Assembly (NCBI GenBank): GCA_002421965.1
Contig: DISN01000005.1
Location: 324-64,323 of the forward strand
Origin: Candidatus Saccharibacteria bacterium UBA6209
GTDB taxonomy: Bacteria; Patescibacteriota; Saccharimonadia; Saccharimonadales; Saccharimonadaceae
Length of the DNA stretch: 64,000 nucleotides
Direction of reading: 5' to 3'
Notes under the pieces: generated by a model
What the model was told of the DNA's origin: nothing
Database searches by the model: none
What the model saw: only the letters and a program-made list of their open reading frames with translations
Part shown: piece by piece, positions 1-64,000 of the stretch
How positions within the stretch are numbered: position 1 is the first letter of the stretch
How the letters are laid out: the number at the start of each line of letters is the position of its first letter
Program-made: the position numbers and the translations under genes

Positions 1-273
1 TCCCAGTCTCAAGGCAAAGCAATTAGTCAGCTGCAACAATCGGTTGAGTCTCTAGAGCAACAGCACGCTAGGCTAAAAGAGATGATCGATGAATCAATCA
101 CAAAGCAAAAATCGATGATTGCTGACGTTATCGATGAGCATATGTCGCGAATTATTGAGCACTATCTGATAGGTGCGCTTGGCGAGAGGTCTGACCTGGC
201 CAAAGACATGCCGGGTATATTGGAGAAGATGCAGGAGCACAAGCAAGAGATGATGGATGATATGAAGCTATGA
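1..273 (+). CDS. Helical hypothetical protein in the ATP synthase operon, 5'-truncated by the window edge
   Basis: Frame is open from base 1 (SQSQGKAISQLQQSVESLEQQHARLKEMIDES...MMDDMKL); its TGA overlaps the atpH ATG (ATGA coupling). Confidence 0.65.
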   Translation, partial: SQSQGKAISQLQQSVESLEQQHARLKEMIDESITKQKSMIADVIDEHMSRIIEHYLIGALGERSDLAKDMPGILEKMQEHKQEMMDDMKL

Positions 274-770
274 GCAGATCTGACTTAGTGTTACCCTCGA
301 GCCTGGCTACTCGTAGTGATCTGCAGCGAGTAATTGCTGAGATTGAGCGGATTGATAATAGCTTAAATAGCGCGCAGATTCATGAGCAAATCGGTCATCC
401 GGCCGATGACAGCCTGACTACTTCTAGGCAGCTAGCTGATTTTTTGCAAATAAATGATATTGATATCAAGAACGGCGAGGATCGATCAAGGCTTCTTCAT
501 GATGCCCGTCATCTAAAAAACACTGCACCGGTTATCCATGTGACTTTTGCCACCAGTGCGGATAACGATGAGTTGACGAAAATAATTGATTGGGTGCGGC
601 AGTCTGTTCATCCCATGGCGGTTCTGGCGGTTGGTTTACAGCCAAGTTTAATCGGCGGTGTGTATATTAGGACGACTAACAAGGTTTTTGATTTTAGTAT
701 CAGGTCACAGCTGGCTAATGGTCGTCATATAATCAAACGAGAACTGGAGGCTCTGAGTGGAGCAATCTAA
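270..770 (+). CDS. atpH: F1Fo ATP synthase subunit delta
   Basis: C-terminal OSCP-like segment (VGLQPSLIGGVYIRTTNKVFDFSIRSQL); lies directly upstream of atpA. Confidence 0.85.
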   Translation: MSRSDLVLPSSLATRSDLQRVIAEIERIDNSLNSAQIHEQIGHPADDSLTTSRQLADFLQINDIDIKNGEDRSRLLHDARHLKNTAPVIHVTFATSADNDELTKIIDWVRQSVHPMAVLAVGLQPSLIGGVYIRTTNKVFDFSIRSQLANGRHIIKRELEALSGAI

Positions 771-2300
771 GCAATTTGAGTCACTTGTGGCTGCTGGTAA
801 TCCAGTCGGCGAAGTTATTGGTATTGACTCCTTCTTGATTAAGGTCAAGGGTCTGCAGCCAACGAACGTCCGAGCACTAGTTAGATTTGATGACGATACT
901 CGTGGCTATGTACACCATGTCTACGAAGATTATGTTGTGGTCATGAAGCTCGATCCGACGCCACTTAGAATTGGTGCAGTTTGTGTTGTTGAAAAAACAA
1001 CAATGACAACCAGCGTTGGCAAAAATTATATTGGTCGAGTAATCAACGCTTTTGGTGAGCCTATCGACGGCAAAGGCCCGATTATGCCCGACAGAGAATG
1101 GGAAGTTTTTTATAATGCACCGATGCTTTACGAGCGAGAATTACTAGATACTCCCGTCGAAACAGGTGTAACAATCTTGGATCTTGAGTACTCATTAGCA
1201 CGAGGTCAGCGTATGGCGATGCTGGGCGATAGCAAGGTTGGCAAGACTGCATTGGCGGCACAGGTGGCCATTAACCAAAAGAATACTGACGTAACCGTTA
1301 TCTATGTGTTAATTGCTAAGAGGCAGCGAGACGTGGCCGAGCTAGTAACAAATCTTGAGAAGAACGATGCCTTGAAAAAGACGATAGTGGTGGTCACTAA
1401 CTCATTTGAATCTTTGATTTTAACCTACTTAGTACCATATGTTGGTGCGGCTCATGGTGAGTATTTCTGGCACGAATGTAATATGGATACTTTGGTAATC
1501 TACGACGACCTAACAGCACACGCTCAGGCTTATCGAGAAATGTCGTTGATTGCTGGTGTCAGTCCTGGTCGAGACTCTTATCCTGGCGATATGTTCTATA
1601 CACACTCCTCGCTTCTCGAACGTGGTGGCAAGACTAAGTCAAATCATGCTAGTCAGACACTACTGCCTATAGTTTATGCGCCGGGCGGTGACATTACTGC
1701 TTACTTGCCAACTAACGTTATGTCGATTACCGACGGCCAGTGGATTTTAGATGGTCAAATATTCCGTGATACTATGCGTCCTGCGGTGAGCACAGCTTTG
1801 TCGGTGACTCGAGTCGGTGGTGTTGGCCAAAATAAGCGCCAGAAAGCTCTGGCCGACAGGCTAAATTTGACATTGGCAGGCTATCGATCAGCCGAGGAGT
1901 ATGCTCACTTTGGTACTGAACTTAGTCCACAGGCTCAGGCGGACTATGACAAAGGAAAGGTTCTATTTAAGCTACTAAATCAAGCAATTGGTGAGATTTA
2001 TAGCTTTGTTGAGCAGCAATTTTTGATGACCATCGTACTTGATAGCGCGCCAGAGGAAGTGATCAATATCACTGCCCTTAAGAAGAAGGTCCATGATTAT
2101 GCACCTAGGCTAAAAGAGAATAAGGACGGCGAAGGTAACTTTGACGAGCTATGTGCTGCACTAAAGGCAGAAGTGACAACCATAGATGAGGTTAAAAAGG
2201 CAGTGCTCGAAAAGCAAGCAAAGATCGAAATTGAGAAGAAGCGACAAGCGGAGGAGGCGGCCAAGGCGGCGGCTGAAGTAGCTCGGGAGGAGTCTGCTTA

Positions 2301-2301
<1 letters not shown>
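757..2301 (+). CDS. atpA: F1Fo ATP synthase subunit alpha
   Basis: Walker A GDSKVGKT, YDDL, PGRDSYPGD, RPAV and SVTRVG motifs; GTG start. Confidence 0.97.
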
Positions 2302-4575
<2,274 letters not shown>

Positions 4576-4576
<1 letters not shown>

Positions 4577-4878
4577 TGACCGATCAACTAGTCGTGCCTG
4601 AAGCAGCTGAGGTCTCGTTGGCCGGCAGTAAGCCAACAATGGCAGTGAAGGTATATGCTCCATTTCAGGTGTATTTTGAGGGCGAGGCCTATAGCGTTAG
4701 CGCTCAAAATGCGGTTGGCCCATTTGATATCCTGCCAAAGCATCGTAATTTTTTGTGTATGTTGGTGCCCTGTGAATTGACTGTCCAGCCGGTCAAGGGC
4801 AACAAGAGAACTATTAAGATTAACCGCGCATTAATGCATGTCAAGGCCGACAGTGTAGTGGTTTTTATGGATGTCTAG
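4576..4878 (+). CDS. atpC: ATP synthase subunit epsilon, N-terminal beta-sandwich only
   Basis: GPFDILPKHRNF matches the GxxGILPxH motif; last gene of the operon; 100 aa with no C-terminal helices. Confidence 0.85.
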
Positions 4879-4893
4879 CATTCGTTTACTAGA

Positions 4894-5928
4894 CTAATAG
4901 GTAACGAAATAATCAAATCCAAATGATGAATTTCCTGGTGCTGGCGCCGAAGTACAGATACTAAATCCTGCCTGGTCACGGTCAACGTAGTATTGGGTTC
5001 GACTAGCTGCGTTGCCGACCGGGCTGATGATTACGTAAGGCTGCTTGGTAAATGCCTGGGCAAAGTTGATCCTGATCATACAGCCAGACTGTGGTGAATT
5101 GCCGGTGCTGATATTTACTGTACCGGCAGTGTCCGAGCCGCTAACCGATGCTGTGCCGCCGCTACCAAGCGGACCACTATTAACCGTGCGGTTAGGCGAT
5201 GGTCCAGTAAAGCTGATGTGATTTGGGATCTCGAGTGAGGCGTTGCCACTTAGGATTAGTCGAGAGGTGGTTATTTGGGCGGCAGTCATTGGGCCGTTAA
5301 AGGTTGACGCCCCGGAGACGCTGAGCTCGCGCATAGTCGTGCCACCCTGGATGGCTAGGGTATTGGCGATTTGCAAGGTGTTGATCTGAGCTGTTCCTAG
5401 ATTTGATGTACCAGAAATGGTTAGACTCGGGCCTTGGATGCTACCGCCGGTTTGTAAATTGCCGGCGATATTTAGATTGCCTCTCATCAAGGTCTGCCCA
5501 TCGATTACGGCATTGCCCTGGATAGTTAGGGTTTGGGAAGCGCCGCCGACCGAAGTGTCTTTGCTGGCTAAATCCTGTAGAGCTTCTTGTGTTAGCTCTT
5601 GACCAGCAATTGTCGGCACTATCGCCGGTTTTTGGCTGTTTAGATAAAAAACCCAGGTAATGATAATCGACACAATAACAACTAAAATAAATAGCAGTAG
5701 GTAGACGTTGATTTTTTTAAACAGTCTACGAGCCTTAGAAATTTTCTTAGGTGCCTCTTCGGCGTTTGAGCTGTCGGACTGCTCGGTCTTCGTAGCCTCG
5801 CGCTCATCTGCAAGATCATCTGGCGTGCGACTTAGGGCGTCTGCCGGAGATTCTTGAACAACAGGCGTGTCATCAGTCGTATGATCAACAGGTTTATCAG
5901 TGCTAGTGTCTTTGTCTTCTGGATTCAT
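4894..5928 (-). CDS. Membrane-anchored fibre-like surface protein
   Basis: Acidic N-terminus, one TM segment (VYLLLFILVVIVSIIITWVFY), Gly/Thr/Ile/Leu beta-repeat stalk, compact C-terminal domain (INFAQAFTKQPYVIISP). Confidence 0.75.
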   Translation of the reverse strand: MNPEDKDTSTDKPVDHTTDDTPVVQESPADALSRTPDDLADEREATKTEQSDSSNAEEAPKKISKARRLFKKINVYLLLFILVVIVSIIITWVFYLNSQKPAIVPTIAGQELTQEALQDLASKDTSVGGASQTLTIQGNAVIDGQTLMRGNLNIAGNLQTGGSIQGPSLTISGTSNLGTAQINTLQIANTLAIQGGTTMRELSVSGASTFNGPMTAAQITTSRLILSGNASLEIPNHISFTGPSPNRTVNSGPLGSGGTASVSGSDTAGTVNISTGNSPQSGCMIRINFAQAFTKQPYVIISPVGNAASRTQYYVDRDQAGFSICTSAPAPGNSSFGFDYFVTY

Positions 5929-6027
5929 AATAATTCTTGTGCTTTATCTGTATCTAGCTTACTATAGTTTACGCTTTGGGGCTAGCTTGAGTTTTGTCGT
6001 AATTTCAAGGATAATAAACGTAAGCGT

Positions 6028-6768
6028 ATGAAAAAAGCGAGGTACGGGTTGTGTGTTTTGGTGACTTCGGGGTTAGCTTTAGGGGCCCTAGTTTCGGTGT
6101 CATATGCGCAGGAAGCTCCTACTTCTTCGTCAAACTTCCAGATAAGTGAGCCGCAATTCGGCGTTAATACCGAGAACGAGACCTGTTCTGGGGCCTATTG
6201 TGCCAGAGCGACAATTGGCAGTCTGGATGCTGGAGCGGACGAGCCGCAAAGAAGCACTGAGTTTAGTACTATCCCGCAAGACAGCGAGCCGCTCTTAGAG
6301 GTAATAGTCGATCCGGGCGAGTCTCATTTGGGTCTACTTAGCACCACTAAGTTATCTAGAAAGACTATGATCGTTAAAGTTAGAACCTATATGAGTGATG
6401 GCTATACGCTGCATATTTATGGCGAAGCCCCGAAGTATGGTGATCATTCACTGAACACTATGAATACTCCCGCCAGCTCATCTCCTGGCACCGAGCAGTT
6501 TGGTATAAACGTTATTCGCAACAACAGTCTTGGTTTTGGGGCCGACCCAGTGCAGGTGCCATCTGATCTTATGAGTTTTGGCGAAGTAGCGGCTGATTAT
6601 GGTGTGTCCGACGTGTTTAAGTATATTAATGGCGATGTCGTTGCCAGCAGTGTTGTCGAGACAGGACGAACAGATTACACCGTGTCAATGATTATTAATA
6701 TATCTAACGCCACTCCTGCGGGCCACTATAGTGGTGACTACTCGGCGGTTGTTGTTCCACGTTTCTAA
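6028..6768 (+). CDS. Secreted WxL-like/pilin-like protein A
   Basis: Signal peptide (VSYA), PGTEQFGIN motif, C-terminus TPAGHYSGDYSAVVVPRF. Confidence 0.75.
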   Translation: MKKARYGLCVLVTSGLALGALVSVSYAQEAPTSSSNFQISEPQFGVNTENETCSGAYCARATIGSLDAGADEPQRSTEFSTIPQDSEPLLEVIVDPGESHLGLLSTTKLSRKTMIVKVRTYMSDGYTLHIYGEAPKYGDHSLNTMNTPASSSPGTEQFGINVIRNNSLGFGADPVQVPSDLMSFGEVAADYGVSDVFKYINGDVVASSVVETGRTDYTVSMIINISNATPAGHYSGDYSAVVVPRF

Positions 6769-6898
6769 ATTAGCTACTTTAACATTCCTGTGGATAACTG
6801 GTTGCATACTGTATTTTGCTTGTGGTATTATGCCAGAGAACCCCTATGTTGAGGGAATATAAAATAAATACCAAATAAAACAAGGAGACATACGAAGT

Positions 6899-8572
6899 AT
6901 GCATACACTTAAGTCTATTGTTCAGCGAGGAACGCTGTTCGGGGCTTCAGCCGCACTGGTAGTCGCTGCTGTTGTGCCAGCAGTGTCAGTGTTCGCGGAT
7001 GCGCTAAACCCGCTAACCGAACGATCGCTGCTACTAACAAGTTCAGCACCTGGCTGGCAGGATACTGACGGTTCAGGAAACTCTGTCGCAGCACCAAACT
7101 CAGTTGGCGAAAACTATGCGCCAGCTGGATCAGGTCCAAACGGTAAAAAAGCCGGTCAAACATTTACTTTTAAAGTAAGTAGTACGGCAGAAGTTAAGGG
7201 TCTGTCACTTCAGTATTGTACTAGTGCGGCTGGCCTATGTCAGGCGCCGGGCAACAATAACGAAATGGTTCCAGGTTATACTGCGCCAGCCGTTAAGGAT
7301 GCAGCTGGTGACGCCCGAAACGGTGTATATGATGCAGGAACCAACACCACTGGTCGTCCCGCCAATGACGGGGCAGCTACAGTAGGTGGCCACGCTAATA
7401 AGAAGAGCGACCTCGACTTTGTTGGCGCATTTACCGAAGGTACTGGTGCTGGTCAGTATGAGGTAAAGGTTAACAACGTAACTTCAACTGGCTGGGTATT
7501 TACTGCTGCCAACCTTGAAAGTAGTGCACACACCGGCCAGCTGACCGGTAAGAAGAACTATGTCACTCTAGTTAATTCAGCTGGTGTAAATATAGCAAAT
7601 GGCCAAGAAGTACAGGTAATATTTCGTCCTTCAGAGTCGATCTATATCACCAACCCTGGATCAAAGGAGTTCTTCGTAAAGATTAATACCTATAATAGCG
7701 ATACGGTCCTTAAGGGTATTCATAACGAAGCCGATGAGGCACAGCACACCGTAATTGATGGTGGTGTAACAGTTGCTAACGTGATGACCGATTCGATCCA
7801 CATTACTACAAAGGTTCTGGAAACTATGGCCTTCTCAGTAGGCACAGAGAACCTAGATACCGCTACTGGTAAAAGCTACCATGGTAAGTGTGACCCAGTC
7901 AATCAGAAAGACAATAACCGCTTGCAGCTAGGTAACCCTGACGCTGAGTATTCACTAGAGACTGGTCGAGCATGGGATGTGTTCTCATACTGGCGACTAA
8001 GCTCTAACTCATCTGGTGGTGCAACAGTTTACTACTCAGGTGATACGCTTGCTAACACCGTTGGTGACAGCATTCAGGATATGCCAAACGAGGTAGTTAG
8101 TACTCCTGGTACAGAACAGTTCGGTCTTGGGTTTGTTGATGCAAACTTTGGCGTAGCAGCTAACCCAGATGACGCTGCACGAACAACTGATGTTAAGTCC
8201 CCTGACTCAAACTGGGATGCAAACTATCTACATCCAAGCAGTTATCCATTCCGAACCCTATCAGGCCAGGCCACAGTTGATCTTGGTGACGGGCGTGACT
8301 TTAACGGACTTAATACTCAGAATTCTAGCAATGACTACGATGAGGCAACTGGCACGATATTTGACAATAGCGGGTCAGCAGTTGCTCCAGGAACCGCAAA
8401 GTTCAAATTCCTTAAATCGAGCTTGACTGTTCCTGAGATGATTGCTCAGCAGAACGAAACAGTCATCAGCTGTGCGACAGCAAAAATGCGATACGTTGCA
8501 AACATCGGTGCAGACACCCCAGCTGGTGTATATACCACGAAGATTAACTACCTAGCTGCTCCTCAGTACTAG
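6899..8572 (+). CDS. Large secreted WxL-like/pilin-like protein B, candidate major subunit
   Basis: Signal peptide (SVFA), AAGGAG SD, own terminator, PGTEQFG motif, C-terminus TPAGVYTTKINYLAAPQY. Confidence 0.8.
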   Translation: MHTLKSIVQRGTLFGASAALVVAAVVPAVSVFADALNPLTERSLLLTSSAPGWQDTDGSGNSVAAPNSVGENYAPAGSGPNGKKAGQTFTFKVSSTAEVKGLSLQYCTSAAGLCQAPGNNNEMVPGYTAPAVKDAAGDARNGVYDAGTNTTGRPANDGAATVGGHANKKSDLDFVGAFTEGTGAGQYEVKVNNVTSTGWVFTAANLESSAHTGQLTGKKNYVTLVNSAGVNIANGQEVQVIFRPSESIYITNPGSKEFFVKINTYNSDTVLKGIHNEADEAQHTVIDGGVTVANVMTDSIHITTKVLETMAFSVGTENLDTATGKSYHGKCDPVNQKDNNRLQLGNPDAEYSLETGRAWDVFSYWRLSSNSSGGATVYYSGDTLANTVGDSIQDMPNEVVSTPGTEQFGLGFVDANFGVAANPDDAARTTDVKSPDSNWDANYLHPSSYPFRTLSGQATVDLGDGRDFNGLNTQNSSNDYDEATGTIFDNSGSAVAPGTAKFKFLKSSLTVPEMIAQQNETVISCATAKMRYVANIGADTPAGVYTTKINYLAAPQY

Positions 8573-8586
8573 AATAGTTATCAATC

Positions 8587-8618
8587 AAAAAGCTGACTCA
8601 TCACGAGTCAGCTTTTTT
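8587..8618 (+). terminator. Intrinsic terminator
   Basis: AAAAAGCTGACTC-ATCAC-GAGTCAGCTTTTTT. Confidence 0.9.
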
Positions 8619-8663
8619 GATTTAGCATAAGCTAAAAACAGAGGTTTGTAGTATAATTCGAGT

Positions 8664-9737
8664 ATGCGGACTCACATCAATCAATGGCTAATACATCTAA
8701 TGCGTTGGTCTCATTTAGCATTGGAGCTACTATTGATCGGTATACTGATAGCGCTATTTATTGCGCCGTCCGCTGGCGCTGCCATGAGGCTGCGTGAGAG
8801 AAGTCTGTATATGACTAATGATGAAGCAGGGGAGCGATCGTCGTATGTCTTGGGATTTCGATATATGAGTCCGGTGCCGATTGGCTCTTTTGAGTTACTG
8901 TTTTGTAATGATCCAATTCCATACAATCCTTGTGAGGTTCCGCTTGGTTTGGACGTGTCGGATGTGTCGTTGACTAACCAGACTGGCGAAACTGGCTTTG
9001 TTATTTCACAAAAAAGCACAAATCGCCTATTGTTTACGCGCACGTCTAGTCTACCGGGTCCAGATCGATCGACCTATACTTTTGATAATGTTCTTAACCC
9101 GTTAGATATCGAGGCTGCTTTTGCGGTGCGCATAAAGACCTTCGAGTCTAATAATGGAACTGGCCCACAGGTGGACTTTGGTTCGGTTCGTGGTCAGGTG
9201 ATTAAGGGTATTCAAATCGAAACTCAGGTGCCGCCAATGTTAATATTTTGTCTAGCAGAGCAGGTTGAATATAACTGTACGGGTACAAATGACATTTATC
9301 ATTCGGATATGGGTAAGCTTAGTCCAAATGAAACTTTGACTGCGCAGTCTCAGATGGCTGTCGGTACCAACGCAACTGCTGGATTTGTGATTTCTGTCGT
9401 AGGTAGTCCGCTGAGCGCCGGCATGGAGGTTATAAAATCGCTCGATACTCCTTCTCCCAGTAAGCTAGGTAAGAACCAGTTTGGTATTAATCTTGTGGCA
9501 AATAACTCTCCGGGAATTGGCCTTGACCCAGAGGGTGACTGGGCTAACGCCACCGCTGCGCCTAATTACGGCCAGTCAAATATGTACATGTTCAAGGACG
9601 GGGATATCGTCGCTTCGTCACCGAACGTTAGTCTAATGAAAAAGTTCACCGTGAGCTATATAGTTAACGTTAGTCCTGCGCTTAGAGCTGGCGTTTACAC
9701 AACTACCATAAACTTTATAGCCAGTGGCAGGTTTTAG
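8664..9737 (+). CDS. Secreted WxL-like/pilin-like protein C
   Basis: Signal peptide (SAGA), NQFGINL motif, C-terminus LRAGVYTTTINFIASGRF. Confidence 0.78.
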   Translation: MRTHINQWLIHLMRWSHLALELLLIGILIALFIAPSAGAAMRLRERSLYMTNDEAGERSSYVLGFRYMSPVPIGSFELLFCNDPIPYNPCEVPLGLDVSDVSLTNQTGETGFVISQKSTNRLLFTRTSSLPGPDRSTYTFDNVLNPLDIEAAFAVRIKTFESNNGTGPQVDFGSVRGQVIKGIQIETQVPPMLIFCLAEQVEYNCTGTNDIYHSDMGKLSPNETLTAQSQMAVGTNATAGFVISVVGSPLSAGMEVIKSLDTPSPSKLGKNQFGINLVANNSPGIGLDPEGDWANATAAPNYGQSNMYMFKDGDIVASSPNVSLMKKFTVSYIVNVSPALRAGVYTTTINFIASGRF

Positions 9738-9766
9738 TGTATAATGTGTATTGTACTTAAGGTAAA

Positions 9767-10837
9767 ATGGAGGGTCTACCAATAATGAATCACTTAAAGA
9801 GTGCAGCTCTGATCATGTGTGCAGTGGTTTTTGCAGCATCGTTGTTATTTATTCCGCAGCAAAATGCATATGCTCAGGGTTCAGCGGCACTTAGTATTGT
9901 TCCTAAAAAGACATACACGATTGAGGCCGGTAAGACCGTTAATGACACACTGTTGATTCGCAACCAAGACAAAGAGCGAACGCTTAACTTGTCCCTCAGG
10001 GTTATAGATTTTAGCTACACCGACGATAGTGGAGCCCCGAAGCTTATGCTCGACGAGGGTGCCCCAAAGACATCCTGGTCGCTAAGAGATAATATTGATA
10101 TTCCAGAGACCGTATCGATTGAGCCGGGATCAAGCGAGTCAATTGGTATGAGTGTAACAATTCCCGAGAACCAAGGTGGCTGTAGCCTTTATAGTGCAAT
10201 TGTCTACTCCTCGACTAGCTCTGAGGGTGGTAATGTCGGCCTTAGCGCTTCAGGAGTGACGTTGGTATTCGCTAACATACCTGGTGTCTGTAAAGAAGAT
10301 TTGGTATTAAAAAGAGTTGGAGCACTTAATGATTCAAAAAATATCGACAACGGCGAGTATGCCTATTTCCACCTAGATCAGCCCAAGCGGATAGCCTACA
10401 CATTACAGAATAACGGTAACGTTGCCGCTAGTCCTGTCGGTAGCATTACCCTAAGGCCATGGTTTGGTAAGGAAATCGTAATAAACAACATTAACCCTAA
10501 CGGCTCGCTTGCTCTAATTGGCCAGGAGAGAACATTCGTATCCTGCGTCAAACTAAAGGGCGAAACGGTTGGATTTAACGGTACACGCGCTGAATCCACC
10601 ACCTGCGATACTTCTGGTCTGTGGCCTGGTTTTTATAGCGTCGAGCTGGCTGGCTACTATGGGCAAAATGGCAATAACACCAAGGATCTAGTTGGCTCAA
10701 GCTGGTTTATTTATATGCCATGGTGGGCAATAGCCATCCTTGTTGCCGCTCTAGCATTTATCACTTACTATGTACGAAAAATTGTCCTACACATCCGCTC
10801 AAATAGCAGCAAAGCTAAGCTTAAGAAAAGAAAATAA
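9767..10837 (+). CDS. DUF916/WxLIP-like secreted Ig-fold protein with C-terminal membrane anchor (protein D)
   Basis: Signal peptide; LSIVPKKTYTIEAGKTV, LQNNGNV and WPGFYSV motifs; C-terminal TM followed by a basic tail. Confidence 0.7.
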   Translation: MEGLPIMNHLKSAALIMCAVVFAASLLFIPQQNAYAQGSAALSIVPKKTYTIEAGKTVNDTLLIRNQDKERTLNLSLRVIDFSYTDDSGAPKLMLDEGAPKTSWSLRDNIDIPETVSIEPGSSESIGMSVTIPENQGGCSLYSAIVYSSTSSEGGNVGLSASGVTLVFANIPGVCKEDLVLKRVGALNDSKNIDNGEYAYFHLDQPKRIAYTLQNNGNVAASPVGSITLRPWFGKEIVINNINPNGSLALIGQERTFVSCVKLKGETVGFNGTRAESTTCDTSGLWPGFYSVELAGYYGQNGNNTKDLVGSSWFIYMPWWAIAILVAALAFITYYVRKIVLHIRSNSSKAKLKKRK

Positions 10838-10869
10838 CTAAAAAATAAAGCGCAGGGGGTGTTCGGCTG

Positions 10870-11784
10870 GTGAAGAGGTTAATTTCCAACTACCTGACTG
10901 GTTTCATAGTAGCCTTTATGGCTGCTGTGGTGCTGGGGCAGGGCGTCGGGGCAATTAACCCTTTGCCAACACCAGACCCTAAGCCGGGTGGTTTCGGACT
11001 AGAAGCCGTTAAAGAGCAGGCTCCGCCAAATATGGGTGCGACAATCACCACGCCATCAAACGGTGCATCATTTTCATCGTCACCGATAACTGTTAATGGA
11101 CTATGCCCGCAAGGTCTACTGGTTCAGCTATACAATAACAACGTCATGGTTGGTTCGGTGATGTGTGACAATGGCAGCTTTAGTATTGAGGTTAGTTTGT
11201 TTGCTGGGACTAACGAGTTAAAGGCTATTGTCTATGATGAACTAGATCAGGCTGGCCCTGAGTCAAACATCGTCTCGGTCAACTATACTGATACTAGTTT
11301 TACTAGATTTGGTGAGCTTATAACACTAACCAGCAATTACGGTCGACGCTCCGCAGCAAACAATACTCAGCTAGTCTGGCCGCTTCAGCTATCTGGCGGA
11401 ACTGGCCCATATGCCTTTAGTATTGACTGGGGTGACGGTTCGCAGCTCCAACTTCTAAGTCAGTCATTGGCTGGGCTAATAAATATCGATCATATTTATA
11501 AAAAAGCTGGTATCTATCAAGTGAACGTTCGGGTGACTGACTCAAATGGTGTCAGCGCCTTTCTGCAAGTTATTGCTGTTTCTAGTGGCCAGGCAGACAT
11601 AGGTGCGGCCCCCGTCACCGATGGCGGCAGCAAGGCTCAGGGCAAGCCAGTTGTTTTGTGGCTACCAACGGTCATTCTACTACTATTACTTTTGCCAACT
11701 TATTGGCTTGGACGTCGCTCACAGCTAGTGACGATCAGGAACAAGATGATCAAGGAGAGGGACAGGTACCAAGACAAAAAATAA
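10870..11784 (+). CDS. Secreted Ig-like plus PKD-domain protein with C-terminal anchor (protein E)
   Basis: Signal peptide; SIDWGDGS and HIYKKAGIYQVNVRVTD PKD motifs; C-terminal TM. Confidence 0.75.
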   Translation: MKRLISNYLTGFIVAFMAAVVLGQGVGAINPLPTPDPKPGGFGLEAVKEQAPPNMGATITTPSNGASFSSSPITVNGLCPQGLLVQLYNNNVMVGSVMCDNGSFSIEVSLFAGTNELKAIVYDELDQAGPESNIVSVNYTDTSFTRFGELITLTSNYGRRSAANNTQLVWPLQLSGGTGPYAFSIDWGDGSQLQLLSQSLAGLINIDHIYKKAGIYQVNVRVTDSNGVSAFLQVIAVSSGQADIGAAPVTDGGSKAQGKPVVLWLPTVILLLLLLPTYWLGRRSQLVTIRNKMIKERDRYQDKK

Positions 11785-11858
11785 CTGTATTGAAAGCATG
11801 AAAGTTATCATGATACACTGTGGGTGTACGTGTGAGTATTAAATAAGGGAGGAATCAA

Positions 11859-13031
11859 GTGAAACAGACAAAATTTTCTGGTAGGCATTTAGGCTTTCTG
11901 GTAACGGCCTTTGCGGTAGTTGGCCTACTAGCAGTGCCACTTACAACGGCTTTTGCCGCAACAGCAACCAATCGCTCAGTCGAGCTATCAAGCTCTTCAT
12001 TGGGTGCGACCAATGTCCGATACAAGTTATCATTTACAACCGGTACTGCGGCCGCGGGTGCAGCTGTGATCTATTTCTGTAACAATAGCCCGCTCAAGGG
12101 TGCTGCTTGTACTGCTCCAACTGGCTTTACTGCCGCCAATGCTACGGTATCGACTCCATTCAGTAAGGTTGGATCAACTGCTAACCGCATTGAAGTAAGC
12201 GGTACTTTTGGAGCAAGTGAAGATATCGAACTTGAGCTAGCGGGTATCACTAACCCAACAGTCGCCTCGGTAACTGAACCACTATATGTTCGTGTAGTAA
12301 CCTATGCTTCTCCTGGCGATGCTACAGGCACTACTGCCACTGCGCTAGGCACAAATCAAGTTGATGATGGCAGTATGGCAATTGCTATCACTCCAACCAT
12401 CGGTGTATCTGGAGATGTTTTAGAGACATTGACATTCTGTGTATCTGGTGGGACTGCAGCCGACAAGGAAGTTAGTCCTATCGGAGACGGCTGTACTGGT
12501 ACATTGACCGCTCCAACCCTAAAGCTTGGTACTGATGCTGGCGGTATTGTCAGTCTTCAGCCGGGAGTGGTTAGTGAAGGCAAGATCTTTACACAGATTT
12601 CTACTAACGCTGCCAAAGGTGCAATTGTTAGGCTAAAGAGTAGCGCTGTTGGCTGTGGTGGATTGTTGCGAGCCGGTGCTGCATCTGCTTGCGATATCGC
12701 ACCTGCTCAGCAGACGGGTATTGTAGCTGGTGATGCAAAGTTTGGCGTCAAGACAGCAGCTTCAACTGACGGCGCCGGAGCACTTGGTCTATATCAGCCA
12801 TACGGTACTCTCGCAGCTAATGCTTACTACAGCAATGATACATTCTCGATGCGTTATGTTGATGCTAACGATGGCGTAACTAGTCCTTTCGGAGATCGAT
12901 TCCTAGAGACAGCCGAAGCACCAGCAAACAACAAGAACATGGCGCTAACATTTGGTGTAGCTGCTTCTAACAACACACCAGCTGGTAATTACTCGGCAGA
13001 TCTTAGTCTGATTGCCGTAGGTACATTTTAA
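11859..13031 (+). CDS. Secreted WxL-like/pilin-like protein F
   Basis: GTG start with GGGAGG SD, signal peptide (TAFA), C-terminus TPAGNYSADLSLIAVGTF. Confidence 0.8.
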   Translation: MKQTKFSGRHLGFLVTAFAVVGLLAVPLTTAFAATATNRSVELSSSSLGATNVRYKLSFTTGTAAAGAAVIYFCNNSPLKGAACTAPTGFTAANATVSTPFSKVGSTANRIEVSGTFGASEDIELELAGITNPTVASVTEPLYVRVVTYASPGDATGTTATALGTNQVDDGSMAIAITPTIGVSGDVLETLTFCVSGGTAADKEVSPIGDGCTGTLTAPTLKLGTDAGGIVSLQPGVVSEGKIFTQISTNAAKGAIVRLKSSAVGCGGLLRAGAASACDIAPAQQTGIVAGDAKFGVKTAASTDGAGALGLYQPYGTLAANAYYSNDTFSMRYVDANDGVTSPFGDRFLETAEAPANNKNMALTFGVAASNNTPAGNYSADLSLIAVGTF

Positions 13032-13060
13032 GCTTCTGAATAACCCAAGGAGACAGATTT

Positions 13061-14053
13061 ATGCGGACTAGACAGAGTATTAAGAACATAGCGGCTGCAT
13101 CACTAGTAGCTGTTGTTGGGCTTTCTGTGGCATTTGTAGGCCAAAGCTATGCTCAGCAGGCAGCAACGTCAAGCACAGCGAATACCCTAAAGGTTTCGCC
13201 ACTGCGAACCGATGTGACTGCCGACCCAGGTGAGACAAAAACTGTAAAAATAATTGTAACCAATCCCTCTAACGCAGAGGTTTCGGTAAAGCCAATACAG
13301 AACGACTTTGTTGCTGATGACAAAGAGGATGGTAGCCCGGCAATCATTTTGGATGAAAATGAGTATTCTAAGTCAAATAGTCTGAAGCGTTTCTTAGTGC
13401 CGCTAGAGAGCTTTAATCTCGCCAGTGGTGAGACGAAAGTTGTCGAAGCGACAATCAACGTTCCTAGCAACGCTGAAGCCGGTGGCTACTTTGGCGCAAT
13501 TCGATTCGCACCAACTGCACCCGACGCTGGTGGTCAGGTTAACATGAGCCCTAGCGTTGCCTCGATTATTCTCCTTAGGGTGAACGGTCAGGTTTCAGAA
13601 AAGCTCGAGCTGACTGATTTCCAGGTACTACAAGACAGCAAAGCGACTAACTATTTGCTGAGTGATCAGAGCGTGTCAATGCTGGTGCGCTTTAAAAATA
13701 ACAGCAAGGTCCAACTAGCGCCATTTGGATCAATATCTGTTCAAAAGGGCGATAAGGTTGTCTACAATGCTAACTTTAACAACTCTGAGCAAAAAGATAT
13801 GGTCCTGCCGGCCAGTGCTAGGCGCTGGGAAGTTCCACTTAAGGACATCGATGGCTTTGGCAAGTACACGGTCAGTGCAACCTTTACTTACGGCTCGGCC
13901 AACCAGACACTAGAAGCAACTCAGGTCTTCTGGGTAATTCCTCTTCCGATAATCATCGGGTCGTTGATTGGCTTGGCGGTAGTTATTGGGTTGATTGTTC
14001 TGCTGATAGTCAGGAGCAAGCGACAAAAGGGTAGTATCAAGCTAGGTAAATAA
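13061..14053 (+). CDS. Second DUF916/WxLIP-like membrane-anchored protein (protein G)
   Basis: LKVSPLRTDVTADPGETKTV, AGGYFGAIRF, FGKYTVSA motifs; C-terminal TM and basic tail; paralogous to 9767-10837. Confidence 0.75.
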   Translation: MRTRQSIKNIAAASLVAVVGLSVAFVGQSYAQQAATSSTANTLKVSPLRTDVTADPGETKTVKIIVTNPSNAEVSVKPIQNDFVADDKEDGSPAIILDENEYSKSNSLKRFLVPLESFNLASGETKVVEATINVPSNAEAGGYFGAIRFAPTAPDAGGQVNMSPSVASIILLRVNGQVSEKLELTDFQVLQDSKATNYLLSDQSVSMLVRFKNNSKVQLAPFGSISVQKGDKVVYNANFNNSEQKDMVLPASARRWEVPLKDIDGFGKYTVSATFTYGSANQTLEATQVFWVIPLPIIIGSLIGLAVVIGLIVLLIVRSKRQKGSIKLGK

Positions 14054-14071
14054 CCAGTTCTAGATAACTGC

Positions 14072-14104
14072 AAAGTAACCTCCGCTTAGAGCGGAGGTTA
14101 CTTT
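14072..14104. terminator. Bidirectional intrinsic terminator
   Basis: AAAGTAACCTCCGC-TTAGA-GCGGAGGTTACTTT between convergent genes. Confidence 0.88.
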
Positions 14105-14126
14105 ATTTATCTAGAGTCTTGTCTAA

Positions 14127-14158
14127 TACGCTACATATAGCGTACCTACGCTATATCT
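14127..14158. repeat. Palindromic intergenic repeat, copy 1
   Basis: TACGCTACATATAGCGTA plus ACGCTATATCT; both recur at 30008-30044. Confidence 0.75.
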
Positions 14159-14165
14159 AGTGTTC

Positions 14166-15731
14166 CTAGGGTTGTTGCTTAGATAGGAATATCTGCTTTT
14201 CGTAAAAGCTAGATCGCTTAGCTAGCTCGCTATTTAGCGCCTCAATAGTGCCGTATTTCTCAACTAGGGTTTCGCTATCTGAGAATAAGTTGGTGCCGAG
14301 CGCCAGTTTGTCGCCATCGATCTTGACACCCATGGCGGCCAGAGTAGTGGGGTACATGTCGAATGATGAGAATAATCTTCCAGTTGAGGTTACAGGCTTA
14401 ACTGCTGAATTTATAAATACATTATATACAGTTCGCTGATAATCTGGTTGAGTAATGATATTGTCGTAGTATGAGGTCTGCATACCCAAGTGGTCGCCAG
14501 TCAGGACGATGGTCGTGTTATCGGCAAATGGCTGCTCTTGTAGCCAGCCTACAAACTCAGCGACCATGCTTGATGAGCAGGCGTGAACATTGCTGTATTT
14601 TTCCTGGTAGTTTGTCTGGCAGCTAGGATCAAGCCAGCCATCAGTGAAGTGTGTATCGACAGTCAGTAGCGACAGGTTAAATGGCTTATCTTCGGATGAC
14701 AACCGCTCTGCTTCGGTCTTGGCGAACTCAAGCAGCTTCTTGTCTTCATAGCCCCACCAGACACCATAGTCAGGTGATATTTGTCCAGACTTCTTGGCAT
14801 AATTATAGTCCTGGATAGATGTATTGCCGTGTTGAGTTAGCATTTTATCTCGTCCGCCGAACGAGGCTTCTGATCCCATAATAAATGTCTGATTGTAGCC
14901 GTTGGCCTCAAGCACATCACCAATCGTGTAGGCACCAGGTAGGAATTCCTTGTACATGCCCATTGAGTTGTGGTCTTTGCCGAGCACGCTTGATTTTAGT
15001 GGTACGCCACCGCTCTGAGCCATCATAGCACCGACGGTCCAAGTTGTGCCGTAGGCTGGCAGTGAACCGCCCAGGCCAGACTGTAGGTTCGAGAACGATA
15101 CATTGTCGTTATTTGTCGCCAATTTTTCTAGCTCGGGCATTATCGTCTGATCCATCTGACCGCCGTTTTCCTTAGAAAACAGAGTATTCTCCATTGATTC
15201 TAGGTAGATATAGACTAGGTTGCGCTTTTTTTCTGGGAAGGTTAACTTTGCGGTGCTTGGCTCAACGTAGTGGTCTTCATAAAGATTACTGGTTTGAGTC
15301 AGCGACCAGACATAGTCAAATACGCCAAAACTACTAAGCAGTAGCCAGGCTGACAATAGAAACATCGTCAGTGAGTAGATAAATTTATATTTGAGACGGA
15401 TTTTTGATGGGTTAAAGGTAATCTTTTTTGCTCGACCCAGAAATGACAGATCAAAGTTTATAGTAATTTTGTTGCGATAAAAATCAATAACTGGCAGTAG
15501 CAGCAGAAAGAAAAGTATGCCGCAAAATAATAAATTATCTTGGACAGCGCTTATCAGGCTGGACAGCTGTCCGTCACCCGCACCGTTAATAAAGTAAAAG
15601 ATTATCTCATCTATTTGAGCATCGCCAAAATTGACACGTTTATATCGGTTGGCAACATAAAATACCGCCGCTAGTAGCAACATGACCAGGATGCTTATTT
15701 TGGCGAGTAATCTTCGTTTACTTTTTATCAT
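14166..15731 (-). CDS. LTA synthase/phosphoglycerol transferase (MdoB/LtaS, sulfatase superfamily)
   Basis: N-terminal TM segments, YLESMEN, TTWT (catalytic Thr), DTHF and GDH motifs; start set at ATG 15731 rather than the ORF-track 15764. Confidence 0.85.
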   Translation of the reverse strand: MIKSKRRLLAKISILVMLLLAAVFYVANRYKRVNFGDAQIDEIIFYFINGAGDGQLSSLISAVQDNLLFCGILFFLLLLPVIDFYRNKITINFDLSFLGRAKKITFNPSKIRLKYKFIYSLTMFLLSAWLLLSSFGVFDYVWSLTQTSNLYEDHYVEPSTAKLTFPEKKRNLVYIYLESMENTLFSKENGGQMDQTIMPELEKLATNNDNVSFSNLQSGLGGSLPAYGTTWTVGAMMAQSGGVPLKSSVLGKDHNSMGMYKEFLPGAYTIGDVLEANGYNQTFIMGSEASFGGRDKMLTQHGNTSIQDYNYAKKSGQISPDYGVWWGYEDKKLLEFAKTEAERLSSEDKPFNLSLLTVDTHFTDGWLDPSCQTNYQEKYSNVHACSSSMVAEFVGWLQEQPFADNTTIVLTGDHLGMQTSYYDNIITQPDYQRTVYNVFINSAVKPVTSTGRLFSSFDMYPTTLAAMGVKIDGDKLALGTNLFSDSETLVEKYGTIEALNSELAKRSSFYEKQIFLSKQQP

Positions 15732-16023
15732 TTTTCTTGACTTCAATGGCGACCATGCCCTCAATTAGATTGACGACAAAGGGCAGTACGAATGCAAATA
15801 CTGATGCGCCGATTAAGTAATTTATGAATGACTTATCGCTAAAGATGACGTTCTCATGGTTGAATATATAGATAATAACCAGGTACATGCACAGGTTGAC
15901 TAGTACTAGAAATAGTCCAAAAGAGGTAAATAATTTGCGTGTTGGTAGCTTGTCTCGCTTTAAGTGATTGTAAAAACCGAGCGCCACCATGGCAGGGGCA
16001 ATAAGTGCGATAATTTCATGCAT
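15718..16023 (-). CDS. Small membrane protein coupled to the LTA synthase gene
   Basis: Three hydrophobic segments; TAAAAT 6 nt before ATG; overlaps the next gene. Confidence 0.75.
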   Translation of the reverse strand: MHEIIALIAPAMVALGFYNHLKRDKLPTRKLFTSFGLFLVLVNLCMYLVIIYIFNHENVIFSDKSFINYLIGASVFAFVLPFVVNLIEGMVAIEVKKNDKK

Positions 16024-16094
16024 ATATCTATTTTACCACGAATAAATAAACTATCTGGCGTAGGAGGCAACGACAGTATATAATAAGCATAACC

Positions 16095-17012
16095 ATGGTG
16101 GAGTATTACCTAAAGAGATCAATGTCAGACACGCTGAGTCGGGTAGATAAGCCGCTGAGTGGAAATGGTCTGTGGGTTCACTCTACCGATCGTCGGACCG
16201 AAGTCTCGTCAATAATCGAGCACTACGGGCTAGATAGAAATACTGTCCAGGATGTCTACGACCGACACGAGCTGCCACGACAGGAGTCCAAGGATGGTGT
16301 TTCATATAGTTTTCTGAGGGTGCCGAATGCAGCTGGCGACACTGTGCCGATGCTAGCGATAGTGACTAGGCATAATTTCATTACTATTTCTCCACATATG
16401 GTGTTTTCTCCGGCAGAGACCGATGTATATTTAACAACACCAACCAGCAATCCTGCTGCCTCGCTGGTAGCCTTGCACGCCAGGATTGTTACCGAATACG
16501 AAAAACATATCTCCAGACTGAGTGAAATGATTGCCAAATCTCGTAAGCATCTCAAGAAGCATGATGTTTCAAATAAGGATTTTATTGAATTTGTTGATAT
16601 TGAGGATCAGCTAAATGACTATCACACCAGCCTAAGCGGCATAAATGATGTGATTGGTCGCTTGGCCGAAAACCGCTTAGGTCTGTTTAAACACTACGAC
16701 CTAGAATCGATAGAGGACTTATCTCTTCATGTTTCGCAGTTAATAGTATCGATCGACTCAAATATTCAGTCAGTTCGAAGTATTCAGAGTGCTTATTCGA
16801 CAATTGCCAACAATACAATGAACCAGCGAATGAAGGCCTTAACCGTAGTGACGATACTCTTGGCCATACCGAACGTTTTTTATGGTATGTACGGCATGAA
16901 TATTGCGCTGCCTATGCAGCATGAGTCCTGGGCTTATCCGGCGATCATCGGATTTACGGCGTTGTTAATTTTACTCGTGTTTATCCTTGCAAGGCGCTTC
17001 AGGTTATTCTAG
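16095..17012 (+). CDS. corA: CorA-family Mg2+ transporter
   Basis: YGMN motif between two C-terminal TM helices. Confidence 0.92.
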   Translation: MVEYYLKRSMSDTLSRVDKPLSGNGLWVHSTDRRTEVSSIIEHYGLDRNTVQDVYDRHELPRQESKDGVSYSFLRVPNAAGDTVPMLAIVTRHNFITISPHMVFSPAETDVYLTTPTSNPAASLVALHARIVTEYEKHISRLSEMIAKSRKHLKKHDVSNKDFIEFVDIEDQLNDYHTSLSGINDVIGRLAENRLGLFKHYDLESIEDLSLHVSQLIVSIDSNIQSVRSIQSAYSTIANNTMNQRMKALTVVTILLAIPNVFYGMYGMNIALPMQHESWAYPAIIGFTALLILLVFILARRFRLF

Positions 17013-17169
17013 AATAGATATAGATAAGCACAATCCTGTGCTATTACTTGACGGACATTTTTTTGTTTGCTATTATAGAATATGTGTCTCGCGCCGAAGC
17101 ATTAAATTGTTTTAAATAATAAAGGTCGAAGCGCGTGAGGCTGTACATAAGTACGGGGAGTATAAACAC

Positions 17170-17262
17170 ATGCCAATAGCAATCACTTTTGTGTCTTCTA
17201 GGCGCAAAAAGATCGCAGTTGATGTGGTGCCTGCCGAATGGCAAACATACATTGCACACTAA
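17170..17262 (+). CDS. Candidate 30-aa small ORF (MPIAITFVSSRRKKIAVDVVPAEWQTYIAH)
   Basis: GGGGAG SD 9 nt upstream; TTGACG-N17-TATTAT promoter at 17048-17076; terminator follows. Confidence 0.35.
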   Translation: MPIAITFVSSRRKKIAVDVVPAEWQTYIAH

Positions 17263-17273
17263 AGTATGTAATC

Positions 17274-17307
17274 AAAAAAAGACACCTCAAGGCACCGAGG
17301 TGTCTTT
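17274..17307. terminator. Intrinsic terminator with the longer U-tract on the minus (dsbA) strand
   Basis: AAAAAAAGACACCTC-AAGGCACC-GAGGTGTCTTT. Confidence 0.85.
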
Positions 17308-17321
17308 GCTTTTATACTCGA

Positions 17322-18017
17322 CTACTCAACTTCTTTTAGCGCCGCGTCTATTTGAGTTTTCATGCCTTCAGTTGAGTTGATCTTGCCGCCATCAACTTGC
17401 TTGCCGTTAATAAATAGTGTCGGCGTGCCAGTTACGCCAGCTACCTTGCCCAAGGCTTGATCAAATTTAATCTTTTTTCTGACAGCCTCGCTGGCATAGT
17501 CGGTGCGGAATTTCTCTATCTTAACTCCAACTGATGTAGCGTATTTTTCAAAAAATCCATTACGATCGGCTGCGCTAGCGGCGCTCCACTCTGCCTGATT
17601 GGTAAATAGTGCATCCCACATCTCCCAGTACTTGTCCTGTAGTCCTGCAGCCTCGGCACTAGCTGCCGCAGCATTGGCATTTGGATGAATGGATGAGATT
17701 GGCCAGTTTCTATAAACAAAGGCAATTTTAGACTTGTATGTTTCGTCTTGTAGGATTGGCGTTATGTTCTCGTGAAATGTCTTACAGCCAGGATTACACT
17801 GAAAATCACCGTATTCTACCAGTATGACTTTGGCGTCTTTGTTGCCAAATACGTGATCACCAATATTGCCGTTTCGCTCCTCGCCAGCTAAAATTTTGCC
17901 GGAGCCAGCTTTGCCAATATCGTCAACGTCGATAGTACTTTTAGGTGACATGTAGATAAGTCCGCCAACTACAGCTGCCACAATAACTCCAAATATAATC
18001 CAATGTTTCGCTTCCAT
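17322..18017 (-). CDS. dsbA: Membrane-anchored DsbA/BdbD-family thioredoxin-fold protein
   Basis: N-terminal anchor, EYGDFQCNPGC active-site region, GTPT cis-Pro loop. Confidence 0.85.
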   Translation of the reverse strand: MEAKHWIIFGVIVAAVVGGLIYMSPKSTIDVDDIGKAGSGKILAGEERNGNIGDHVFGNKDAKVILVEYGDFQCNPGCKTFHENITPILQDETYKSKIAFVYRNWPISSIHPNANAAAASAEAAGLQDKYWEMWDALFTNQAEWSAASAADRNGFFEKYATSVGVKIEKFRTDYASEAVRKKIKFDQALGKVAGVTGTPTLFINGKQVDGGKINSTEGMKTQIDAALKEVE

Positions 18018-18075
18018 TAATCCTCCTAATTTCTATGTAGTAGTATACCTGAAAATCGAGTACAATAAAACTATA

Positions 18076-19083
18076 ATGATTACTCTTACTATAGTCGTAA
18101 CTCTGTTACTGTTGATAATTTCTGGTATTGAGCCGGTGCGCTCTAAGCGTAGTGCCTTCGAGAACAATCGTCTAAGCCGTCAGGGCAAAATATCATCCAT
18201 CGATCTTAGTCGTGATAGCCAGTACTATAATGTACTTGCTATCAGGCGTATATTGTCGGCGCTGCTTTTGGTGTCGCTAGTGCCGGTGGCAATTAGTGCA
18301 TTTGGTTGGCTGTGGGGTGTTGTTCTTGGTGGTATTGTCGCCTTGGAGTACCAGGTGCTGGCTGATACCAAGCCGATCAGTTATTTGTCGGCCAAGTTCT
18401 ACGGGCTAGTCGAGCCATATGTTCTGAAGTTTTGTGATAAGTTTAGGCGCCCAATAACACTTCTGGTCGCAAGTCAGTCCAGCCAGCCGTCAGGTGATAT
18501 TGTTATATCCTCAAAAGACGAATTAAAAAGTGTGCTAAAAAAGGGCACCATCCCGCTTAGTAGTCTAGAAAAGACCCTGCTAAGTAGTACGCTAAACTTC
18601 GAGACAAGAGCTGTTTCCGAGATTATGACCCCAAAAAGCGTAATTGAGTCAATCGACCACAACGAACTGCTCGGCCCAATTCTGTTGGATGAACTACACA
18701 AAACTGGCCACAGTCGCTTCCCGGTAACTGCCGGTGATATTGATCACGTAGTCGGCATACTGTACGTCAGAGATCTGTTGGTTGTTGACGGCACTAAAAA
18801 TTCCAAAAAAGTTAGCCAAGTCATGGATGAAGAGGTTTGCTTCATCCATGAGGATCAAGATTTAGCCCATGCTCTTAAGGCATTTATCAAGACCGAAAAG
18901 TTATTGTTTATCGTTGTCAATTCGTATCGTGAGACTGTCGGCTTAATTACGTTAGAGGATGTAATAGAGGCTCTAATTGGTCAGAAAATTAATGACGAGT
19001 TCGAGCAACACACCGACCTTCGGGCGGTAGCAGCTCAAAATATTCGTGCCAACAATTCGCCAAACAAAGCCAACAATGTCTAA
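18076..19083 (+). CDS. CNNM/TlyC-type CBS-domain membrane protein
   Basis: N-terminal TM segments, EIMTP, GHSRFPV, GLITLEDVIE motifs. Confidence 0.88.
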   Translation: MITLTIVVTLLLLIISGIEPVRSKRSAFENNRLSRQGKISSIDLSRDSQYYNVLAIRRILSALLLVSLVPVAISAFGWLWGVVLGGIVALEYQVLADTKPISYLSAKFYGLVEPYVLKFCDKFRRPITLLVASQSSQPSGDIVISSKDELKSVLKKGTIPLSSLEKTLLSSTLNFETRAVSEIMTPKSVIESIDHNELLGPILLDELHKTGHSRFPVTAGDIDHVVGILYVRDLLVVDGTKNSKKVSQVMDEEVCFIHEDQDLAHALKAFIKTEKLLFIVVNSYRETVGLITLEDVIEALIGQKINDEFEQHTDLRAVAAQNIRANNSPNKANNV

Positions 19084-19120
19084 GAGTTCTCAATTCCGTC
19101 AAAATCTGGTAAAATAACAG

Positions 19121-20869
19121 ATGATGAAACGATTTTTTGCTAATGAACTTACTGGCCAAATAGGCGCCGACGTCCTGGTGTCGGGTTGGGTTCACGCCAG
19201 GCGAGACCATGGTGGCGTGATTTTTATTGACCTAAGAGACCACACCGGGCTGGTTCAGCTGGTCATCAACCCAGACCAAGAAGCGGTATTTAACTTAGCA
19301 GAATCACTCAGAGATGAGTTTGTGATAAGTGCCACCGGTCAGGTACGAGAGCGCGGCGAAGGTTTGGTAAATCCAAACATTGACTCTGGTAGCATTGAGA
19401 TCTCTGTTTCCGAGCTTACAATCTTAAATCAGTCGGACACTCTGCCGATTCAGCCATTTTCTGATGCGCAGGCCAACGAAGAGTTGCGACTAAAGTATCG
19501 CTACCTGGATTTGCGCCGTCCAAAGATGCAAACTATACTAAAAAAGCGTTCCGAAATGTTTTCTACGATTCGCAGATTTATGGAGCAGAGTGATTTTACC
19601 GAAGTAACAACGCCAATTTTGGCTAACTCTAGCCCCGAGGGTGCTCGAGATTTCCTGATTCCTTCGCGACTCCACGAAAACAAATATTATGCTTTGCCGC
19701 AGGCTCCACAGCAGTTCAAGCAATTGCTGATGGTTGGCGGTGTGCACCGATATTATCAGTTGGCTGCATGTTTTCGCGACGAAGACCCAAGGGCAGATCG
19801 CCTGTATGGTGAGTTTTACCAGCTAGATACCGAAATGAGCTTTGTTGAAGACGGCGAAACCGTCAGGTCGACATTTGATCCGCTAATCAAGCAATTGGCT
19901 ACCGAATTTGCCGGTAAGCAACTGCTATCTGAATCAATTCCACGCATCCCATACGTTGAAGCCATGGAGAAATACGGCTCAGACAAGCCCGATCTACGTT
20001 ACGGCATGGAGCTGATTGAGCTAACTGATGTTTTTGCCCAAACTGATTTTGCGGTTTTCAAATCAGCAGATTGCATCAAAGCTATTTGTGTTAAAGGTGG
20101 TGCGTCGCTTAGTCGCAAGCAGATCGATAAGTTTACCGAAATTGCTAAACGCGAGGGCGCTGGTGGTTTAGCCTACATCACTTACGACAATGGCGAGGCC
20201 AAGAGCCCAATCGCTAAATTCTTATCTGAGAAAGAGCTGGAGTCAATCAAATCTCGACTTGGTGCGACCGACGGCGACGCTGTATTTTTCGGTGCCGACA
20301 ACCGCCAGACTGTCAACAGGGTCCTAGGCAAGCTCAGGACTGAATTTGCCGAACATTTCGGACTCAAAGACCCAAATACGATTGCTCTTTGTTGGATAGT
20401 CGACTTTCCGTTCTACGAATGGGATGAGTCGCGCCAACGAGTTGACTTTGGGCACAACCCATTTAGTATGCCAAAGGGCGGACTATCGGCCCTTGAGGAC
20501 ATTCAGACCGATGCCGATAAACTAGCGATCGTTGCCGACCAGTACGATATGGTCATGAACGGCTACGAAATCTGCTCCGGTGGCGTGCGCAATCATAACC
20601 CAGAGGTCCTCTATAGGGTATTTGGTGCGCTGGGCTACGACAATGACTACGTTGATGCTAAGTTTGGTGCAATGATTAACGCCTTCAAGTACGGCGCTCC
20701 GCCTCACGCTGGCTGTGCATTTGGCGTTGATCGCATGTTTATGGAGCTAATGAACGAATCTAATATCCGCGAAGTTATAGCTTTTCCAAAGAACGGTTCG
20801 GGAGTTGACGTCATGATGAACTCGCCATCCGAAGTCGACCCGGCTCAGCTAAAAGAGCTCGGCCTCTAG
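19121..20869 (+). CDS. aspS: Aspartate-tRNA ligase, probably non-discriminating (Asp/Asn)
   Basis: RDHGGVIFIDLRD, PEGARDF, PQAPQQFKQLLM, FRDED, GAPPHAG; His in RDHGG is the non-discriminating signature. Confidence 0.97.
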   Translation: MMKRFFANELTGQIGADVLVSGWVHARRDHGGVIFIDLRDHTGLVQLVINPDQEAVFNLAESLRDEFVISATGQVRERGEGLVNPNIDSGSIEISVSELTILNQSDTLPIQPFSDAQANEELRLKYRYLDLRRPKMQTILKKRSEMFSTIRRFMEQSDFTEVTTPILANSSPEGARDFLIPSRLHENKYYALPQAPQQFKQLLMVGGVHRYYQLAACFRDEDPRADRLYGEFYQLDTEMSFVEDGETVRSTFDPLIKQLATEFAGKQLLSESIPRIPYVEAMEKYGSDKPDLRYGMELIELTDVFAQTDFAVFKSADCIKAICVKGGASLSRKQIDKFTEIAKREGAGGLAYITYDNGEAKSPIAKFLSEKELESIKSRLGATDGDAVFFGADNRQTVNRVLGKLRTEFAEHFGLKDPNTIALCWIVDFPFYEWDESRQRVDFGHNPFSMPKGGLSALEDIQTDADKLAIVADQYDMVMNGYEICSGGVRNHNPEVLYRVFGALGYDNDYVDAKFGAMINAFKYGAPPHAGCAFGVDRMFMELMNESNIREVIAFPKNGSGVDVMMNSPSEVDPAQLKELGL

Positions 20870-20989
20870 TACTCTTGACAAATTATGACGCTTGTGCTAT
20901 CATAGAATAGTATTACATTAAAATACAAACACAAATCCCATGCATGATATAATAATAAGTGGGTATAACTAACTCAGAAAGGAGCAGTT

Positions 20990-21211
20990 ATGCAAGAAAT
21001 GCAGACAATCGTAACACTTCTAACAGTTATTGTTACACTGTTGTCGCTAGTCACCATGACGCTACTTGGTGTCATGATAGCTCTTTTGGTCAAGCTTCGA
21101 AAAGTTGCCAAAAAAGTTGACGATGTTACATCAAATATCGTTCGGGTGACAGAGTGGTTTTCACCCACAAAAATCATCAGTTCTATCGCAGATTTGTTTA
21201 GTAAGAAGTAA
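20990..21211 (+). CDS. DUF948-like small membrane/coiled-coil protein
   Basis: TM followed by heptad repeat; AAAGGAG SD; precedes a YtxH gene, a common pairing. Confidence 0.7.
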   Translation: MQEMQTIVTLLTVIVTLLSLVTMTLLGVMIALLVKLRKVAKKVDDVTSNIVRVTEWFSPTKIISSIADLFSKK

Positions 21212-21234
21212 TCCTAAAAAGGAGGCAAAGTATT

Positions 21235-21504
21235 ATGAAGAAACTTCTAACAGTTATCGGTGCAGCAGTTGCCGGCGTAGCCGCAGGTATCTTGATGGCG
21301 CCTAAGAGCGGCAAAGAAATTCGTGAAGATATCAAGAAGAAAGCCCAGGAATTTAGCTCTGAGGCCGAAAAGCGAACAGAGCAGGCAAAGAGCGCCGCTA
21401 AAGATAGCGCCGAGACTATTAAGTCTGGTGCTAAGAAAGTTGGCGAAACTGCTACCGACGTTGCAAAAGACGTCAAGCGTAACGTCGAGAAAAACTTCAA
21501 GTAG
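21235..21504 (+). CDS. YtxH-domain protein
   Basis: GAAVAGVAAGILMAPKSGKEIREDI signature. Confidence 0.88.
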   Translation: MKKLLTVIGAAVAGVAAGILMAPKSGKEIREDIKKKAQEFSSEAEKRTEQAKSAAKDSAETIKSGAKKVGETATDVAKDVKRNVEKNFK

Positions 21505-21522
21505 CCTTAGCGGACAATAAAT

Positions 21523-21552
21523 AAATGCCCTTGAGTAAATCGAGGGCATTTT
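21523..21552 (+). terminator. Intrinsic terminator
   Basis: AAATGCCCTTG-AGTAAAT-CGAGGGCATTTT. Confidence 0.8.
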
Positions 21553-21597
21553 ATGTCTCGGTTGACTGATTACCGCCGGCAATAGATAATAGATAGA

Positions 21598-22143
21598 GTG
21601 AAGCGACGACTAATCATTGGCCTACTTATCACAGCTGCCGGTCTTGGCCTGGTTTTTGGCAGGGTAGCTACGGCCCAAGAGCCCATCCAGCAGACGGAGA
21701 TCACAGTTGTCGATAATGTTCGAAGCCGCTGCGACAGTCTTCAGAGTTCATTGGGTCGCCTACATACTAGCGATGCGCTACTTCGGGTTAATGTTGGGCA
21801 GACGTATAATTCTATATCGGTAAGGCTGATGGCCAGACTCAATAGCCGACTGGCTCTAAATAGGATCGATAGCCTGGAGACGGTAGAGATTGCTAATCGC
21901 TTTGATCAGCTGCGTGTTGAGTTTGCTGCAAATTATAATGACTACGAAACGGCTATGTCGTCGTTGGTCAAGATTGATTGTAAGCAAAAACCAGCAGAAT
22001 TTTATGCACAATTACTGACAACTCGTGATCTACGGCTTAGGCTTGCCGAGACAGTGAAGCTGTTAAACGGTAGCATCTCTGACTATCGAACGGCTGTTGA
22101 GCGAGTAAAATTCAGTCTAGGCGGAGGTAGCAATGAAGGATAA
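21598..22143 (+). CDS. Secreted helical hypothetical protein
   Basis: Signal peptide, coiled-coil body, two Cys. Confidence 0.72.
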   Translation: MKRRLIIGLLITAAGLGLVFGRVATAQEPIQQTEITVVDNVRSRCDSLQSSLGRLHTSDALLRVNVGQTYNSISVRLMARLNSRLALNRIDSLETVEIANRFDQLRVEFAANYNDYETAMSSLVKIDCKQKPAEFYAQLLTTRDLRLRLAETVKLLNGSISDYRTAVERVKFSLGGGSNEG

Positions 22144-22468
22144 GCTGAACGAGCTAATTCATCGGCATAGGTTACCAGCCTTCCTGGTTGCTGTAGTGGT
22201 TTTGGCGGGAGTTTTGGTGGTGATTTCGGTATCGGTGTATTATCGATCAGGCGCTTATCAGTTAGACTTAAGTCGCCCAGAGTACAAAGACGTTCGCTCG
22301 CAGATTGAAAAAGACAAAAAAGTGAATGACCTATTTGATGCACAGGGTCCCGTGGATGAAGCGACTCTTAACGATTTCCTAAAGCAATACCAAGAAGAGG
22401 CTGACAAGGCCCTCGAGGCAGATGCCTTTGGCACCGATGTGCTTAGCAATGAACAGCTAGGTATATAG
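22133..22468 (+). CDS. Single-TM hypothetical protein
   Basis: Overlaps the upstream gene; one TM segment. Confidence 0.7.
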   Translation: MKDKLNELIHRHRLPAFLVAVVVLAGVLVVISVSVYYRSGAYQLDLSRPEYKDVRSQIEKDKKVNDLFDAQGPVDEATLNDFLKQYQEEADKALEADAFGTDVLSNEQLGI

Positions 22469-22469
22469 T

Positions 22470-23366
22470 TTAGCGGTTAATGTCGGCAGCGGGTAGACTG
22501 GTGACAGTGATGTCTTTTTTGTCTAGCGCTACCATTAGGCGGTTTCGCATTTCAAGTGTGACCGACCATTGGTCTGATGGCATGGTTTTGCCGGAAATTA
22601 TTAGCTCAATACTTTTTTCGGTAACTTCACCAATAGCTACGAATTGAGGTGCATCGATAATTTTACGCTTCCAGGCTGGATCGCTCATCAGAGTCTCGCC
22701 AACATCATTGATTAGTTTGACCGCCTTGTCGATATTGGTATCGGCGGCAACGTAAATACTAAATCTCGCTATGCTATAGCCCATAGTTTTGTTGATTACT
22801 TTCTGGATTGTGCCATTTGGTATGTAATGGACGCTGCCATCGCGGTCTCGGATGACGGTTGAGCGAGTGCCAACCCGCTCGACGGTGCCGACTGAGCCCA
22901 TGATATCCACAACATCACCAACTCGATACTGATTTTCACTGATGATAAATATACCAGTCAGAAAATCCTTGATCAGAGATTGCGATCCAAAGCCAATCGC
23001 CACACCAATAATTCCAGCGCTAGCAAATAGCGGTGACAAGTCAAAGCCAAATAATTTATTGGCAATCATCGCAACCGCATAAATCAGCATAATAATTCGC
23101 CAAGAACTCGTTATCAGCTCCTGGATAGTTTTTTCACGCTTTTCTCGATCTTTACGATGCCACGCACGATGCTTGGCCGCTTGACGAATTATATAGCGTA
23201 CGCCATAGGACAAAAATACCCGGCCAATATAGTAAACAGTCACGGTGCCGATGACAATACTTAGGAATTGAATAATGGGGTCGCTAACTAGAAATCCCAG
23301 GCCACGCTTATCAAGCCATTCATCGAAGTTCCAGGCTGCCAAGAGATCATTTATAAACTTATCCAT
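22470..23366 (-). CDS. mscS: Small-conductance mechanosensitive channel
   Basis: GVAIGFGSQSLIKDFLTG, QYRVGDVV, HYIPNG; start set at MDKFIND (ATG 23366). Confidence 0.92.
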   Translation of the reverse strand: MDKFINDLLAAWNFDEWLDKRGLGFLVSDPIIQFLSIVIGTVTVYYIGRVFLSYGVRYIIRQAAKHRAWHRKDREKREKTIQELITSSWRIIMLIYAVAMIANKLFGFDLSPLFASAGIIGVAIGFGSQSLIKDFLTGIFIISENQYRVGDVVDIMGSVGTVERVGTRSTVIRDRDGSVHYIPNGTIQKVINKTMGYSIARFSIYVAADTNIDKAVKLINDVGETLMSDPAWKRKIIDAPQFVAIGEVTEKSIELIISGKTMPSDQWSVTLEMRNRLMVALDKKDITVTSLPAADINR

Positions 23367-23390
23367 TTTCACTAGTGTATCATAGGGAGT

Positions 23391-24056
23391 ATGGCTGACA
23401 TAGACCCAGATCAATTTATTATTACCAGAAAACGCAAGAAATATAAGTTTGCCAAGTTTGCCAATGCACAAAATTGCTTCGAGTTTGATGAGTGGCGGCA
23501 GCGAGACGAGCATGGGCGTGCTCATATCGATGTAGTAGAAATAGGCGCTGGTACTGGACTGTTTGTCGTCGAGTTGGCCGCTCGGCATCCAGGCCGGAGG
23601 TTTGTGGCGGTGGACGTCAAGGCTGACCGCCTGCAAAAGGGTGCATACGAGGCAATTGAGCGTGGACTAGATAATGTGTATTTTGTGCGAGCCAGGGCCG
23701 ACCAAATTGATCAGTTGTTCGACGCAAAATCACTTTGGGCGATATGGCTAACGTTCTCTGACCCATACCCCAAAAAGCGGGCAGCTGGACGGCGTATGAC
23801 GCATCCAACTTTTCTGGCCAAATATCAGCAGCTGTTGGCACCTGATGGGGGATTTTATATCAAGCACGACAACCCTGATTTCTTTAAGTGGAGTCTTGAG
23901 CAGCTGGTGGCGACTGGCTGGACGATAGACGAACTTAGCTTTGATCTGCATGAGAGTAACCTGTCCGATGACTACAAAATACTAACCACCTATGAACAGC
24001 GCTGGTTGGGCGAAGGGCGCATTACTCAGTTTGCTCGCGCGAAACACCTTGATTAG
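23391..24056 (+). CDS. trmB: tRNA (guanine-N7)-methyltransferase
   Basis: EIGAGTG, TFSDPYPKKR, IKHDN, TTYE motifs. Confidence 0.9.
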   Translation: MADIDPDQFIITRKRKKYKFAKFANAQNCFEFDEWRQRDEHGRAHIDVVEIGAGTGLFVVELAARHPGRRFVAVDVKADRLQKGAYEAIERGLDNVYFVRARADQIDQLFDAKSLWAIWLTFSDPYPKKRAAGRRMTHPTFLAKYQQLLAPDGGFYIKHDNPDFFKWSLEQLVATGWTIDELSFDLHESNLSDDYKILTTYEQRWLGEGRITQFARAKHLD

Positions 24057-24071
24057 TGGTAAAATAATTCT

Positions 24072-24413
24072 ATGAACATTCAAGATTACAGCAGTCAAGC
24101 AATCACTACTCTCCTGGGCGACCATGCTATCACCGATATGGATGCTACGTTGCTCTCGCAGGTATTTGGTCTAATGGGCGAAAGTGGCGAGGTAGCCGAA
24201 AAGTTTAAGAAATTGATTCGTGATAAAAAAGGTGTCATTTCTGACGAGGATAAAGTCGAGATTATCAAAGAGCTCGGTGATATTTTATGGTATATTAACT
24301 CAGTCTCGCATCTGCTGGGTTCGAGTCTCGAGGAGGTTGCCGAAAAGAACTTAGATAAGGTGCTGAGTCGCAAGCAGCGCGGCAAAACTCAGGGCAGTGG
24401 CGACAATCGGTAA
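24072..24413 (+). CDS. MazG-like nucleotide pyrophosphohydrolase
   Basis: GESGEVAEKFKK and KELGDILWY motifs. Confidence 0.88.
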   Translation: MNIQDYSSQAITTLLGDHAITDMDATLLSQVFGLMGESGEVAEKFKKLIRDKKGVISDEDKVEIIKELGDILWYINSVSHLLGSSLEEVAEKNLDKVLSRKQRGKTQGSGDNR

Positions 24414-24418
24414 ATATT

Positions 24419-24826
24419 ATGTCACAACAAAGTCAGTACCCATCGACTTTTTATCGTGTATCGCTTAAGGCGGTTATTCGTGATGATCAAGGTCGGGTTT
24501 TGGTTAACAAAGAGGGTAGTATGGACACCTGGAGTCTCCCCGGTGGCGGTTGGGATCATGGCGAGACCGAGCACGAGGCAATCGCCCGTGAATTATACGA
24601 AGAACTTGGCTATAGGGGCGACTTCTCTGCTAAGCCTCAGGCTACGGCTACTTACTGGTTGGAATCTAGACAGGCGTATCTATTGTGGATTGTTTATGAT
24701 GTGGACACCGAGCACATGAATTTTAGAATCGGCGAAGACAGTACCGATGTTGCATTTATCCATCCCGACGAATTCCGCCGTCAGGCCAACAGCGGAGCCG
24801 AGCAGTGGATCGCCGATAATCTCTAG
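24419..24826 (+). CDS. NUDIX hydrolase
   Basis: Nudix box LPGGGWDHGETEHEAIARELYEELG. Confidence 0.9.
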   Translation: MSQQSQYPSTFYRVSLKAVIRDDQGRVLVNKEGSMDTWSLPGGGWDHGETEHEAIARELYEELGYRGDFSAKPQATATYWLESRQAYLLWIVYDVDTEHMNFRIGEDSTDVAFIHPDEFRRQANSGAEQWIADNL

Positions 24827-26085
24827 TTGGACGCTAGCTGCTGCCGTACCCAGCCATCGATTGACCCCGCTCCCATGCACAGAACCAGGTGTCCAGCGTC
24901 AATATGTCGCTGAATTTCATCCCAAAGATTATCATTAAGATCTGCCTGGTGTAGCTTAGTGGCATTAAGCTCACTAGTTAGTTCGGCTGGCGTTAAGATC
25001 TCAAGCTCGGGCGCTTCTCGACTAAGGTAGGTTGGCAGCCAGTATATTTGTTGCGCACCCGCAAAGACCGGATCAGTGTATAGGTGACGAATTTCGTGCT
25101 GACGAACATTTTGGTGCGGTTGATAGACGAGTACAACATGGTCTGATAGCTCTCGCGCCATTTGTAGCGTGGCGGTGATTTCTGCTGGATGGTGGCCGTA
25201 GTCGCTGTAAAGATTCGGTCCAAGCTTCTCGAATCGACGATTAGTACCAGGGAAACTATTGATTGCTTCAACTACGTCTGACTGACCCTCGGAGATTATC
25301 TTGGCAGCCTGTTCGACCAAAAAGGCATTGTGCCTAGTGTGATCGCCCGCAAGTTTAATGTGTGACAGGTCCATCAGTTCATCATAGGCCTGGTAGGTGG
25401 CCGCAATATCAGGGTGCTTTAGGTAGCGCAGATCTTTCTCCCACAGCAGCGAGCTGGTCGATTGACCTAAAAATTCCACAAATGCCTGTGAATAGGCCTC
25501 GCGGGTTGGATAAGTGTCAGGATGGTCATAGTCCAAGGCTGTAATAATGCTCAGGTGCGGTTCAAAGTGCAAGAAATTACGATCAAACTCGTCACACTCG
25601 TAGACAAAGTATTCACTAGCTGGGTCAAATTTACCACTCGGTCCCCAAGATAGTGTCGTGCCAATAGAGTAGCTAGCGGGGATGCCAAGCTGATTCATTG
25701 TCCAAACCAGCATACCCGTGGTCGTTGTTTTACCATGCGTACCAGCAATCGCAATTAGTTTTAGGTTTTTGTCCTGGATGATATGCGCCAATAGTTCGTC
25801 GCGCTTGCCGGTTCGTATGCCCAGCTGACGTGCTACCTGTAATTCTGGATGGTCTTGGGCTAGGGCGGATGTGTAGATATACCAGTCAATCTCCGAAGCT
25901 TCATGCTGCTGACGCAAAAACTCCCCAGATTGATCACTCGACACTTGTATGCTGCGTCTCTCAAGCTCTTCGGTCACCAGGCTGCTATTGATATCAGACC
26001 CAACTACATCATAGCCAGCATCGGCTGCAATCTCCGCTAGTGGACCAATTCCTACGCCGCCAATACCAGAAAAAAATACTCTCAT
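24823..26085 (-). CDS. murC: UDP-N-acetylmuramate-L-alanine ligase-like Mur ligase
   Basis: GIGGVGI, GTHGKTTTT, ECDEFDRNFL, DYGHHP, VYQPH motifs. Confidence 0.88.
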   Translation of the reverse strand: MRVFFSGIGGVGIGPLAEIAADAGYDVVGSDINSSLVTEELERRSIQVSSDQSGEFLRQQHEASEIDWYIYTSALAQDHPELQVARQLGIRTGKRDELLAHIIQDKNLKLIAIAGTHGKTTTTGMLVWTMNQLGIPASYSIGTTLSWGPSGKFDPASEYFVYECDEFDRNFLHFEPHLSIITALDYDHPDTYPTREAYSQAFVEFLGQSTSSLLWEKDLRYLKHPDIAATYQAYDELMDLSHIKLAGDHTRHNAFLVEQAAKIISEGQSDVVEAINSFPGTNRRFEKLGPNLYSDYGHHPAEITATLQMARELSDHVVLVYQPHQNVRQHEIRHLYTDPVFAGAQQIYWLPTYLSREAPELEILTPAELTSELNATKLHQADLNDNLWDEIQRHIDAGHLVLCMGAGSIDGWVRQQLASN

Positions 26086-26175
26086 AGCTTAATTATATAC
26101 TATTTTTACTAATTGCTATTGCTTATTTGTCAAAACTGTGCTATACTTACAGTAGTAAGTTGATCAAAAATAAAA

Positions 26176-27393
26176 ATGTTCAAAAAAATCATCAACAACA
26201 TATCATCACGACACTTCTGGCGTACAGCCAGCTTCTCCGAGATGGGGCAGCTGCACGTCGCTAGGCTGGTGCGCACGATTGCCATTAACCTTGGTGCTGG
26301 TCTGATTGCGGTCTATATGTACAAGATTGGCTACTCGCTGGTGTTCATCTCGCTATTTTGGGTAGCTTATTTTATGCTCAAAGTGGTGATTATGCTGCCG
26401 CTAGCACAGCTAATCGCCTCGATTGGTCCACGCAAATCAATTATTATCTCGAATTTCCTCTATGTGCCGTCGATGATTGCATTTATGTTTGTCGAGCAGT
26501 ACGCTATGCCAATGTTGGTAATTACGGTAATATTTCAGACGTCTTCGGCCGCACTATATGACATGGGCTACCTGGTTGGCTTGTCTCGACTGAGTCGTGA
26601 CAGCAGCAGGGGCGGGCGAGCGGTAGCAATGATGAAGATTGCCGAAACTGTCGCTAAGGGTCTAAGCCCACTAATCGGTGGTATTCTGGCGATGATGTTT
26701 GACCCACGGGCATCGTTAGTCGTTTCGCTGCTGTTCTTTGTACTAGCATCGATACCATTGATCAAGATGGTGGATTCAATGAAGACTGGTTTTCGACTAG
26801 CGCCACGGGGATTTAACTGGAAGCAGGCTACTCAGAGTTTATTGGTTCAGATCCCAATCGGCTTCGACTACTACGCCTCGACAACCGCCTGGTCACTATT
26901 TCTGGTAGTTCTAATTTTTGCGTCTGGTGGTAATGAAGTTTACGCCAAGCTTGGTGCGCTTACTTCGCTGATCCTGGTTGTGTCGCTGGTCTCGGCCTAT
27001 GCCTATGGTAAGTTAATTGACAAAAAAGCTGGCGGTCAGCTGCTTGTCTGGACTGCGATCGGCAGCGTTGTCTCTAATTTATTCCGAGTTTTTGTGCGTA
27101 CACCGATTGCTGCAATTGGCACTAACGCCGCACACGAAATGATGGCGACTGGTTACTCGATGGCCTACACTAGGGGTATGATGGACACAGCCAATCAGAC
27201 TGGCTACAGGGTATTTTATGTCGCTATGACTCAGCTGACGGTTAACTTGGGGGCAGGCTTGGCCGCACTGGTGCTGGCTGTAATTATTGCTCTGCTTGGT
27301 GACAGTATTGGTTTTAGCGTATTTTATGCTATCACCTCGGTTGTGGTTATTGGTATCGCTTTCGTAAGATTTAGCGTGTATAAAAAAATATAA
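26176..27393 (+). CDS. MFS-type transporter
   Basis: About 12 hydrophobic segments; GKLIDKK loop motif. Confidence 0.8.
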   Translation: MFKKIINNISSRHFWRTASFSEMGQLHVARLVRTIAINLGAGLIAVYMYKIGYSLVFISLFWVAYFMLKVVIMLPLAQLIASIGPRKSIIISNFLYVPSMIAFMFVEQYAMPMLVITVIFQTSSAALYDMGYLVGLSRLSRDSSRGGRAVAMMKIAETVAKGLSPLIGGILAMMFDPRASLVVSLLFFVLASIPLIKMVDSMKTGFRLAPRGFNWKQATQSLLVQIPIGFDYYASTTAWSLFLVVLIFASGGNEVYAKLGALTSLILVVSLVSAYAYGKLIDKKAGGQLLVWTAIGSVVSNLFRVFVRTPIAAIGTNAAHEMMATGYSMAYTRGMMDTANQTGYRVFYVAMTQLTVNLGAGLAALVLAVIIALLGDSIGFSVFYAITSVVVIGIAFVRFSVYKKI

Positions 27394-27430
27394 TCGTGAT
27401 ATAATCATCCCTGTAACGAAGGGTGGTAAT

Positions 27431-28093
27431 TTGGCAGATAAGCGTCGGATTCAGCGTACCGTTAAGGCGGTTGAAAAAGTAAAGACCTGGCAGCTAGTAA
27501 TATTGCTGCTAATGGCTGGCTTTGTGGCGGCGACTTTTTTGCGCCTTAATAACATCGGTATGATAGAGCGGCGTGATGCTGTCTGGGCTGCCGATAAGGC
27601 GGGTGATGTTGGCAAGGTTCAAGATAGACTCTACGACCTGCAGCGCTACGTTGCGTCTCATATGAACACCGATCCGGGCAGAGTACAGCTTGACCATGCC
27701 TACAAGAAAGCCTACGATCAGGCGTTTGCTGAGTTTGAGCAAAGTATTGCCTCTCAGTCGAGTAATGACACCGTATCAAAGATACGCGAACACTGTGACG
27801 CTCAGGCGGCACAGGGTGGATATGGTCGCTTTACTACCACTGCCGACCCTAGATATGTCGCCTGTATTAATGAGCAGTGGGATTTGTATCCAGCGGCCTC
27901 GCAGGTAGACTATGTCTTTACGCCGCCATCAACTGCTCCGTACTACCATACTTTCTCACCACCCCTGTGGAGCCCCGATTTTGCTGGCTGGTCCGTGGTG
28001 TTTTGTCTGGTTATCGTGTTGATAATTGTTGCTCGCCTGGTGACGCTGGCGGTACTCAAACTGACGTTGCATCTAAAATATCGTCGAGTTTAG
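27431..28093 (+). CDS. Membrane hypothetical protein
   Basis: TTG start, N- and C-terminal TM segments, paired Cys. Confidence 0.7.
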   Translation: MADKRRIQRTVKAVEKVKTWQLVILLLMAGFVAATFLRLNNIGMIERRDAVWAADKAGDVGKVQDRLYDLQRYVASHMNTDPGRVQLDHAYKKAYDQAFAEFEQSIASQSSNDTVSKIREHCDAQAAQGGYGRFTTTADPRYVACINEQWDLYPAASQVDYVFTPPSTAPYYHTFSPPLWSPDFAGWSVVFCLVIVLIIVARLVTLAVLKLTLHLKYRRV

Positions 28094-28159
28094 GCTTGAC
28101 AGTGGCCACCAGAGGCGGTAATCTGGAGATGTATAGCAGTAATAGGAGGTATAAACCAC

Positions 28160-28366
28160 ATGGCTTACAAGCACACTAACTCTAAAGGTGTTACATACTA
28201 CTTGCACAAAACCGATGTTGTTCTACGCGGTGGCAAAACTCAGACTATCTACTTCTTTGCAAAGGTAGAGAAGAACGAGAAGGGCGAACCAACTGATCTT
28301 CCAGAAGACCGAGTTGTTACCGAAAACCCACGCAACGGTTTCTTGACAATCAAAAAGAAGAAATAA
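28160..28366 (+). CDS. Small basic conserved hypothetical protein
   Basis: AGGAGG SD; YYLHKTDVVLRGG...IYFFAK; Lys-rich C-terminus. Confidence 0.8.
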   Translation: MAYKHTNSKGVTYYLHKTDVVLRGGKTQTIYFFAKVEKNEKGEPTDLPEDRVVTENPRNGFLTIKKKK

Positions 28367-28426
28367 GCACTTGCACTTTATATTTGTTTGAGATACAGTT
28401 ATATCAAACAAACAGGTGCCTAAATC

Positions 28427-28454
28427 GTCCCCGCCTCGTAGCGGGGGCTTTTTT
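28427..28454 (+). terminator. Intrinsic terminator
   Basis: GTCCCCGC-CTCGTA-GCGGGGGC-TTTTTT. Confidence 0.85.
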
Positions 28455-28502
28455 GGGTCACTATGAATTGACTTTTTACAGCTAGTGTGCTATAATGCGC
28501 AC

Positions 28503-29036
28503 ATGAGTGTACATGAAATACTCTCATCGACATACGATAGGCCTAATGGTCAGTTTGATTACGTCGATGAAGAGGGGAATGTACTTGCTGGATGGATGGA
28601 GGATGAGGTTCATTTCCAAGAGCTATCTGGAGAAGATGAATTGAGTATGCTCGAAGAGCAGATGTTGGCCGAAGAGAAGGGCCAGAATGAGATCAAGGAT
28701 TCTCGAGAGCGTGCTAGGCTTGATGCTGAGGTTGAAAGGCTTGTCGATCAGCGGGGCTTGTCATATGCGATGGCCAGGCTGGCTGTATATGGACAGGTGA
28801 ATGATATGGCAGATATCATTGAGGATCAGCCCGCGAGCACTCGGCGTACACCACCGAGTGCTCCGGGGGATAGTAGGTCTCGTGGCCGACGTCGTGAGCC
28901 AGTGTCGTCTAGCTTGGCATCATTAGAAATCGACAAAGCACAGTCCGACGCGGCGAAGCAGTTGGGGCGTGAACTTACTGATAGAGAGATGATGCAGATT
29001 GCATCTGATGTCGTATCCCGACTGGGTAAGTCCTAA
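28503..29036 (+). CDS. Acidic hypothetical protein
   Basis: TTGACT-N17-TATAAT then 6 nt to ATG 28503. Confidence 0.65.
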   Translation: MSVHEILSSTYDRPNGQFDYVDEEGNVLAGWMEDEVHFQELSGEDELSMLEEQMLAEEKGQNEIKDSRERARLDAEVERLVDQRGLSYAMARLAVYGQVNDMADIIEDQPASTRRTPPSAPGDSRSRGRRREPVSSSLASLEIDKAQSDAAKQLGRELTDREMMQIASDVVSRLGKS

Positions 29037-29070
29037 AAAATACCCCCATCTGTCGATGAGGGGATTTTTT
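29036..29070. terminator. Bidirectional terminator-like hairpin
   Basis: A-tract, CCCCCATC-TGTC-GATGAGGGG, T-tract. Confidence 0.75.
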
Positions 29071-29205
29071 TGGTTGCGGGGGTAGGATTATCGACTAAAG
29101 CCTCCTCCGCTTGCTTGATAGAAAAATACCTTCGGTGCTTTTCTATCTGCGCCACGCTTCGCGAACCTACGACTACGACAAGCGAAGCTTGTCTGTCGTA
29201 TGTTC
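29071..29205 (-). repeat. 3' shadow copy of tRNA-fMet with T-loop insert
   Basis: 19-bp copy of the tRNA 3' end (29071-29089), 73-nt insert, direct T-arm half (29163-29173), inverted T-arm half (29195-29205). Confidence 0.85.
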
Positions 29206-29219
29206 AGCCTCACAAGCCA

Positions 29220-29255
29220 AGAAGAAAGCCCATCCTTGCGGACGGGCATTCTTCT
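29220..29255 (-). terminator. Terminator downstream of tRNA-fMet
   Basis: Minus strand GCCCGTCC-GCAA-GGATGGGC-TTTCTTCT. Confidence 0.75.
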
Positions 29256-29332
29256 TGGTTGCGGGGGTAGGATTTGAACCTACGACCTTTTGGTTATGAG
29301 CCAAACGAGCTACCGGGCTGCTCTACCCCGCG
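29256..29332 (-). tRNA. tRNA-fMet (CAT), initiator
   Basis: 77-nt cloverleaf with encoded CCA; C1:A72 mismatch; CGCGGGG acceptor stem; CTCATAA loop. Confidence 0.95.
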
Positions 29333-29368
29333 ATAAATATTGTTGTGCCTCGGTATTCTTTGCGTCGC

Positions 29369-29438
29369 CATAACCAATGGTTATGAGCTAATTGATCGAA
29401 GGGAGCTACCGGGCTGCTCTACCCCGCGATAAATATTG
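29369..29438 (-). repeat. 5' shadow copy of tRNA-fMet
   Basis: 29403-29438 is identical to 29307-29342 (36 bp); CATAACCA-A-TGGTTATG is an inverted plus direct anticodon-arm fragment. Confidence 0.85.
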
Positions 29439-29513
29439 CGTGACATTACGCCTAAACTCATGACACATGAATTATATTACTACACTTTACGCCTGTTGGC
29501 AATGGTTGCCCGG

Positions 29514-29984
29514 CTATTTTCCGCCAAATAGGAATTTAGCCCATTGTTTGAGGTTGCTCTCGTCTACGACTGCAGTAGCTACGTCGTCGGTAGTATCTTT
29601 GCTCGTAACAGTTGAGGGTACTATTAGCGCATGCTCGCCAGGCATGCCCTTGCCAAGTCGTTCACGCACAGCAAGTTCTTGGTATTCTAGGGTTGTGTAG
29701 AATTTGCCCTCTAGCTGCAGGTTATCTACTCGTAGCTTTTCCAGCTCAACCTGTCGACGCTTGGCATCAACCGACTGCTGTAGTTCGTAGTTTTGCTGCA
29801 TAACCTCTATAGAGCTCCATGTCCAGCTAAAGGCAATCAGTAGAGCACAGGCAATGACGACATTGTTGACCGTCAAATAATCCCGATGGAGTCGATAAAA
29901 AAGGCGTTTTGACTGAGTTTGGATTTTGTCGAGCATGGTGTTTGTTGTGTGGTTATCTACTGCTATTTTATCATAAAAACTCAT
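29514..29984 (-). CDS. Septum formation initiator (FtsB/DivIC-like) protein
   Basis: One TM, coiled coil, ELAVRERLGKGMPGE resembles the E-x-x-AR-x-x-LG-x-x-x-PGE motif; true start may be ATG 29936. Confidence 0.75.
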   Translation of the reverse strand: MSFYDKIAVDNHTTNTMLDKIQTQSKRLFYRLHRDYLTVNNVVIACALLIAFSWTWSSIEVMQQNYELQQSVDAKRRQVELEKLRVDNLQLEGKFYTTLEYQELAVRERLGKGMPGEHALIVPSTVTSKDTTDDVATAVVDESNLKQWAKFLFGGK

Positions 29985-30007
29985 GGTTGTAACGGGCGAC
30001 AGTAGGC

Positions 30008-30044
30008 ACGCTATATCTGGTGTACATACGCTACATATAGCGTA
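30008..30044. repeat. Palindromic intergenic repeat, copy 2
   Basis: ACGCTATATCT (30008-30018) and TACGCTACATATAGCGTA (30027-30044), as at 14127-14158. Confidence 0.75.
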
Positions 30045-30107
30045 GCCCCGTAGTTAGCAAAGAGTCCTGACAAATAAAATCGACGGAGATTCCGCCGAAA
30101 ATATAAG

Positions 30108-30242
30108 CTTGGTGGGGGTGGCTGGGATTGGCGTAGCCGAACGAAAATACCTGAAAGCTTGCTTTCGGGTATTAAGGAGGCGGAGGAGCGAAGCGATACA
30201 ATAGCGACAGGATGTCTGAAAGACAGCCGTAGTCGCTGGTTC
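30108..30242 (-). repeat. 3' shadow copy of tRNA-Ile2 with T-loop insert
   Basis: 23-bp copy (30108-30130 = 30292-30314), 68-nt insert, AGCGAC direct fragment, inverted T-arm GTCGCTGGTTC (30232-30242). Confidence 0.85.
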
Positions 30243-30293
30243 TGGAGGTCTATATATGTTTGGTGGCCACAGAGTGACTAGAAAATAAATTCT

Positions 30294-30369
30294 TGGTGGG
30301 GGTGGCTGGGATTGAACCAGCGACCAACAGGTTATGAGCCCGCTGCTCTGACCGCTGAGCTACACCCCC
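30294..30369 (-). tRNA. tRNA-CAT, most likely Ile2 (lysidine-modified)
   Basis: 76-nt cloverleaf with CCA; paired G1-C72; variable loop/T-arm resemble Ile2 tRNAs; tilS is nearby. Ile2 versus Met identity is inferred. Confidence 0.88.
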
Positions 30370-30400
30370 ATCAGAGGCAATTATACCCTAAATGACGAAA

Positions 30401-31774
30401 TTATAGAAGCTTGCCGGCGGCAATTCTAATAGTTTCTGACCAAGATGTGAATTCGTGTGGGGTCGAGAATAAATCTTCGGCGCTTAGTCCATGGCGGATG
30501 GCGATAGCAAGTTCGTGGATCATCTCGCTAGCATTTGGTGCGACAATCGCCGCTCCGAGTAGAGTTCCTTTTTTGTCGGATATCAATTTGACCATGCCAA
30601 TCCTGTCGTCGGTTATGTTGCTGCGAGGGGCGATGGTTATGGGCACGACTGCTCGATTTATCTTGAGGTCTCGGCGTATGCAGTCGTCCTCGGATAGGCC
30701 AACACGGGCAATTTCCGGCACCGATCGGATAACTTGCAGTGGCATATGCTTGTCAATCACTGAAAACTTAGTGTGCAATAGGTTGTGCGCCGCTACTCGG
30801 CTGTGCATTAGAATCTCATGAGTCGCAGCCCCTGGGTGTACGCAAGATCCTGCCGCAAAGATGTGCTTAGAAGAAGTCTGAAGGCTGGCGTTTACCTTGA
30901 TACCCTGGGAGTTGTAGGCGACCCCGGCGTTTTCAAGGCCGATATCGGTGGCTGGTGCTCGGCGGTCGGCGATCATTAGCGCGTCAACCTTGATAGTACG
31001 CTCAACTCCAGCTCGAACAAAGGTAATTCGTCGGTAGATACCTTCTTTTTGGACGGCTACAATTTTAGTGTTTGGCATGATAGTCATACCGCGTTGCTTG
31101 GTGAGCTGGCTGCCGATCATCTCGGATACGTCTTCGTCTTGATCTGGCATAATACGAGTTGCTGAATCAGCCAAGTAGACTTTTGTCCCAAAAATCGACA
31201 TCAGGTTAGCAACTTCAATAGCCTCCGGAGTGGAGCCGATAATAAATAGCGTCTTGGGTGGGCGAGTGAGGGTTAATGTATCTTTAGGCGTAAAGTATGG
31301 AGTTTCGGCAATTCCTGGAATGTCTGGAATCTCCCATGTTGTGCCAGTTGCAATTAAGAATTTGCGTGCAGATAGGTGGCGTCGATTGATGCTAATTTCG
31401 TTAGGGCTTAAGAAATGAGCAGTACCGTTAAAAGTGCTAATTGACTGCTTCTCGTAGTAACGGCGATTGCCGGCGGCACCGGTGCGTTTTACGACGGTGT
31501 CGCGCCAGAGAAGAATTGATGGGTAATTATAGCCAATTGCTGCAGTGCGCAATCCAAAGTTGGCGGCTTTTTTGGCGTTGTCATAGGTATTGGCGACATT
31601 TATCATTGCGCCGAGTGGGACTTCGCCCCAGTTTGGAGATTCGCCGCCAAATTCATCTTGTTCGATGATGGCGACTTTTTTGCCGGCCCGTGCGGCCATG
31701 GACGCAGCTGGACTACCGCCAGCCCCGCTACCGATGATGATTATGTCATAGTCAAATGTTGGTTTTTGTGCCAT
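30401..31774 (-). CDS. Class I pyridine nucleotide-disulfide oxidoreductase homologue, degenerate
   Basis: GSGAGG FAD motif, LIATG, interface domain; redox CxxxxC replaced by SPNWGE. Confidence 0.85.
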   Translation of the reverse strand: MAQKPTFDYDIIIIGSGAGGSPAASMAARAGKKVAIIEQDEFGGESPNWGEVPLGAMINVANTYDNAKKAANFGLRTAAIGYNYPSILLWRDTVVKRTGAAGNRRYYEKQSISTFNGTAHFLSPNEISINRRHLSARKFLIATGTTWEIPDIPGIAETPYFTPKDTLTLTRPPKTLFIIGSTPEAIEVANLMSIFGTKVYLADSATRIMPDQDEDVSEMIGSQLTKQRGMTIMPNTKIVAVQKEGIYRRITFVRAGVERTIKVDALMIADRRAPATDIGLENAGVAYNSQGIKVNASLQTSSKHIFAAGSCVHPGAATHEILMHSRVAAHNLLHTKFSVIDKHMPLQVIRSVPEIARVGLSEDDCIRRDLKINRAVVPITIAPRSNITDDRIGMVKLISDKKGTLLGAAIVAPNASEMIHELAIAIRHGLSAEDLFSTPHEFTSWSETIRIAAGKLL

Positions 31775-31783
31775 GTCTGCCCC

Positions 31784-32068
31784 CTATATTACCGTTAACT
31801 GTTGTTTGTATAGATATGCCGCCTCTGGATGGTATTTTGTCAGCAGTTTGGCGCCAACTCGTCGGATATCGTCGGTGGTTATTTCTTGTTTGCTCTCGGC
31901 CCATTTGGCTACACCTGCGGCGACACTTTTGGCGATATCTTCGGCTTGGCCATCGGGTGTCTTGAGGCTGCGACAGGTGGCAATCAGACTCTTCTGTAGT
32001 TTGTCGATATCGAAATACTCAGTCTTTTTGGTGTTGTGTGACTTAATAACAATTACTGGCTCGCTCAT
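31784..32068 (-). CDS. Stand-alone ATP-cone domain protein
   Basis: VIKSHNTKKTEYFDIDKLQKSL and ITTDDIRRVG match the ATP-cone pattern. Confidence 0.8.
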   Translation of the reverse strand: MSEPVIVIKSHNTKKTEYFDIDKLQKSLIATCRSLKTPDGQAEDIAKSVAAGVAKWAESKQEITTDDIRRVGAKLLTKYHPEAAYLYKQQLTVI

Positions 32069-32799
32069 TAGAACACCCCGTACACGCTAATACCAAGCAG
32101 ACGATCGACGAACAGATATGCTGCTAGAATAATTAGGCTGCCGCCAGCAATGAACTGGATAAACCGCTTGTGCTTCTCACGCCATTTTTGAATTTTTGCT
32201 ACACTATGGCCGCCACCAACAAGGGTAAATACTACCAATAGCGGCAGGGCAGATACGATGATATAGATGATTAGCCCAGAGAGCTGCCACCAGACGGTCG
32301 GCAGGGTGACAATTGCGAGAGCTGCGGCGATCATTGGACCGATAATAAATAGCAGTTCGGCAAAAACACCAGTAAGTCCCAGTCCAAAGGCTTCGGCTGA
32401 GTTTTTGGTTTGCTTGGTACGAGTATTTAGATATCTGGCAAAGTTTCGTGGTAGCCATAGCGAGGTGCCGCCACCTCGTCGGTAGTAAAATGCCCAAGTG
32501 GCTATTCCGAGACCGATCATTAATCCACTGGCAATTGCCGCAACAAGTTGCTCGGAGCTTGTCGAGAAATTGATTTTGAGTATCAAGAGGTAAGATAGGG
32601 AGGCAAGCAACAATGCGGTTGCAACGATAGACCCGTTGATAAAGCTTCCCATGAGCCGGAGGACTTTTCTGTGTGCGGTTTTGCGGCCAAGCGAATGTCC
32701 GCTAAGCATAGTCAGTACACTTACGCTAAGCTGAAAACTTGCATGGATAATTGCTGCAAATGTGATAATGGCGAAAGATGAGACAATAACAGGGGTCAT
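32068..32799 (-). CDS. Polytopic membrane hypothetical protein
   Basis: About six TM segments; translationally coupled to the ATP-cone gene. Confidence 0.75.
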   Translation of the reverse strand: MTPVIVSSFAIITFAAIIHASFQLSVSVLTMLSGHSLGRKTAHRKVLRLMGSFINGSIVATALLLASLSYLLILKINFSTSSEQLVAAIASGLMIGLGIATWAFYYRRGGGTSLWLPRNFARYLNTRTKQTKNSAEAFGLGLTGVFAELLFIIGPMIAAALAIVTLPTVWWQLSGLIIYIIVSALPLLVVFTLVGGGHSVAKIQKWREKHKRFIQFIAGGSLIILAAYLFVDRLLGISVYGVF

Positions 32800-32892
32800 G
32801 TTTATTTATAATTTCCTGTCTATAGTGTACCATAAGCAGGATAATTGAGCAAAAATAAACCATCTATTTTTGGGCTCTGCTCAGGGTGTTTT

Positions 32893-33441
32893 TTAGCGAT
32901 TTATTTCCCATAGCTCATCAATCCAGCGATAGCCCTCGTGGGTAAGTCCGGCGTCGTCTAGACCAAAGCCCACTAGCCAGCTATCGCCGGCGTCAAAGCA
33001 GTAGTAGTCTGCCTCGGATTGGCGTTCGGGGACTGTTTTGGTGGCAAAAACTGCTAACTTGACGTCGGCAGCACCACGATCCTCGATGACTTTTTTGATG
33101 AAGTCTGAAGTGATGCCTTGGTCAATGAAGTCATCTAGGATAATGACCTGGCGACCCTCAATTTTGGTGTTTGGTGCAACATCGGTCACAATGACAGGCT
33201 GTTTGGCAGTGTGATCCTCGCCATAGGTGCTGACAATCATGTATTCGAGCTCTGGGTGGTAGTCTTGTTTGACCTTAGTCAGGGCAAACATTAGGCGGCT
33301 AGCAAAAGGTCCAGCACCGCGGAGTAGAGCGATAAATAGCGGTGGCTTATCTGGGTAATCACGAATAATCTCTTGGGCTAGCTGGTCGACCAGCTGATTT
33401 ATTTGTTCACTTGAGGCTAATTTTGTGTATCGTTCTAACAT
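32893..33441 (-). CDS. hpt: Hypoxanthine/purine phosphoribosyltransferase
   Basis: LLRGA, IILDDFIDQGIT PRPP loop, VGFGLD motifs. Confidence 0.85.
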   Translation of the reverse strand: MLERYTKLASSEQINQLVDQLAQEIIRDYPDKPPLFIALLRGAGPFASRLMFALTKVKQDYHPELEYMIVSTYGEDHTAKQPVIVTDVAPNTKIEGRQVIILDDFIDQGITSDFIKKVIEDRGAADVKLAVFATKTVPERQSEADYYCFDAGDSWLVGFGLDDAGLTHEGYRWIDELWEINR

Positions 33442-33508
33442 TTAGCTAGTATAGCGAATGACTGGGTGCTGGCAAAGTGCGGGCTATATGACTGGTCATC
33501 TTGTGCTT

Positions 33509-33624
33509 GTAGCACCGAAAAGGATTGGCGTAGTGCCGCGCAGAAAAGAAAGCACCCTTTGGGGTATTTTTTTAAGCAAACGGAGGAGCGAAGCGATACT
33601 CGGGACCTCAAGGCTCACAAGTTC
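33509..33624 (-). repeat. 3' shadow copy of tRNA-Met with T-loop insert
   Basis: 18/19 match to the tRNA 3' end (33509-33527), 71-nt insert, GACCTCA direct fragment, inverted T-arm TCACAAGTTC (33615-33624). Confidence 0.85.
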
Positions 33625-33675
33625 TAAATATATTATCAAAAGAAAAACAGCCACCAATAAGTGACTGTCTTTCTT

Positions 33676-33752
33676 TGGTAGCACCGACAAGGATTGAACT
33701 TGTGACCTCAGGCTTATGAGTCCTGCGCTCTAACCAGCTGAGCTACGGTGCC
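33676..33752 (-). tRNA. tRNA-Met (CAT), most likely elongator
   Basis: 77-nt cloverleaf with CCA; G1:U72 pair; CTCATAA loop. Confidence 0.88.
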
Positions 33753-33796
33753 ATATATAGTGTTTTGTGAAAGGTGCCTGGCTATCGCTTTGATGA

Positions 33797-33872
33797 CAGC
33801 TGGTTGGAGCTTCTGCGCTATTATCTCGCTCAGGGCTGTCCAGCTAATCTACGGTGCCATATATAGTGTTTT
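33797..33872 (-). repeat. 5' shadow copy of tRNA-Met
   Basis: 33849-33872 is identical to 33743-33766 (24 bp); inverted D-arm CAGCTGGTTGGAGC at 33797-33810. Confidence 0.82.
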
Positions 33873-33934
33873 ATGAAAAGTACACATGTATCATGCATAC
33901 CGAGAAGCATTGTAGCAGATTTTTATAAGCTTTT

Positions 33935-34513
33935 CTAGAGGCGACTCTTGCTATGCTCCATACAATAGCGTAGCACTGCTGGTAGGTCCGGATCGTACCA
34001 TCCATTGAGCCTTATGGTGGACGTGGAATCTTTGTTGTGGGGTGCGTCAAAGACTACATGCCGCCAAGTCGTTTCTCCTGAGGTCTTGACCTCCGGTCTG
34101 TCATCAATCAGGGCGATCCCGTCGTATAGTTCTTTTTTGCTGTCAATAACGGCGCTTTTCATTGCCTCTCGCCCCAGGTGTTCTTCAATCCATTTCAGCT
34201 TTTCCTCTTTGCACCACTCGTTGGTGTGTAGTGGGGAGGAGCAGATTCTGGGCTCGTAGCCCAGGTCTTTAATTTTGTCCCAACCCTCAATAGCGCCATC
34301 AACTGGTGGCAGGTTACGGAAGAAGTTCTGCGATGCATGAAGTTTATTTATGACATCAGTATAGTTGGCCTCTGGGTAATCATCCCGGTAGTAGAAGTTG
34401 TTTCGCTCTCGAATAGGTATCTCTAGAGACTCTAAGTGGGCCTGTGTGGCGCCATCAAAATCAGCCAGCACGCCATCCATATCAACTAGGACAATGGGGT
34501 TTTCTCCGTTCAT
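33935..34513 (-). CDS. 5'(3')-deoxyribonucleotidase (NT5C, HAD family)
   Basis: DMDGVLADF, ICSSP, LIDDRP motifs; start set at ATG 34513 (TATAAT + 6 nt). Confidence 0.88.
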   Translation of the reverse strand: MNGENPIVLVDMDGVLADFDGATQAHLESLEIPIRERNNFYYRDDYPEANYTDVINKLHASQNFFRNLPPVDGAIEGWDKIKDLGYEPRICSSPLHTNEWCKEEKLKWIEEHLGREAMKSAVIDSKKELYDGIALIDDRPEVKTSGETTWRHVVFDAPHNKDSTSTIRLNGWYDPDLPAVLRYCMEHSKSRL

Positions 34514-34571
34514 GGGCGTATTATAGCACCTATCTTGCCTAAGTGTTATAATATATCCACCACACCACACA

Positions 34572-34713
34572 CCCTGACGTGTCTTGAACCGCGTAAAGCG
34601 TCCCTGGTGAATGGTTATTCATATCGTCTTCGGCTGAGCAGGTGAACGAAACGACACTAGCGTCGGACGGGCGAACAATCGACAAATCGTTTCTCTAAAA
34701 TAATTTTTGGAGA
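34572..34713 (+). ncRNA. Candidate structured cis-regulatory leader RNA, no family assigned
   Basis: Nested pairings found by eye, cUUCGg tetraloop, SD-sequestering hairpin; extended -10 TGTTATAAT at 34544-34552. Confidence 0.5.
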
Positions 34714-34989
34714 TTGTTTACTGTGAATAACGACATCTTATTAGACGAAAGAATTGAAGTAATAGCGGTTTTTGGCTCAGGCAATTCGCCCTGTCGACCG
34801 GTTAAATTCCGCCGCAAAAGTGGCAGGGAAGTGGTCATTAGCGAGATTGGCCTGGGGTTCCCGCTACCGCAAGGCTCTAGGATGATTCATGTGTTTGACG
34901 TAACAGACGGGCAGGCGGATTATCGGTTGGAATTTGATGCTACAACACTGACCTGGAAGCTGGTGAGAGAGGCGGATCACAGTGTCTAA
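34714..34989 (+). CDS. Small beta-rich protein coupled to a Y-family polymerase (candidate accessory subunit)
   Basis: Overlaps the polymerase start by 8 nt; GGAGA SD suits the in-frame GTG at 34723. Confidence 0.75.
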   Translation: MFTVNNDILLDERIEVIAVFGSGNSPCRPVKFRRKSGREVVISEIGLGFPLPQGSRMIHVFDVTDGQADYRLEFDATTLTWKLVREADHSV

Positions 34990-36205
34990 TATCAATACCG
35001 CTCGACCGATGATCATGCACATCGACCTCAACAGCTGTTTTGCGACAATTGAGCAGCAATCTCGGCCACTGTTACGTGGTCGGCCGGTGGCGATTGTGAA
35101 TCGTGCGACTGAACACACGGCAATTGTTACGGCCAGTTATGAGGCCAAGCAGCAGGGAATAGGGGTAGGGATGAAGCTGGCGACTGCCCGCCTACTCTGC
35201 CCTGCCCTTGTTGCGCTAGAAAGTGACCCGGTAAAATACCGGTTTGTTTACCGAAAACTTATGGAAATTTTACAGGATTATTCGCCATATGTGCGGATGA
35301 AAAGTATCGATGAAGGTTTGATTGATTTTGCTCAAAGTTCATTAGAAATTCGCCAGAGAGAACTGGCTGACATTGGGCGGGAGATCAAGCAGCGGCTTAG
35401 GGGTGAAATTGGTAATTATATGCGTTGCAACATTGGCATTGGCACTAACCGCTTTTTGGCTAAAACTGCTGCTGGGCTAAACAAGCCAGACGGTTTGACC
35501 GAGATCACGCATAAAAACTTGCGAGAGGTCTATCGTAGGCTTGGGCTTGAGGATTTGACTGGCATCGCCCATGGTTACGGCAAGCGGCTTCGAGAAGTCG
35601 GTATTACTACCCCACTAGAGTTTCTGGATGCAGATGAGCTGACGCTGGAGAAGCAAGTATTTCATGGCAAGCCAGGACGCGACTGGTACCAGCGACTACG
35701 TGGCTGGGAGGTCGACGCGATTGATTCTACTCTGCAAAGCGTTGGTCGGCAGTTTGTGCTCGATGAGCGAAATCTTGGCTATGACGAGGTTCTGCGACGG
35801 TTTCATGGGCTATGCGAGGATGTGGCAGCTAAGCTTCGGCACCAAAGTGTCTGGGCTAGGACGGTTAGGATATACGTTAAGTCCCACGGCAAATACTGGC
35901 AGTCGTTGCACCATGAAGGCCGAGCGTTTCATGATGAGTCGACAATATTTACGGCTGTTGAGAAAATGCTCAGAACTGCCCCGTTGCCAGCAATCGAGAT
36001 TGGCGTAACTTGTACAGACATAGTGTCTGAGCCGGATTCTCAGGCCGAGCTATTTAGTAACGAGGAGTATGTCGAAAATATAACTCAGGCGATTGATAAA
36101 ATAAATTTGTCTTGGGGTGATCATACGGTTCATTCGGCGGATACGTTGGGCCTAGCGAATCGGATGAAGCGCAAGGTACCGTTCGGGAGTACGAGGTATT
36201 TATAA
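34982..36205 (+). CDS. dinB: Y-family DNA polymerase (DinB/UmuC/PolY-like)
   Basis: HIDLNSCFA, SYEAK, SIDEG catalytic motifs; QAELF clamp motif; C-terminal AIDKINLSWG. Confidence 0.92.
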   Translation: MSNINTARPMIMHIDLNSCFATIEQQSRPLLRGRPVAIVNRATEHTAIVTASYEAKQQGIGVGMKLATARLLCPALVALESDPVKYRFVYRKLMEILQDYSPYVRMKSIDEGLIDFAQSSLEIRQRELADIGREIKQRLRGEIGNYMRCNIGIGTNRFLAKTAAGLNKPDGLTEITHKNLREVYRRLGLEDLTGIAHGYGKRLREVGITTPLEFLDADELTLEKQVFHGKPGRDWYQRLRGWEVDAIDSTLQSVGRQFVLDERNLGYDEVLRRFHGLCEDVAAKLRHQSVWARTVRIYVKSHGKYWQSLHHEGRAFHDESTIFTAVEKMLRTAPLPAIEIGVTCTDIVSEPDSQAELFSNEEYVENITQAIDKINLSWGDHTVHSADTLGLANRMKRKVPFGSTRYL

Positions 36206-36343
36206 TTATGCCTGGAGAATTGCGTCAATATCAGAGTCCTCGCCGTTGAGCTGAGCAAGTCTTGCCGCTAGCCTTCCAAGATTGAACTGCTCAATACGGG
36301 TGTTTACTTCTGGTGAAGTTGGTAATGTTTCTTGGCTTGTCAT
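36206..36343 (-). CDS. 45-aa small ORF absent from the ORF track
   Basis: MTSQETLPTSPEVNTRIEQFNLGRLAARLAQLNGEDSDIDAILQA; AAGGA SD; TTGCTT-N17-TACAAT promoter. Confidence 0.6.
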   Translation of the reverse strand: MTSQETLPTSPEVNTRIEQFNLGRLAARLAQLNGEDSDIDAILQA

Positions 36344-36635
36344 TTTTTGATCCTTTTTGTTTTTAATTTAACCAATAATTTCATTGTAGCACAAAATTGA
36401 CAAAAAAGCAATACCTTTTGCAAATAAAATAGGTATTTGCGCTATGACGGACAATTCTGTAATTATGGCTAGTGACTTATTGCAGGTTTACAACCTGCCG
36501 TTTATGGCATAGGGATATATTTTCACAACTACTACGGTAGCAAGCTCTACTAAAACAGTTACGAAGGCTCTTTTCCACTACGTCAGGGAATATTTGTGTT
36601 GATTTAGCTGATCATTCGATTGCTATAATGGGACT

Positions 36636-37469
36636 ATGAATATAGTTGTGGCGGTTAGCGGCGGGATTGATAGTGTGGTTTTGCTGGATATGTTATCTCG
36701 GTCTGGTGGGCATAATTTGGTAGTTGCGCACTTTGACCATGGCATGCGAGATGATTCGGCTGCTGACGCCAGGTTTGTTGAGCTTCTGGCGGCTAAGTAT
36801 GGGCTGGAGTTTGTTGGTCGAAGAGAGGAGCTGTCTGGGGCTAGTGAGGCACAGGCGAGAGATCGACGGTATGGATTCTTATTTGGCGAAGCAGATAAGC
36901 GTCAGGCAAAATTAGCTACGGCGCATCACTTGGATGATTTGGTCGAGACAATTGCGCTTAATGTAAATCGGGGCACGCGTTGGAGGGGGTTGGCTAGTAT
37001 GAATGATGATCGGATTTGGCGGCCATTGGTAAATAGAACAAAAAGCGAACTAAAAGATTACGCAGCAGAAAATAGGCTAGAGTGGGTTGAGGATGAAACA
37101 AATTCTACGGACGCATATAGCCGTAATCGAATTCGTCGCAAGGTCGCTCCCCTGCCTGATAGCGCCAAGCTAAGCCTGCATAGTTTGTGGCAAAAACAGG
37201 TGAGTTTGAAGCAGGAAATAGTGGGGGAAATTTGGGGAAGTGACTTCCCTATCCAGTCTCGCTATTTTATGACAATGATCGAGAGAGATGTGGCGATTGA
37301 ACTGCTATATGAGTTCGTGCTTGGCTCAACAGGAGTGTCGCTGCTCACCGACCAGCTAGATCGACTACATTTAGCGATTAAGGTTGGGCGAATTGGTACG
37401 GTTTGGCAGATAGCTGGTGGTGTAGAGGTTAGTCTGAATCGGCAAAATTGGCGTATCAAAGAGAAGTGA
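36636..37469 (+). CDS. tilS: tRNA(Ile)-lysidine synthetase, short form
   Basis: PP-loop AVSGGIDS, HFDHGMR, ARDRRY, TAHHLDD, DETN, RNRIR motifs. Confidence 0.95.
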   Translation: MNIVVAVSGGIDSVVLLDMLSRSGGHNLVVAHFDHGMRDDSAADARFVELLAAKYGLEFVGRREELSGASEAQARDRRYGFLFGEADKRQAKLATAHHLDDLVETIALNVNRGTRWRGLASMNDDRIWRPLVNRTKSELKDYAAENRLEWVEDETNSTDAYSRNRIRRKVAPLPDSAKLSLHSLWQKQVSLKQEIVGEIWGSDFPIQSRYFMTMIERDVAIELLYEFVLGSTGVSLLTDQLDRLHLAIKVGRIGTVWQIAGGVEVSLNRQNWRIKEK

Positions 37470-37530
37470 AAAGTGCTAAAATTATAAGATAGTGTATTAG
37501 TAACAAAGTGAAAGGATAGTGGATTAGTTT

Positions 37531-39405
37531 ATGGCAGTAAATGTGCCGAAGAAGCAGCCAGGCAAAAAAGGCGGACCGAAACAACTAGTCAAGTTGGGTT
37601 TATTTTGGGCGATAATAATATTTTTTGGATTGGCGCTATATGCGATTTTGAACCCAGCCAAGAATTTAGAAGAAGTTAATATCTCTGATGTGATCAATCG
37701 AGCTAACAAGGGCGAAATTGCCCGGCTCGAGATCCAGGGAAATGATATCACTGTTACGCCTAAGGGCAAGGATGCTCCGACTCAGCGAGCAGTCAAAGAG
37801 GCTGGCAGCATTAGAGAGCAGGGCCTAAAGGAGGACGCGCCAGTAGAGGTCAAGGTTGTACCAGTGTCCTCTACCGACGATATGCTGTGGAATTTGGCAA
37901 TTATGATCGTTCCGGTGGTGATTATTGTTGCGTTCTTTATGGTGATGATGCGCCAGGCTCAGGGTCAGAATAATCAAGCGATGGGCTTTGGTAAGAGCAA
38001 GGCTAAGCTGTACGGTTCTGACAAAGAGAAGGTGGTTTTTGATGATATTGCTGGCAATGATAGTGCTAAGCGGGACCTGCAGGAGGTTGTTGATTTCCTA
38101 AAACACCCCAAGAAATACCAAGAGCTTGGGGCGAAGATTCCAAAGGGTGTGCTACTAGTTGGTAGTCCCGGAACCGGTAAGACAATGCTAGCTAGGGCGG
38201 TAGCTGGCGAAGCTGAGGTGCCTTTCTTTTCGATATCTGGTTCGGAATTCGTTGAGATGTTCGTTGGTGTTGGTGCATCGCGTGTGCGCGACTTATTTAC
38301 CAAGGCCAAGAAAAACGCACCTTGTATTATCTTTATTGACGAAATCGATGCGGTTGGTCGTAAGCGTGGCTCTGGTATGGGCGGCGGTCACGATGAGCGT
38401 GAGCAAACGCTAAACCAGATACTGGTTGAGATGGACGGTTTTGACGGCAATGCCAACGTGATTGTTCTAGCAGCAACCAACCGGGCTGACGTGCTTGACC
38501 CTGCCCTGTTGCGTCCTGGTCGTTTTGACCGACGAGTTAATATTATGTTGCCAGAGCGTAGGGATCGTGAAGCAATCCTGAAGGTTCACTTTAAGAATAA
38601 GCCAACTGACGATACGGTTAACATCGATAAGCTAGCGGCTAAAACTGCTGGTTCGTCTGGTGCGGATCTTGCCAATATGGCTAACGAGGCGGCGATTATT
38701 GCTGCGCGAAATGGTCGTAAGAAGATTACTAATGATGATTTGACTGAAGCGTTTGAAAAGGTGGCTATTGGTCCAGAGCGCAAGACCAAGGTTATGAATG
38801 AAAAGGAACGAGAGCTGACGGCTTATCACGAAGCCGGGCATGCAATTGTAGGCCACGTACTTCCCGACTCTGATCCGGTTCATAAGGTGACGATTATCCC
38901 GCGTGGCGGCACCGGGGGCGTAACATGGTTCTTGCCACCAGAAGACAGGAGCTACACAAATGTCTACGAGTTTAAGGATATTTTGGCTAGGGCAATGGGT
39001 GGACGAATCGCCGAGAAGTTAATTTATGGCGATGATGGCATCACTACCGGTGCTGGATCTGACTTAAGAAAGGCAACTGAGATAGCTCGTGATATGGTGA
39101 TTGAACAAGGTATGGGTAATAAGCTTCGAGACCAGGTGTTTCATGAAGATAATGGCGGTTTGATGTTCGACAAAATGACACGTGATCGACCATACTCAGA
39201 TGGCACCGCAGAGCTGATCGATCAAGAAGTTGCCGCGTTTGTAAATGAGGCTAAGGAGCGTGCCGAATTGGTGCTCAAGGCAAACAAGAAATCCCTGGAT
39301 GAGCTCGCCAAGGCGCTACTAGAGCAAGAGACGCTCGAAGAGGCTGAGGTTGATGAGATACTTAAGGACGCAGTTCTGCCAAAGGAAGCAAAGCTGCACC
39401 CGTAG
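37531..39405 (+). CDS. ftsH: ATP-dependent zinc metalloprotease FtsH
   Basis: Two TM segments, [19 protein letters not shown]. Confidence 0.98.
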
Positions 39406-39415
39406 GACTTAAAAT

Positions 39416-41065
39416 ATGGGACGAGTTCGTCGAGCAGTCAGCAGTGTTAATAAGCGGCTAACAGTTAAGTCAGCCGCTATTCTGCTGTCTGGCTCGATGT
39501 TGTTATCGAGTTTATTGGGGTTCTTTCGCGATAGGCTGTTAAATGCCGCCTATATGCCAAATGAGGCTGCGGGCATAGCGGGATATCCAGTCGGGCTAGA
39601 CGCCTACACTGCGGCCTTTATGGTGCCCGACTTCATGTTTGCGGTTTTGGTTTCTGGTGCGCTGAGCGTGACTTTTATACCAGTATTTAATGAGCGCTGG
39701 GTTAAGGGTAATAAAAAGTCTGCCTGGGAAATTGGTTCAAGTATGATCAACTTTATGGCGCTGATTACGCTAATCGCCAGCATACTTATTATTATTTTTG
39801 CCGATCCATTGATGCGTTATGTTATTGCGCCTGGACTTAGTGAGTCTGGACATGCTTTAGCAGTGAGCATGATGCGAGTGATTGCGATCAATCCGTTTAT
39901 TTTTGCTATCGCAGCAGTGATTGCTAGTATACAGCAGGCGGTTGGGCGATTTACTTTTTATGCGCTTGCACCGATGATCTACAATGTCGGTATTATTATT
40001 GGAACTTTGTGGTTTACGGACGGTATAAATATATTTGGCTGGCAGATTTTTGACGGAGGGATTATGGGTGTTGCGCTCGGTGTTGCGCTCGGGTCTGTTC
40101 TGCAGTTGATAGTTAGCTCACTGGGCCTTATTGGGCTTGGTTTTGACTATGATTTTAAGATGCACTGGCGTAATCTTGGATTTAGAAAAGTACTCAAGCT
40201 ACTCCCCGCTCGCTCGGTCGATCAGGGGATGGATTATGGCGTGAGCTTGGTCGAGATAAACCTAGCGTCGAGGATGGCCGACGGTACAATTCGCGCTTAT
40301 CAGCAGGCTTTGACACTCCACATGATGCCGATTAATTTGATTGGTGTGGCAATCTCAAATGCCGCATTTCCAAAGTTAACTGAGCGACTTGGCGAGGGGC
40401 GAGACGACTTATTTAGGTCGGACCTTAGGCGGATATTAAGGGTGATTATTTGGCTGGCGTTGCCGGTGGCGACGATTACCTTCTTTACCAGGGGCTACGT
40501 AGTTCACTTTATCCGTAATGCTGGAGATCCGCTGATGGCGGGGATACTCGGAGCTTTGTGTATTGCGATTCTTTTTCGGACAATTTATCATATGGCAGCT
40601 CGAGCGTTCTATGCGAGGCAAGATACAAAGACTCCACTTTATATATCATTTGTTTCGATTGGCCTAAACGTAATTTTGGCGATTTTACTTTCGACTACAT
40701 TTGATATGGGGGCGTATGGATTGGCCTGGGCTCAGTCGATAGTGGCTGTTGTTGAAGTGGCTATATTGTTTGTGGTCATGGAGAGGCAAATGCCAAAGCT
40801 GATAGACAAGAAATTTACCGGAGCAATCTGGCGTATGGCTGCCGCCACCCTAGTTACTGGAGTGGTCTGTTATGGCGCAGTGTTAATGCTGCCGTTTCGC
40901 GAGCTGGACAATAGTTTTTATAGCGCCTTTCCAAGGTTTGTAGCGATTGTACTGATTAGTTTTGTTGCATACGGTATTATGTCCAAGCTGCTTCGTCTGC
41001 ATGAGATTGAGCCAGTGCTTGATCGCATTAAGCGCCTGGTGTCACGGCTTGATGTTGGCAGATAG
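39416..41065 (+). CDS. murJ: Lipid II flippase
   Basis: LLGFFRDRL, AFMVPD, FIPVF and multi-TM MviN pattern. Confidence 0.93.
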   Translation: MGRVRRAVSSVNKRLTVKSAAILLSGSMLLSSLLGFFRDRLLNAAYMPNEAAGIAGYPVGLDAYTAAFMVPDFMFAVLVSGALSVTFIPVFNERWVKGNKKSAWEIGSSMINFMALITLIASILIIIFADPLMRYVIAPGLSESGHALAVSMMRVIAINPFIFAIAAVIASIQQAVGRFTFYALAPMIYNVGIIIGTLWFTDGINIFGWQIFDGGIMGVALGVALGSVLQLIVSSLGLIGLGFDYDFKMHWRNLGFRKVLKLLPARSVDQGMDYGVSLVEINLASRMADGTIRAYQQALTLHMMPINLIGVAISNAAFPKLTERLGEGRDDLFRSDLRRILRVIIWLALPVATITFFTRGYVVHFIRNAGDPLMAGILGALCIAILFRTIYHMAARAFYARQDTKTPLYISFVSIGLNVILAILLSTTFDMGAYGLAWAQSIVAVVEVAILFVVMERQMPKLIDKKFTGAIWRMAAATLVTGVVCYGAVLMLPFRELDNSFYSAFPRFVAIVLISFVAYGIMSKLLRLHEIEPVLDRIKRLVSRLDVGR

Positions 41066-41098
41066 TAAACAAAGTGTTTTCGTGATACACTAACAGAG

Positions 41099-42880
41099 AT
41101 GAAACAGATGGAAAATATTCGAAATTTTTGTATTATTGCTCATATTGACCACGGCAAATCTACTTTGGCCGATCGAATGATGGAGCTTACCGGGACTGTT
41201 CAGAAGCGAGATATGAAATCTCAGCTACTAGACAGCATGGACTTGGAGCGCGAAAAGGGTATTACCATCAAGCTAACTCCAGTTAGGATGCGACATGCGG
41301 GGCACGACCTGAATCTGATTGATACCCCAGGGCATGTTGATTTTAGCTATGAAGTTAGTCGATCGCTGCAGGCCTGCGAGGGTGCGATATTAGTAGTTGA
41401 TGCTAGTCAGGGCATCCAGGCGCAGACGCTAGCTAATGTATATCTGGCTCTAGAGCAAGATTTGACAATTATTCCAGTGCTAAATAAAGTTGACTTACCT
41501 GCTGCCGATGTGCCACGGGTGTCGAAAGAGGTAATTAACCTTCTAGGCTGCCGAGAAGAGGATATCATTAAGATTTCGGCTAAAACTGGTGAAAATGTTG
41601 ACCAGGTTTTGGACGCAATTATCGAGAGAGTGCCAGCACCTCATGGCGAGACCGATGGTTCGACTAGGGCTTTGATATTTGACTCTTACTACGACGACTA
41701 TCGAGGGGTTATTTTGTATACCCGGGTGGTGGACGGTCAAATACTAAAGGGTGATCAGATCCAGATGTTAGCTACTGGCGCCAAGGGGCTGGCTCTTGAA
41801 GTCGGTCAGCTTAGTCCAGATATGAGACCTCAAGATGACATTTGTGCCGGACATATTGGTTATATTGTTACTAACCTCAAGACTACGCGTGATGCAAGAG
41901 TCGGCGATACTATCACTGTGGCTCGTCAGCCTGCCCAGCAGCCGCTTCCTGGCTATAAGCACGTCAAGCCATTTGTTTATGCCGGATTTTTCCCAGTTTC
42001 AAACGAGGACTACAATGAACTCAAGGAGGCTATAGAGAAGCTTAGCCTGAGTGATAGTGCCCTGCAGTTCGAGCCAGAGAATTCACCGGTGCTTGGTTTT
42101 GGCGTGAGGATCGGTTTTTTGGGGCTACTACATATGGATATTATCCGAGAAAGGCTGGAGCGAGAGTATAATCTAGACCTAGTCGTGACGAATCCAAGTA
42201 CCGATTATCAGGTTACGCTGACTTCGGGCGAGGAGACGGATATCAAATCGGCTGCGGATTTGCCGCCAGTACCTAGTATTGCCGAGATACGTGAACCGTG
42301 GATTGACGGTGAGATTGTTGTGCCGCAGCAGTTTATTGGCCCAGTGATTCAGCTAATCGTTTCAAAGCGTGGCCGCCAGAAGAACTTAAGTTATATTGAT
42401 GAGCGGGCACTGATCTCATTTGAGGCGCCTTTAGCTAACCTACTGACTGATTTTTACGACCAACTAAAGAGTGTCACGAGTGGCTACGGGTCATTTAATT
42501 ATGAGCTATCTGAATACCGTGCAGAAGATTTGGTTCGAATTGATTTCTACGTTGGTGGCGAAATGGTTGATTCGCTATCAATTATGGCCCACCGCTCAGA
42601 GAGTCAGGGTTTGGGGCGTGATATCGTCAAAAAGCTTAAAGAAGTTGTGCCTCGTCAGAGTTTCCAAGTTAGTCTCCAGGCGGCAATTGGTGGCAAGTTC
42701 ATTGCTCGCGAGGATATTTCGGCTTATCGAAAAGATGTGACTGCAAAATTATACGGTGGTGATGTTTCGCGTCGCAAAAAGCTTTTAGCTAAGCAGGCTA
42801 AGGGTAAAAAACGTATGAAAAAATTCGGTAATGTCGAAATCCCATCAGAGGCGTTTACTGTCATGCTAAAGCGTGATTAA
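41099..42880 (+). CDS. lepA: Elongation factor 4
   Basis: AHIDHGKST, DTPGH, NKVD, GFLGLLH, KLYGGDVSRRKKLL motifs. Confidence 0.98.
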   Translation: MKQMENIRNFCIIAHIDHGKSTLADRMMELTGTVQKRDMKSQLLDSMDLEREKGITIKLTPVRMRHAGHDLNLIDTPGHVDFSYEVSRSLQACEGAILVVDASQGIQAQTLANVYLALEQDLTIIPVLNKVDLPAADVPRVSKEVINLLGCREEDIIKISAKTGENVDQVLDAIIERVPAPHGETDGSTRALIFDSYYDDYRGVILYTRVVDGQILKGDQIQMLATGAKGLALEVGQLSPDMRPQDDICAGHIGYIVTNLKTTRDARVGDTITVARQPAQQPLPGYKHVKPFVYAGFFPVSNEDYNELKEAIEKLSLSDSALQFEPENSPVLGFGVRIGFLGLLHMDIIRERLEREYNLDLVVTNPSTDYQVTLTSGEETDIKSAADLPPVPSIAEIREPWIDGEIVVPQQFIGPVIQLIVSKRGRQKNLSYIDERALISFEAPLANLLTDFYDQLKSVTSGYGSFNYELSEYRAEDLVRIDFYVGGEMVDSLSIMAHRSESQGLGRDIVKKLKEVVPRQSFQVSLQAAIGGKFIAREDISAYRKDVTAKLYGGDVSRRKKLLAKQAKGKKRMKKFGNVEIPSEAFTVMLKRD

Positions 42881-43149
42881 TTCTAAGAAAAGTTATTAAT
42901 GTTGTGCCTATGCTCTGTTGCAGTCGACTTTGATGCGGGCGAGCTATTAACACAAAAAGATCGAATTAATTTTTTCTTTTTTTAGCGAAAGGAAATCTCT
43001 CTATATCGTAGCAGCTGGATTATCCAGTGCTCTTAGTGTGCGGAAGGCTTGTGACACGAAATCTATAATTCTTTTTTGTGTAGGTAGCGTAGCATGTTTG
43101 TCGTGCGATGCGTCTAGATATTAATCTGTATCTGTGGTGTAATAATGTA

Positions 43150-43863
43150 ATGGAACATCTCAGGGAATTAGTCGACAACTATCAGCCAAGCGAGCAGACA
43201 GTTAATCTTGTGCGTAGTACCAGATTAGTCTTACTAGCCGGCATATCTGGAGCTGGAAAAGATACAGTTAAGCGTGCACTGATAAGCAAAAATCCAATTT
43301 TTCACAATATCGTGTCTCATACGACACGGCAGCTGCGCAGTAATAATAATATGCTCGAACGTGATGGTGTTGATTATCACTTTATAGATAATTATGCGGC
43401 AGAAAATATGCTCCAGGCTGGAGGGTTTGTTGAGGCCAAGTTTGTCCACGGTACGGTTTATGGTACGTCTGTTGCTGAAATTCAAAGGGCCCGCGAATCT
43501 GGCAAAATTGCAATTACAGATATAGATGTACAGGGAGTTGCTGAATTCAAGGAAATTACCCCGGGAGCGGTATCAATCTTTATCGTACCCCCAGCCTATG
43601 ATACATGGGTCGAGCGTCTAAAAAGTCGCTATGCAACAGAGGATGAATTTGTCGCAGAATGGCCGAAGAGGCGAGCTAGCTCGGTTAAGGAGCTGGAGCA
43701 CGCATTAAATATGCCATACTACCATTTTATAATTAACGACGATCTAGACAGGGCGGTTCGAGTGAGTGAGGAGATTATCCTTCGCGAGGACGTATTTTAC
43801 GAAAAAGACAACGAAGCTCGAATAATGGCACATAATTTACTGGATCAAATACGGGCAAGTTAA
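43150..43863 (+). CDS. gmk: Guanylate kinase
   Basis: GISGAGKDT, SHTTR, YGTS, DIDVQG motifs; start set at ATG 43150. Confidence 0.9.
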   Translation: MEHLRELVDNYQPSEQTVNLVRSTRLVLLAGISGAGKDTVKRALISKNPIFHNIVSHTTRQLRSNNNMLERDGVDYHFIDNYAAENMLQAGGFVEAKFVHGTVYGTSVAEIQRARESGKIAITDIDVQGVAEFKEITPGAVSIFIVPPAYDTWVERLKSRYATEDEFVAEWPKRRASSVKELEHALNMPYYHFIINDDLDRAVRVSEEIILREDVFYEKDNEARIMAHNLLDQIRAS

Positions 43864-43943
43864 TTTAACCTTATTGTTCAGAAAGCTAAGAATAGCCCTG
43901 ATATTTCAGACTGTCTGCAGAGGTATTGTCGCCGATATATCTG

Positions 43944-43970
43944 TTGGCACTCGTATTGTGTGAGTGCCAA
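43944..43970. promoter_or_regulatory. CIRCE operator upstream of hrcA
   Basis: TTGGCACTC-N9-GAGTGCCAA. Confidence 0.92.
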
Positions 43971-43990
43971 ACGTGTGCTATAGTTAAATT

Positions 43991-44713
43991 ATGACTGAGC
44001 GACAAGCAGCAATTTTAAATACCATTATCGAACAGTACGCTGAAGTTGCAGTGCCAGTTGGTAGTGTGACTCTTGCTAAATTGTTTGGCGTGTCCTCGGC
44101 GACAGTTCGCTCAGAGATGGCACAACTTGAGGAGCTCGGTATGATTACTCAGCCGCACACAAGTGCAGGTCGAGTTCCTACAGATAAGGGATATCGATTT
44201 TATGTGAATCGCTTATCGGAGGAACAAGGGCATAATATGCCCATGGGCCAGCCGAAGTCTATCGATCGTAGTGCGAGAGCGATTGATGCCAGAGTGCAGA
44301 CCCATGCTAATCGAGCCGATCAGGCAATCAGGAGTGCGGTAAATAGTCTGGTTGAGCTAACACATAATATGGGGCTAGCGACGATTGGCGATGAGCTATA
44401 TATGAGCGGCATTAGTAATCTATTTTCACACCCTGAATACAGTAATGGCAGTCATGTTCAGGCAGTGGCAAGGCTCATTGATAATCTTGAGCCATGGCTC
44501 AGGGAGGTTGCGCCTAACGAGCCACTAAATGTTTATATTGGTAGCGAAAATCCTATTGGTAAATCTTCTGGTGCCAGTTTGATTATAAGTAAATTCCGCT
44601 CGCCGTATTCAAATTGTAGTTATATTGGAGTTCTCGGTCCAACCAGGCAGGACTATGCTAAGACAATGCGGCTAGTTGCGTACACCGGGGCATTATTAGA
44701 GGAGGTTTTATAA
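43991..44713 (+). CDS. hrcA: Heat-inducible transcription repressor, short form
   Basis: PVGS, SSATVRSEM, PHTSAGRVPTDKGYRFYV, GPTRQDY motifs. Confidence 0.96.
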   Translation: MTERQAAILNTIIEQYAEVAVPVGSVTLAKLFGVSSATVRSEMAQLEELGMITQPHTSAGRVPTDKGYRFYVNRLSEEQGHNMPMGQPKSIDRSARAIDARVQTHANRADQAIRSAVNSLVELTHNMGLATIGDELYMSGISNLFSHPEYSNGSHVQAVARLIDNLEPWLREVAPNEPLNVYIGSENPIGKSSGASLIISKFRSPYSNCSYIGVLGPTRQDYAKTMRLVAYTGALLEEVL

Positions 44714-45181
44714 ATGGCAAAGACAAAGAAGAAAATTGAGCTCGAGCAGCAAATTAGTGAATTAACACAGGACCTGCAGCGACAGCGAGCGGATTTTGAG
44801 AATTATCGAAAACGAGTTGAGATAGAGAAAGACCAGGCAAAGCAAGCAGGGAAAATTCAGGCTGTCTATAAGTTACTGCCTGTGATTGATACCATTGATC
44901 GAGCGGTTGCCAACGTGCCGGCCGAGCTTCAGGGTAATTCCTGGGCCGAGGGCGTAGTGAAATTATCTAAAAATCTTGAGAAGATGACTGGCGAATTAAA
45001 GCTAGAGAAGATTGCAATTGTCTCTGGCGAGACACTGTTTGATCCAGAATTACACGAGGCTGTTCAGATGAGCGAGGACGCTACTGGTGATCAAGAGGTT
45101 GTTGATTCTGAAATGCAAACAGGCTGGAAATTAGAAGGCGCAGTTATTCGCCCATCGATGGTTCGGGTTACTCGAAAATAG
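44714..45181 (+). CDS. grpE: Nucleotide exchange factor GrpE
   Basis: ADFENYRKR, FDPELHEAV, IRPSMVRV motifs. Confidence 0.96.
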   Translation: MAKTKKKIELEQQISELTQDLQRQRADFENYRKRVEIEKDQAKQAGKIQAVYKLLPVIDTIDRAVANVPAELQGNSWAEGVVKLSKNLEKMTGELKLEKIAIVSGETLFDPELHEAVQMSEDATGDQEVVDSEMQTGWKLEGAVIRPSMVRVTRK

Positions 45182-45372
45182 ACCTCTTGACGCTAATAGC
45201 ATCTAGAAAATCAATTCCGGGTGGGGATGCTGCTTCTTGAGGTGATATTTTAAATGATTTTTTTGCTATTAGATGACCTTCTTACTGCAGTATCGACGAA
45301 CATATTTCGCCCTACAGTGACTCTGGCATTTTGTGACACATCGCCAGTATTTGTTATGAAATAAATAGATTA

Positions 45373-45399
45373 TTAGCACTCGCTTGACATGAGTGCTAA
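45373..45399. promoter_or_regulatory. CIRCE operator 1 upstream of dnaK
   Basis: TTAGCACTC-N9-GAGTGCTAA (perfect consensus). Confidence 0.95.
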
Positions 45400-45419
45400 T
45401 TTTATATACACTAAAAGTA

Positions 45420-45446
45420 TTGGCACTCGCAGCTAAAGAGTGCTAA
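45420..45446. promoter_or_regulatory. CIRCE operator 2 upstream of dnaK
   Basis: TTGGCACTC-N9-GAGTGCTAA. Confidence 0.93.
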
Positions 45447-45491
45447 AATATATACAAGAAATATGAACGTTTAATGAAAGGGGATATATCC

Positions 45492-47396
45492 ATGGGAAAG
45501 ATTATCGGAATTGACCTTGGTACAACTAACTCTGCTTTCGCCTACATGGTAGCGGGTAAGCCAGAGGTAATTGCTAACGCCGAGGGCAATCGAACGACAC
45601 CTAGTGTCGTCGCAGTAAATAAAAGCGGTGAACGCCTGGTTGGTCAGGTGGCACAGCGTCAGCGAGTTACTAACGCTAAGAACACAATTTACGGCGTTAA
45701 GCGACTAATCGGTCGCAAATTTGAGGACAAAGAGGTTCAAAAAGACATCGATATCATGCCGTTTAAGATCGTTAAGAAAAACGGTGGTGTTGCAGTAGAA
45801 ATGGGTGGCAAAGAGTACACTCCAGAGGAAGTCTCGGCAATGATTCTGTCAAAGATCAAGGCAGATGCCGAAGCGTTTCTCGGCGAGAAGGTGACCGAGG
45901 CTGTTATTACAGTCCCTGCTTACTTTGACGACTCACAGCGCCAGGCGACCAAAGACGCGGGTAAGATTGCTGGACTTGAGGTTAAGCGAATTATTAACGA
46001 GCCAACTGCCGCTGCACTAGCTTACGGTCTAGATAACGCCAAAGAGGAAAAGATTGCTGTATTCGACCTTGGTGGTGGTACATTTGATGTCTCTATCCTG
46101 GAGCTGGGCGACGGTGTCTTTGAGGTTAAATCAACAAACGGTGACACGCATCTAGGAGGTGAAGACTTCGATAATGTTATCGTTAATTACTTTATCGATG
46201 ATTTCAAGAAAAAAGAAGGCATCGACCTTAAGAAAGATAACGCTGCTATGCAGCGACTTAAGGACGAGGCTGAGAAGGCCAAGAAGGAGCTATCAAGCAC
46301 TAGCGAATACGAAGTGAACATCCCATTTATTACCGCTGACGCTGATGGCCCTAAGCATTTTGAATTAAAATTGAGCCGTGCGAAGCTTGAGGAGCTGGTA
46401 TCTGATCTGATCGATCGACTAGCTGGTCCTGTTGAGAAGGCCCTGAAGGATGCTAAGTTAAGCGCCAAAGATATCGATGAAGTTGTTTTGGTAGGTGGAA
46501 TGACCCGTATGCCAGCGGTTGTCGACAAGGTTAGGTCGATATTTGGCAAAGACCCGATGCAGGGTGTTAACCCAGATGAGGTTGTGGCAGTTGGAGCTGC
46601 AATCCAGGGTGGTGTGCTGGCAGGTGACGTCAAGGACGTGCTGCTACTCGACGTAACCCCGTTGACTCTAGGTATCGAGACGGCTGGCGGTGTTCGTACG
46701 GCAATGATTGATCGCAATACTACTGTGCCGACTTCGAAGTCTCAGGTATTCTCAACTTATGCTGACAATCAGCCACAGGTTGAGATTCACGTTCTGCAGG
46801 GTGAGCGCGAGATGGCGGCCGACAATAAGAGCCTGGGTACTTTCATACTTGATGGAATTGCTCCAGCGCCTCGCGGCGTGCCGCAAATCGAGGTTACATT
46901 TAGCCTGGATGCAAATGGTATCCTTAACGTGACCGCCAAGGACAAGGGTACTGGTAAAGAGAACTCAGTAACTATCCAGGATAGCGGCAACATGTCCAAG
47001 GAAGATATTGAAAAGGCTCAAAAAGAGGCAGAACTTCATGCTGACGATGACAAGAAGAAGCGTGAGGCTGCAGAGTCACGCAATACACTCGAAAACGCTA
47101 TCTACCAGGCAGAGAAAATGCCAAGTGAGTATAAAGACAAGATCTCTGATGAAGATAAGAAGACTATCGAAGACGCTGTTGTTGCTGCTAAGAAGATCAA
47201 GGATGACGACAAGTCCGACAAAGATGATCTAGAAAAGGCAACCAAGGAGTTGACGGATACAATTATGCCAATTGGCGCTAAGTTGTACGAAGAAGCTTCA
47301 AAGGACGAAGCCAAATCAGACGATGACAGCAAAAAGTCTAGGAAAGACAAAAAATCAGACGAGGCTGTTGAAGGTGAAGTAGTCGAAGATAAGTAG
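45492..47396 (+). CDS. dnaK: Chaperone DnaK
   Basis: [23 protein letters not shown] motifs; start set at MGKIIG. Confidence 0.99.
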
Positions 47397-47408
47397 GCCT
47401 AGTTCTCA

Positions 47409-47443
47409 AAAAATAACTCGTCCTAATCGGGCGAGTTATTTTT
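47409..47443 (+). terminator. Terminator after dnaK
   Basis: AAAAATAACTCGTCC-TAATC-GGGCGAGTTATTTTT. Confidence 0.88.
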
Positions 47444-47444
47444 A

Positions 47445-47471
47445 TTAGCACTCTTGCGCGCAGAGTGCTAG
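47445..47471. promoter_or_regulatory. CIRCE operator upstream of dnaJ
   Basis: TTAGCACTC-N9-GAGTGCTAG. Confidence 0.9.
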
Positions 47472-47492
47472 CTTGCTATAATAAGTACATAT

Positions 47493-48593
47493 ATGGCACA
47501 GCGTGATTACTATGAAGTTCTGGGGGTATCAAAAACTGCCTCCGAAGATGAGATTAAAAAAGCCTTCCGTAAGGGTGCGGTTAAATATCACCCAGATAAA
47601 GAAGGCGGTGATGAGGCAAAGTTTAAGGAAATAAATGAGGCCTACGAGGTCCTTAAAGACAAGCAAAAACGTCAACGCTACGATCAGTTTGGTCATGCCG
47701 GCGTTGGTGGAGCGACTGGCGGTGCTCAGGGCAATCCGTTTGAGGGATTCGATTTTGGCGGCCAAGGCATGCAATTTGACTTTGGCGGCGGCCTAGGTGA
47801 TATTTTTGGTCAGTTTTTTGGTGGTGCTCAGGGTGCACAACAGGGTCCACGGCGTGGTCGTGATGTTGAAACGAGCATTACGCTTACCTTCGAAGAAGCT
47901 GTATTCGGCGTAGAAAAGAAAATCTCCCTCAACTTGGATGACGAGTGTGACCACTGTCATGGCACTGGTGCCGAACCTGGCTATAGCCTAAAGACTTGTC
48001 CGGACTGTAAAGGTGCCGGTCAGCAAACCCGTGTGATGAACTCGATATTTGGTCAGATCCAGCAGGCCGTAACCTGTCAAACTTGTCGCGGTAAGGGCAA
48101 GATTCCAGAGAAAGAATGTTCGATTTGTGGCGGCAAGGGCACAACACGCCAAGCTCGCGAGATAAAGATCAAGATCCCAGCAGGCATAGACGACGGTGCC
48201 ACCATTCGCCTCCGTGAGCATGGTGAAGCGGTTCAAAATGGCTCAAAGGGCGACCTCTATGTCCATATCCGTGTCAAGGCACACAAGAAATTCACCAGAG
48301 AGGGTAATATTATTCTATCTGTGGAGCACATCTCTATGGTCGACGCGGCCCTCGGTACTGAAATTGATGTCGATACGGTGGACGGCAAGGTTCGTATGAA
48401 AATTCCAGCCGGCACCCAAAACGGCACCGACTTTAAGCTGTCTGGCCATGGTGTGCCGAATTTTCGTAACGAATCTCGCGGCCCACATATTGTCGGTATC
48501 GTTGTAGATATCCCGACAAAACTCTCCAAAAGGCAAAAAGAGATACTGGAAGAGTTCAAGAAGAGCGGTAAAAAGGGTATATTTGGCATCTAA
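47493..48593 (+). CDS. dnaJ: Chaperone DnaJ
   Basis: HPD motif, G/F-rich region, four CxxCxGxG repeats. Confidence 0.98.
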
Positions 48594-48641
48594 GCCGTGA
48601 TTAAACTTGCTTTTATGTCTAAAGTATGTTATAATCAAATC

Positions 48642-50138
48642 ATGATTCAGACGACTGAACAAATAAATACATCCAGGCCCCTAGAATATGACATCAGTCC
48701 TCGAAGTCTCCCAGAGGCGGGGTTTCAGTCGTATGAGATGCTAAAAAGTAACACCAGCAGCCAGAAGGAGTCTTTCATCTCTGGTATGGTGCGTAATCCT
48801 GAGCCAACTTATCCGTACCTCGAATCTCTCGCTCAGATGGATGCCGGGATACTTCGTCTTTATGACGCTATAGAGACTGTAAAGAATCTTGAGCCAGACG
48901 AGGAAAAGGCATCAATTGTTGCGGCTTCTCTTGAGTTTCGCATAGCGGAGATGGAGTACGTCAAACTACTTGGAAGGCTTGATTTTGCCGTAAAAGAGAG
49001 GCTACCCGAAGATAAGGTGAGGGAGTTGGCTGATGAGGTGCGTACTGTTGGTGAGCAGCTATATGGCATACCTAATCCCGAGATCCGCGATGCGGCGGTT
49101 GCTGAGGTTTGGTCGCAGCTCGACGGGAAGCAATTGTCTTCATCGGCCCAGAGACTATATGACGATTTACATAACGGCTTTTCGTGGAATGGTAGTGAAA
49201 TTGCACCGTTATCTCGACCCGAGTCAGCCAAGAGCCTGCCCGACTTCAACCATCCGTCGCTCGCATGGGCGGGTGAGATCATCCTCGAAGATAGCTCGGA
49301 GCTTGAGGCTTATTTCAACGAATGGTGGGCGGACAAGGTGGCAGAGTATGGCGAAGACTACGCAGCATATCCTGAGGATATAGTCGAAGCATACAGGGGT
49401 GCATTTAAGCTGCTCGATCCCGAGGGTAGGTCTGGAGTTGATGTAATTCTCGATCCCGAGGCATCGGCTCTTTCCTGGGAGTCTTCGCTTATGGCGATTA
49501 AGGTTGGTAAAAAGCGTGCACCAATTTGTAGCGCCGCAACATTATTTCAGAAATACCTACATGAGGGCAAGGGGCACGGTGGCCGCGCCATAAGTGGTCT
49601 GAGCAGCGGCCTGTCAGTTCTAGGTACGGGACTCTACACTAACACAGTTAGGCCGGATTATTTAACCTTTGAAGAGGGGCTGTGTACTACTATCGAAGAG
49701 GTGGTTAGCGAGTCTGATCCTCAGTGGGATGGCGCTAAGCTTGGTCATTACATTAATATTTCCCTTGTTGCCGATGGTGCTGATTTTCGTGCGACATTTG
49801 AAACTGCGTGGCGCTATCGACTGCTAATGAAGCTGAAGGACGGACAGGACGTGACGGATGACATGGTTGCGAAAGAGCAGGGAGTCGCCTATACTGCCCT
49901 TGTTCGTATATTCCGTGGCACACCAATGAATATGGGCGAGAGTTACCCGGATATACCACCGGTGACGTTTAATAAAGACTTAGCGTACTTGAACGGCCGC
50001 ATACTAGCCATGAATCATATTGCCAAACTGCACGAAACAGAAGATAGCGCTGGGCTAATGAGGTTGTTTGTAGCAAAGTATGATCCGACAGTTCCTGAGC
50101 AGCAAGAAATTGTTGATAAATACTGCTCAGCTGTCTAG
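48642..50138 (+). CDS. DUF1704/QEGLA-motif (MATCAP-like) metallopeptidase
   Basis: HEGKGH (HExxxH), EEGL, KDLAYLNG motifs; TTGCTT-N17-TATAAT + 6 nt to ATG 48642. Confidence 0.75.
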   Translation: MIQTTEQINTSRPLEYDISPRSLPEAGFQSYEMLKSNTSSQKESFISGMVRNPEPTYPYLESLAQMDAGILRLYDAIETVKNLEPDEEKASIVAASLEFRIAEMEYVKLLGRLDFAVKERLPEDKVRELADEVRTVGEQLYGIPNPEIRDAAVAEVWSQLDGKQLSSSAQRLYDDLHNGFSWNGSEIAPLSRPESAKSLPDFNHPSLAWAGEIILEDSSELEAYFNEWWADKVAEYGEDYAAYPEDIVEAYRGAFKLLDPEGRSGVDVILDPEASALSWESSLMAIKVGKKRAPICSAATLFQKYLHEGKGHGGRAISGLSSGLSVLGTGLYTNTVRPDYLTFEEGLCTTIEEVVSESDPQWDGAKLGHYINISLVADGADFRATFETAWRYRLLMKLKDGQDVTDDMVAKEQGVAYTALVRIFRGTPMNMGESYPDIPPVTFNKDLAYLNGRILAMNHIAKLHETEDSAGLMRLFVAKYDPTVPEQQEIVDKYCSAV

Positions 50139-50194
50139 GGTAAAGTGGGCGACTAGGGCTGGACATTTCAGCTAAGTTATGCTATTATGAAATA

Positions 50195-50725
50195 ATGAGT
50201 GAAAAAAGCAACAGTCTAATAACGGTTGGTCGTACTGAGAGGATTGATATCCCTGTAGAGGGGATAAAAAATGTACCTGCTAAGATTGATACTGGGGCTG
50301 ATAGTTCGTCAATTTGGGCATCAGAGTTGAGTATTGATGACGACAATGTGCTGTCGTTTTGCTTGTTTGCTAAGGGCTCGCCGTATTATACTGGTAAGAG
50401 GCATGAAGCGCGCGGCTACACTGCCATCGGGGTTCGTAGCGCTCATGGTACGCTCCAGGTGCGCTATAAGATCCAGATGGTGGTACGATTGGGTGGTAGG
50501 CGAGTTAGGGCGACATTTACTTTGTCTGATCGCTCACAGAACACCTATCCAGTATTGATTGGCTGCAGGCTATTGAGCAAAAAATTCTTGGTAGATGTCT
50601 CTAAGGGGTCTAGATTAGCCACTAATAAACCCATACACGGCCTACGCGAAGAGCTGAACCAAGATCCAAAGGCATTTTTTGAAAAATATCACAGTAATAA
50701 TCACCGAGGAGATGTAGATCTATGA
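50195..50725 (+). CDS. RimK-associated retropepsin-like protease (RimB-like)
   Basis: AKIDTGADSSS, LSDRSQNTYPVLIGCRLL; overlaps the rimK start. Confidence 0.87.
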   Translation: MSEKSNSLITVGRTERIDIPVEGIKNVPAKIDTGADSSSIWASELSIDDDNVLSFCLFAKGSPYYTGKRHEARGYTAIGVRSAHGTLQVRYKIQMVVRLGGRRVRATFTLSDRSQNTYPVLIGCRLLSKKFLVDVSKGSRLATNKPIHGLREELNQDPKAFFEKYHSNNHRGDVDL

Positions 50726-51633
50726 AAATCGCAATTCTATCGAACGGCAACGCCAACTACTCTACTAAACGCCTCGCTGAGGTGGCAAAATCCCGTGGCC
50801 ACGAGGTTAAGGTTATCAAATACAAGAACGCTTACGCGTCAATCGAACAAAACAACCCTAACCTAAGCTATCGCGGTAAGGAGCTTGGGCATTTTGATGC
50901 TATTATCCCTCGTATTGCTAGCAACATGACCCGCTACGGTACGGCTATGCTTAGGCAGATGGAGATGCAGGGCATGTATACGGTTTCTAGCTCGATTGCG
51001 ATTAGTCGAACACGAGACAAGCTGCGAAGCATGCAGCTATTGTCAAAGGCCGGCGTGGCAATTCCAAAGACGGTGTTTAGTCGTAATACTGCCGATATCG
51101 ATGATCTTATAGAGATGGCCGGTGGCGTACCGGTAATTATTAAGCTAGCCAGAGGTACTCACGGTAACGGCGTAGTTTTGGCCGAGACAAAAAAGGCCGC
51201 TAAGTCTGTGCTCCAGGCATTTTATCTGCAGAACGAAGACGGAACTAACATTTTGGTTCAGGAGTTTATCGAGGAATCGGCCGGAACTGATATTCGTGCT
51301 TTTGTTGTCGGCGGACGAGTGGTGGCAAGCATGAAGCGTCAGAGTCTTGATGACGATTTTCGGTCCAATCTACATAAGGGCGGCGAGGGTGCTGTCGTCA
51401 AGCTTACTGAAGAAGAGCGCAAGATGGCGGTCAGGGCTGCCCGTGCTATGGGCCTGAGCGTAGCTGGCGTAGATATGATGCGTTCGGCAAGGGGTCCACT
51501 GGTACTTGAGGTGAATGCTAGTCCTGGGTTTGGTATTGAAAAGATCACTAAGCGTGATGTTGCGACGCCAATTATTGAATACATTGAGCAAAACGCTAAG
51601 CGTCGCCCAAAAAAAGACAAGATCGGCGCCTAG
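50722..51633 (+). CDS. rimK: RimK-family alpha-L-glutamate ligase (ATP-grasp)
   Basis: RDKLRSMQLL, GTHGNGV, QEFIEE, DIRAFVVG, FRSNLHKGG, EVNASPG motifs. Confidence 0.93.
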   Translation: MKIAILSNGNANYSTKRLAEVAKSRGHEVKVIKYKNAYASIEQNNPNLSYRGKELGHFDAIIPRIASNMTRYGTAMLRQMEMQGMYTVSSSIAISRTRDKLRSMQLLSKAGVAIPKTVFSRNTADIDDLIEMAGGVPVIIKLARGTHGNGVVLAETKKAAKSVLQAFYLQNEDGTNILVQEFIEESAGTDIRAFVVGGRVVASMKRQSLDDDFRSNLHKGGEGAVVKLTEEERKMAVRAARAMGLSVAGVDMMRSARGPLVLEVNASPGFGIEKITKRDVATPIIEYIEQNAKRRPKKDKIGA

Positions 51634-51672
51634 CCGGCTGCTGTCTGTCACTCCTCGTGATATGATATAGAT

Positions 51673-52158
51673 ATGGACAAGCAGGACAGGAATCTGCAGA
51701 AGAAAGCTCCATGGATGATTGCTGTCATTGTGGCCGTGCTGGTTCTTGTGGCATCGGCCGTTGGGTGGTATTGGCTGCCTGACGATCAGATCGTTGAGCT
51801 TGGCGGCACGACTTATAGGGCCGAGGTAGTCGACAGCCCTAAAACTAGGGCTAGGGGTCTGTCTGGCAGGAAGTCTCTGGATGAGAATCGAGCGATGCTG
51901 TTTGAGTTTAATGATAGTGATTTTCATAGTTTTTGGATGAAGGATATGCAGTTTTCGATTGATATTATCTGGATGGACAAGTTTCGGCAAGTTGTCCATG
52001 TAGAGCGGGGATTGCAGCCTGATAAACCTCCTCATAAGTCGTATCGACCTGACAAGAAAGCTAAGTATGTACTGGAAGTAGCGGCTGGTCAGGCGGATAA
52101 TGTAACAGTTGGGGATAAGATGACAGTAAAAAAGGAGGGTGCTGGATGGAAGTTATAG
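51673..52158 (+). CDS. DUF192 family protein
   Basis: RARGLSGR, MLFEF, FWMKDM, IDIIW, YVLEV motifs; N-terminal TM. Confidence 0.88.
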   Translation: MDKQDRNLQKKAPWMIAVIVAVLVLVASAVGWYWLPDDQIVELGGTTYRAEVVDSPKTRARGLSGRKSLDENRAMLFEFNDSDFHSFWMKDMQFSIDIIWMDKFRQVVHVERGLQPDKPPHKSYRPDKKAKYVLEVAAGQADNVTVGDKMTVKKEGAGWKL

Positions 52159-52631
52159 TTATGTTCGTTGCAATAGTTCTGGCGGTTTTTGTCGGTGCTT
52201 TTGTGTCGGGTCGGCGATTTGGTGTGCTGTCACTGAGTCTAGCTGCCGGATCGATTTTGTCGGGATTTTGGGCTACTGGGCTGGCGGTGCTAGTTGAGGC
52301 ATTCGGAGTAGGTGGCGGTAAGTTGCCGCCAGAGGTGGTGGCAACAGTTGTGCTGCTAGTCGCGCCGGCTGCGATACTTCTGTTTAGCGGCCCTAAGTAC
52401 AGTAAAAAGTTTGGCCGAGTGGTGTCGGCGCTAGCCATTGGTGTGCTGACGGCGGCGTTTTTGGTCAAGCCCCTTGGTGGCCTGATGTCGCTCAGCGGCG
52501 GCGCCCTTGAGGTTTATCGATTTTTGGCGGATTATTGGCAGTACGTGGTGGGCGTTGGGTTGATACTTGGAGTGTTGGATTTGTTTATGCTGCATACCAA
52601 AAATCTGCTCAAGTCCGATAAAAAACATTGA
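52146..52631 (+). CDS. Small polytopic membrane protein
   Basis: About five hydrophobic segments; overlaps the DUF192 gene. Confidence 0.7.
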   Translation: MEVIVMFVAIVLAVFVGAFVSGRRFGVLSLSLAAGSILSGFWATGLAVLVEAFGVGGGKLPPEVVATVVLLVAPAAILLFSGPKYSKKFGRVVSALAIGVLTAAFLVKPLGGLMSLSGGALEVYRFLADYWQYVVGVGLILGVLDLFMLHTKNLLKSDKKH

Positions 52632-52718
52632 CATAAGCACTAATCTGTGATAAGATGAGGGAGGTAGTTTATAGACTACCGATTGTTTGGCGTGTGTCAA
52701 GCAAGTGAACATTATTTG

Positions 52719-52791
52719 CAATTTGGGTCCGTAGCTCAGCTGCTGTCCGAGATGCTTGTCGCCGAGTGAAATCATTAAGCACCAGGTGCTC
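52719..52791 (+). repeat. 5' shadow copy of tRNA-Lys
   Basis: 52719-52742 is identical to 52839-52862 (24 bp); AGCACC-A-GGTGCT(C) direct plus inverted fragment at 52778-52791. Confidence 0.85.
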
Positions 52792-52844
52792 AAGCCGAAA
52801 TCACTGACAGTAGTTGAGCCGAGATTCATGTAAATTACCAATTT

Positions 52845-52921
52845 GGGTCCGTAGCTCAGCTGGTTAGAGCACCTGCCTTTTAAGCAGGGTGTCATGGGTT
52901 CAAGCCCCATCGGACCCTCCA
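52845..52921 (+). tRNA. tRNA-Lys (TTT)
   Basis: 77-nt cloverleaf, CTTTTAA loop, encoded CCA, U73 discriminator. Confidence 0.95.
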
Positions 52922-52972
52922 AAGAAAAAACCTCACCTTTTGGTGGGGATTTTTCTTTAGCATTGGTTGTTG

Positions 52973-53123
52973 GCTTGAACGCCGTTGACACCCGTAGGTG
53001 GAATGGGTGAGGACTGCCGGTGGCAGTCCGCAAGGAAACCTTCCGATGCGGTCTGTGATCGCAATCGTGAAGTTTCGGGGTCGCGGGACGTGACCAAGCC
53101 CCATCGGACCCTCCAAAGAAAAA
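52973..53123 (+). repeat. 3' shadow copy of tRNA-Lys
   Basis: Inverted T-arm GCTTGAAC...TGACACCC (52973-52993), hairpin-rich insert, 53095-53123 identical to 52901-52929 (29 bp). Confidence 0.87.
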
Positions 53124-53158
53124 GACCCATCACAGTATATGGGTCTTTTTCTTTGGAG
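53111..53158. terminator. 20-bp perfect hairpin/terminator
   Basis: CTCCAAAGAAAAAGACCCAT-CACAGTAT-ATGGGTCTTTTTCTTTGGAG. Confidence 0.8.
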
Positions 53159-53170
53159 TATAATTGGGAC

Positions 53171-54181
53171 ATGGATGATATATTTCTTCGGGGTGTAAAT
53201 TTAGGCGGATGGTTGGTGCTTGAGAAGTGGATGACACCCTCGCTATTCGCCGGCACAGAAGCGATTGATGAGTATACCTTTATGCAGACTCCGGGCGCTG
53301 TCGAAAAAATAGACCAACATCGTAGGTCATTTATTACAGAAGCAGACTTCAAATGGCTTAGAAAACATGGGGTAAATGCCATACGTATACCGGTGGGGTA
53401 TTGGGTACTTGAGGGCGATGAGCCGTATGTAGGGGCTAGGAAATATCTAGATTGGGCAATGGTAATGGCGGAGAGGTATGAACTCAAGGTCGTTATCGAC
53501 GTGCATGGCTTGCCTGGGTCGCAGAATGGCTGGGATCATAGTGGGCGTGTTGGCAGGGCCTTGTGGTATAAAGATGCTGCCTATCGTCAACGGAGTGTGG
53601 AGGCGGTTGCGCGTATTGCCGATCGCTATAAAGATAGTGTTACGCTTTGGGGCATCCAGGTAATAAACGAGCCACGGCTTGCGCCGTATCAACTAGTGTC
53701 GTTCTATCGGCTCCGTCATTACTATCGTCAGGTGTATCAGCGCCTAACGGGCATAGTGCCGCCAGCCGTAGCAATTATCGTTAGCGACGCCTTTGCTCCG
53801 CGATTGATGTCGGGAGTGCTGCGCTCAAGTAGCCACTCTGTCGTACTTGACGTTCATCTGTACCATATGGCGACACCATTTGCTAAGTGGCTATCGGTTG
53901 ATTGGTTTTTGCGTAAAACAATGCGGCGCGAGAGGATGCTCAAAAGGTTATCGCGCACTCAACCTATTATTATCGGAGAGTGGAGCGGAGTGATAAGCGG
54001 GGAAACAATGCGTCATGTACCAAAAGAACAGCATGATGAGCTCTTTGCGCATTATGTGGCGTTGCAGCAAGATGTTTATCGCACAACTGCAGGATGGTTT
54101 TATTGGAGCTATAAAGCAGAAAAACCTGGCCAGTGGAATTTTCGTTCGCAGGTTGAAGATGGGCTAATTAAAGTTACATAG
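53171..54181 (+). CDS. GH5 glycoside hydrolase (exo-1,3-beta-glucanase-like)
   Basis: GVNLGGWLVLEKWMTPSLF, RIPVGYW, INEP (acid/base), IIGEWS (nucleophile); start set at ATG 53171. Confidence 0.9.
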   Translation: MDDIFLRGVNLGGWLVLEKWMTPSLFAGTEAIDEYTFMQTPGAVEKIDQHRRSFITEADFKWLRKHGVNAIRIPVGYWVLEGDEPYVGARKYLDWAMVMAERYELKVVIDVHGLPGSQNGWDHSGRVGRALWYKDAAYRQRSVEAVARIADRYKDSVTLWGIQVINEPRLAPYQLVSFYRLRHYYRQVYQRLTGIVPPAVAIIVSDAFAPRLMSGVLRSSSHSVVLDVHLYHMATPFAKWLSVDWFLRKTMRRERMLKRLSRTQPIIIGEWSGVISGETMRHVPKEQHDELFAHYVALQQDVYRTTAGWFYWSYKAEKPGQWNFRSQVEDGLIKVT

Positions 54182-54205
54182 GTTGGGTGTAGGTATAATA
54201 GTGTC

Positions 54206-55657
54206 ATGTATCCGTGGGCACTGCGAAAAATTCATATCTCTTGGTTGATAGCGAGCTGCTGCACTGGCGTAGTGGTCGGGGTAATCGCAAGTATGTATGC
54301 ACCTTATGGTCTGTTTTCTGGCACGCAGTGGCTACTGCTTGGCTGCGTATTGTTGCTTCCACTCGTGAAGCAACAGAGGCTATGGATGGTCGTGCTTGCG
54401 GTGCTTGCTGGCGTGATATTAGGATTGTGGCGAGCTGGTGTGGGTCAGGTGGGCATGGAGCAGTATGAAGGATTAGTGGGCGAGCGGGTTGAAGTGTCAG
54501 GGCGCATCACAGAAGATCCTGATATTGATAAGCGCGGCATGACCGTACTACGCCTTACTGACATTAACATATATGAGCGACAGTTGCCTGGTAATATTTG
54601 GGTGACCATGGCAAAAAATGATGCTCTCAGACGTAGCGACCGAGTGGTGGTCGATGGCAAAATGACGGATGGGTTTGGGTCATTTTCGGGTGCTATTTAT
54701 CAGGCGGATATTGTCAAGGTTGAGCGACCGGTGCCAGGAGATGTGGCTGTTGGCGTGCGGGATTGGTTTGCTGAGCGAGTTAGGCTACACGTGCCGGATC
54801 CCGAGGCTTCGTTGGGGCTAGGTTACTTGTTAGGACTCAGGCGATCATTGCCTGCTGGGCTGGTCGAGGCGCTGCAAGTTGCTGGCTTGACGCATATTAT
54901 TGTGGCAAGTGGGTATAACTTAACGATACTTGTTAGGCTGAGTCGAAGATTGTTCGTTCGGGTGTCGAAATATTTAGCGATGCTGTCGAGCACAGCGATG
55001 ATACTGTGTTTTATGGCGGTGACTGGAATGAGCCCGAGTATGTCGCGTGCTGGGCTGGTGGCTGGGTTGAGTTTGGCGGCGTGGTACTATGGTCGCAAGG
55101 TTCACCCGCTAGTGCTGCTACCTTTAGCGGCAGCGGTGACTTTAATAATAAACCCTAGTTTTGGCTGGAGCGACTTGGGCTGGCAGTTAAGTTTTGGAGC
55201 ATTTGCTGGAGTGATTTTGTTAGCGCCGCTACTTCAGCGTTATTTCTTTGGCGATAAGCCGCCGGGTAATATTAGACAGATTTTGGGCGAGACGATATCG
55301 GCTCAGTTGATGACTTTGCCAATTTTGGTAATGGCTTTTGGGGTGATGAGTAATGTGGCGGTTATAGCGAATATTATGATATTGCCACTAGTACCTCTGG
55401 CGATGTTATTGGTGTTTTTGACGGGGATTCTGGCGACAATACCGGTTATCGGTATGTTGATTGCCTATCCGACGACTTGGCTGCTGAGCTATATGGTCTG
55501 GGTTGCTGAGTGGACATCCTCAGTATCTTGGGCGCAGATGGAGGTTGAGATTGGTTGGTGGGTGACTGTAGCATTTTACATACTGCTGGGGTTGGCGATT
55601 TGGTATATGAAGCGAGCCACTGGATATAGGCTTGGAGATAGTAGCATTGTTGAGTGA
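54206..55657 (+). CDS. comEC: ComEC/Rec2 DNA uptake channel, without the C-terminal metallo-beta-lactamase domain
   Basis: GLTHIIVASGYN, SMSRA, DLGWQLSF motifs. Confidence 0.92.
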   Translation: MYPWALRKIHISWLIASCCTGVVVGVIASMYAPYGLFSGTQWLLLGCVLLLPLVKQQRLWMVVLAVLAGVILGLWRAGVGQVGMEQYEGLVGERVEVSGRITEDPDIDKRGMTVLRLTDINIYERQLPGNIWVTMAKNDALRRSDRVVVDGKMTDGFGSFSGAIYQADIVKVERPVPGDVAVGVRDWFAERVRLHVPDPEASLGLGYLLGLRRSLPAGLVEALQVAGLTHIIVASGYNLTILVRLSRRLFVRVSKYLAMLSSTAMILCFMAVTGMSPSMSRAGLVAGLSLAAWYYGRKVHPLVLLPLAAAVTLIINPSFGWSDLGWQLSFGAFAGVILLAPLLQRYFFGDKPPGNIRQILGETISAQLMTLPILVMAFGVMSNVAVIANIMILPLVPLAMLLVFLTGILATIPVIGMLIAYPTTWLLSYMVWVAEWTSSVSWAQMEVEIGWWVTVAFYILLGLAIWYMKRATGYRLGDSSIVE

Positions 55658-55727
55658 TTTGCCAACACCGCTTAACAGATGTATAATAATAGGCAAGTAA
55701 GATAACAACTTAATCTGGAGAAACGGT

Positions 55728-56450
55728 ATGTCAGGACATAGCAAATGGGCAAAAATTAAGCGTGACAAGGGCGCTAATGACGCAAAGCGTGGTGCTGTTT
55801 TTACTAAGCTTGGTAACCAGATTGCTATTGCTGCTCGTGGTGGTATCGATCCAACTATGAACTCGGCTTTGGCGCTAGCTATCGAGCGAGCCAAGGCGGC
55901 TAATATGCCAGGTACGAATATTCAGCGCGCAATTGACCGAGTGGCGGATAAAAACGCGGCGGTCATGGAAGAGATTGCCTATGAGGCGTATGGCCCAGGC
56001 GGTGTCGGGATTATCATTGAAACAGCGACGGACAATCGTAACCGGACACTACCAGAGGTAAAAACGGCATTAGTAAAAAATGGCGGGCGTATTGCCGACG
56101 CGGGAAGCGTGGCGTTTCAGTTTACGCGAAAAGGCGTAATTACCGTGGACGGCACGGGTGAGGATTTGCTTCTTGAGGTGCTAGATGCCGGAGCGGAGGA
56201 CGCGGTCGAGGAAGATGGGGAGATTATCGTATACACTGACCTGAAGGACTTGGCGAGCGTGCGTTCCGCCTTAGTTGATAGAGGGGTGAAAGTAAAGGAT
56301 GCCGAACTGCGATATATTGCAAATACACCAGTCGAAATAGCAGATCCTGAGGTGGCGCAGAAGCTTTTCAAAGTGCTTGACGCGCTTGATGACTTGGACG
56401 ACGTCGTAAATGTCCATACAAATGCGGATATTACAGCGGATATTGAATAA
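55728..56450 (+). CDS. yebC: YebC/PmpR family protein
   Basis: MSGHSKW, YEAYGPGG, TDNRNRT motifs. Confidence 0.96.
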   Translation: MSGHSKWAKIKRDKGANDAKRGAVFTKLGNQIAIAARGGIDPTMNSALALAIERAKAANMPGTNIQRAIDRVADKNAAVMEEIAYEAYGPGGVGIIIETATDNRNRTLPEVKTALVKNGGRIADAGSVAFQFTRKGVITVDGTGEDLLLEVLDAGAEDAVEEDGEIIVYTDLKDLASVRSALVDRGVKVKDAELRYIANTPVEIADPEVAQKLFKVLDALDDLDDVVNVHTNADITADIE

Positions 56451-56493
56451 CTGAAATCTTTTTTGCTATACTGCCAATAACAACATAAGCAGG

Positions 56494-58317
56494 ATGGGCA
56501 TGATTATGAAAAAGTGCGGTATCGTTTCACTTATTTTCTCGTTAATCGTGTCGCTTGCCGCCCCAGCTGGGGTGGTTTTTGCGATGGATGAAGTAGAGGG
56601 AGTGACAGAGGAGGGTATTATTAGTACTGACAAAGAGGCTATACTAGCGGTAAATGTAGCTGCTGAGATTCCTGAGGCGCAGATTGAATCGGTTGAAACA
56701 GCCGTCTCTGAGATGACTCAGGCCACACTTGTAGATGAAACGGGTGCAGAGACTGCTTCTAGCCCCCAGCCGACTGTCACGACAGCCGCGGATGCGCCCA
56801 TTGTGGCTGAGCCAGTAACAACTCCTCCGGCAATTATTACCTTATTTGATGTAAGTAGTACATTGGAATTTGTTGAAATGTATAATCAATCGGGCTCGCC
56901 GCTAGACATCTCGAAATTGACCCTGAAGTATAGTGCGGGTAATCAGGCATGCGAGACGGCTGTGAACGACACGGGCTATGTGCTGCCGGCGGAATACTTT
57001 CTGGTTGTTTCGCCGACCTCCGCCAGTCGCGAGCAGCGGACATTCACGGCTGAGTGTTTGTTTGATGGCGATGTGACGCGGGTGGAGGTATTTTATGAGG
57101 GGAATCGCATACAGCTTATTGATCAGATTGGCAGTGCTTCGTCTCAATGGATGGCGCATAAGAGTGCGTGGTACTTTTCGAATAGTGGTGCGAACAAGAT
57201 AGGTGATCGTAAATCATTTTCTGTTATAAAACAGTCGGGAAGTTTTGAGGCTGATTACAGTGTTATTGCGGTGGGTGTCGTTGAAGCGACGGGACTTCGC
57301 GATAGTGACATGTATCATCCGCCAGATTCAACCGATGGCCTGATGATAGTTGAGATCTTGTCTAATTCTCGTAGCTGTAGTCCTGGTGATATGGGCGAGG
57401 ACTGTGAAGATTATATTAAACTGTATAATTCGTCGGATAAGCCTGTTGATTTGGCGAAATATCGCATTAGAACTGGTGCGCGCACGGCAAATGCGACGAC
57501 GACTACGTCATATACTTGGCACGAACCGACCATTCATCCGTATCGTGATGAGCTAATACTGACTGAGGGTTCATACTTTACATTACGCATGCGCAATGAC
57601 GGCGTAGCGCTGTCACTTGCAAACAAAGAGGGAAATATTTGGATAGAAGATTACTTTGGGGTAGTGTCGTATCAGGAGGTCTCTTATGCGGGCATGGATT
57701 TAGCGGCTGCGCGGGATAGGACGTGGGCATATGACGAGACGGACGGAACGTGGAAGTTTGGGCTAGCCTCTCCTGACAAGGCAAATATGTTTCCGATGGA
57801 AGAGGTAGTAGCTAGCAGTACGGGTGACTCAACACTCAAACCGTGTCGTGATGATCAATATCGTTCAGAGGAGACTAACCGTTGCCGTAATATCTCGACC
57901 GGCTCGACGCTGGCGCCATGCAAGGAGGGTCAATATCGGTCGGAGGAGACGAATCGGTGCCGGTCGATTGCTAGCGCTGCGGCGAGCGTGCTAAAACCTT
58001 GTGCGGACGATCAGTTCCGCAACCCTGAAACTAATCGTTGTAAAAAGATAGCCAGTGTCGACGAGTTGGTCGATTGTGGTGAGGGTAGGGAGCGAAATCC
58101 TGAGACTAATCGTTGCCGGAATGTACTATCAGCAGCAATGCCAGTCGCTGGATTTGCACCAGAAATAGTCACCGAAACGGCCACTGGGATGATGGGCTGG
58201 TGGGTGGCTGGCGGCGTGTCTTTGGCGGCGGTTAGCTATGGTGTGTGGCAATGGCGTTTTGAGATTAGCCGTCTGACCAAGAAAACTGCGGCCTATTTTA
58301 CCTCCAGGGGTAAGTAA
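56494..58317 (+). CDS. Secreted, membrane-anchored lamin-tail-domain protein with four Cys-pair repeats
   Basis: Signal peptide; EFVEMYNQS and DYIKLYNSS LTD-like motifs; four C-x9-11-ETNRC repeats; C-terminal TM. Confidence 0.8.
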   Translation: MGMIMKKCGIVSLIFSLIVSLAAPAGVVFAMDEVEGVTEEGIISTDKEAILAVNVAAEIPEAQIESVETAVSEMTQATLVDETGAETASSPQPTVTTAADAPIVAEPVTTPPAIITLFDVSSTLEFVEMYNQSGSPLDISKLTLKYSAGNQACETAVNDTGYVLPAEYFLVVSPTSASREQRTFTAECLFDGDVTRVEVFYEGNRIQLIDQIGSASSQWMAHKSAWYFSNSGANKIGDRKSFSVIKQSGSFEADYSVIAVGVVEATGLRDSDMYHPPDSTDGLMIVEILSNSRSCSPGDMGEDCEDYIKLYNSSDKPVDLAKYRIRTGARTANATTTTSYTWHEPTIHPYRDELILTEGSYFTLRMRNDGVALSLANKEGNIWIEDYFGVVSYQEVSYAGMDLAAARDRTWAYDETDGTWKFGLASPDKANMFPMEEVVASSTGDSTLKPCRDDQYRSEETNRCRNISTGSTLAPCKEGQYRSEETNRCRSIASAAASVLKPCADDQFRNPETNRCKKIASVDELVDCGEGRERNPETNRCRNVLSAAMPVAGFAPEIVTETATGMMGWWVAGGVSLAAVSYGVWQWRFEISRLTKKTAAYFTSRGK

Positions 58318-58331
58318 TATACAATTGGTGT

Positions 58332-58805
58332 ATGAGAATAATTGGGATAGATCCCGGAACTGGTATTTTGGGATTTGGTGTAATTGAAGTAGACGCCAGG
58401 GGTAACCCAAAGATGATAACTGCTGGAGTAATTACGACACCAGCGCATACGCCGCTCGATGATAGATTACTCGAGATATTTGACAGCTTGACCGAGATAA
58501 TTGCTGAGACTAACCCAGAAGTTATGTCAATTGAAAAGCTGTTCTTCGCACAAAATGTCACGACTGCTATTTCTGTGTCCCATGCCAGGGGCGTGGCTAT
58601 GCTTACTGGCAAGCAGGCAGGGCTAGAGATTGCCGAGTATACTCCGTTGCAAATCAAGCAGACACTGACCGGTTATGGCCGTGCTAGTAAGAAACAGATG
58701 CAAGAAATGGTCAAGCTACAGCTCGGGTTAAATAACATGCCAAAGCCAGACGATGCGGCCGATGGTTTGGCTGCCGCAATTACTCATTCGCTCATGAGTC
58801 GATAA
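58332..58805 (+). CDS. ruvC: Holliday junction resolvase
   Basis: GIDPG, IEKLF, KQMQEMV, DDAADGLA motifs. Confidence 0.96.
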   Translation: MRIIGIDPGTGILGFGVIEVDARGNPKMITAGVITTPAHTPLDDRLLEIFDSLTEIIAETNPEVMSIEKLFFAQNVTTAISVSHARGVAMLTGKQAGLEIAEYTPLQIKQTLTGYGRASKKQMQEMVKLQLGLNNMPKPDDAADGLAAAITHSLMSR

Positions 58806-58822
58806 AATGGTAAAATATAACT

Positions 58823-61057
58823 ATGGTAAAAAGGAAATCTGCTATTTCAAAGAAGCAGTTTGCAAAACGAAGCCGTCACCCGCTGCCAAGGCGGATTAAG
58901 TGGTGGCTACGCACTAAGTGGCAGTGGTTTAAGCAGCTAAAATGGTGGCAGAAGGCCATGCTTATAGGTATGCCGATAATCATTTTTGTTTTGGTTATTC
59001 CATTGATTATGTATGCTTATTTTGCGACGACCATGGGCGACATGGAGACGTTGATGAACCGTAAAAATACTGGAGTAGTGCTTCGTGATATTCATGGAGA
59101 GACTTTTTATAGCACCGGTACTGCGGAGCACCGTGATATTGTACCGCTCGATAATATCTCGAAGTATATGCAGCAGGCGGTGGTGGCTAGCGAAGATCGT
59201 AATTTCTATGAACATGGTGGATTTTCAATACTAAGTACGTTCAGGGCTTTTTATGGCTATGTATTTTCGGGAAGTGGTGAATTTGGTGGATCGACCCTAA
59301 CCCAGCAGCTGGCAAAGATGACGGTATTGTCTTCAGAAAGAAGTTTTTTACGTCAGTATCAGGCTTTTTCGGTGGCAGCCGCAATTGAGCAGCGCTACAG
59401 CAAGGATGAAATTCTGGCGATGTATCTAAATTCGGTGTATTTTGGTGAGAATTCATTTGGCGTTGATCGGGCGGCTAAGGTTTATTTTAATAAGAAACCA
59501 GCCGACCTGTCACTGGCCGAGAGCGCAATGCTAGTCGGTCTCTTGCCGGCTCCAAGCGCTTACTCGCCAATTAGTGGTGATGCCGACAAGGCCGTAAAGC
59601 GTCAAACCGAAGTTCTGTCCAGGATGGTTCGCGGCAAAATGATAAGCGAAGACGACAAGCAGGCCGCTTTAGCTGAGCAGCTAGCACTTCAAGGTCCAAC
59701 AGTGATAGTGAACGATGCTCCGCATTTTACCGAGATGGTTTTGGTTGAGCTCTACGATAAGTACGGCGAGGAGAGAGTGGCACGATCGGGATTTCAGGTG
59801 ACAACTACTCTTGATTTGACCTTGCAGAGGGCGGCGCTCGCCAGCATTGCTAGCCAAAAAACCTACATCGAGAGAATGGGCGGCTCTAATGCTGGAGTGA
59901 TTGCCGTAGACCCAAAGACTGGTGAAATCCGTGCGCTAGTGGGCAGCGTAGACTACAGTAACGAGGAGTGGGGCAAGGTAAATATGGCAACCGCAAAGCG
60001 TCAGCCAGGCAGTACTTTTAAGCCAATTTACTATGCCGCCGCCTTGGCCGACGGAGTGGTTACACCGGCAACAATTATTCGCGACGAGCCAATTAATATT
60101 GGCGGCTGGCAGCCGCAAAATGCCACGCGACGTTATTATGGAAACGTAACGGTTCGCCAGGCACTAGCTAGATCATTAAATATACCATCGATTAAAATAA
60201 TGCAGGACTATGGTCTAGAGAAGTCGATTGAGGCTGCCAAGTCTCTGGGTATAACCTCTTTGGATAAAGACCCTAGCGAATACGGTTTATCGATAGCTAT
60301 CGGCTCTGCCGAGGTGCCGCTGCAGCAGATGACTAATGCCTATGCGGCGTTTGCTGATGGCGGCAATGTTCGAAAAAATACGTCAATCCAAGAGATTAAG
60401 GACAAGTTAAATAGTAGTATCTACAAGCATGCGTCTACTGCGAAAAGGGGTATCTCTGAGCAAGGAGCTTACCTAGTCTCGAATATTTTGGCGGATCAGT
60501 CAGCTAGGTCGTTCATGTTCGGCTCTAGCTTAAATATTTCTGGCAAGACGGTCGCAGTTAAGACCGGTACCACTGACGATAATCGAGACGCCTGGGCTAT
60601 TGGCTATACTCCAGATATTGCTATTGGTGTATGGGTTGGCAATAATGACAATTCAACGATGGTTAGTGGTGGTGCTGATATGGCGGGTCCAATCTGGAGG
60701 TCTACGATGACCGTGGCTATCGGTGGCGCTACTCCGAGTTTCTCTAGGCCGCTAAATATTGTTGAGCGATATGTGTGCTATGGCGGCGGATTGGCTAACA
60801 CGTGGGGGTCTAACACCTATACTGAGCTATTTCTGTCTACGGCACTTCCGACTGAGAGCTGTTCTGCTGCGGTGCCTCGGCCCGATCCTGAGCCTGAGCC
60901 TGAGCCTGTTACGCCTCCCACTGAAGACGAGGAGGAGCTTGATTCCGATGATGATACTGATGATCCTAGTGAGCCTTCTAGCCCGCCCCCAACCACGCCA
61001 ACCAGTCCAACTAATCCAACCAATACCTCTGCGCCAACGCCTCGGTCCCTAAGGTGA
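58823..61057 (+). CDS. Class A penicillin-binding protein (transglycosylase/transpeptidase)
   Basis: EDRNFYEH, GSTLTQQLAK, STFK (SxxK), SLN (SxN), KTG; Pro/Asp/Thr-rich tail. Confidence 0.95.
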   Translation: MVKRKSAISKKQFAKRSRHPLPRRIKWWLRTKWQWFKQLKWWQKAMLIGMPIIIFVLVIPLIMYAYFATTMGDMETLMNRKNTGVVLRDIHGETFYSTGTAEHRDIVPLDNISKYMQQAVVASEDRNFYEHGGFSILSTFRAFYGYVFSGSGEFGGSTLTQQLAKMTVLSSERSFLRQYQAFSVAAAIEQRYSKDEILAMYLNSVYFGENSFGVDRAAKVYFNKKPADLSLAESAMLVGLLPAPSAYSPISGDADKAVKRQTEVLSRMVRGKMISEDDKQAALAEQLALQGPTVIVNDAPHFTEMVLVELYDKYGEERVARSGFQVTTTLDLTLQRAALASIASQKTYIERMGGSNAGVIAVDPKTGEIRALVGSVDYSNEEWGKVNMATAKRQPGSTFKPIYYAAALADGVVTPATIIRDEPINIGGWQPQNATRRYYGNVTVRQALARSLNIPSIKIMQDYGLEKSIEAAKSLGITSLDKDPSEYGLSIAIGSAEVPLQQMTNAYAAFADGGNVRKNTSIQEIKDKLNSSIYKHASTAKRGISEQGAYLVSNILADQSARSFMFGSSLNISGKTVAVKTGTTDDNRDAWAIGYTPDIAIGVWVGNNDNSTMVSGGADMAGPIWRSTMTVAIGGATPSFSRPLNIVERYVCYGGGLANTWGSNTYTELFLSTALPTESCSAAVPRPDPEPEPEPVTPPTEDEEELDSDDDTDDPSEPSSPPPTTPTSPTNPTNTSAPTPRSLR

Positions 61058-61069
61058 TACAATAGATAT

Positions 61070-61645
61070 ATGATAGCGCATATTTTTGGTATAGTGGCTG
61101 AGAAATTCTTGGGATCAATAATTATTGATGTTGGTGGTGTTGGCTATGAGGTTTCTGTCGCTTCTGGTGATTTCGATAAAGTAACGCTTGGGCAAGAGGT
61201 TAAGTTTTATACCCATCATCATATAAGGGAGCAGTCGCAGGAGCTTTTTGGATTCTCTTCTTTGGCTGCAAAAAAGTTATTTCAACTGTTGATTACTGTT
61301 CAGGGTGTTGGCCCAAAAGCGGCACTTTCGATATTGGGCCTGAGTGATTCTGAGAATGTTCGAAATGCCATAGCCAACGCCGATAGTGCGTTTATACAGA
61401 AGGCGAGTGGCGTGGGTAAGAAAACTGCCGAGCGTGTGGTGGTCGATCTTTCTGACAAGGTTGGTCTGCCGACTCATTATGGTCGTCACGACGAGCCTGC
61501 TCAAGCTGAGCTAAATACTTCTGATGAAGCTTTGGAAGCGCTAATGGCGCTTGGCTATACGCTAGCCGATGCTACTAAGGCGCTTGAGGGCATAGATGCA
61601 AGCTTGCCGACTGGAAAACGAGTCACGGAGGCCCTTAAGGGATAG
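61070..61645 (+). CDS. ruvA: Holliday junction branch migration protein RuvA
   Basis: GGVGYEV, LFGF, VQGVGPKAA, GVGKKTAER motifs. Confidence 0.96.
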   Translation: MIAHIFGIVAEKFLGSIIIDVGGVGYEVSVASGDFDKVTLGQEVKFYTHHHIREQSQELFGFSSLAAKKLFQLLITVQGVGPKAALSILGLSDSENVRNAIANADSAFIQKASGVGKKTAERVVVDLSDKVGLPTHYGRHDEPAQAELNTSDEALEALMALGYTLADATKALEGIDASLPTGKRVTEALKG

Positions 61646-61648
61646 CTT

Positions 61649-62650
61649 ATGGTGGTTCAGAGGATTATTGATGCGGCTAATCACGAGGACGATACTGACG
61701 AGCAGATTATCGAGATTACTTTGCGGCCACAGAAATTCGATGATTACGTTGGACAAGAGCGATTAAAGAAAAACTTAAAGTTAGCAATCGAAGCTGCTAA
61801 AAAGCGCGATGAACCGATTGATCATGTGTTGCTTTATGGTCCACCAGGACTAGGTAAGACTACGATGGCTAGTGTGATTGCGAATGAGATGGGCGCGGGT
61901 TTTAGAATTACCAGTGGTCCGGCTATTGAGAGAGCTGGAGATCTAGCGAGTATTCTGACTAATCTCCAGGATGGCGACATCTTGTTTATTGATGAAATCC
62001 ACCGCCTTAGCAGGGCGGTTGAAGAGGTGCTATATAGTGCAATGGAGGATTTTAAGCTAGATATTGTGATCGGTAAGGGCCCAGCGGCCAGGTCTATTCG
62101 GTTGGATTTGCCAAAATTTACAATCATTGGCGCAACGACTCGCACCGGTAGTTTGGCGGCACCGCTGAGGGATCGATTTGGGCATATTTATCGTCTTGAA
62201 TTCTATACCCCAGAGGAGATATCAAGAATAATTGAGCGTACCTCACAAATACTAGAGACTAAAATTCATCAATCTTCGGCGCAGATACTGTCTACTCGAG
62301 CTCGCCTAACCCCCAGGATAGCCAATCGGCTACTCAAGAGGGTTAGGGATTTTGCAGATGTGAACGGTGATGGAATTATTGATGATGTGGCAACAAAAAA
62401 AGCACTTGCTATGCTAGAGATAGACGAGCTTGGGCTTGATCCTGCAGATCGAAATCTGCTCTTGAGCATGATCGATAACTACGGAGATAGTCCGGTTGGC
62501 TTGACAACTCTGGCGGCTTTAACGGGCGACGAGGCGACAACTATTGAAGATTTCTACGAGCCGTACTTACTGCAAATTGGGTTTATAGAAAAGACGCCAA
62601 GGGGTAGGCGAGTGACGCCAAAAGCCAAAAGCCATCTGCTAAAAGACTGA
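61649..62650 (+). CDS. ruvB: Holliday junction branch migration ATPase RuvB
   Basis: [34 protein letters not shown] motifs. Confidence 0.98.
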
Positions 62651-62670
62651 TTTATGATATAATTTAGTCT

Positions 62671-63519
62671 ATGAATCCAGAGGAAGTGGAAAATTCAACT
62701 AAGCCAGCCGCCTATGATCCAGAGGGTCGACCGCTTTATTATCACCCGCCCGTTGATATGCCTGCACCAGTCCAGGCGGAGCCAGCGCAACAAAAGGTGC
62801 GATCCCACATTACGACTCGACCCGATAGGATAGAGGGGCATAATTTTAATCCACAAATACGAGCACAGTATGCCAATGAGCCCGACACGGTTCACGCGCA
62901 TCGACCCATGGAGCCAGAGAAGCGGGAGATAAGTGAAGGTCTAATGCAGAAATACCGCGAGTCAAAAGAGAAATACCCATATCTTAATTTGAGCGAAGGT
63001 GAGTTTGTGATATTAGACATCAAGCGTCATCCGATTGGTATGCTTATACCGATTATCGTTACCTTCGCTCTGCTGATGGCAATTTTTGTATTCGGATCTT
63101 TTTATCCGTCTATGTATGACGCCGCTGCTGGCACAATTATGCCATCGATACCTGCGATGTTTGGTATATTGCTACTAATATCGGCGCTAGTTGTCCTGGG
63201 CGGTGCTGTTGCCTTGTGGGTTTACTTGCAGAATCAGTTTTTTATGACAAATGAGAGTGTTGTTCAGGAGATCCAAGATAGTCTATTTATGAGGAGAGAG
63301 CAGACAGTTAGCTTAGGTAGTATCGAGGATGCAAGTTTTAAGCAAAATGGAATACTGCAGACGGTGCTAGATTATGGGACGATTAGGCTGAGTACCGAGG
63401 GCCAAGAGACGACGTACGTGTTTAGGTACGTGGCACACCCCAAGAAGCAAATTGCTACGCTAAATAATGCTATTGAGGCATTTAAAAACGGTCGCCCGGT
63501 GGATCCATTTGAGGATTAG
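62671..63519 (+). CDS. Bacterial PH-domain membrane protein
   Basis: RHP followed by two TM segments, then TNESVV...IEDAS...DYGTI (bPH pattern). Confidence 0.8.
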   Translation: MNPEEVENSTKPAAYDPEGRPLYYHPPVDMPAPVQAEPAQQKVRSHITTRPDRIEGHNFNPQIRAQYANEPDTVHAHRPMEPEKREISEGLMQKYRESKEKYPYLNLSEGEFVILDIKRHPIGMLIPIIVTFALLMAIFVFGSFYPSMYDAAAGTIMPSIPAMFGILLLISALVVLGGAVALWVYLQNQFFMTNESVVQEIQDSLFMRREQTVSLGSIEDASFKQNGILQTVLDYGTIRLSTEGQETTYVFRYVAHPKKQIATLNNAIEAFKNGRPVDPFED

Positions 63520-63522
63520 TTG

Positions 63523-63912
63523 CTAGTTGTTTCGATTGGTTTTTACGAAATCATCTTCGTTGTCTAAGATTGCACGAAGCTTGTACGACTTACACTTTCC
63601 GTCATTGCAGTTTGTTGGCTCGTATCTGTATGATGAATCGCTCTCACCGAGTGCCACGCCGGACGGGTCAGTCAATAGTGACGGATCCATTGTTTTTAGG
63701 GTGTCCTTGTCGATAGACTCTGGATAGTATTTGTTGTTCGGATAAAATGACTCCTCTAGGCTGTAGTAGATTGCATTTATGGCAACCTTTTTTTGACTAT
63801 TGGTATTTTCTGAGCCAATACGCTGAATTTGAAGCAGCAGCACTACACCGGCAACGATTAAAAATGTGCTAAGCACGATCAATTCTATAACAGTAAACCC
63901 CTGTTTTCTCAT
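63523..63912 (-). CDS. Type IV pilin-like protein
   Basis: Class III signal MRKQG|FTVIELIV with Glu5; C-terminal Cys pair; start set at ATG 63912. Confidence 0.88.
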   Translation of the reverse strand: MRKQGFTVIELIVLSTFLIVAGVVLLLQIQRIGSENTNSQKKVAINAIYYSLEESFYPNNKYYPESIDKDTLKTMDPSLLTDPSGVALGESDSSYRYEPTNCNDGKCKSYKLRAILDNEDDFVKTNRNN

Positions 63913-64000
63913 AGGTCTATTGTAGCAAATTTTTGGCATAAAAGGTACAATAAGTATATAAGTCAAAGGGGGAGATATGGTAAAGGCAGAAAATAGCAGT

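Follow-up and report, generated by a model that had tools for sequence, protein, structure and literature searches.

A probable pam pilus operon in a Saccharibacteria genome and the kinship of its membrane-anchored chaperones with DUF916 proteins

The Pam pilus, a hair-like fibre with which ultrasmall parasitic bacteria attach, was first described in 2026 (Troman et al. 2026, bioRxiv 10.64898/2026.03.03.709456). Cryo-EM of Ca. Mycosynbacter amalyticus showed PamA and PamB filaments joined by donor-strand exchange (Troman et al. 2026; PMC13278184); PamA stretches switch to PamB stretches inside single filaments, one ordered pilus was modelled, and conservation is highest in the donated linker (Troman et al. 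2026). For everything but the PamA and PamB filaments, the published model, a preprint, relies on AlphaFold complexes (Troman et al. 2026), and PapD-like chaperones anchored by transmembrane (TM) helices, PamC and PamD, were proposed together with PamR as the membrane anchor (PMC13278184). The system was called 'exclusive to CPR', and its chaperones were related only to PapD/FimC (bioRxiv 10.64898/2026.03.03.709456). In Enterococcus, DUF916/DUF3324 proteins act as pilus chaperones (Sleutel et al. 2026, bioRxiv 10.64898/2026.10.17.759780), and this WxL chaperone-pilin system was termed 'confined to the Bacillota' (bioRxiv 10.64898/2026.10.17.759780). In this report, we establish for a further locus, positions 6028-14053 of a 64,000-nucleotide window of Saccharibacteria DNA, the identity, paralogy, topology and fold class of the products, their synteny and sequence constraints, and the DUF916/WxLIP lineage of the chaperones. 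The Pam-type fibre system is already published, and this locus is one more orthologous operon that adds little to it; the sole new point, beyond both 2026 preprints, is the DUF916 kinship of the Pam chaperones.

The source genome is a Saccharibacteria metagenome-assembled genome (MAG) of 0.70 Mb (704,560 bp) in 26 contigs, from another species than Ca. M. amalyticus. Seven intact open reading frames lie in one orientation on the + strand between 6028 and 14053, each at the position claimed in an earlier, sequence-only reading of this DNA. The best explanation, and in our judgement a very probable one, is that they make up an entire pam operon (pamT-pamA-pamE-pamD-pamR-pamB-pamC) from a bacterium of the Saccharimonadia (CPR/Patescibacteria). 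We regard it as an orthologue of the published operon because the curated NCBIfam models for PamR (NF058578), PamT (NF058579) and the Pam pilin C domain (NF058581) match, as does the synteny. The pam operon of Ca. M. amalyticus agrees with it in all seven components and in their arrangement, as judged by RefSeq accession order, and in both species ATP synthase genes and a 'tail fibre-like' gene adjoin it. Here the latter gene (4894-5928, - strand) is divergently transcribed and encodes a conserved membrane protein with a weak Bactofilin-like repeat match (E 5e-4); its association with the operon is recurrent, a homologue adjoining pamT in 56 loci of our 80-locus Saccharibacteria survey, and a 'tail fibre-like' neighbour is noted in the preprint too (Troman et al. 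2026, bioRxiv 10.64898/2026.03.03.709456). Downstream, the operon is followed by LtaS-like and CorA genes, whereas close relatives of JR1 are described as having a CorB/MFS/MazE set there. A consensus scan gave tentative promoter-like sites upstream of pamT (TTGAGT-17-GATAAT; 5987-6015, + strand) and, internally, upstream of pamB (TTGAAA-18-TACACT with TG; 11790-11819, + strand), and a terminator-like hairpin with a 15-bp stem (14072-14104, + strand) closes the operon.

Four of the products are pilins, and across the whole 704,560-bp genome Pam pilin C domains were found only in these four. PamT (6028-6768, + strand; 246 aa), the single-domain tip pilin, scored 262.7 bits against NF058579 (CPR_pilus_PamT; equivalog cut-off 240). 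It also matched NF058581 at 152.9 bits, as did the PamE-type pilin (149.8 bits; 8664-9737, + strand; 357 aa), which lies between PamA and PamD and is proposed as the base pilin, and the PamA-type major pilin (61.3 bits, cut-off 55; 6899-8572, + strand; 557 aa), assigned by this model together with operon position. The PamB-type major pilin (11859-13031, + strand; 390 aa) stayed under that cut-off at 35.8 bits and is identified as a paralogue by hhalign of its C-terminal domain (CTD) against the other three pilin groups (94.5-98.3%). All four CTDs are mutually homologous, with hhalign probabilities of 94.5-99.9%, and the NF058581 matches in all four reach model position 148/148. The two-domain pilin architecture, the single-domain PamT and the TM-anchored chaperones and PamR are those of Ca. 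M. amalyticus, and the protein parameters agree closely: mature PamA is ~55.0 kDa against the published 55.3 kDa, with 4 Cys corresponding to the published two pairs, and the PamB precursor is 38.9 kDa against 38.7 kDa, with 6 Cys corresponding to three pairs. The modified Ser356 of M. amalyticus PamA is not conserved at that number, residue 356 being Gly here.

The four pilins carry an N-terminal hydrophobic signal as their only such segment, which, with the homology of their CTDs, bears out the earlier claim of Sec signals on four paralogous pilins. Type IV traits are absent from them: the signals are of Sec type, closing with A-x-A-like sites, and beta structure predominates in the mature proteins. 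The AF2 model of PamT is confident for residues 70-246 and disordered for residues 1-68; its best Foldseek matches are the chaperone-usher pilins Csu (7zl4), the PapG pilin domain (2wmp) and PapE (1n12), at probabilities of 0.9-1.0 but E values of only 4e-3 to 1e-2, and a monomer model of this kind cannot reveal groove occupancy.

A further constraint lies at the C-termini of the pilins, which end in NATPAGHYSGDYSAVVVPRF, ADTPAGVYTTKINYLAAPQY, PALRAGVYTTTINFIASGRF and NNTPAGNYSADLSLIAVGTF. Gly at position -15, Tyr at -13 and a final Phe or Tyr occur in 4/4; thus the register proposed in the sequence-only reading, AG-x-Y-x12-[F/Y]-COOH, stands for the Gly and the aromatic end, whereas the spacing from Tyr to the last residue is x11. 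The (Q/K)FG motif proposed at the same time is present at residues 157 of PamT, 407 of PamA, 272 of PamE and 294 of PamB, and PamT has an additional QFG at residue 43. Among the Saccharibacteria orthologues from 80 species loci, Gly at -15 and Tyr/Phe at -13 were each found in 264/264 sequences, and 263/264 finish with an aromatic residue; the corresponding figures for 27 distant pilins from 20 Patescibacteria families were 25/27, 26/27 and 26/27. This conservation is far above chance expectation, and the strictly terminal AG-x-Y-x11-aromatic tail constitutes a testable rule that is valid phylum-wide. A second near-invariant element, PamA residues 286-314 (7754-7840, + strand), comprises the linker and first CTD strand and, from its conservation in 59 orthologues, is the putative donated strand.

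The remaining products are membrane-anchored. PamR (10870-11784, + strand; 304 aa), the RbmA-like terminator and membrane anchor, scored 376.7 bits against NF058578 (CPR_pilus_PamR; equivalog cut-off 300); it has a signal, a C-terminal TM helix at residues 257-281 and PKD matches, in keeping with the anchored Ig/PKD protein recognized earlier at 10870, and is described as PKD/FnIII. PamD (9767-10837, + strand; 356 aa, TM 313-341) and PamC (13061-14053, + strand; 330 aa, TM 287-321) each combine an N-terminal signal with a C-terminal TM helix and are paralogues (hhalign 99.9%, E 3.6e-36), as had been predicted for the two anchored proteins at 9767 and 13061. PamD differs by an insert of ~30 aa relative to PamC, as in Ca. 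M. amalyticus, in agreement with the published extra beta-hairpin.

Several lines of evidence place these chaperones in the DUF916 family. The AF2 model of PamC (pLDDT 84.9) consists of two beta-sandwich domains and a C-terminal helix, and its top Foldseek matches were WxLIP structures (9i25_C, E 1.4e-12, and 9i1y), followed by CfaA, FimC, CsuC and Caf1M. PamC scored 25.0-27.6 bits against PF06030 (DUF916; cut-off 27.3) and the PamD of this locus 14.8-16.8 bits, under the Pfam cut-off; among orthologues, PF06030 matched at E<=0.01 in 44/44 PamC and 41/46 PamD proteins. Against the ElrE family, hhalign gave 97.6% (E 2.7e-12) for PamC, the alignment reaching the second domain, and 96.5% (E 1e-9) for PamD. 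By comparison, PapD_N/PapD_C (PF00345/PF02753) matched 0/90 PamC/PamD orthologues, and hhalign against ten PapD-family chaperones of E. coli K-12 yielded 20.8-25.9%. It is therefore well supported that PamC and PamD are homologous in sequence to the Bacillota DUF916 WxL chaperones (ElrE/WxLIP) and do not belong to the PapD family. The WxL/DUF916 analogy drawn in the sequence-only reading thus holds on the chaperone side, the more so as DUF916/DUF3324 proteins are now shown to be Enterococcus pilus chaperones. A PamC beta-hairpin at residues 141-174 (13481-13582, + strand; GGYFGAIRFAP ... GGQVN ... ASIILL) contains the family's invariant residues and corresponds in the alignment to the ElrE hairpin in which the published donor strand lies; it is the putative chaperone donor strand region.

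By analogy with the cryo-EM work on the orthologous Ca. M. amalyticus system, from which filament formation and donor-strand exchange are carried over, we propose the following model. All seven products would be exported by Sec, and each of the four pilins would present a C-terminal incomplete Ig-like domain whose last strand, in the invariant AG-x-Y-x11-aromatic-COOH register, lines an open groove. Membrane-anchored, two-domain PamD and PamC would cap this groove with a strand from the domain-1 hairpin, and during polymerization the conserved pre-CTD linker strand of the next pilin (PamA, PamB or PamE) would displace the chaperone strand by donor-strand exchange. PamT, having no donor strand, would occupy the tip, and PamR would give both the terminal strand and a TM helix, so that the finished fibre is tethered to the cytoplasmic membrane; assembly would proceed without usher or sortase. 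The filaments of Ca. M. amalyticus have been seen by cryo-EM; for these particular proteins we infer the donor strand identities, the chaperone-pilin pairing and the role in host attachment. The earlier suggestion of membrane-tethered chaperones that build a non-type-IV fibre by strand complementation is essentially the published model of the orthologous pam operon; the surface layer offered as an alternative does not fit, since the orthologues form filaments.

In the 80 Saccharibacteria species loci, the arrangement of a divergent tail fibre-like gene followed by T-A-E-D-R-B-C was found in every locus long enough to reveal it, and in 20/20 distant Patescibacteria loci examined a chaperone gene comes directly after the pilin gene. 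Pam pilin C domains occurred in 98/401 Patescibacteria genomes and PamC-like chaperones in 160/401; no match to the pilin C domain was found in 14 control genomes. The conserved pairing is what would favour two independent systems, a T-A-E-D-R fibre made through chaperone D and a second, B-C fibre made through chaperone C, since it represents the minimal conserved unit across the phylum; the pamE-pamD and pamB-pamC gaps are moreover 29 nt each, and a promoter-like site precedes pamB. However, the seven-gene order is constant in ~55 complete loci, a single strong terminator follows pamC, the B-C module comes without a dedicated tip or anchor protein, and single filaments in the preprint hold both PamA and PamB stretches within one modelled, ordered pilus. 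Two systems are therefore very improbable, and the two modules proposed in the sequence-only reading find partial support, in the pilin-then-chaperone pairs.

A Bacillota-like WxL/Csc surface complex, or genuine membership of the Elr/WxL pilus family, with wall-held WxL proteins and DUF916/DUF3324 partners, is very improbable for this locus. As in the Elr/WxL pilus of Enterococcus faecalis and the E. faecium WxLIP structures (9i25, 9i1y), the chaperones consist of a signal peptide, DUF916, a second beta-sandwich and a C-terminal TM helix, and the closest experimental structure is that of E. faecium WxLIP in complex with a WxL protein. The chaperone gene lies directly 3' of a pilin gene, the order of ElrD-ElrE; pilins carry their acceptor domain C-terminally, and its conserved final strand is required to bind the chaperone; similar C-terminal strand motifs (Y-x-TT-[IL]-T-[YW]) have landmarks in matching order; and both follow a logic of tip, fibre and terminator subunits without an usher. 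In contrast, no pilin matched Pfam WxL (PF13731) at E<=1, and phmmer likewise gave nothing; hhalign of WxL with the Pam C-terminal domain was not significant (best E 0.083, close to the 0.37-0.69 of reversed controls), so the description of the pilins as 'WxL-like' has no statistical support, and the curated Pam models fit instead. DUF3324 (PF11797) was detected by Pfam in 0/90 PamC/PamD orthologues. Pam pilins donate an internal linker that follows an additional N-terminal beta-sandwich, whereas Elr pilins donate an N-terminal extension; the Pam terminator, PamR, is held by a TM helix and is not an LPxTG protein joined by sortase; and Pam pilins end strictly at the aromatic residue, in contrast to the variable tail lengths of WxL proteins.

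We give an even chance to the view that the Pam pili of CPR and the WxL/Elr pili of Bacillota are two branches of one ancient, usher-less superfamily of outer-membrane-free bacteria, defined by donor-strand exchange and a membrane-anchored DUF916 chaperone. Motif pairs in the same order (GW-x-L to GY-x-L/V; Y-x-TT-I-T-W-T-L to Y-x-TT-L-T-Y-V-A), a resemblance below statistical significance, suggest that the Pam C-terminal pilin domain may be a WxL domain with both Trp replaced by Tyr/Phe.

Classical and archaic chaperone-usher pili (Pap, Fim, Csu, CFA/I, Caf1) share with the Pam system donor-strand complementation and exchange, a two-domain chaperone, a C-terminal strand in which Gly and aromatic residues are conserved and, to judge by the Foldseek matches of the PamT model, probably the incomplete-Ig pilin fold. 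It is by this conserved strand, with its Gly and aromatic residues, that PapD recognizes pilin subunits. Unlike these pili, Pam has no usher and no outer membrane, its chaperones are membrane-anchored and not PapD-family by sequence, and its polymer is linear and extended, not wound into a coiled rod. As the sequence-only reading had noted, LPxTG, sortase and usher are missing from the window: an LPx[TSA]G motif was found in 0/7 operon proteins, no usher (PF00577) was matched in the whole genome, and the two sortase matches above cut-off are on contigs other than that of the operon. A classical chaperone-usher or sortase-dependent pilus diverged past recognition is thus scarcely credible, for although PamT is closest in fold to chaperone-usher pilins and CfaA, FimC, CsuC and Caf1M are significant structural matches for PamC, the genome has no usher, neither PapD domain matched the chaperone orthologues, hhalign against PapD-family chaperones gave only 21-26%, and LPxTG motifs and a linked sortase are missing.

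For the biology of the group, the Pam pilus represents a recently recognized third route to donor-strand-exchange fibres, with tethered chaperones and without usher or sortase, in a superphylum whose host-attachment machinery is, to our knowledge, largely uncharted; the fibre is probably what first touches the host bacterium. The operon was missing from the single genome of the same genus that we sampled and from several genomes of the same family, and is therefore dispensable in some relatives. In our survey it was also present in a Nanosynbacter MAG; this genus includes cultivated, genetically tractable Saccharibacteria, and knockouts should therefore be feasible. The shared DUF916 chaperone lineage connects two systems that separate 2026 publications had each restricted to a different phylum, and the superfamily reading, if true, would contradict both the 'exclusive to CPR' and the 'confined to the Bacillota' statements of those preprints. 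The DUF916 link gives the Pam field an experimentally tractable reference in ElrE/ElrD reconstitution and the WxLIP-WxL crystal structures.

The interval 6028-14053 is filled by seven intact, co-oriented open reading frames on the forward strand, separated by gaps of 29-130 nt, and we identify them as a Pam pilus operon: pamT (6028-6768), pamA (6899-8572), pamE (8664-9737), pamD (9767-10837), pamR (10870-11784), pamB (11859-13031) and pamC (13061-14053). The products of pamT, pamA, pamE and pamB carry a signal at the N-terminus only, and those of pamD, pamR and pamC combine a signal with a C-terminal transmembrane helix. Promoter-like sites, which are consensus matches only, lie 5' of the first and sixth genes, and a terminator-like hairpin with a 15-bp stem (14072-14104) follows pamC. 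Among the NCBIfam models, those for PamT (262.7 bits, cut-off 240) and PamR (376.7 bits, cut-off 300) matched their proteins, and the Pam pilin C-domain model placed PamT, PamE and PamA above its cut-off and PamB below it; the paralogy of PamB to the other pilins was confirmed by profile comparison with hhalign. These models correspond to the system of a recent preprint (Troman et al. 2026, PMC13278184), in which filaments that Ca. Mycosynbacter amalyticus sheds were analysed by single-particle cryo-EM and two pilins were identified, PamA (55.3 kDa, two Cys pairs) and PamB (38.7 kDa, three Cys pairs). In their polymers, the strand linking a subunit's N-terminal domain to its C-terminal domain is donated to the adjacent subunit, where it enters the C-terminal domain, an open Ig-like fold. 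The published operon also codes for PamE, a single-domain PamT, an RbmA-like membrane-anchored PamR and two membrane-anchored PapD/FimC-like chaperones, of which PamD has an extra hairpin (PMC13278184). Each of these features is reproduced in the window: the gene order is that of the published accessions, mature PamA is 55.0 kDa with four Cys, PamB has six Cys, PamD carries an insert of ~30 residues relative to PamC, and ATP synthase genes and the 'tail fibre-like' gene adjoin the operon. The window does not come from M. amalyticus strain JR1, as judged by the size and contig count of its genome and by residue 356 of PamA, which is Gly in the window, whereas the JR1 residue is a modified Ser. 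Because the system has already been described and already has curated models, its novelty is low.

The sequence-only reading, which had proposed a fibre built by membrane-tethered chaperones from seven such genes, four of them for secreted proteins with a common C-terminal register and two for anchored paralogues, is thereby supported. The paralogy of PamD and PamC is firm (hhalign 99.9%, E 3.6e-36), and the reported lack of an usher, LPxTG motif or sortase also holds, in that profile searches found no usher in the whole genome (a MAG of 704,560 bp in 26 contigs) and motif and profile searches found neither sortase nor LPxTG involved in the operon.

Several flanking genes were also observed. 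Divergent from pamT, 4894-5928 (minus strand) encodes a protein of 344 aa whose N-terminus is acidic and which has a single transmembrane helix (68-99) and beta-helix repeats resembling those of bactofilins (Pfam Bactofilin, E 5e-4); its position beside pamT is kept in 56 surveyed loci, and its counterpart is the gene named 'tail fibre-like' in the Pam preprint (PMC13278184). On the other side, the operon is followed by a gene for an LtaS/sulfatase-like membrane protein (14166-15764, minus strand) and one for a CorA-type Mg transporter (16095-17012). In ~15 surveyed loci the operon likewise has a CorA homologue downstream, and a CorB-like gene has been noted in the neighbourhood of the operon of M. 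amalyticus relatives (PMC13278184).

All four pilins share a (Q/K)FG motif and end in the same register, with Gly at -15, Tyr at -13 and Phe or Tyr as the last residue; inspection and orthologue counts bear out the register, although the spacing between the Tyr and the terminal aromatic residue, first given as 12 residues, measures 11. Across the 80 Saccharibacteria species loci, Gly -15 and Tyr or Phe -13 were each found in 264/264 orthologues, and an aromatic last residue in 263/264. The rule extends to a distant set of 27 pilins from 20 Patescibacteria families (Gly -15 in 25, an aromatic residue at -13 in 26 and an aromatic last residue in 26), and the clearest exception there has the same motif displaced by one extra residue. 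Since the four C-terminal domains are mutually homologous (hhalign probabilities 94.5-99.9%) and the register is nearly invariant across orthologues, it does not reflect chance. The AlphaFold2 model of PamT is confident from residue 70 on, and its closest folds by Foldseek are chaperone-usher pilins (Csu, the PapG pilin domain, FimA and PapE; probability 0.9-1.0, with modest E-values); PamA- and PamB-type proteins found no match among PDB chains by sequence search. PamT residues 30-68 (6115-6231) are strongly conserved, with invariant C53, Y57, C58 and G64 and a second QFG at residue 43, and are modelled as disordered (pLDDT <50); this segment might be an element for binding that is specific to the tip, or else a strand that becomes ordered only in the assembled pilus.

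We then consider the lineage of the chaperones, for which an analogy with Bacillota WxL/DUF916 clusters had been drawn. This analogy led to a preprint on the Enterococcus elr operon, which is shown there to build a pilus whose WxL pilins are joined by donor-strand exchange and whose membrane-anchored DUF916/DUF3324 chaperone is ElrE, a system said to be confined to Bacillota (Sleutel et al. 2026, 10.64898/2026.10.17.759780). Neither preprint mentions the other system, and no paper in the library searched joins DUF916 or WxLIP, a DUF916-type chaperone, with CPR (Patescibacteria) terms. The PamC model (AlphaFold2, pLDDT 84.9) comprises two beta-sandwich domains and a C-terminal helix, and its top Foldseek match in the PDB was E. 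faecium WxLIP in complex with a WxL protein (9i25_C, E 1.4e-12), followed by free WxLIP (9i1y) and then by CfaA, FimC, DraB, CsuC and Caf1M. Pfam DUF916 was matched (E<=0.01) by 44/44 PamC and 41/46 PamD orthologues, and PapD_N or DUF3324 by 0/90. Against 35 Bacillota ElrE-like chaperones, hhalign gave 97.6% for the PamC family (E 2.7e-12, 218 columns spanning both domains) and 96.5% for the PamD family (E 1e-9), whereas comparison with ten E. coli K-12 PapD-family chaperones gave 21% and 26%, respectively (E ~1e-3, N-terminal domain), with reversed-alignment controls at 0.2-13%; the latter similarity is non-significant and was rejected as evidence. In addition, the PamC hairpin with the highest conservation (residues 141-174) is aligned with the one from which ElrE supplies its chaperone donor strand. 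Taken with the DUF916 matches, the ElrE scores and the low PapD scores, this alignment assigns the Pam chaperones to the lineage of WxLIP/DUF916 proteins and not to that of PapD. The ElrE family scored 1.2% against the same E. coli chaperones, below the values for PamC and PamD; the two chaperone families might be bridged by the Pam proteins. A PamC profile search of PDB sequences with hmmsearch did not retrieve WxLIP at E<=10; to establish the link took Pfam, Foldseek and comparison of profile with profile.

On the pilin side the analogy did not carry over. An alignment of 11-12 sequences, built from the pilin ElrD (a translation of the sequence given in 10.64898/2026.10.17.759780) and its homologues, was compared by hhalign with each Pam C-terminal-domain group, the combined set and the 27 distant pilins. 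The best E was 0.083 (probability <1%), only marginally better than reversed controls (E 0.37-0.69), and WxL homology was therefore not accepted; phmmer with ElrD found no matches among 261 Pam pilins, and the window proteins matched none of WxL, DUF3324, PapD_N or SCPU in Pfam and NCBIfam. The two domains do share the order of their landmarks (an FG strand; GW-x-L versus GY-x-V; Y-x-TT-I-T-W-T-L versus Y-S-TT-L-T-Y-V-A), a sequence parallel that we regard as a lead only.

We propose that all seven Pam proteins would be exported by Sec and that membrane-seated PamD and PamC would cap the groove of each pilin once it has been exported. The aromatic tail, which is strictly terminal, would be the strand that pairs with the inserted one, and the chaperone probably reads it, as with PapD and ElrE; displacement of the chaperone would then fall to the near-invariant linker of the pilin that follows (e.g. 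PamA residues 286-314), with PamT capping the tip and PamR ending and anchoring the fibre. Filament formation and strand exchange, shown only for the M. amalyticus orthologues, are carried over here from these orthologues, and we infer the strand assignments, the chaperone-pilin pairing and a role in host attachment.

The order Tf-T-A-E-D-R-B-C, with the 'tail fibre-like' gene (Tf) divergent, was found in all contigs of sufficient length among the 80 loci, about half of which have atpD-atpC upstream; the closest named relative found is an uncultured Saccharibacteria MAG (PamC identity 72%). A complete operon in this order is also present in a Nanosynbacter MAG (L018, JARKOR010000008.1). Nanosynbacter includes cultivated, genetically tractable oral Saccharibacteria. 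In an evenly spread sample of 401 Patescibacteria genomes, 98 encoded Pam pilin C domains and 160 encoded PamC-like chaperones; the pilin domain was found in 0/14 control genomes. In 20/20 distant loci fetched, a chaperone gene comes immediately after a pilin gene in the same orientation, which makes this pair the conserved core. Among the close relatives of the source organism, too, the operon is patchily distributed, since the sole same-genus genome sampled (G263) and several of the same family (G010, G291, G357 and G396), all near-complete, lack both Pam pilin domains and PamC-like chaperones. In other Patescibacteria classes, the pilin C domain ends giant open frames (6452, 5528 and 3748 aa; domains at G020:C9:273709-274149, G175:C1:60162-60548 and G139:C38:86236-86664, given as genome, contig and positions, among others), which resemble WxL tip adhesins in joining a variable payload to a C-terminal attachment module. 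One genome of 0.8 Mb (G197) encodes nine paralogues on several contigs, most of ~880 aa, each ending in this domain, and has only one PamC-like chaperone match. The remaining value of the analysis lies in the chaperone link between Pam and WxL pili, together with the phylum-wide C-terminal rule.

Follow-up and report, generated by a model that had tools for sequence, protein, structure and literature searches.

The window analyzed here, a stretch of 64,000 nucleotides from Candidatus Saccharibacteria bacterium UBA6209 (contig DISN01000005.1, positions 324 to 64,323), contains four tRNA genes called by ARAGORN and Rfam. Three with the anticodon CAU lie on the minus strand, tRNA-Met1 (29256-29332), tRNA-Met2 (30294-30369) and tRNA-Met3 (33676-33752; Ile2 in a preliminary description made from the sequence alone), and tRNA-Lys (UUU) is encoded on the plus strand (52845-52921). 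The preliminary description had reported inverted and direct partial copies of the tRNA behind each gene. This pattern was recovered at each of the four tRNAs, in the positions given.

Behind the intact Met1 host gene, terminator 1 (29217-29255, minus strand) is new in comparison to congeners, where terminator 2 directly adjoins the tRNA. It is followed on the same strand by an inverse arm, TGAACATACGAC (29195-29206), antisense to tRNA positions 47-58 with a match of 11/12, and by a direct arm, GTCGTAGGTTC (29163-29173; tRNA 46-56), that pairs with it. A type A core of 73 nt in forward orientation (29090-29162), the best R1 match with 64.7 bits, then leads into a 19 nt copy of the tRNA 3' end (positions 59-77; 29071-29089). 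Terminator 2 (29035-29070) closes the unit and represents the ancestral Met1 terminator, with a homologue directly behind Met1 in the congeners G336 and G008. A further unit at the 5' side (29403-29438, minus strand) consists of a copied 10 nt leader and tRNA positions 1-26, followed by a GCTCATAACCA/TTGGTTATG foldback, and occurs in decayed form in G342, G016 and G336.

The units of the other two Met genes, also on the minus strand, contain type A cores in reversed orientation relative to the tRNA. At Met2, the inverse arm GAACCAGCGAC (30232-30242; antisense of positions 46-56) is followed by a core of 70 nt (30130-30199), a 3'-end copy of 21 nt (30110-30130) and a terminator at 30080-30098. 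At Met3, the inverse arm GAACTTGTGA (33615-33624) and a core of 73 nt (33527-33599) precede a decayed 3'-end copy (33509-33527) with one mismatch in 19 aligned nt and a change of CCA to CAA just beyond; a 5' unit (33840-33872) copies the leader and tRNA 1-19. On the plus strand, the Lys unit comprises an inverse arm (52972-52993) that includes GGCTTGAAC as the antisense of positions 54-62, a type B core of 98 nt ending with GGGTCGCGGGACGTGAC (52997-53094), a 3'-end copy of 21 nt (53095-53115) and a terminator-like hairpin of 20 bp (53116-53156). Its 5' unit starts with a copy of tRNA positions 1-18 (52725-52742), continued by a 35-nt insert beginning with CTGTCCGAG and by an AGCACC/GGTGCT foldback.

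The direct 3'-end copies are exact 19-21-mers and thus beyond chance. The inverse arms are individually modest, with the observed score reached by 4 to 81 of 2000 shuffles; at all four loci they start 50-52 nt behind the tRNA and map to tRNA positions 46-62. Intrinsic terminators were found behind the Met1 and Lys genes and behind the 3'-end copies of Met1 and Met2. Contigs that run across the Met1 and Met2 units are present in four independent metagenomes (2013-2024), so the window units are not assembly artefacts. The earlier statement that every tRNA gene is affected holds inside the window (4/4). Genome-wide it does not, as 3' units were found at only 11 of 39 tRNAs; 5' units accompany eight.

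Anatomy and distribution of the units

The 3' units share a common order on the tRNA sense strand. The unit's own terminator is followed by an antisense copy of the host tRNA T-arm, often complete and with its loop complement altered to GAGAA, by the top of a hairpin, and by the T-stem 5' strand, copied in sense, with TTCG. Next comes the conserved, structured core, of type A, type B or another type, which branches exactly in the T-loop, and the unit ends with the final 18-21 nt of the host tRNA through CCA and a terminator. Units are 110-190 nt in size and contain no gene. In every one of them the copies of the two T-stem strands are kept apart by a core of 34-98 nt, and the insertion points are precise and type-specific, after G57 for type A and after T54/55 for type B. 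Folded as a single strand, the unit forms a rod in which the intact antisense T-arm faces the sense T-arm, with the core as a side branch. Among 38 forward units, the inverse arm covers the full T-loop complement in 27, and p<=0.01 was obtained in 27. Mirror-image 5' units with copies of the tRNA 5' end also exist, and cores are found in D-loops and anticodon loops as well, together with 5'-restoring copies. In most cases an intrinsic terminator stands between tRNA and unit.

Covariation analysis, proposed in the preliminary description, revealed strong covariation of the type A hairpin. Within this core of about 75 nt, 11 of 13 hairpin pairs are compensatory and none of 500 shuffles reached the observed score. 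Conserved unpaired motifs are present as well, and the hairpins are imperfect with a conserved mismatch.

In the window, type A cores occur at all three CAU tRNAs and a type B core at tRNA-Lys. The inserts had been regarded as specific to each locus; this view has to be revised, as both types are families found across Saccharimonadales. Type A was detected in 25 of 301 genomes of this order with 1-12 copies each, at no fewer than 15 tRNA species, and in 21 further metagenome contigs. A pattern search over 185,579 species returned 26 matches, of which 25 fell into Saccharibacteria, i.e. type A is restricted to this group. The units lie 50-100 nt behind the tRNA in 24 of 25 cases from the pattern scan and form arrays, sometimes with reversed or nested members. 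The closest type A relatives occupy different tRNAs. Type B was found beyond the window in G008, G204, G224, G114, G081 and G288. In IMG/VR, type A was not found, and three pattern matches to type B there lie within coding DNA and were rejected as chance. Phage and plasmid collections gave no BLAST match to the units.

Insertion history and possible origins

Comparison with relatives revealed filled and empty sites, as had been anticipated. Congeners are empty at Met1 (G336, G008), at Met2 (five congeners) and at Gln-ttg (G016), and in the filled Met1 site the ancestral terminator 2 ends up behind the distal copy. The cassettes are therefore insertions. In G008, an older unit homologous to the G000 unit is preceded on its proximal side by a newer one of type B; new units enter beside the live tRNA and displace older ones outward. 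The cassettes decay with age, and decayed copies were observed at Met3, Asp, Glu and C18. These findings support the proposal of a process that recurs at tRNA genes. As to mobility, the high similarity of type A between families could instead be a result of purifying selection.

In accordance with the preliminary description, the copies at the four window loci enclose neither an integrase nor cargo, and simple att duplication explains neither the inverted arms nor an insert placed exactly in the T-loop. No recombinase is carried by the cassettes. On balance, the units are probably divergent relatives in design of the RtT repeats of E. coli, i.e. RtT-like, mobile, tRNA-programmed cassettes that are small, gene-less and strongly folded and that lodge at tRNA gene ends. 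Such cassettes would be selfish or semi-domesticated, and their tRNA-identical ends would restore the gene. Natural transformation with homologous recombination has been demonstrated in Saccharibacteria (PMC10633639), and in such naturally transformable hosts the cassette ends may permit transfer from one genome to another through homologous recombination on the tRNA. To enter a new tRNA for the first time, a cassette would presumably need a T-loop-specific step supplied in trans. Neither excision joints nor circular forms were seen in Logan, where assembled contigs only were searched, which speaks against mobile cassettes. By analogy to RtT of E. coli, tRNA and unit would probably share a transcript, from which tRNA-processing enzymes release the unit; against this stand the intrinsic terminator in front of most units and the lack of a promoter-like site.

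A bolder version, which we put forward tentatively as possible, sees in the units a widespread, so far unrecognized tRNA-programmed class, with a conserved folded core delivered to the T-, D- or anticodon loop and antisense and sense arms rewritten from each new host tRNA. This would imply either templated, guide-like single-strand insertion without a recombinase in cis, or tRNA-specific minihelix-mimic RNAs with a part in the processing or charging of tRNAs or in the stringent response. Arms copied from every new host tRNA would point towards an unknown mode of targeting and duplicating the ends of tRNA genes. As RNAs, the units would be minihelix mimics, each specific to its tRNA, and might serve in tRNA quality control or in starvation signaling. 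Saccharibacteria are genetically transformable (PMC10633639), and both ideas are therefore open to testing.

An unlikely explanation regards the units as host RNA genes instead of mobile DNA. They would encode tRNA-specific regulatory or decoy RNAs that mimic an acceptor/T-stem minihelix with an NCCA end. RNase P and RNase Z would process these RNAs, which might sense or titrate enzymes that bind tRNA, as has been suggested for RtT and the stringent response. The strong covariation together with the conserved unpaired motifs, the predominance of the sense orientation of type A (48 forward versus 9 reverse), the separate terminator of each unit and the precedent of RtT are consistent with such a role, as is the reproduction of the T-stem by the outer arm, in which the acceptor pairs as well in about 9 of the 38 forward units. 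However, the occurrence of type A is patchy even inside one genus, where congeners have empty sites, and decayed, reversed and nested copies also speak against it. Further, a terminator separates the tRNA from the unit, and no promoter-like site was seen upstream of the units. Three metatranscriptomes yielded 0-1 reads.

It is improbable that the units are scars or miniature (CIME-like) derivatives of islands or prophages whose tyrosine integrases recombine in the T-loop, with the cores as attP arms. The direct repeat from T-loop to 3' end, the formation of arrays by serial integration at a live tRNA and the comparable partial-tRNA arrays in tycheposon-type islands fit this origin. So does the cargo-bearing case of G114, in which 9 kb lie between tRNA-Gln and the unit, with no obvious integrase among its ORFs (not domain-scanned). 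Yet no integrase was found in or beside roughly 100 inspected units, and the PF00589 recombinases amount to a single Xer-like gene in each of four element-rich genomes (G000, G079, G217, G081), a finding on which a tyrosine integrase was also rejected as mobilizer. The would-be crossover site is interrupted by the core, cores occur in both orientations, and those in D- and anticodon loops with 5'-restoring copies do not suit a scar. Nothing similar was found in IMG/VR or in phage and plasmid collections.

Even more doubtful is a derivation of the cores from HUH elements (IS200/IS605 or REP-RAYT) as MITE/PATE-type forms that enter the loops of pre-existing partial tRNA copies as single-stranded DNA. 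The imperfect hairpins with their conserved mismatch and the type-specific precision of insertion would match such elements, and a Y1_Tnp gene is present in 15 of 25 type-A genomes compared to 67 of 276 others. Against this, the richest genome, G000, lacks Y1_Tnp (no PF01797 match) and, by a crude motif scan of its ORFs, any TnpB-like zinc-ribbon ORF, and the RAYT-like genes of relatives have flanking palindromes of their own that are unrelated to the units. Y1/RAYT was rejected as mobilizer on these grounds despite the correlation in presence. Core-free units were never seen, so that the stage of a pre-existing partial copy is absent.

Three further candidates were tried and rejected. A guide-RNA arrangement of scaffold, 18-21-nt guide and terminator is contradicted by the motif scan of G000, in which no TnpB-like effector was found, and by reversed units, which break the layout. 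The differences between tRNA and copy are not at adenines, and there is thus no link to the DGR reverse transcriptase on C23. The integron attC consensus does not fit the hairpin ends in a comparison by eye. Chance similarity or an assembly artefact, finally, draws on nothing but the modest scores of single inverse arms and is refuted by the exact 3' copies, the contigs from independent samples and the identical layout in dozens of genomes.

Comparison with RtT and other known systems

REP/BIME elements with RAYT and the PATEs of IS200/IS605 are likewise short, non-coding, imperfect hairpins present in multiple copies and mobilized in trans. They differ in that the RAYT-like genes of the relatives have their own flanking palindromes, G000 is devoid of such a gene, and REPs have no tRNA-matched arms. 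In integron attC sites and CTX-type IMEX, a folded single strand imitates a double-stranded target, with variable sequence, conserved structure and no recombinase in the unit. The Saccharibacteria units would fold in a similar way and are likewise recombinase-free, with the tRNA T-arm as the target instead.

With islands and prophages at tRNA genes (tyrosine integrases, e.g. tycheposons) the units share an element-borne 3' part that restores the tRNA, a 3'-end direct repeat flanking the insert, arrays from serial integration and empty sites in relatives. In contrast to these, the Saccharibacteria units have no integrase, measure 110-190 nt, and exhibit an antisense arm, both orientations and 5'-restoring versions. 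The contiguous core site of half-site, overlap and half-site is absent at their distal junction, and the structured core lies inside the crossover region.

The closest counterpart is found in E. coli. The preliminary description had considered the system a candidate for an undescribed one, but the tyrT/tyrV RtT repeats have a matching anatomy. A curiosity since about 1980, the tyrT repeats have to our knowledge no agreed mechanism. These distal repeats of 178 bp (Rfam RF00391; rttR) follow the tRNA directly, in tandem and on the same strand. The window units are also immediately distal and on the same strand; the Met2 and Met3 cores are reversed, with arms and 3' copy in sense. An RtT unit starts with an arm that is antisense to the acceptor and the T-stem 3' strand of the tRNA (GGGGAAGGAT), followed by GAGAA. 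A small hairpin of antisense and sense T-stem 5' strand and TTCGA come next, and the unit ends with a structured T-loop insert of about 67 nt and the 19 terminal nt of the tRNA, CCA included. This order of parts is shared by the Saccharibacteria units. The 3'-end copy including CCA, AATCCTTCCCCCACCACCA, is present three times in E. coli, compared to copies of 19, 21, 19 (decayed) and 21 nt here. The junction motif GAUGAGAA is common to RtT and forward type A units, and the RF00391 consensus structure has an equivalent closing stem. RtT-family RNAs are expressed beside tRNA genes (PMC4986893).

A search of the window and seven loci with RF00391 gave no match, be it at the gathering threshold or with a permissive E<=5, Rfam finding only the tRNAs, and the covariance model R2 built on the units found no RtT copy in E. 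coli. The kinship is thus architectural and not a demonstrated homology. Differences concern the Saccharibacteria host, the several core families, the many tRNA species, the terminator between the tRNA and most units, and the existence of mirror-image 5' units. With at least 15 tRNA species and several unrelated cores, an oddity of E. coli becomes a general class open to comparative study, to which the Saccharibacteria units add, beyond RtT, insertion polymorphism between congeners and mirror-image 5' versions.

3' Units at the four tRNA genes of the window

The window contains four tRNA genes, three for tRNA(CAU) on the minus strand (Met1, Met2 and Met3) and one for tRNA-Lys(UUU) on the plus strand. 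Each locus was read on the tRNA sense strand, and each tRNA was aligned against its own flanks. This confirmed at all four loci the patterned shadow behind the tRNA reported in the preliminary description, with regard to both order and coordinates. The tRNA is followed by a terminator or an AT-rich spacer, an antisense copy of tRNA positions ~46-62, a short sense piece pairing with this antisense arm, an insert (core) of 70-98 nt and a copy of the tRNA 3' end. The distal copies reproduce the tRNA exactly over 19-21 nt, starting in the T-loop and ending with CCA, with the exception of the decayed Met3 copy. As had been noted before, neither integrase nor cargo lies between the copies. The direct 3' copies are far above chance expectation. 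The antisense arms are singly modest, the observed score being reached by 4 to 81 of 2000 shuffles; at 4/4 loci the arm starts 50-52 nt past the tRNA and matches the same tRNA part. For three of the units, folding is far superior to that of shuffled sequences (z = -5.2, -3.1 and -2.3); this does not apply to the decayed Met3 unit. An assembly artefact is excluded, since the Met1 and Met2 units are spanned by contigs from four independent metagenomes (2013-2024).

The folded unit forms a rod. Base pairing of its antisense arm begins with the sense T-stem 5' piece and continues, past the core, with the distal 3' copy. The core branches off sideways at the T-loop, and the 3' end carries an NCCA overhang.

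Spread through the genome and core families

That every tRNA carries the pattern holds inside the window (4/4), not genome-wide. In the Saccharibacteria host genome (704 kb, 26 contigs) 3' units were found at 11 of 39 tRNAs, namely the three Met, Lys, Ser-tga, Gln-ttg (two units), Gln-ctg, Leu-cag (three tandem 108-nt units), Asp, Glu-ctc and Glu-ttc. The final Gln-ttg copy (contig C9:51080-51250) has no terminator and, judged by eye, leads straight into the apparent middle of an ABC-exporter reading frame, pointing to gene truncation or to a rearrangement where this array ends. Mirror-image 5' units occur at eight tRNAs. Here, leader and tRNA 5' part are copied, the D-loop or the anticodon loop contains an insert, and a short sense piece with its foldback follows. 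Such units lie at 29403-29438, 33840-33872 and 52725-52742 in the window and at C2:31548-31790, C3:56430-56660 and C20:74010-74270 elsewhere in the host genome. They are tandem at Gln-ctg, Ser-cga and Arg-cct, and a further insert family among them starts with CTGTCCGAG. The Met1 5' unit is common to congeners, there in decayed form.

The fragments had been considered specific to each locus; the inserts, however, form families. One core, type A, is common to the three CAU loci (forward at Met1, reversed at Met2 and Met3) and is also located within the D-loop of a Ser-cga 5' unit. An orphan type A unit lies on contig C18, where an ORF with a PLD-like (PLDc_2) domain adjoins it (C18:8463-8978). 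A search with the type A model R1 revealed this core in 25 of 301 genomes of the order with 1-12 copies each, the host genome having the highest copy number. By a degenerate-pattern scan of 185,579 species, type A was detected in 25 Saccharibacteria MAGs plus one chance match; the pattern also occurred on 21 metagenome contigs and was absent from viral contigs. Of 25 pattern-scan units preceded by a sense-strand tRNA, 24 have their core at a distance of 50-100 nt past the tRNA end. At least 15 different tRNA species precede type A units.

In a covariation analysis, a check suggested in the preliminary description, 11 of the 13 pairs of the central type A hairpin carried compensatory changes, a value reached by 0/500 shuffles; the hairpin also contains a fixed G.U beside a C.A mismatch. 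Of 38 forward type A units, 27 have an antisense arm spanning the complete complement of the T-loop. The arm continues for 3 nt or more into the T-stem 3' strand complement in 22 and into the acceptor strand in about nine. The loop complement is typically GAGAA, not TCGAA. The tRNA-Lys core belongs to a different family, type B, which was also found in six further genomes, inserted in T-loops as well as on the 5' side. The break point is core-type-specific: it follows TTCG for type A, with the copy taken up again at position 59, and T54/55 for type B, where the copy continues from C56. The closest relatives of any given type A copy are usually found at a different tRNA. Copies inside the host genome share partial identical tracts, and their sequences suggest gene conversion between them.

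Insertion, stacking and decay

Empty counterparts of filled sites, as envisaged in the preliminary description, were found in relatives. In the congeners G336 and G008, tRNA-Met1 stands directly before the terminator that trails the distal copy in the host genome. The Met2 site is "empty" in five congeners, one congener has an unrelated gene there (~330 aa, G342), and the Gln-ttg site is empty in G016. In the window, the interval between the Met2 3' copy and an ftsB-like gene (29956-30109) holds a terminator (30080-30098) and, before the gene, a promoter-like site with a TG-extended -10 (29965-29993). Congeners have neither, and their gene follows tRNA-Met2 after ~25 nt or less. In G008 a type B unit adjoins tRNA-Gln, and a homologue of the first Gln unit of the host genome, plus terminator, lies beyond. 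Hence, insertion of new units takes place at the live tRNA, and older ones are displaced outward. Decay is seen in older copies (Met3, Asp, Glu, C18), and reversed cores are nested inside older forward remnants. The units are insertions by which the tRNA is not disrupted. They stack up next to the live gene, carry no recombinase and are under structural constraint.

A 9-kb block in G114 (C11, 5240-14400) is flanked by tRNA-Gln-ctg and by two units, of which one has a third core type. It encodes a 2044-aa protein, an ABC ATPase and permease and then a C39-peptidase-like ORF; no integrase stood out in the ORF listing, made without domain scan. Genes of this block also abut an orphan unit in G130.

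With regard to a mobilising enzyme, a single Xer-like tyrosine recombinase is encoded in each of four element-rich genomes checked. Motif scans of the host genome ORFs revealed no TnpB-like and no serine-recombinase ORF. RAYT-like Y1 HUH proteins (~205 aa; motifs YHVYNRG, HFHLL, YIHLNP) occur in 82/301 genomes of the order and are commoner in type A genomes (15/25 vs 67/276 others); the host genome has no such gene. At six loci (L103-L108, in G079, G319, G217 and G296) these genes are flanked on both sides by their own perfect palindrome of the form ..AAGGnCTGnCCTT.., unrelated to the units. The sole reverse transcriptase of the host genome (RVT_1, 5.8e-22) is part of a DGR outside the window (C23:1320-3999), together with a bAvd accessory protein (6e-19). 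The target, a pilin-like protein, combines a methylation motif at its N-terminus with an FGE-sulfatase/C-type-lectin-like domain.

By analogy with the E. coli tyrT/tyrV repeats (RtT, Rfam RF00391), transcription of the units and their trimming by tRNA enzymes may occur, but a terminator is usually located upstream of them and no promoter was seen before them. We infer mobile cassettes of the RtT kind. Since the full tRNA lies on one side of such a cassette and an identical 18-21-nt copy on the other, a naturally transformable host could gain it through nothing more than homologous recombination on the tRNA. In Saccharibacteria, transformation accompanied by recombination has been shown (PMC10633639). 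A jump to a new tRNA species would require a step with T-loop specificity in which the antisense arm is made as well.

Comparison with the RtT repeats of E. coli

Each tyrV-distal 178-bp repeat starts with GGGGAAGGAT, antisense of tRNA-Tyr positions 68-77, followed by GAGAAG, CTTCG-ACC-AAGGTTCGA, a 67-nt insert and AATCCTTCCCCCACCACCA, corresponding to tRNA positions 67-85. In the Rfam RtT consensus, the closing stem is the same and the motif GAUGAGAAC is present. On the basis of this layout, stem and motif, RtT and the Saccharibacteria units share their anatomy and junction motif. The RF00391 model gave no match to the units, nor did a model built from the units match RtT in E. coli; homology of the cores was detected in neither direction. 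The best match of the unit model in the tyrT region of E. coli K-12 (L159, 1101-1125) is non-significant and REP-like, GGTCGGATAAGCGAAGCGCA, resembling the type A 5' motif TCGGnnnAGCGnAGCGCA (E=0.53). RtT-family RNAs were reported to be expressed beside tRNA genes (PMC4986893). In total, the preliminary interpretation is partly supported: it had seen a candidate for an undescribed system, and the units are a divergent form of the known but unexplained RtT kind, hence not wholly undescribed.

Follow-up and report, generated by a model that had tools for sequence, protein, structure and literature searches.

A hairpin cassette in tRNA-derived shadow units of a Nanosynbacter-like Saccharibacteria genome

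Described systems and how the cassette compares

REP/REPIN elements with RAYT (TnpA-REP), or REPtrons, are short non-coding imperfect palindromes which are extragenic, multi-copy and found in both orientations. They carry a GTAG tag, and mismatches in their stem are required for RAYT activity (PMC8266576); some REPs are located inside larger palindromes for which the unoccupied form was not found (PMC3733652). The window analyzed here, a stretch of 64,000 nt from Candidatus Saccharibacteria bacterium UBA6209 (contig DISN01000005.1), contains three copies of a hairpin cassette which shares these general properties, including what may be a G-T-A-G-type tag 5' of the structure, and a conserved stem irregularity, and RAYT-like genes occur in sister genomes. 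The cassette differs in that it is present in about a dozen copies per genome rather than being spread through intergenic regions at high copy number, in its size (70–85 nt), in its three hairpins and conserved linker of purines, and in that every copy resides in tRNA-derived sequence. The REP tag (GTAG or CGTC) is positioned directly at the foot of the palindrome, whereas the cassette tag is variable and 10 nt off. Moreover, the RAYT-like genes of the sister genomes are flanked by other palindromes, and the present assembly lacks a RAYT. The cassette is also not a typical MITE, having neither terminal inverted repeats nor a target-site duplication.

Miniature palindrome-associated elements derived from IS200/IS605 (PATEs), which move as single strands by "peel and paste," have hairpins near both ends and insert 3' of a fixed target word, on either strand and without duplication. 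The cassette looks similar in these respects, with TT[C/G](G) as its target word, but its ends are only putative cleavage sites, a TnpA or TnpB partner was not found, and it is embedded in a larger unit which is built from the target gene. These larger units in turn resemble integrative elements that target tRNA genes: in both, the tRNA 3' end is directly repeated from the T loop onwards, both form tandem arrays, and in one case a unit has replaced the gene end together with its terminator. The units differ in being only 110–190 bp long without genes or an integrase, in using one module for many tRNA identities, and in that the crossover point holds an antisense T-arm copy and a hairpin cassette. 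Rickettsia palindromic elements (RPE), like other MITEs found within genes, RNA genes among them, are also small palindromes that are tolerated at set positions of structured genes in reduced, host-dependent bacteria; RPEs enter working genes, whereas the cassette is found only in redundant partial copies. Archaeal non-canonical tRNA introns and split tRNA genes also feature T-loop interruptions and half-gene pieces. Here, however, the organism is a bacterium, there is no bulge-helix-bulge, and the interrupted copies are unneeded beside intact genes. No description of the arrangement reported below was found in the literature, and a hairpin cassette within duplicated tRNA ends does not seem to have been described so far.

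Cassette copies and shadow units in the window

The cassette is a discrete non-coding module with defined ends. A head (GGCG[T/A]AGCG) is followed by a 13-bp covarying A/T-rich hairpin, a linker (AAGCAAGCGGAGGAG) which is purine-rich, conserved, and single-stranded, a small 3' hairpin, and a GATA tail. The head contains a G-N-A-G tag, about 10 nt away from the main stem, which reads GTAG in many copies and GAAG, GCAG, or GGAG in others. The stem keeps its irregularity (G.T plus C/A), and GNA triloops are present in the cassette hairpins. The hairpin noticed in a first-pass annotation of the window is backed by covariation, with 94% of the stem cells pairing and double changes at 11 of the 13 pairs. 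Isolated cassettes do not fold better than shuffled sequences (z = −1.6, −1.4, and −0.15). The cassette ends (GGCG... and ...CGATA) have no inverted-repeat relation, and its borders show no target duplication; instead, 1–3 T-loop bases are absent.

A covariance model (CM R1), made from seven cassette copies, detects copy 1 (29090..29162, minus strand) with 86 bits (E about 3e-18), copy 2 (30130..30199, plus strand) with 38 bits, and copy 3 (33527..33599, plus strand) with 72 bits. All three inserts are present where the first-pass annotation had placed them, and the one that it considered reversed is indeed the same module on the other strand. The 18-mer CGGAGGAGCGAAGCGATA, which was noticed to terminate copies 2 and 3, has exactly two occurrences in the window (30181..30198 and 33581..33598), while none is expected according to 100 shuffles with two mismatches allowed. 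The suggested circular permutation of copy 1 has to be abandoned, because all copies align end to end and are collinear: the 5' end of copy 1 (GCGAAGCG) is a normal head, a variant of GGCGTAGCG, and its 3' end (GGCTTTAGTCGATA) is a normal tail, a variant of GCGAAGCGATA. A 39-nt core of copy 1 is identical to that of the copy at tRNA-Glu(ctc), with differing flanks.

The cassette turned out to be one module of a larger composite unit that had escaped the first-pass annotation. Read in tRNA sense, a 3' unit consists of an antisense T-arm strand, a small hairpin (CTTTTGC-N-GCAAAAG) that is conserved over unrelated tRNA loci and over genomes, a sense T-arm strand up to TTC, the cassette, and the final ca 20 nt of the tRNA with CCA. 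In the three window units, the last 19–21 nt of the adjoining tRNA-CAU recur 147–164 nt downstream, the split being between T-loop positions 56 and 57. The "tRNA shadows" of the first-pass annotation are thus partial copies that do have a T-loop insert; they are not whole tRNAs but consist of a T arm and a 3' acceptor strand alone. In a scan against Rfam 15, even at lax stringency (E up to 5), the intact tRNAs matched and the units matched nothing.

The first tRNA-CAU gene (29256..29332, minus strand; ARAGORN; Rfam tRNA, 66 bits) has a C1/A72 mismatch and looks like an initiator type, with a strong likeness to E. coli tRNA-fMet. A terminator hairpin (29217..29258, minus strand), whose stem takes in the CCA, is located directly behind it. 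This terminator is lineage-specific, and relatives have another one at that spot. The left part of the 3' unit (29163..29218, minus strand) reads, in tRNA sense, GGCTTGTGAGGCT, GAACATACGAC (antisense of the T-arm 5' strand plus TTC), the small hairpin GACAAGCTTCGCTTGTC, and GTCGTAGGTTC (the sense T-arm 5' strand plus TTC). Cassette copy 1 follows in tRNA sense, and then the 3' shadow AATCCTACCCCCGCAACCA (29071..29089, minus strand), which is identical to the tRNA 3' end at 19 of 19 positions, CCA included. The terminator behind this shadow (29043..29062, minus strand) resembles the one located directly behind the same tRNA in relatives (L062) and is therefore considered the ancestral one. On its other side, the tRNA gene has a 5' shadow unit (29333..29428, minus strand) composed of tRNA[1–26], a 14-nt insert, tRNA[32–42], an inverted copy thereof, and a leader repeat.

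The second tRNA-CAU gene (30294..30369, minus strand; ARAGORN, Rfam), possibly tRNA-Ile2 by likeness, is followed by a spacer, an antisense T-arm strand (GAACCAGCGAC), a small hairpin, and a worn sense strand (TCGCTATTG), which together span 30200..30293 (minus strand). Cassette copy 2, antisense to the tRNA, precedes the 3' shadow AATCCCAGCCACCCCCACCA (30110..30129, minus strand; 21/21 identical to the tRNA) and a terminator at 30080–30098. There is no terminator between this tRNA and its unit, which indicates that the unit is probably transcribed.

The third tRNA-CAU gene (33676..33752, minus strand; elongator-Met-like; ARAGORN, Rfam) has its own terminator, which comparison with a relative (L106) identifies as the ancestral one. 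Its unit retains the antisense arm GAACTTGTGAGCCTTGAGGTCCCGA (33600..33624, minus strand) and has lost the sense T-arm strand; cassette copy 3 is antisense to the tRNA. The 3' shadow AATCCTTTTCGGTGCTACAA (33507..33526, minus strand) has two changes compared to the tRNA, including CCA to CAA, and is therefore decaying. In the 5' shadow unit of this gene (33753..33858, minus strand), the D loop is interrupted by an insert (ACAGCCCTGAGCG...) and the D arm is also present as an antisense copy; a relative (L106) has a homologous unit. A further 3' unit in the window, that of tRNA-Lys(ttt) (52922..53158, plus strand), has the same architecture with a different and longer T-loop insert.

Distribution in the genome and the genus

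The 705-kb genome contains at least 12 cassette copies (nhmmer, E<0.01), all inside tRNA-derived shadow units. The phenomenon is thus not confined to the three shadows initially reported, nor to tRNA-CAU genes. Ten of the 12 copies are no more than 400 nt away from a tRNA gene, although just 4.2% of the genome falls within that distance; the remaining two belong to orphan tRNA-like units. Shadows accompany 15 of the 39 tRNA genes, and most 3' shadow copies carry the cassette; units with an empty T loop were not seen. The cassette may therefore belong to the process that forms a unit, instead of entering it afterwards. At nine tRNAs, the units are bounded by direct repeats of the tRNA 3' part (19–21 nt, 95–100% identical). 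Only worn ends are seen in the units of tRNA-Glu and tRNA-Asp, and the C18 end is worn as well; together with the CCA to CAA change described above, this decay indicates that the tRNA-like parts are not under selection. In 9 of 11 units (ties counted), the antisense arm has its own tRNA as best match. Tandem arrays occur at tRNA-Gln(ttg) (two units) and tRNA-Leu(cag) (2–3 units). The 5' units are also built of sense plus antisense pieces.

In every case, the cassette occupies a TT[C/G](G)^AA site within tRNA-like sequence, usually the T loop (TTC|AA). One copy is located in the D loop of the tRNA-Ser(cga) 5' shadow, and the anticodon loop of the tRNA-Ser(tga) 5' shadow holds a short variant that has the head, both at TTG^AA. 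The early description of a small unit at tRNA-like sequences is thus partly supported. Both orientations were confirmed (30 copies, of which 26 are in sense and 4 in antisense); an invertible unit is not supported, as flanking inverted repeats beyond the T stem were not found and polymorphism was not seen. Near tRNAs, a short head motif was observed 8 times with 3.4 expected, a weak enrichment.

The search for further copies by covariance model, as proposed at the outset, yielded many. The genus survey comprises 30 copies in 6 of 121 genomes, with 1–10 copies per genome, all in tRNA-derived units and many at contig ends; the remaining genomes lack the cassette. The occupied tRNA loci differ from genome to genome and include those for Val, Arg, Ser, Lys, Pro, Asn, Tyr/Thr, Asp, and Gln; in the present genome, the majority of these tRNAs are without a unit. 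In relatives, the orthologous tRNA loci are empty, all three tRNAs being present without units, which rules out an ancient duplication of the tRNA-CAU region, an origin that the initial proposal had named as refuting it. A 3' shadow at tRNA-CAU was found at none of 120 genes (54 other Saccharibacteria loci). The restriction of the cassette to six genomes, where it occurs at other tRNAs, and the lack of such shadows indicate that the units are recent insertions. Sub-families of the cassette group partly by genome and across different tRNAs: the G067 copies at Arg-tcg and Pro and two others are 0.83–0.87 alike, and the G058 copy at Ser-cga clusters with Arg-cct copies. The closest copies are 0.80–0.87 alike, except for two tRNA-Glu copies at paralogous loci (0.96), and there is thus no sign of current activity. 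The cassette is a genuine repeat that exists in multiple copies, is restricted to one lineage, and has spread across different tRNA loci.

Possible origins and implications

Our preferred, still tentative, reading takes the cassette for a REP/MITE-like DNA repeat, short, palindromic, and non-coding, which can enter TT[C/G](G)^AA sites in both orientations and most likely spread as selfish, or at least self-propagating, DNA. The head tag, the imperfect palindrome with its conserved irregularity, and the GNA triloops are REP-like traits. Shadow units would have been added behind tRNA genes in one sub-lineage of this Nanosynbacter-like genus, with the cassette as one module of these composites, and copies would be made at the DNA level, either by transposition of folded single-stranded DNA or by gene conversion between units. 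Because insertion into single essential tRNA genes would presumably be lethal, copies would survive only in the dispensable partial copy supplied by the unit.

A candidate enzyme is a RAYT-like HUH (Y1) nuclease, which is encoded in four of the five other cassette genomes (G067, G058, G050, and G008). RAYT-like genes occur in 4 of the 6 cassette genomes and in 2 of the 115 others (hypergeometric estimate about 3e-5, which ignores phylogeny), and this co-occurrence may simply reflect shared ancestry. In these four genomes, the genes are flanked by their own short palindromes (only 3–4 copies each), which are absent from the present genome, and CM searches revealed no cassette beside them. The present assembly (93% complete) has no Y1 and no IS110 gene, and no transposase gene is located in or beside any cassette copy; without the candidate nuclease, the present copies would be fossils. 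Other enzymes were considered and mostly rejected. An IS110/bridge-RNA system is contradicted by the lack of IS110 genes in eight genomes and by sense and antisense pieces that cover the same tRNA segment, not adjacent ones. An integrase origin is at odds with the single tyrosine recombinase, which is Xer-type and located away from the units, and a GIY-YIG homing cassette with the sole small GIY-YIG gene (94 aa, contig C2, about 52.7 kb), which is far from any tRNA. Snap-back cDNA of a tRNA 3' half made by reverse transcriptase is conceivable but not supported: both reverse transcriptases are of DGR type and are accompanied by Avd-like and target genes, no antisense acceptor arm is seen in the youngest units (Leu), and the small hairpin is common to loci.

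Strong covariation and a conserved purine motif that is single-stranded would be no less expected of a functional RNA. The whole unit might be a structured RNA, a tRNA-tailored three-way junction whose arms are the antisense/sense T-arm helix (P1) capped by the small hairpin, the cassette hairpin, and the tRNA 3' end with CCA. It would arise as a tRNA 3' trailer or from its own start and could be a decoy or regulator for a factor that reads tRNA 3' ends, for example a toxin, the CCA-adding enzyme, or an enzyme of processing. P1 and its capping hairpin are kept with differing sequences in orthologous units of G000 and G067, whole units fold better than shuffles (z = −4.1 for unit 1 and −2.7 for unit 2), terminators are found at unit ends, and the fit of antisense arms to their own tRNAs points the same way. 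We nevertheless consider an RNA function unlikely, since the two cassette orientations turn the conserved single-stranded motif into its own complement, nearly all relatives lack units, carriers differ in the tRNA loci used, the tRNA-like ends are decaying, isolated cassettes fold like shuffles, and there is no Rfam match. Outside one conserved column, G.U pairs and A.C mismatches are equally frequent (5 vs. 5), a count that does not separate RNA from DNA, and palindromic DNA can stay complementary without an RNA role. T-loop introns of split or intron-bearing tRNA genes, removed as RNA, would explain inserts at position 56/57, a known non-canonical intron site in some archaea. This is extremely improbable, because the shadows lack the 5' two-thirds of the tRNA (acceptor 5' strand, D arm, and anticodon arm), an intact high-scoring gene with the same anticodon adjoins each of them, the cassette occurs in both orientations, and the ends decay.

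Among DNA-level alternatives, the units could be footprints of small integrative or homing cassettes that entered at the tRNA 3' end and brought a replacement gene end; the gene for their enzyme (an integrase, a serine recombinase, or a mini GIY-YIG nuclease) would later have been lost, with the hairpin cassette as surviving end module. The flanking tRNA 3'-end direct repeats are reminiscent of attL/attR, tandem arrays exist, and at tRNA no. 1 the position of the ancestral terminator behind the shadow indicates that the insert brought along the functional 3' end together with its terminator. At tRNA no. 3, however, the geometry is opposite, with the ancestral terminator behind the real tRNA; units of all six cassette genomes lack ORFs, the GIY-YIG and Xer-type genes offer no link, one module at 15 or more tRNA identities would need a recombinase that reads the universal T loop alone, and a decayed gene does not leave a covarying hairpin, all of which makes this origin quite unlikely. 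We give even less credence to replication errors in a repair-poor genome, with template switching at tRNA and terminator hairpins generating sense-antisense-sense partial triplications (tandem inversion duplications) and shared sequence spreading by gene conversion only. The order of tRNA, antisense arm, and sense shadow fits, as does a first junction at the terminator palindrome with a stem including CCA/TGG, the mixed build of the 5' units, and the similarity of the tandem 108-nt and 128-nt arrays to slippage products. Against this, the small hairpin and the cassette are conserved over unrelated loci and genomes and so were not locally made, the insertion point and cassette ends are fixed, and dozens of independent loci in one sub-lineage call for a specific agent.

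Beyond the preferred REP/MITE-like reading of the cassette, the units as a whole might belong to an undescribed class of gene-less elements which are tailored to single tRNAs, carry interchangeable hairpin modules, and are perhaps widespread in Patescibacteria, an idea that we regard as rather doubtful. The sense and antisense copies of the host T arm and 3' end would then be a built-in address for installation behind that tRNA, as DNA or via an RNA or single-strand intermediate, and the cassette would be the conserved core that serves an enzyme, of the host or acting in trans, for catalysis or recognition.

The T loop is the most conserved sequence in biology, and tRNA genes are single-copy and essential in this 0.7-Mb genome; yet more than a third of them are flanked by partial copies of themselves. 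That most 3' copies carry the same module points to an active, specific, and non-lethal process that targets the T loop. Such shadows can cause errors in tRNA annotation and in genomic-island prediction. If the process acts at the RNA level, the units would represent a new family of tRNA-mimicking RNAs. If it acts at the DNA level, it would add a new target and a new composite architecture to the REP/MITE-like repeats of reduced symbiont genomes and would account for assembly breaks at tRNA loci.

The composite unit behind the tRNA genes

The window corresponds to C5:324-64323 of the assembly, which comprises 704,560 bases in 26 contigs (C2, C5, etc.), has a GC content of 47%, and is estimated to be 93% complete. 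Relatives, as identified via a neighbouring gene, are Candidatus Saccharibacteria and Nanosynbacter MAGs and oral taxon 488. According to ARAGORN, the assembly has 39 tRNA genes, and CCA is encoded in every one. The window has three tRNA-CAU genes, all on its minus strand (no. 1, 29256-29332; no. 2, 30294-30369; no. 3, 33676-33752); their identities are presumed from likeness to E. coli sequences. In tRNA sense, the last 19-21 nt of each gene (T-loop 3' part, T-stem 3' strand, acceptor 3' strand, and CCA) recur 147-164 nt downstream. These shadows (partial tRNA copies) match the end of their own tRNA at 19/19, 21/21, and 18/19 positions for nos. 1, 2, and 3, respectively.

As reported in the first-pass annotation, inserts of ca. 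70 nt, here called cassettes, are found at the three shadows, each directly 5' of the shadow (copy 1, 29090-29162; copy 2, 30130-30199; copy 3, 33527-33599). Their common 18-mer is an exact match which is not expected by chance, and copy 1 is indeed the same module on the strand opposite to that of copies 2 and 3. It had also been considered circularly permuted, but is collinear with the others, GCGAAGCG being the usual head and GGCTTTAGTCGATA the usual tail.

The cassette is a module within a larger unit. In tRNA sense, the DNA behind the tRNA starts in most cases with a terminator, followed by a spacer, an antisense arm (GAAC, then the T-stem 5' strand and variable-loop bases in reverse complement), a small hairpin common to loci and genomes (consensus CTTTTGC-N3-6-GCAAAAG), the sense T-stem 5' strand with TTC, the cassette, (A)ATCC... 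with the acceptor 3' strand and CCA, and a terminator. The antisense arm fits best to its own tRNA in 9 of 11 units (ties counted); it pairs with the sense strand to give a stem (P1), with the small hairpin as its cap. Taken whole, units 1 and 2 fold well (z = -4.1 and -2.7), and unit 3 is worn (z = +1.2). Among the units, none was found with an unoccupied T loop. The gap from unit no. 2 to the next gene holds a palindrome (ACGCTATATCTGGTGTA / TACGCTACATATAGCGT, 30008-30043), and a similar motif, ACGCTATATATAGCGT, is found behind tRNA-Met of a relative (locus L065).

Shadows upstream of tRNAs are similarly built from the tRNA 5' part, a D-loop or anticodon-arm insert, an antisense copy, and a repeated leader. 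These 5' units predate the 3' units, as homologous ones occur in relatives at ca. 70% protein identity (loci L062, L069, L106). They have recurrent inserts of their own (window 29333-29428 and 33753-33858; C20:74010-74269, C9:50510-50638, C2:31548-31730, C20:10379-10580). One such insert, CTGTCCGAG..., is found at Lys, Gln-ctg, Thr-tgt, and Gln-ttg (there as ctgtttgag), another, AGCCCT[C/G]AGCG, at Met3 (tRNA-CAU no. 3) and Arg-cct. Upstream of tRNA-Thr(tgt), at C19 ~640-700, the 5' shadow contains a run of N straight after a CTGTCC insert head.

Anatomy and folding of the cassette

The order of cassette elements was read from an alignment of 30 copies. The head, (TTC)GGCG-N-AGCG, is a G-C/C-G mini-stem round a GNA triloop. 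It is followed by a short spacer, a 13-bp stem of mostly A-T pairs with the tip GCACC-GNA-GGTA, C-AAGCAAGCGGAGGAG, a small variable 3' hairpin (e.g. GC-GAA-GC, GGC-TTTA-GCC, or GGCC-ACATGT-GGCC), and the tail GATA. A G.T pair beside a C/A mismatch is found in the main stem in 24 of the 30 copies. Pairing in this stem holds in 94% of cells, with changes on both sides in 11 of 13 pairs, which is far above shuffled and slid controls, with the caveat that the model had been used to fit the alignment. Folded on their own, the three window cassettes are barely more stable than shuffles (z = -1.6, -1.4, and -0.15), so the evidence for the hairpin is comparative, not thermodynamic. The main hairpin (33553-33566 in the window, and in other cassettes) consists of an A-tract, a short G+C tip, and a T-tract, in the style of the bidirectional tRNA terminators of this genome; a terminator scan called copy 3 terminator-like on the tRNA strand.

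Distribution, target site, and turnover

Units are found downstream of 11 tRNAs (three Met, Lys-ttt, Ser-tga, Gln-ttg, Gln-ctg, Leu-cag, Glu-ctc, Glu-ttc, and Asp), with tandem arrangements at Gln-ttg (two units) and Leu-cag (two to three of 108 nt), and upstream of ca. 10; 15 of the 39 tRNAs have a shadow of any kind. A search of the genome with nhmmer returned 12 cassettes at E<0.01, ten of them less than 400 nt from a tRNA gene, a zone covering 4.2% of the genome. The remaining two, on contigs C18 and C16, reside in tRNA-like units that are orphans. At C18:8100-8420 (L018), a Gln-type shadow, terminator, unit, and shadow lie within other DNA, with no intact tRNA. The unit at C16:10600-10900 (L013), also with no intact tRNA, is preceded by a sequence of ca. 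110 nt that ends ...GGTTCGATAACC...CGACCA plus a terminator and has no Rfam family match; ARAGORN found no tmRNA in the assembly. In the tandem array behind tRNA-Leu(cag) (C20:1917-2250, L017), no terminators separate the units, and the T-loop insert is shorter, its reverse complement starting with the cassette-like head GGGCGTAAAGCG.

A cassette is also found in the D loop of the tRNA-Ser(cga) 5' shadow (GGTTG^AAC), and a short variant with the cassette head in the anticodon loop of the tRNA-Ser(tga) 5' shadow (CTTG^AAAA). The word common to all sites is TT[C/G](G)^AA, on either strand. Since TTCGAA of the T loop is palindromic, both orientations occur on one phosphodiester (56/57 +/- one).

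At tRNA no. 1, the terminator past the shadow resembles that behind the same tRNA in relatives; what was added here is thus the unit together with a new 3' end and a new terminator. At no. 3, the working tRNA is itself followed by the ancestral terminator, with unit and shadow beyond. For Ser-tga, the terminator is duplicated as well. A single geometry of gene-end replacement does not fit all loci. Repeated 3' ends were probably reshuffled by recombination among themselves. Decay is seen in several shadows (CCA to CAA in Met3; worn ends at Glu, Asp, and C18), and this speaks against the tRNA-like end being under selection.

When 121 genomes of the genus were scanned with a covariance model of the cassette, under Infernal's stricter filters and so possibly overlooking divergent cassettes, six were positive; these may form one clade and so are not necessarily independent. 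Our genome has 10 copies by this model, and genomes G067, G050, G058, G008, and G052 have 9, 5, 3, 2, and 1, often less than 250 nt from a contig end. The other genomes carry the same kind of unit at other tRNAs (Val-gac, Arg-cct, Arg-tcg, Ser-gct, Ser-cga, Lys-ctt, Pro-tgg, Asn, Tyr/Thr, Asp, and Gln). Relative to the tRNA, 26 of 30 copies are in sense and four in antisense orientation; G050 has the Val unit cassette in sense, G008 and G058 in antisense orientation. Cassettes pair by locus across genomes (Arg-cct of G050/G067, 0.87; Gln-ctg of G000/G067, 0.77) and by genome across loci (four G067 copies, 0.83-0.87), and the Ser-cga cassette of G058 pairs with Arg-cct copies. In our own genome, a 39-nt core is identical between the Met1 and Glu-ctc cassettes, in units that otherwise differ.

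In relatives, the orthologous tRNAs have a terminator or the next gene directly behind them. A 3' shadow was absent from all 120 tRNA-CAU genes of 54 other Saccharibacteria loci, and a single gene had a 5' shadow. Together, these comparisons indicate that the units are lineage-specific gains at many independent loci. Relics of a single old duplication are rejected, as orthologous tRNAs of relatives lack units.

Candidate enzymes and nature of the cassette

The assembly encodes one tyrosine recombinase (Xer type), two DGR-type reverse transcriptases accompanied by accessory and target genes, UvrC, and a single GIY-YIG protein of 94 aa, which is distant from all tRNAs; neither IS110 nor Y1 HUH genes were found in it. 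The reverse transcriptases (C23:1400-3900, L024; C19:46400-47500, L025) have a IGNLTSQIFANIYL motif, and that on C23 adjoins an Avd-like 118-aa gene and a lectin/FGE-fold target gene. The GIY-YIG gene (C2:52400-52940, L140) adjoins a tandem repeat of ca. 45 nt, one frame of which reads RNDTLRLWI[S/P]D.

Among the 121 genomes, a Y1 protein of ca. 205 aa is encoded in G008, G050, G058, G067, G016, and G099, i.e. in 4 of 6 cassette genomes versus 2 of 115 others. Its best NCBIfam match is "REP-associated tyrosine transposase", at 45.7 bits, below the cut-off of 80. We regard the association with the cassette as a lead, which is confounded by shared ancestry. In the four cassette genomes (L056-L059), these RAYT-like genes are single-copy, located among housekeeping genes (thyA/folA/dcd, alaS, ruvAB), and each flanked by a pair of short inverted palindromes. 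This is the layout of a REPtron, but the palindromes are not the cassette; they have only 3-4 copies and are absent from our genome. That of G067, GTGAAGGTTCAACCTTCAC, resembles a tRNA T arm, a suggestive likeness, though one seen in this case only.

The cassette behaves as a discrete DNA module, with fixed ends, a fixed target word, and either orientation, and also with patchy multi-copy distribution, locus turnover, sub-families common to unrelated tRNA loci, and decaying host units. Published REP sequences, on which HUH nucleases act in the form of folded single strands, carry a tag as well as single-stranded parts that are strand-specific, have an irregular stem, and lie inside palindromes never found empty (PMC8266576, PMC3733652). 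The features of the cassette are similar to these traits.

That the units are structured RNAs is unlikely in our view; covariation in the cassette stem, probable co-transcription of unit 2, retention of the small hairpin and P1, and the occupied T loop of every unit would fit such a role, and a REP/MITE-like repeat does not explain the origin of the unit itself. Footprints of gene-carrying integrative or homing cassettes are still less probable, and products of template switching the least; each explains parts of the picture but leaves the shared modules and the absence of genes unaccounted for.

Based on the behaviour as a DNA module and the likeness to REP traits, we therefore tentatively favour a REP/MITE-like repeat. 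Insertions of such a repeat in single essential tRNA genes would be lethal, so that copies would be visible only in redundant tRNA pieces.

Follow-up and report, generated by a model that had tools for sequence, protein, structure and literature searches.

The analysed DNA, referred to as the window, is a stretch of 64,000 nucleotides from Candidatus Saccharibacteria bacterium UBA6209 (contig DISN01000005.1). On its + strand, as for all features given below, it harbours two overlapping genes preceded by a conserved structured leader RNA. The first gene (34723..34989) is an ORF of 88 amino acids with a GTG start and a predicted all-beta product. It is overlapped by 8 nt by the second gene (34982..36205), which encodes a Y-family (DinB/UmuC-like) DNA polymerase (IMS 3.4e-32, IMS_C 3.1e-10) matching the NCBIfam models of DNA polymerase IV, in all cases below their cut-offs. 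The two genes correspond to the error-prone polymerase operon that a preliminary description of this DNA had placed here.

The 88-aa protein is highly conserved (mean column identity 73%) and its AF2 model is all-beta with a pLDDT of 90. Searches of Pfam, NCBIfam and PDB yielded no sequence match, and no Foldseek neighbour of the model was found below E 0.2. An Atlas lead (score 0.86) pointed to DUF6504 (PF20114); this domain matched neither the genome at E ≤ 10 nor 54 family members at E ≤ 1, and was detected in 2 of 10 remote relatives below the cut-off (21.0 and 18.4 bits vs. a gathering threshold of 24.2). Literature on DUF6504 was not found.

Promoter, distribution and gene linkage

An extended -10 element (TG-n-TATAAT; TGTTATAAT) is present at 34544..34552, as stated in the preliminary description, and was read from the sequence and from the alignment of homologues. 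A -10-like hexamer occurs at the equivalent position in 68/68 homologous loci with sufficient upstream sequence, the remaining 3 of 71 being left out because the upstream slice (62 nt) ended too early; the TG of the extended form is found in 30/71 loci. The spacing from the end of the -10 to the A closing helix P1b of the leader amounts to 15-20 nt, and 5' of the -10 no alignable conservation exists among the loci. Transcription would begin at the base of helix P1, a few bases past the extended -10. Metatranscriptome contigs extending over the leader and both genes were obtained from 4 runs of a single wastewater study; such contigs do not tell where transcription starts, on which strand or at what level, and they could stem from DNA carry-over. 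One of them covers 34518-34781 with 0 differences and another exactly 34559-34707. Loose contig ends at 34559 reflect other strains diverging upstream of P1 and, like the uncovered stretches, are not evidence for a transcription start.

Comparative analysis was based on 82 usable loci with 71 unique leaders. These comprise 30 loci from one-genome-per-species contigs retrieved with a 3'-domain pattern (a 31st, L045, being a chance match inside a gene), 48 loci from metagenomes retrieved with a pattern confined to the 5' domain (a 49th, L078, likewise due to chance), and the window's own locus together with 5 relatives of the same genus (6 loci). The covariance model R1 of the leader finds a single copy in the 0.70-Mb genome, at 34558-34697. 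The motif occurs once per genome. Among 61 relatives, R1 matches are confined to 6 genomes, which are those with a closely similar small ORF (E ≤ 7e-36) and which all belong to the genus; the motif was not found in the ORF-less ones.

A homologue of the 88-aa ORF lies directly downstream of the motif in 71/71 unique loci, with constant strand and distance. The Y-family polymerase follows in 65/71 loci, and the other 6 contigs stop within 430 nt. Where at least 900 nt past the polymerase are available, tilS is located downstream in 31/38 and ftsH in 22/38 loci; the upstream neighbours vary (NT5C in 4/51). A mobile cassette was considered and dropped; the upstream side alone varies, and mobility is not claimed.

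Architecture of the leader RNA

The preliminary description had also proposed a riboswitch-like leader, folded by eye into nested helices (34574-34579/34661-34666, 34580-34583/34653-34656, 34603-34606/34639-34642) and hairpins. A conserved, covarying structure is indeed present in the 71 homologues, but most of these helices are wrong. Tested together with the hairpins CGC-GTAAA-GCG and GTGAAT-GGTT-ATTCAT, they pair in 49.2% of cells across the homologues vs. 49.3% in shuffled controls (336/500 shuffles as high), with a covariation score of 0.083 vs. 0.079 (53/500 as high). The bases of the proposed C(UUCG)G hairpin are invariant and are assigned to P4 and its extension by the comparative model instead of to a tetraloop hairpin; because they never vary, the data fit both readings. 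The single-sequence fold of the leader (34556-34730) is no better than chance and uninformative (-44.5 kcal/mol vs. -40.8 +/- 3.8 for shuffled sequences; z = -0.98; 34/200 shuffles as good).

RNAalifold on plain MAFFT alignments recovered the structure in fragments only, and the leaders were therefore parsed by anchors and the helices tested one by one. The resulting fold pairs in 86.9% of cells vs. 76.4% in shuffles of the plain MAFFT alignment of 71 leaders, and its covariation score is 0.310 vs. 0.123 (0/500 shuffles as high), with slid controls on the same alignment at 0.055-0.088. Similar pairing and covariation results were obtained with a CM-fitted alignment. Covariation among homologous leaders, proposed earlier as a check, is thus supported for a fold different from the one originally drawn. 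Reading of the sense strand as RNA agrees with 128 G.U vs. 18 A.C cells. No conserved uORF was found in the leaders.

The match to R1 (34558..34697; 93.3 bits, E 2.7e-17) delimits a conserved fold of ~135 nt consisting of two domains. In the first domain, the 5' strand of P1 (34559..34567), composed of P1a (ACCA, 34559-62) and P1b (CACCA, 34563-67), pairs with 34605-09 and 34612-15 in the 3' strand (34605..34615; UGGUG, AA bulge, UGGU). Two-sided changes are observed in 4/5 pairs of P1b, and in the energy test of cognate vs. swapped P1 strands 0/2000 permutations were as good. Hairpin P2 (34577..34594; ACGUG 34577-81, CGCGU 34590-94) varies in length and displays two-sided changes in 5/5 modelled pairs (swapped-strand test z = -16, 0/5000 permutations as good). 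Between P1 and P2 lies an internal loop of 9 nt/10 nt that is highly conserved. Its 5' half, J1/2 (34568..34576; consensus UACACACUG), hardly varies in alignments A2, A4 and A7, with the reservation that it is pattern-fixed in 41/71 loci, so that variation could appear in the remaining 30; its 3' half, J2/1 (34595..34604; AAAGCGUCCC), is nearly invariant as well, and leaders of other, divergent families retain it in the form AAGCGUC[AC]C.

The second domain forms a long hairpin composed of P4, a UU bulge, a 2-bp extension and P3, and its loop sequence GAAACG can pair with a downstream CGUUUC. In P4, the 5' strand (34624..34633) consists of UCGUC, a UU bulge, a CG extension and G. UCGUC pairs with GGCGA (34670-74), which together with a CG extension makes up the 3' strand (34668..34674). 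This is supported by covariation and by the strand combinations UCGUC:GGCGA (61 loci), UUGUC:GGCAA (8), UCGUC:GACGA (1) and, with a mismatch, UCAUC:GGCGA (1). Replacement of C-G by U-A in 8 loci requires 4 changes in a 57-row protein tree. Hairpin P3 (34634..34666) carries a 10-nt loop with the 5' strand of the pseudoknot (GAAACG, 34648-34653); its pairs covary (swapped-strand test 0/2000 as good). The 3' strand of the pseudoknot (CGUUUC, 34688..34693) lies 15-20 nt downstream of the P4/P3 hairpin and overlaps the anti-SD sequence.

Across the loci, the pseudoknot strands occur in the combinations GAAACG:CGUUUC (65), GAACG:CGUUC (3), GGAACG:CGUUUC (2) and GAAGCG:CGUUUC (1), and no unmatched combination exists among the 71 leaders. 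The matched one-base deletion (A + U) in 3 loci corresponds to 2 changes among the 2 represented in the tree. Variation is low in the most conserved pairs, i.e., 4/5 of P4, both extension pairs and most of the pseudoknot. The P4, extension and pseudoknot blocks are pattern-fixed in 30/71 loci, and J1/2, J2/1 and CUUCGG in the other 41/71. Altogether ~40 unpaired positions are near-invariant across the 71 leaders.

A match to a known family, for which 6S RNA had been named as an example, was not obtained. At gathering thresholds, Rfam 15 recognises only 4 tRNAs in the window, and at E ≤ 10 it yields 0 matches between positions 34450 and 34800. The consensus-like leader L022 gave two chance-level matches at E ≤ 10 (14.4 and 13.7 bits vs. 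gathering thresholds of 100 and 55). The leader thus matches no Rfam family.

Beyond close relatives, a model of domain 1 yields weak matches in 16 further genomes (150 of the order searched), with 14/17 places located 168-497 nt upstream of distant small-ORF homologues. R1 does not match the leaders of the distant gene pairs L007-L016, in which domain 1 alone is recognisable. Matches of model R2 in a phylum-wide draw are confined to the window's own family (4/151, including the window's genome), with 0 matches in the other 146 genomes. The divergent leaders retain a loop/tail pairing (by eye, GAACGG:CCGUUC, AAACGG:CCGUUU and UGACGG:CCGUCA), followed by a strict terminator-like hairpin in only 4/14. 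Riboswitch classes often have more than one kind of expression platform, and the retained pairing together with these hairpins suggests that a second platform may exist here.

Predicted competition at the SD sequence and its interpretation

The 9-bp hairpin of the preliminary description is present between the leader fold and the first gene (34692..34713), pairing 34692-34700 with 34705-34713 and burying the SD GGAGA (34709-34713) ahead of the GTG at 34723. In addition to the sequence itself, energy and covariation tests support it: across 69 loci, cognate strands reach -6.77 vs. -5.17 kcal/mol for swapped ones (0/5000 permutations as good). The MFE sequestering hairpin shares 2 or more bases with the 3' strand of the pseudoknot in 68/69 loci. 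With this strand blocked, the hairpin averages -1.9 instead of -6.4 kcal/mol, and the SD is fully paired in 4/69 loci as against 66/69 before. Since the UUC-UCU run is common to the pseudoknot and the SD hairpin, the two pairings are predicted to be mutually exclusive, and the sharing of bases in 68/69 loci makes the leader look like a translational switch. An alternative switch pairing between GGGCGA and a downstream UCGUUU was dropped, given that no corresponding tail change accompanies the 8 GGCAA variants and that ACGUUUC is a frequent tail sequence (by eye).

RNA-level control of the polymerase operon through the buried SD by a riboswitch-like leader is strongly supported, based on conservation, covariation, exclusive gene association and the conserved competition between pseudoknot and SD hairpin. 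A covariation-supported conserved structure and a cis position in the 5' UTR before a consistent gene set, by which riboswitches are recognised, are both found. On balance, we slightly favour the view that the element represents a cis-acting structured leader RNA of a new class and is a candidate riboswitch gating translation of a two-gene translesion-synthesis operon. Domain 1, in which P1 and P2 clamp the conserved internal loop, would be the likely sensor. An effector, most likely a small molecule bound in domain 1, would hold the aptamer fold and the pseudoknot; the sequestering hairpin would then be 2-3 pairs short, the SD would open, and the 88-aa protein and the polymerase would be made. 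Lacking the effector, the SD hairpin would shut and the operon remain silent. The existence and nature of the effector, switching ON in the folded state and a link to DNA damage are inferred. The predicted direction derives from nearest-neighbour energies of a short hairpin, and the pseudoknot, if coaxially stacked on this hairpin, could favour the OFF state instead.

Since the regulon consists of one operon, it provides no metabolic hint of the ligand. One may speculate, at rather low confidence, that this is the first riboswitch class over a translesion polymerase, its internal loop binding a metabolite indicative of DNA damage or of stress on the nucleotide pool (e.g., damaged bases or nucleotides, dNTPs or an alarmone), and thereby an RNA-based SOS substitute in Saccharibacteria. 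(p)ppGpp would be a possible effector, as RelA_SpoT is found in the genome. c-di-AMP was set aside as a candidate after a search of the genome yielded no DAC domain, a result that argues weakly against this effector.

The 88-aa product, encoded directly behind the leader, is an obvious candidate for a protein effector, and binding of this product or the polymerase to the internal loop or the pseudoknot could set translation by autoregulation. This explanation is unlikely, though supported by the position of the leader directly before one small, highly conserved protein in 71/71 loci, the co-occurrence of both in distant families too, the single-operon regulon devoid of a metabolic theme, and the confident all-beta model of a protein with no known relatives. 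However, the protein bears no RNA-binding mark, and long strictly conserved unpaired stretches together with a pseudoknot fit metabolite aptamers better. Moreover, 9/15 genomes with a small-ORF homologue gave no R1 match, and among 10 distant loci R2 matched in L010 only (E 9e-4), all else, including R1, remaining at E > 0.07. A constitutive 5' UTR that would stabilise the mRNA or fix translation of a dangerous enzyme at a low level, without any sensing, is improbable. A buried SD in a weak hairpin (mean -6.4 kcal/mol) would by itself hold expression low and no effector is known, but a static brake needs neither ~40 near-invariant unpaired positions in 71 leaders nor an overlap of alternative pairings conserved in 68/69 loci.

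Temperature, named as an option in the preliminary description, could act through melting of the short, AU-/GU-rich SD hairpin, which is like those of known RNA thermometers; a change in Mg2+ could act likewise. Such a sensor is very unlikely: the hairpin would suffice for it, and the 130-nt two-domain fold upstream, left unexplained, does not answer to a thermometer. Hardly credible is an independent small or housekeeping RNA located upstream by coincidence, or a fold due to chance; the unremarkable single-sequence fold energy is all that speaks in favour. Against it stand the lack of an Rfam match, the invariable strand and distance to the same ORF in all 71 loci, the absence of the motif from ORF-less genomes among the 61 relatives, and the SD being part of the structure; the energy computation on 69 scorable leaders found only the SD hairpin between motif and ORF.

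SOS context and relation to known regulators

Error-prone polymerases are normally restrained by LexA. LexA-repressed Y-family polymerase operons include umuDC and dinB, and a small accessory gene combined with a polymerase is known from yolD-uvrX in Bacillus. As in the yolD-uvrX type, a small accessory ORF precedes and overlaps the polymerase gene at the present locus and low expression until needed is expected, yet the 88-aa ORF matches neither YolD nor UmuD. In contrast to LexA-repressed operons, the conserved element is a transcribed structure 3' of the -10 and not an operator, and no full-length LexA was found in this genome. The latter is ~93% complete (93.5%) and RecA is present. The sole match to PF01726 (LexA_DNA_bind) is a wHTH-containing 112-aa ORF; the best match to the S24 protease (PF00717) reaches 12.4 bits vs. 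a cut-off of 23.3, an absence not proven at 93.5% completeness. Hence, the combination of wHTH and S24 autoprotease that defines canonical LexA was not detected. By eye, no palindrome of the GAAC-N4-GTTC type, which may differ from the operator of this lineage, was seen in 34500-34560. The lineage seems to be devoid of the usual SOS repressor. Of the earlier suggestion that RNA-level control of mutagenesis replaces SOS repression, the control via the buried SD holds, and the evidence for SOS replacement is circumstantial.

PreQ1-II/III, SAM-II and NAD+-II are translational riboswitches in which a pseudoknot competes with or contains the SD. The leader resembles them in combining a 5'-UTR aptamer and a loop-to-tail pseudoknot beside the ribosome-binding site with conserved unpaired junction bases and an alternative pairing predicted to set SD accessibility; it differs by its two-domain architecture and by having no Rfam match even at E ≤ 10. 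We know of no translesion polymerase operon as a riboswitch target. Like ribosomal-protein and other autoregulatory leaders, the element is a conserved structure located directly before a small-protein gene and including the SD, but it has more conserved unpaired sequence than most of them and the 88-aa protein displays no sign of RNA binding. The comparison with pseudoknot-SD translational riboswitches also drew on PMC11625349. According to PMC10556655, the 8-oxoguanine riboswitch is a variant of the guanine riboswitch. It provides a precedent for an RNA through which damage to DNA or nucleotides, by way of one of its products, sets gene expression in the absence of a protein sensor. It represents a purine-type three-way junction, to which the present leader has no match. 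A description of the motif was not found in the literature; the main text of PMC8040213 does not contain Saccharibacteria, TM7, Patescibacteria, polymerase IV, translesion or DinB, and supplementary tables of large surveys such as this one might list it.

The 71 sequences and two covariance models define the motif well enough for submission as a new RNA family. The leader would also be of use as a native regulatory part in these bacteria, for which inducible expression tools are sought; the perspective PMC11665869 calls riboswitches promising in this respect. The element is an orphan among riboswitch candidates and its target is unusual, so that a putative ligand might point to a signal of damage or stress that is new. 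For the ultrasmall, host-dependent Patescibacteria, it represents a concrete, testable handle on the control of error-prone polymerases.

Gene linkage and distribution of the leader

In the 0.70-Mb, 93 % complete source genome, about 200 non-coding bases separate an NT5C-type nucleotidase gene (minus strand, ATG at 34513) from a divergently transcribed 88-aa ORF (34723–34989, GTG at 34723, protein P0001). The latter overlaps by 8 nt with the gene for a 407-aa Y-family polymerase (domains IMS, 3.4e-32, and IMS_C, 3.1e-10), followed by tilS and ftsH. The extended −10 element preceding the leader (34558–34697, plus strand), as read in the preliminary description, was confirmed in the sequence (TGTTATAAT, 34544–34552), and each of the 68 leaders that extend far enough upstream has a −10-like hexamer 15–20 nt 5' of the P1 5'-strand end; upstream of the −10, no alignable conservation was found across the leaders. 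The NT5C-like gene possesses its own extended −10 on the minus strand (TGCTATAAT, 34528–34520, within 34513–34528), the −10 boxes of the two divergent promoters lying ~20 bp apart. Since this −10 is only 6 nt from the ATG (34513–34511), the respective mRNA is probably leaderless.

The small ORF is present in 15 of 61 related genomes (the window's own counted). Within the genus, 5 of 36 genomes besides the window's carry it, and the leaders of these five copies are as well conserved as their proteins. A pattern of three invariant blocks from the 3' half, applied to one-genome-per-species contigs, retrieved 31 loci, of which 30 were true; L045, located within a gene of a Sphingomonadales MAG, was rejected. 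Because this pattern fixes P4 and the pseudoknot tail, metagenomes were scanned with a 5'-half pattern only (J1/2, J2/1, CUUCGG), yielding 49 loci, 48 of them true (one truncated by a contig end); L078 was discarded as a chance match. Removal of duplicates and cut copies reduced 82 usable loci to 71 unique leaders.

A homologue of the 88-aa ORF follows the leader in all 71 cases, starting 43–61 nt (66 leaders) or 97–213 nt (5 leaders) after the P4 3' strand. The polymerase gene is next in 65 loci, and the remaining six contigs stop within 430 nt. Downstream synteny with tilS is kept in 31 of the 38 loci having enough sequence, while the upstream neighbour differs between loci. In most other loci tilS comes shortly after the polymerase gene, unlike in the window, where the polymerase stop and tilS are 430 nt apart (36206–36635), with no ORF of at least 50 aa on either strand and no Rfam match at gathering scores. 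An extra ORF is listed between small ORF and polymerase gene in L064 (49 aa), L002, L006, L023, L069 and L074 (53–61 aa), L035 (74 aa) and L072 (171 aa); in the window the same two genes overlap without any such ORF. L055, L080, L089 and L111 carry 100–200 nt between leader and small ORF, some of these inserts holding an additional hairpin, or a short ORF starting with MNDE like the true small ORF. In L054 a first MNDE ORF ends prematurely after 18 codons; the homologue begins 97 nt past P4.

With a covariance model of the whole leader (R1; 129 positions, 26 pairs), a single copy was detected in the window's genome, and matches among the 61 relatives were confined to the six genomes that carry a close small-ORF copy. 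The Rfam comparison suggested in the preliminary description assigned the leader to no Rfam 15 family: scanning the window at gathering scores returned 4 tRNAs only, 34450–34800 gave no match at E ≤ 10, and a consensus-like leader produced only two matches, both at chance level. No published description of the motif was found in the literature searched, which did not extend to motif-survey supplements. Four metatranscriptome libraries of a single wastewater study contain contigs that cover the leader and both genes; as contigs, these indicate only that the sequence is present in an RNA library.

Conserved fold of the leader RNA

The single-sequence fold is not better than that of shuffled sequences (−44.5 vs −40.8 ± 3.8 kcal/mol, z = −0.98). 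Likewise, the five upstream helices drawn by eye in the preliminary description, when mapped onto the 71 homologous leaders, pair in 49.2 % of cells (49.3 % in shuffles) with a covariation of 0.083 (0.079 in shuffles), and are chance pairings specific to the window's sequence. Of that description the structured leader RNA, promoter and Shine-Dalgarno (SD) hairpin are real, and these helices are not; covariation, the proposed check, was found, but for a different fold.

The supported fold comprises two domains. Domain 1 consists of P1a (34559–62 with 34612–15), P1b (34563–67 with 34605–09) and P2 (34577–81 with 34590–94) around a conserved internal loop formed by J1/2 (34568–76, consensus UACACACUG) and J2/1 (34595–604, AAAGCGUCCC). 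A linker (34616–23, consensus UCAUUCA) leads to domain 2, i.e., P4 (34624–28 with 34670–74), a 2-bp extension beyond P4 and a UU bulge (34631–32 with 34668–69), and P3 (34634–37 with 34663–66; 34641–44 with 34655–58). The P3 loop contains GAAACG (34648–53), complementary to a pseudoknot tail CGUUUC (34688–93) located after a linker and ahead of the SD hairpin. Relative to typical leaders, the P1–P4 linker is ~41 nt longer in L017 (3156–3321) and ~15 nt longer in L052 (3476–3640), where P2 also has 31 nt, ~17 nt above usual. Both still match R1 along the full model length; therefore, the linker and P2 sites tolerate extra sequence.

In a MAFFT alignment of the 71 leaders built without reference to structure, the proportion of paired cells is 86.9 % (76.4 % in shuffles) and covariation amounts to 0.310 as compared to 0.123, with none of 500 shuffles as high; sliding the partners by 1–3 columns lowers it to 0.055–0.088. 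The corresponding values in the covariance-model-fitted alignment are 89.7 % and 0.365. Swapping strands between leaders is significantly worse for P1, P2, P3 and the SD hairpin, none of 2000–5000 permutations reaching the cognate mean. P4 is unconstrained by the search pattern in 41 metagenome leaders, eight of which carry UUGUC:GGCAA instead of UCGUC:GGCGA, both strands being changed every time; the other variants are a single U.G to U-A change and a single mismatch. The double change requires four events when placed on a tree built from both proteins (57 of 71 rows, 14 having been left out for <300 aa of polymerase). The pseudoknot reads GAAACG:CGUUUC in 65 of 71 leaders. Three have GGAACG or GAAGCG with an unaltered tail (A to G opposite U, leaving a G.U pair), and three (L055, L061, L080) have GAACG:CGUUC, one A and one U being lost jointly; strands of unmatched length occur in none of the 71. 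Two of the short forms are in the protein tree and require two events. Since G.U cells outnumber A.C cells (128 vs 18), the folded molecule is sense-strand RNA. No conserved uORF was found in the leaders, and 41 of 71 cores lack any ATG.

Divergent leaders in other families

When 151 genomes were sampled from the order, a model of domain 1 only (R2, 54 positions) matched 17 of them, the window's own included; in a phylum-wide draw of 151 genomes, matches were confined to members of the window's family. Of the 17 other R2 places, 14 are located 168–497 nt upstream of small-ORF homologues (27–59 % identical), a context not expected of chance matches. By eye, twelve of these leaders (L112–L124, from further families of the order; L010 and L124 denote one place) are of a divergent type: they retain domain 1 with ACACAC...AAGCGUC[AC]CU, and a hairpin loop with GAACGG is matched by CCGUUC further 3', while their middle part is unlike that of the window-type leader. 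Matched variants were likewise recognized in L116 (AAACGG:CCGUUU), L124 (UGACGG:CCGUCA) and L117 and L118 (CGAACGG:CCGUUCG), with one mismatch, in L115. A strict hairpin plus U-run immediately after the CCGUUC-type strand is present in 4 of the 14 (1–12 % of shuffles), and imperfect terminator-like hairpins were seen by eye in others, which hints at a second, transcriptional expression platform. Riboswitch classes commonly contain more than one kind of platform. L110 (G147:C1:30270–30321, from another genome) matches the domain-1 model well (40 bits), and the next 822 nt hold no homologue of the small ORF; a second minimal look-alike (AAGCAUACUUCGGUCACUGCUU) ~30 nt downstream may represent a copy in tandem or a degenerate one.

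Probable expression platform and regulatory context

The 9-bp hairpin that buries the SD, correctly recognized in the preliminary description, pairs 34692–34700 with 34705–34713 and covers GGAGA. The segment between CGUUUC and the start codon was folded for the 69 insertion-free leaders. In 68 of them the SD-pairing hairpin takes at least two pseudoknot-strand bases, mostly UUC, and all four core SD bases are paired in 66. Blocking the pseudoknot strand weakens the mean hairpin energy from −6.4 to −1.9 kcal/mol and leaves the SD core fully paired in only 4 of 69; hence, the two pairings are predicted to compete. Such competition is how a translational switch would work, the fully folded leader with formed pseudoknot representing, as judged from the energies, the putative ON state. 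Stacking of the pseudoknot on the SD hairpin could reverse the direction.

The leader is very probably a cis-regulatory structured RNA. Provided this holds, a putative effector-sensing riboswitch that turns translation on is favoured at slightly better than even chances. A protein-binding autoregulatory leader is a distinctly less probable alternative; the small share then left falls to static or physical roles. The 88-aa protein, a candidate polymerase accessory factor or leader regulator, is highly conserved (73 % mean column identity in alignment A5, 54 sequences), and its AF2 model (m7cf87428feee) is confident (pLDDT 90) and all-beta with seven strands. It has no sequence match in the PDB, no Foldseek neighbour there better than E 0.2 and no Pfam family. 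A profile search retrieved 341 cluster representatives at E ≤ 0.001, and 2 of 10 remote relatives matched DUF6504 below its cut-off. The protein may have a small, previously undescribed fold associated with Y-family polymerases.

A RelA/SpoT protein is present in the genome; a search for a diadenylate cyclase domain found none. A RecA gene is located just outside the window. The sole LexA_DNA_bind match of the genome is a 112-aa ORF (G000:C1:31563–31748; L098 1351–1689, minus strand) that adjoins a tRNA-like sequence and stops after the winged helix, without the S24 protease part; this ORF may encode a LexA-like regulator that is not cleavable. No Peptidase_S24 domain scored over the cut-off in the genome (best 12.4 bits). 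These results, which at 93 % completeness are no proof of absence, fit the earlier idea that control of mutagenesis has moved elsewhere from SOS repression. At this locus, the translesion-polymerase operon is tied to a conserved, covariation-supported and uncatalogued leader RNA.
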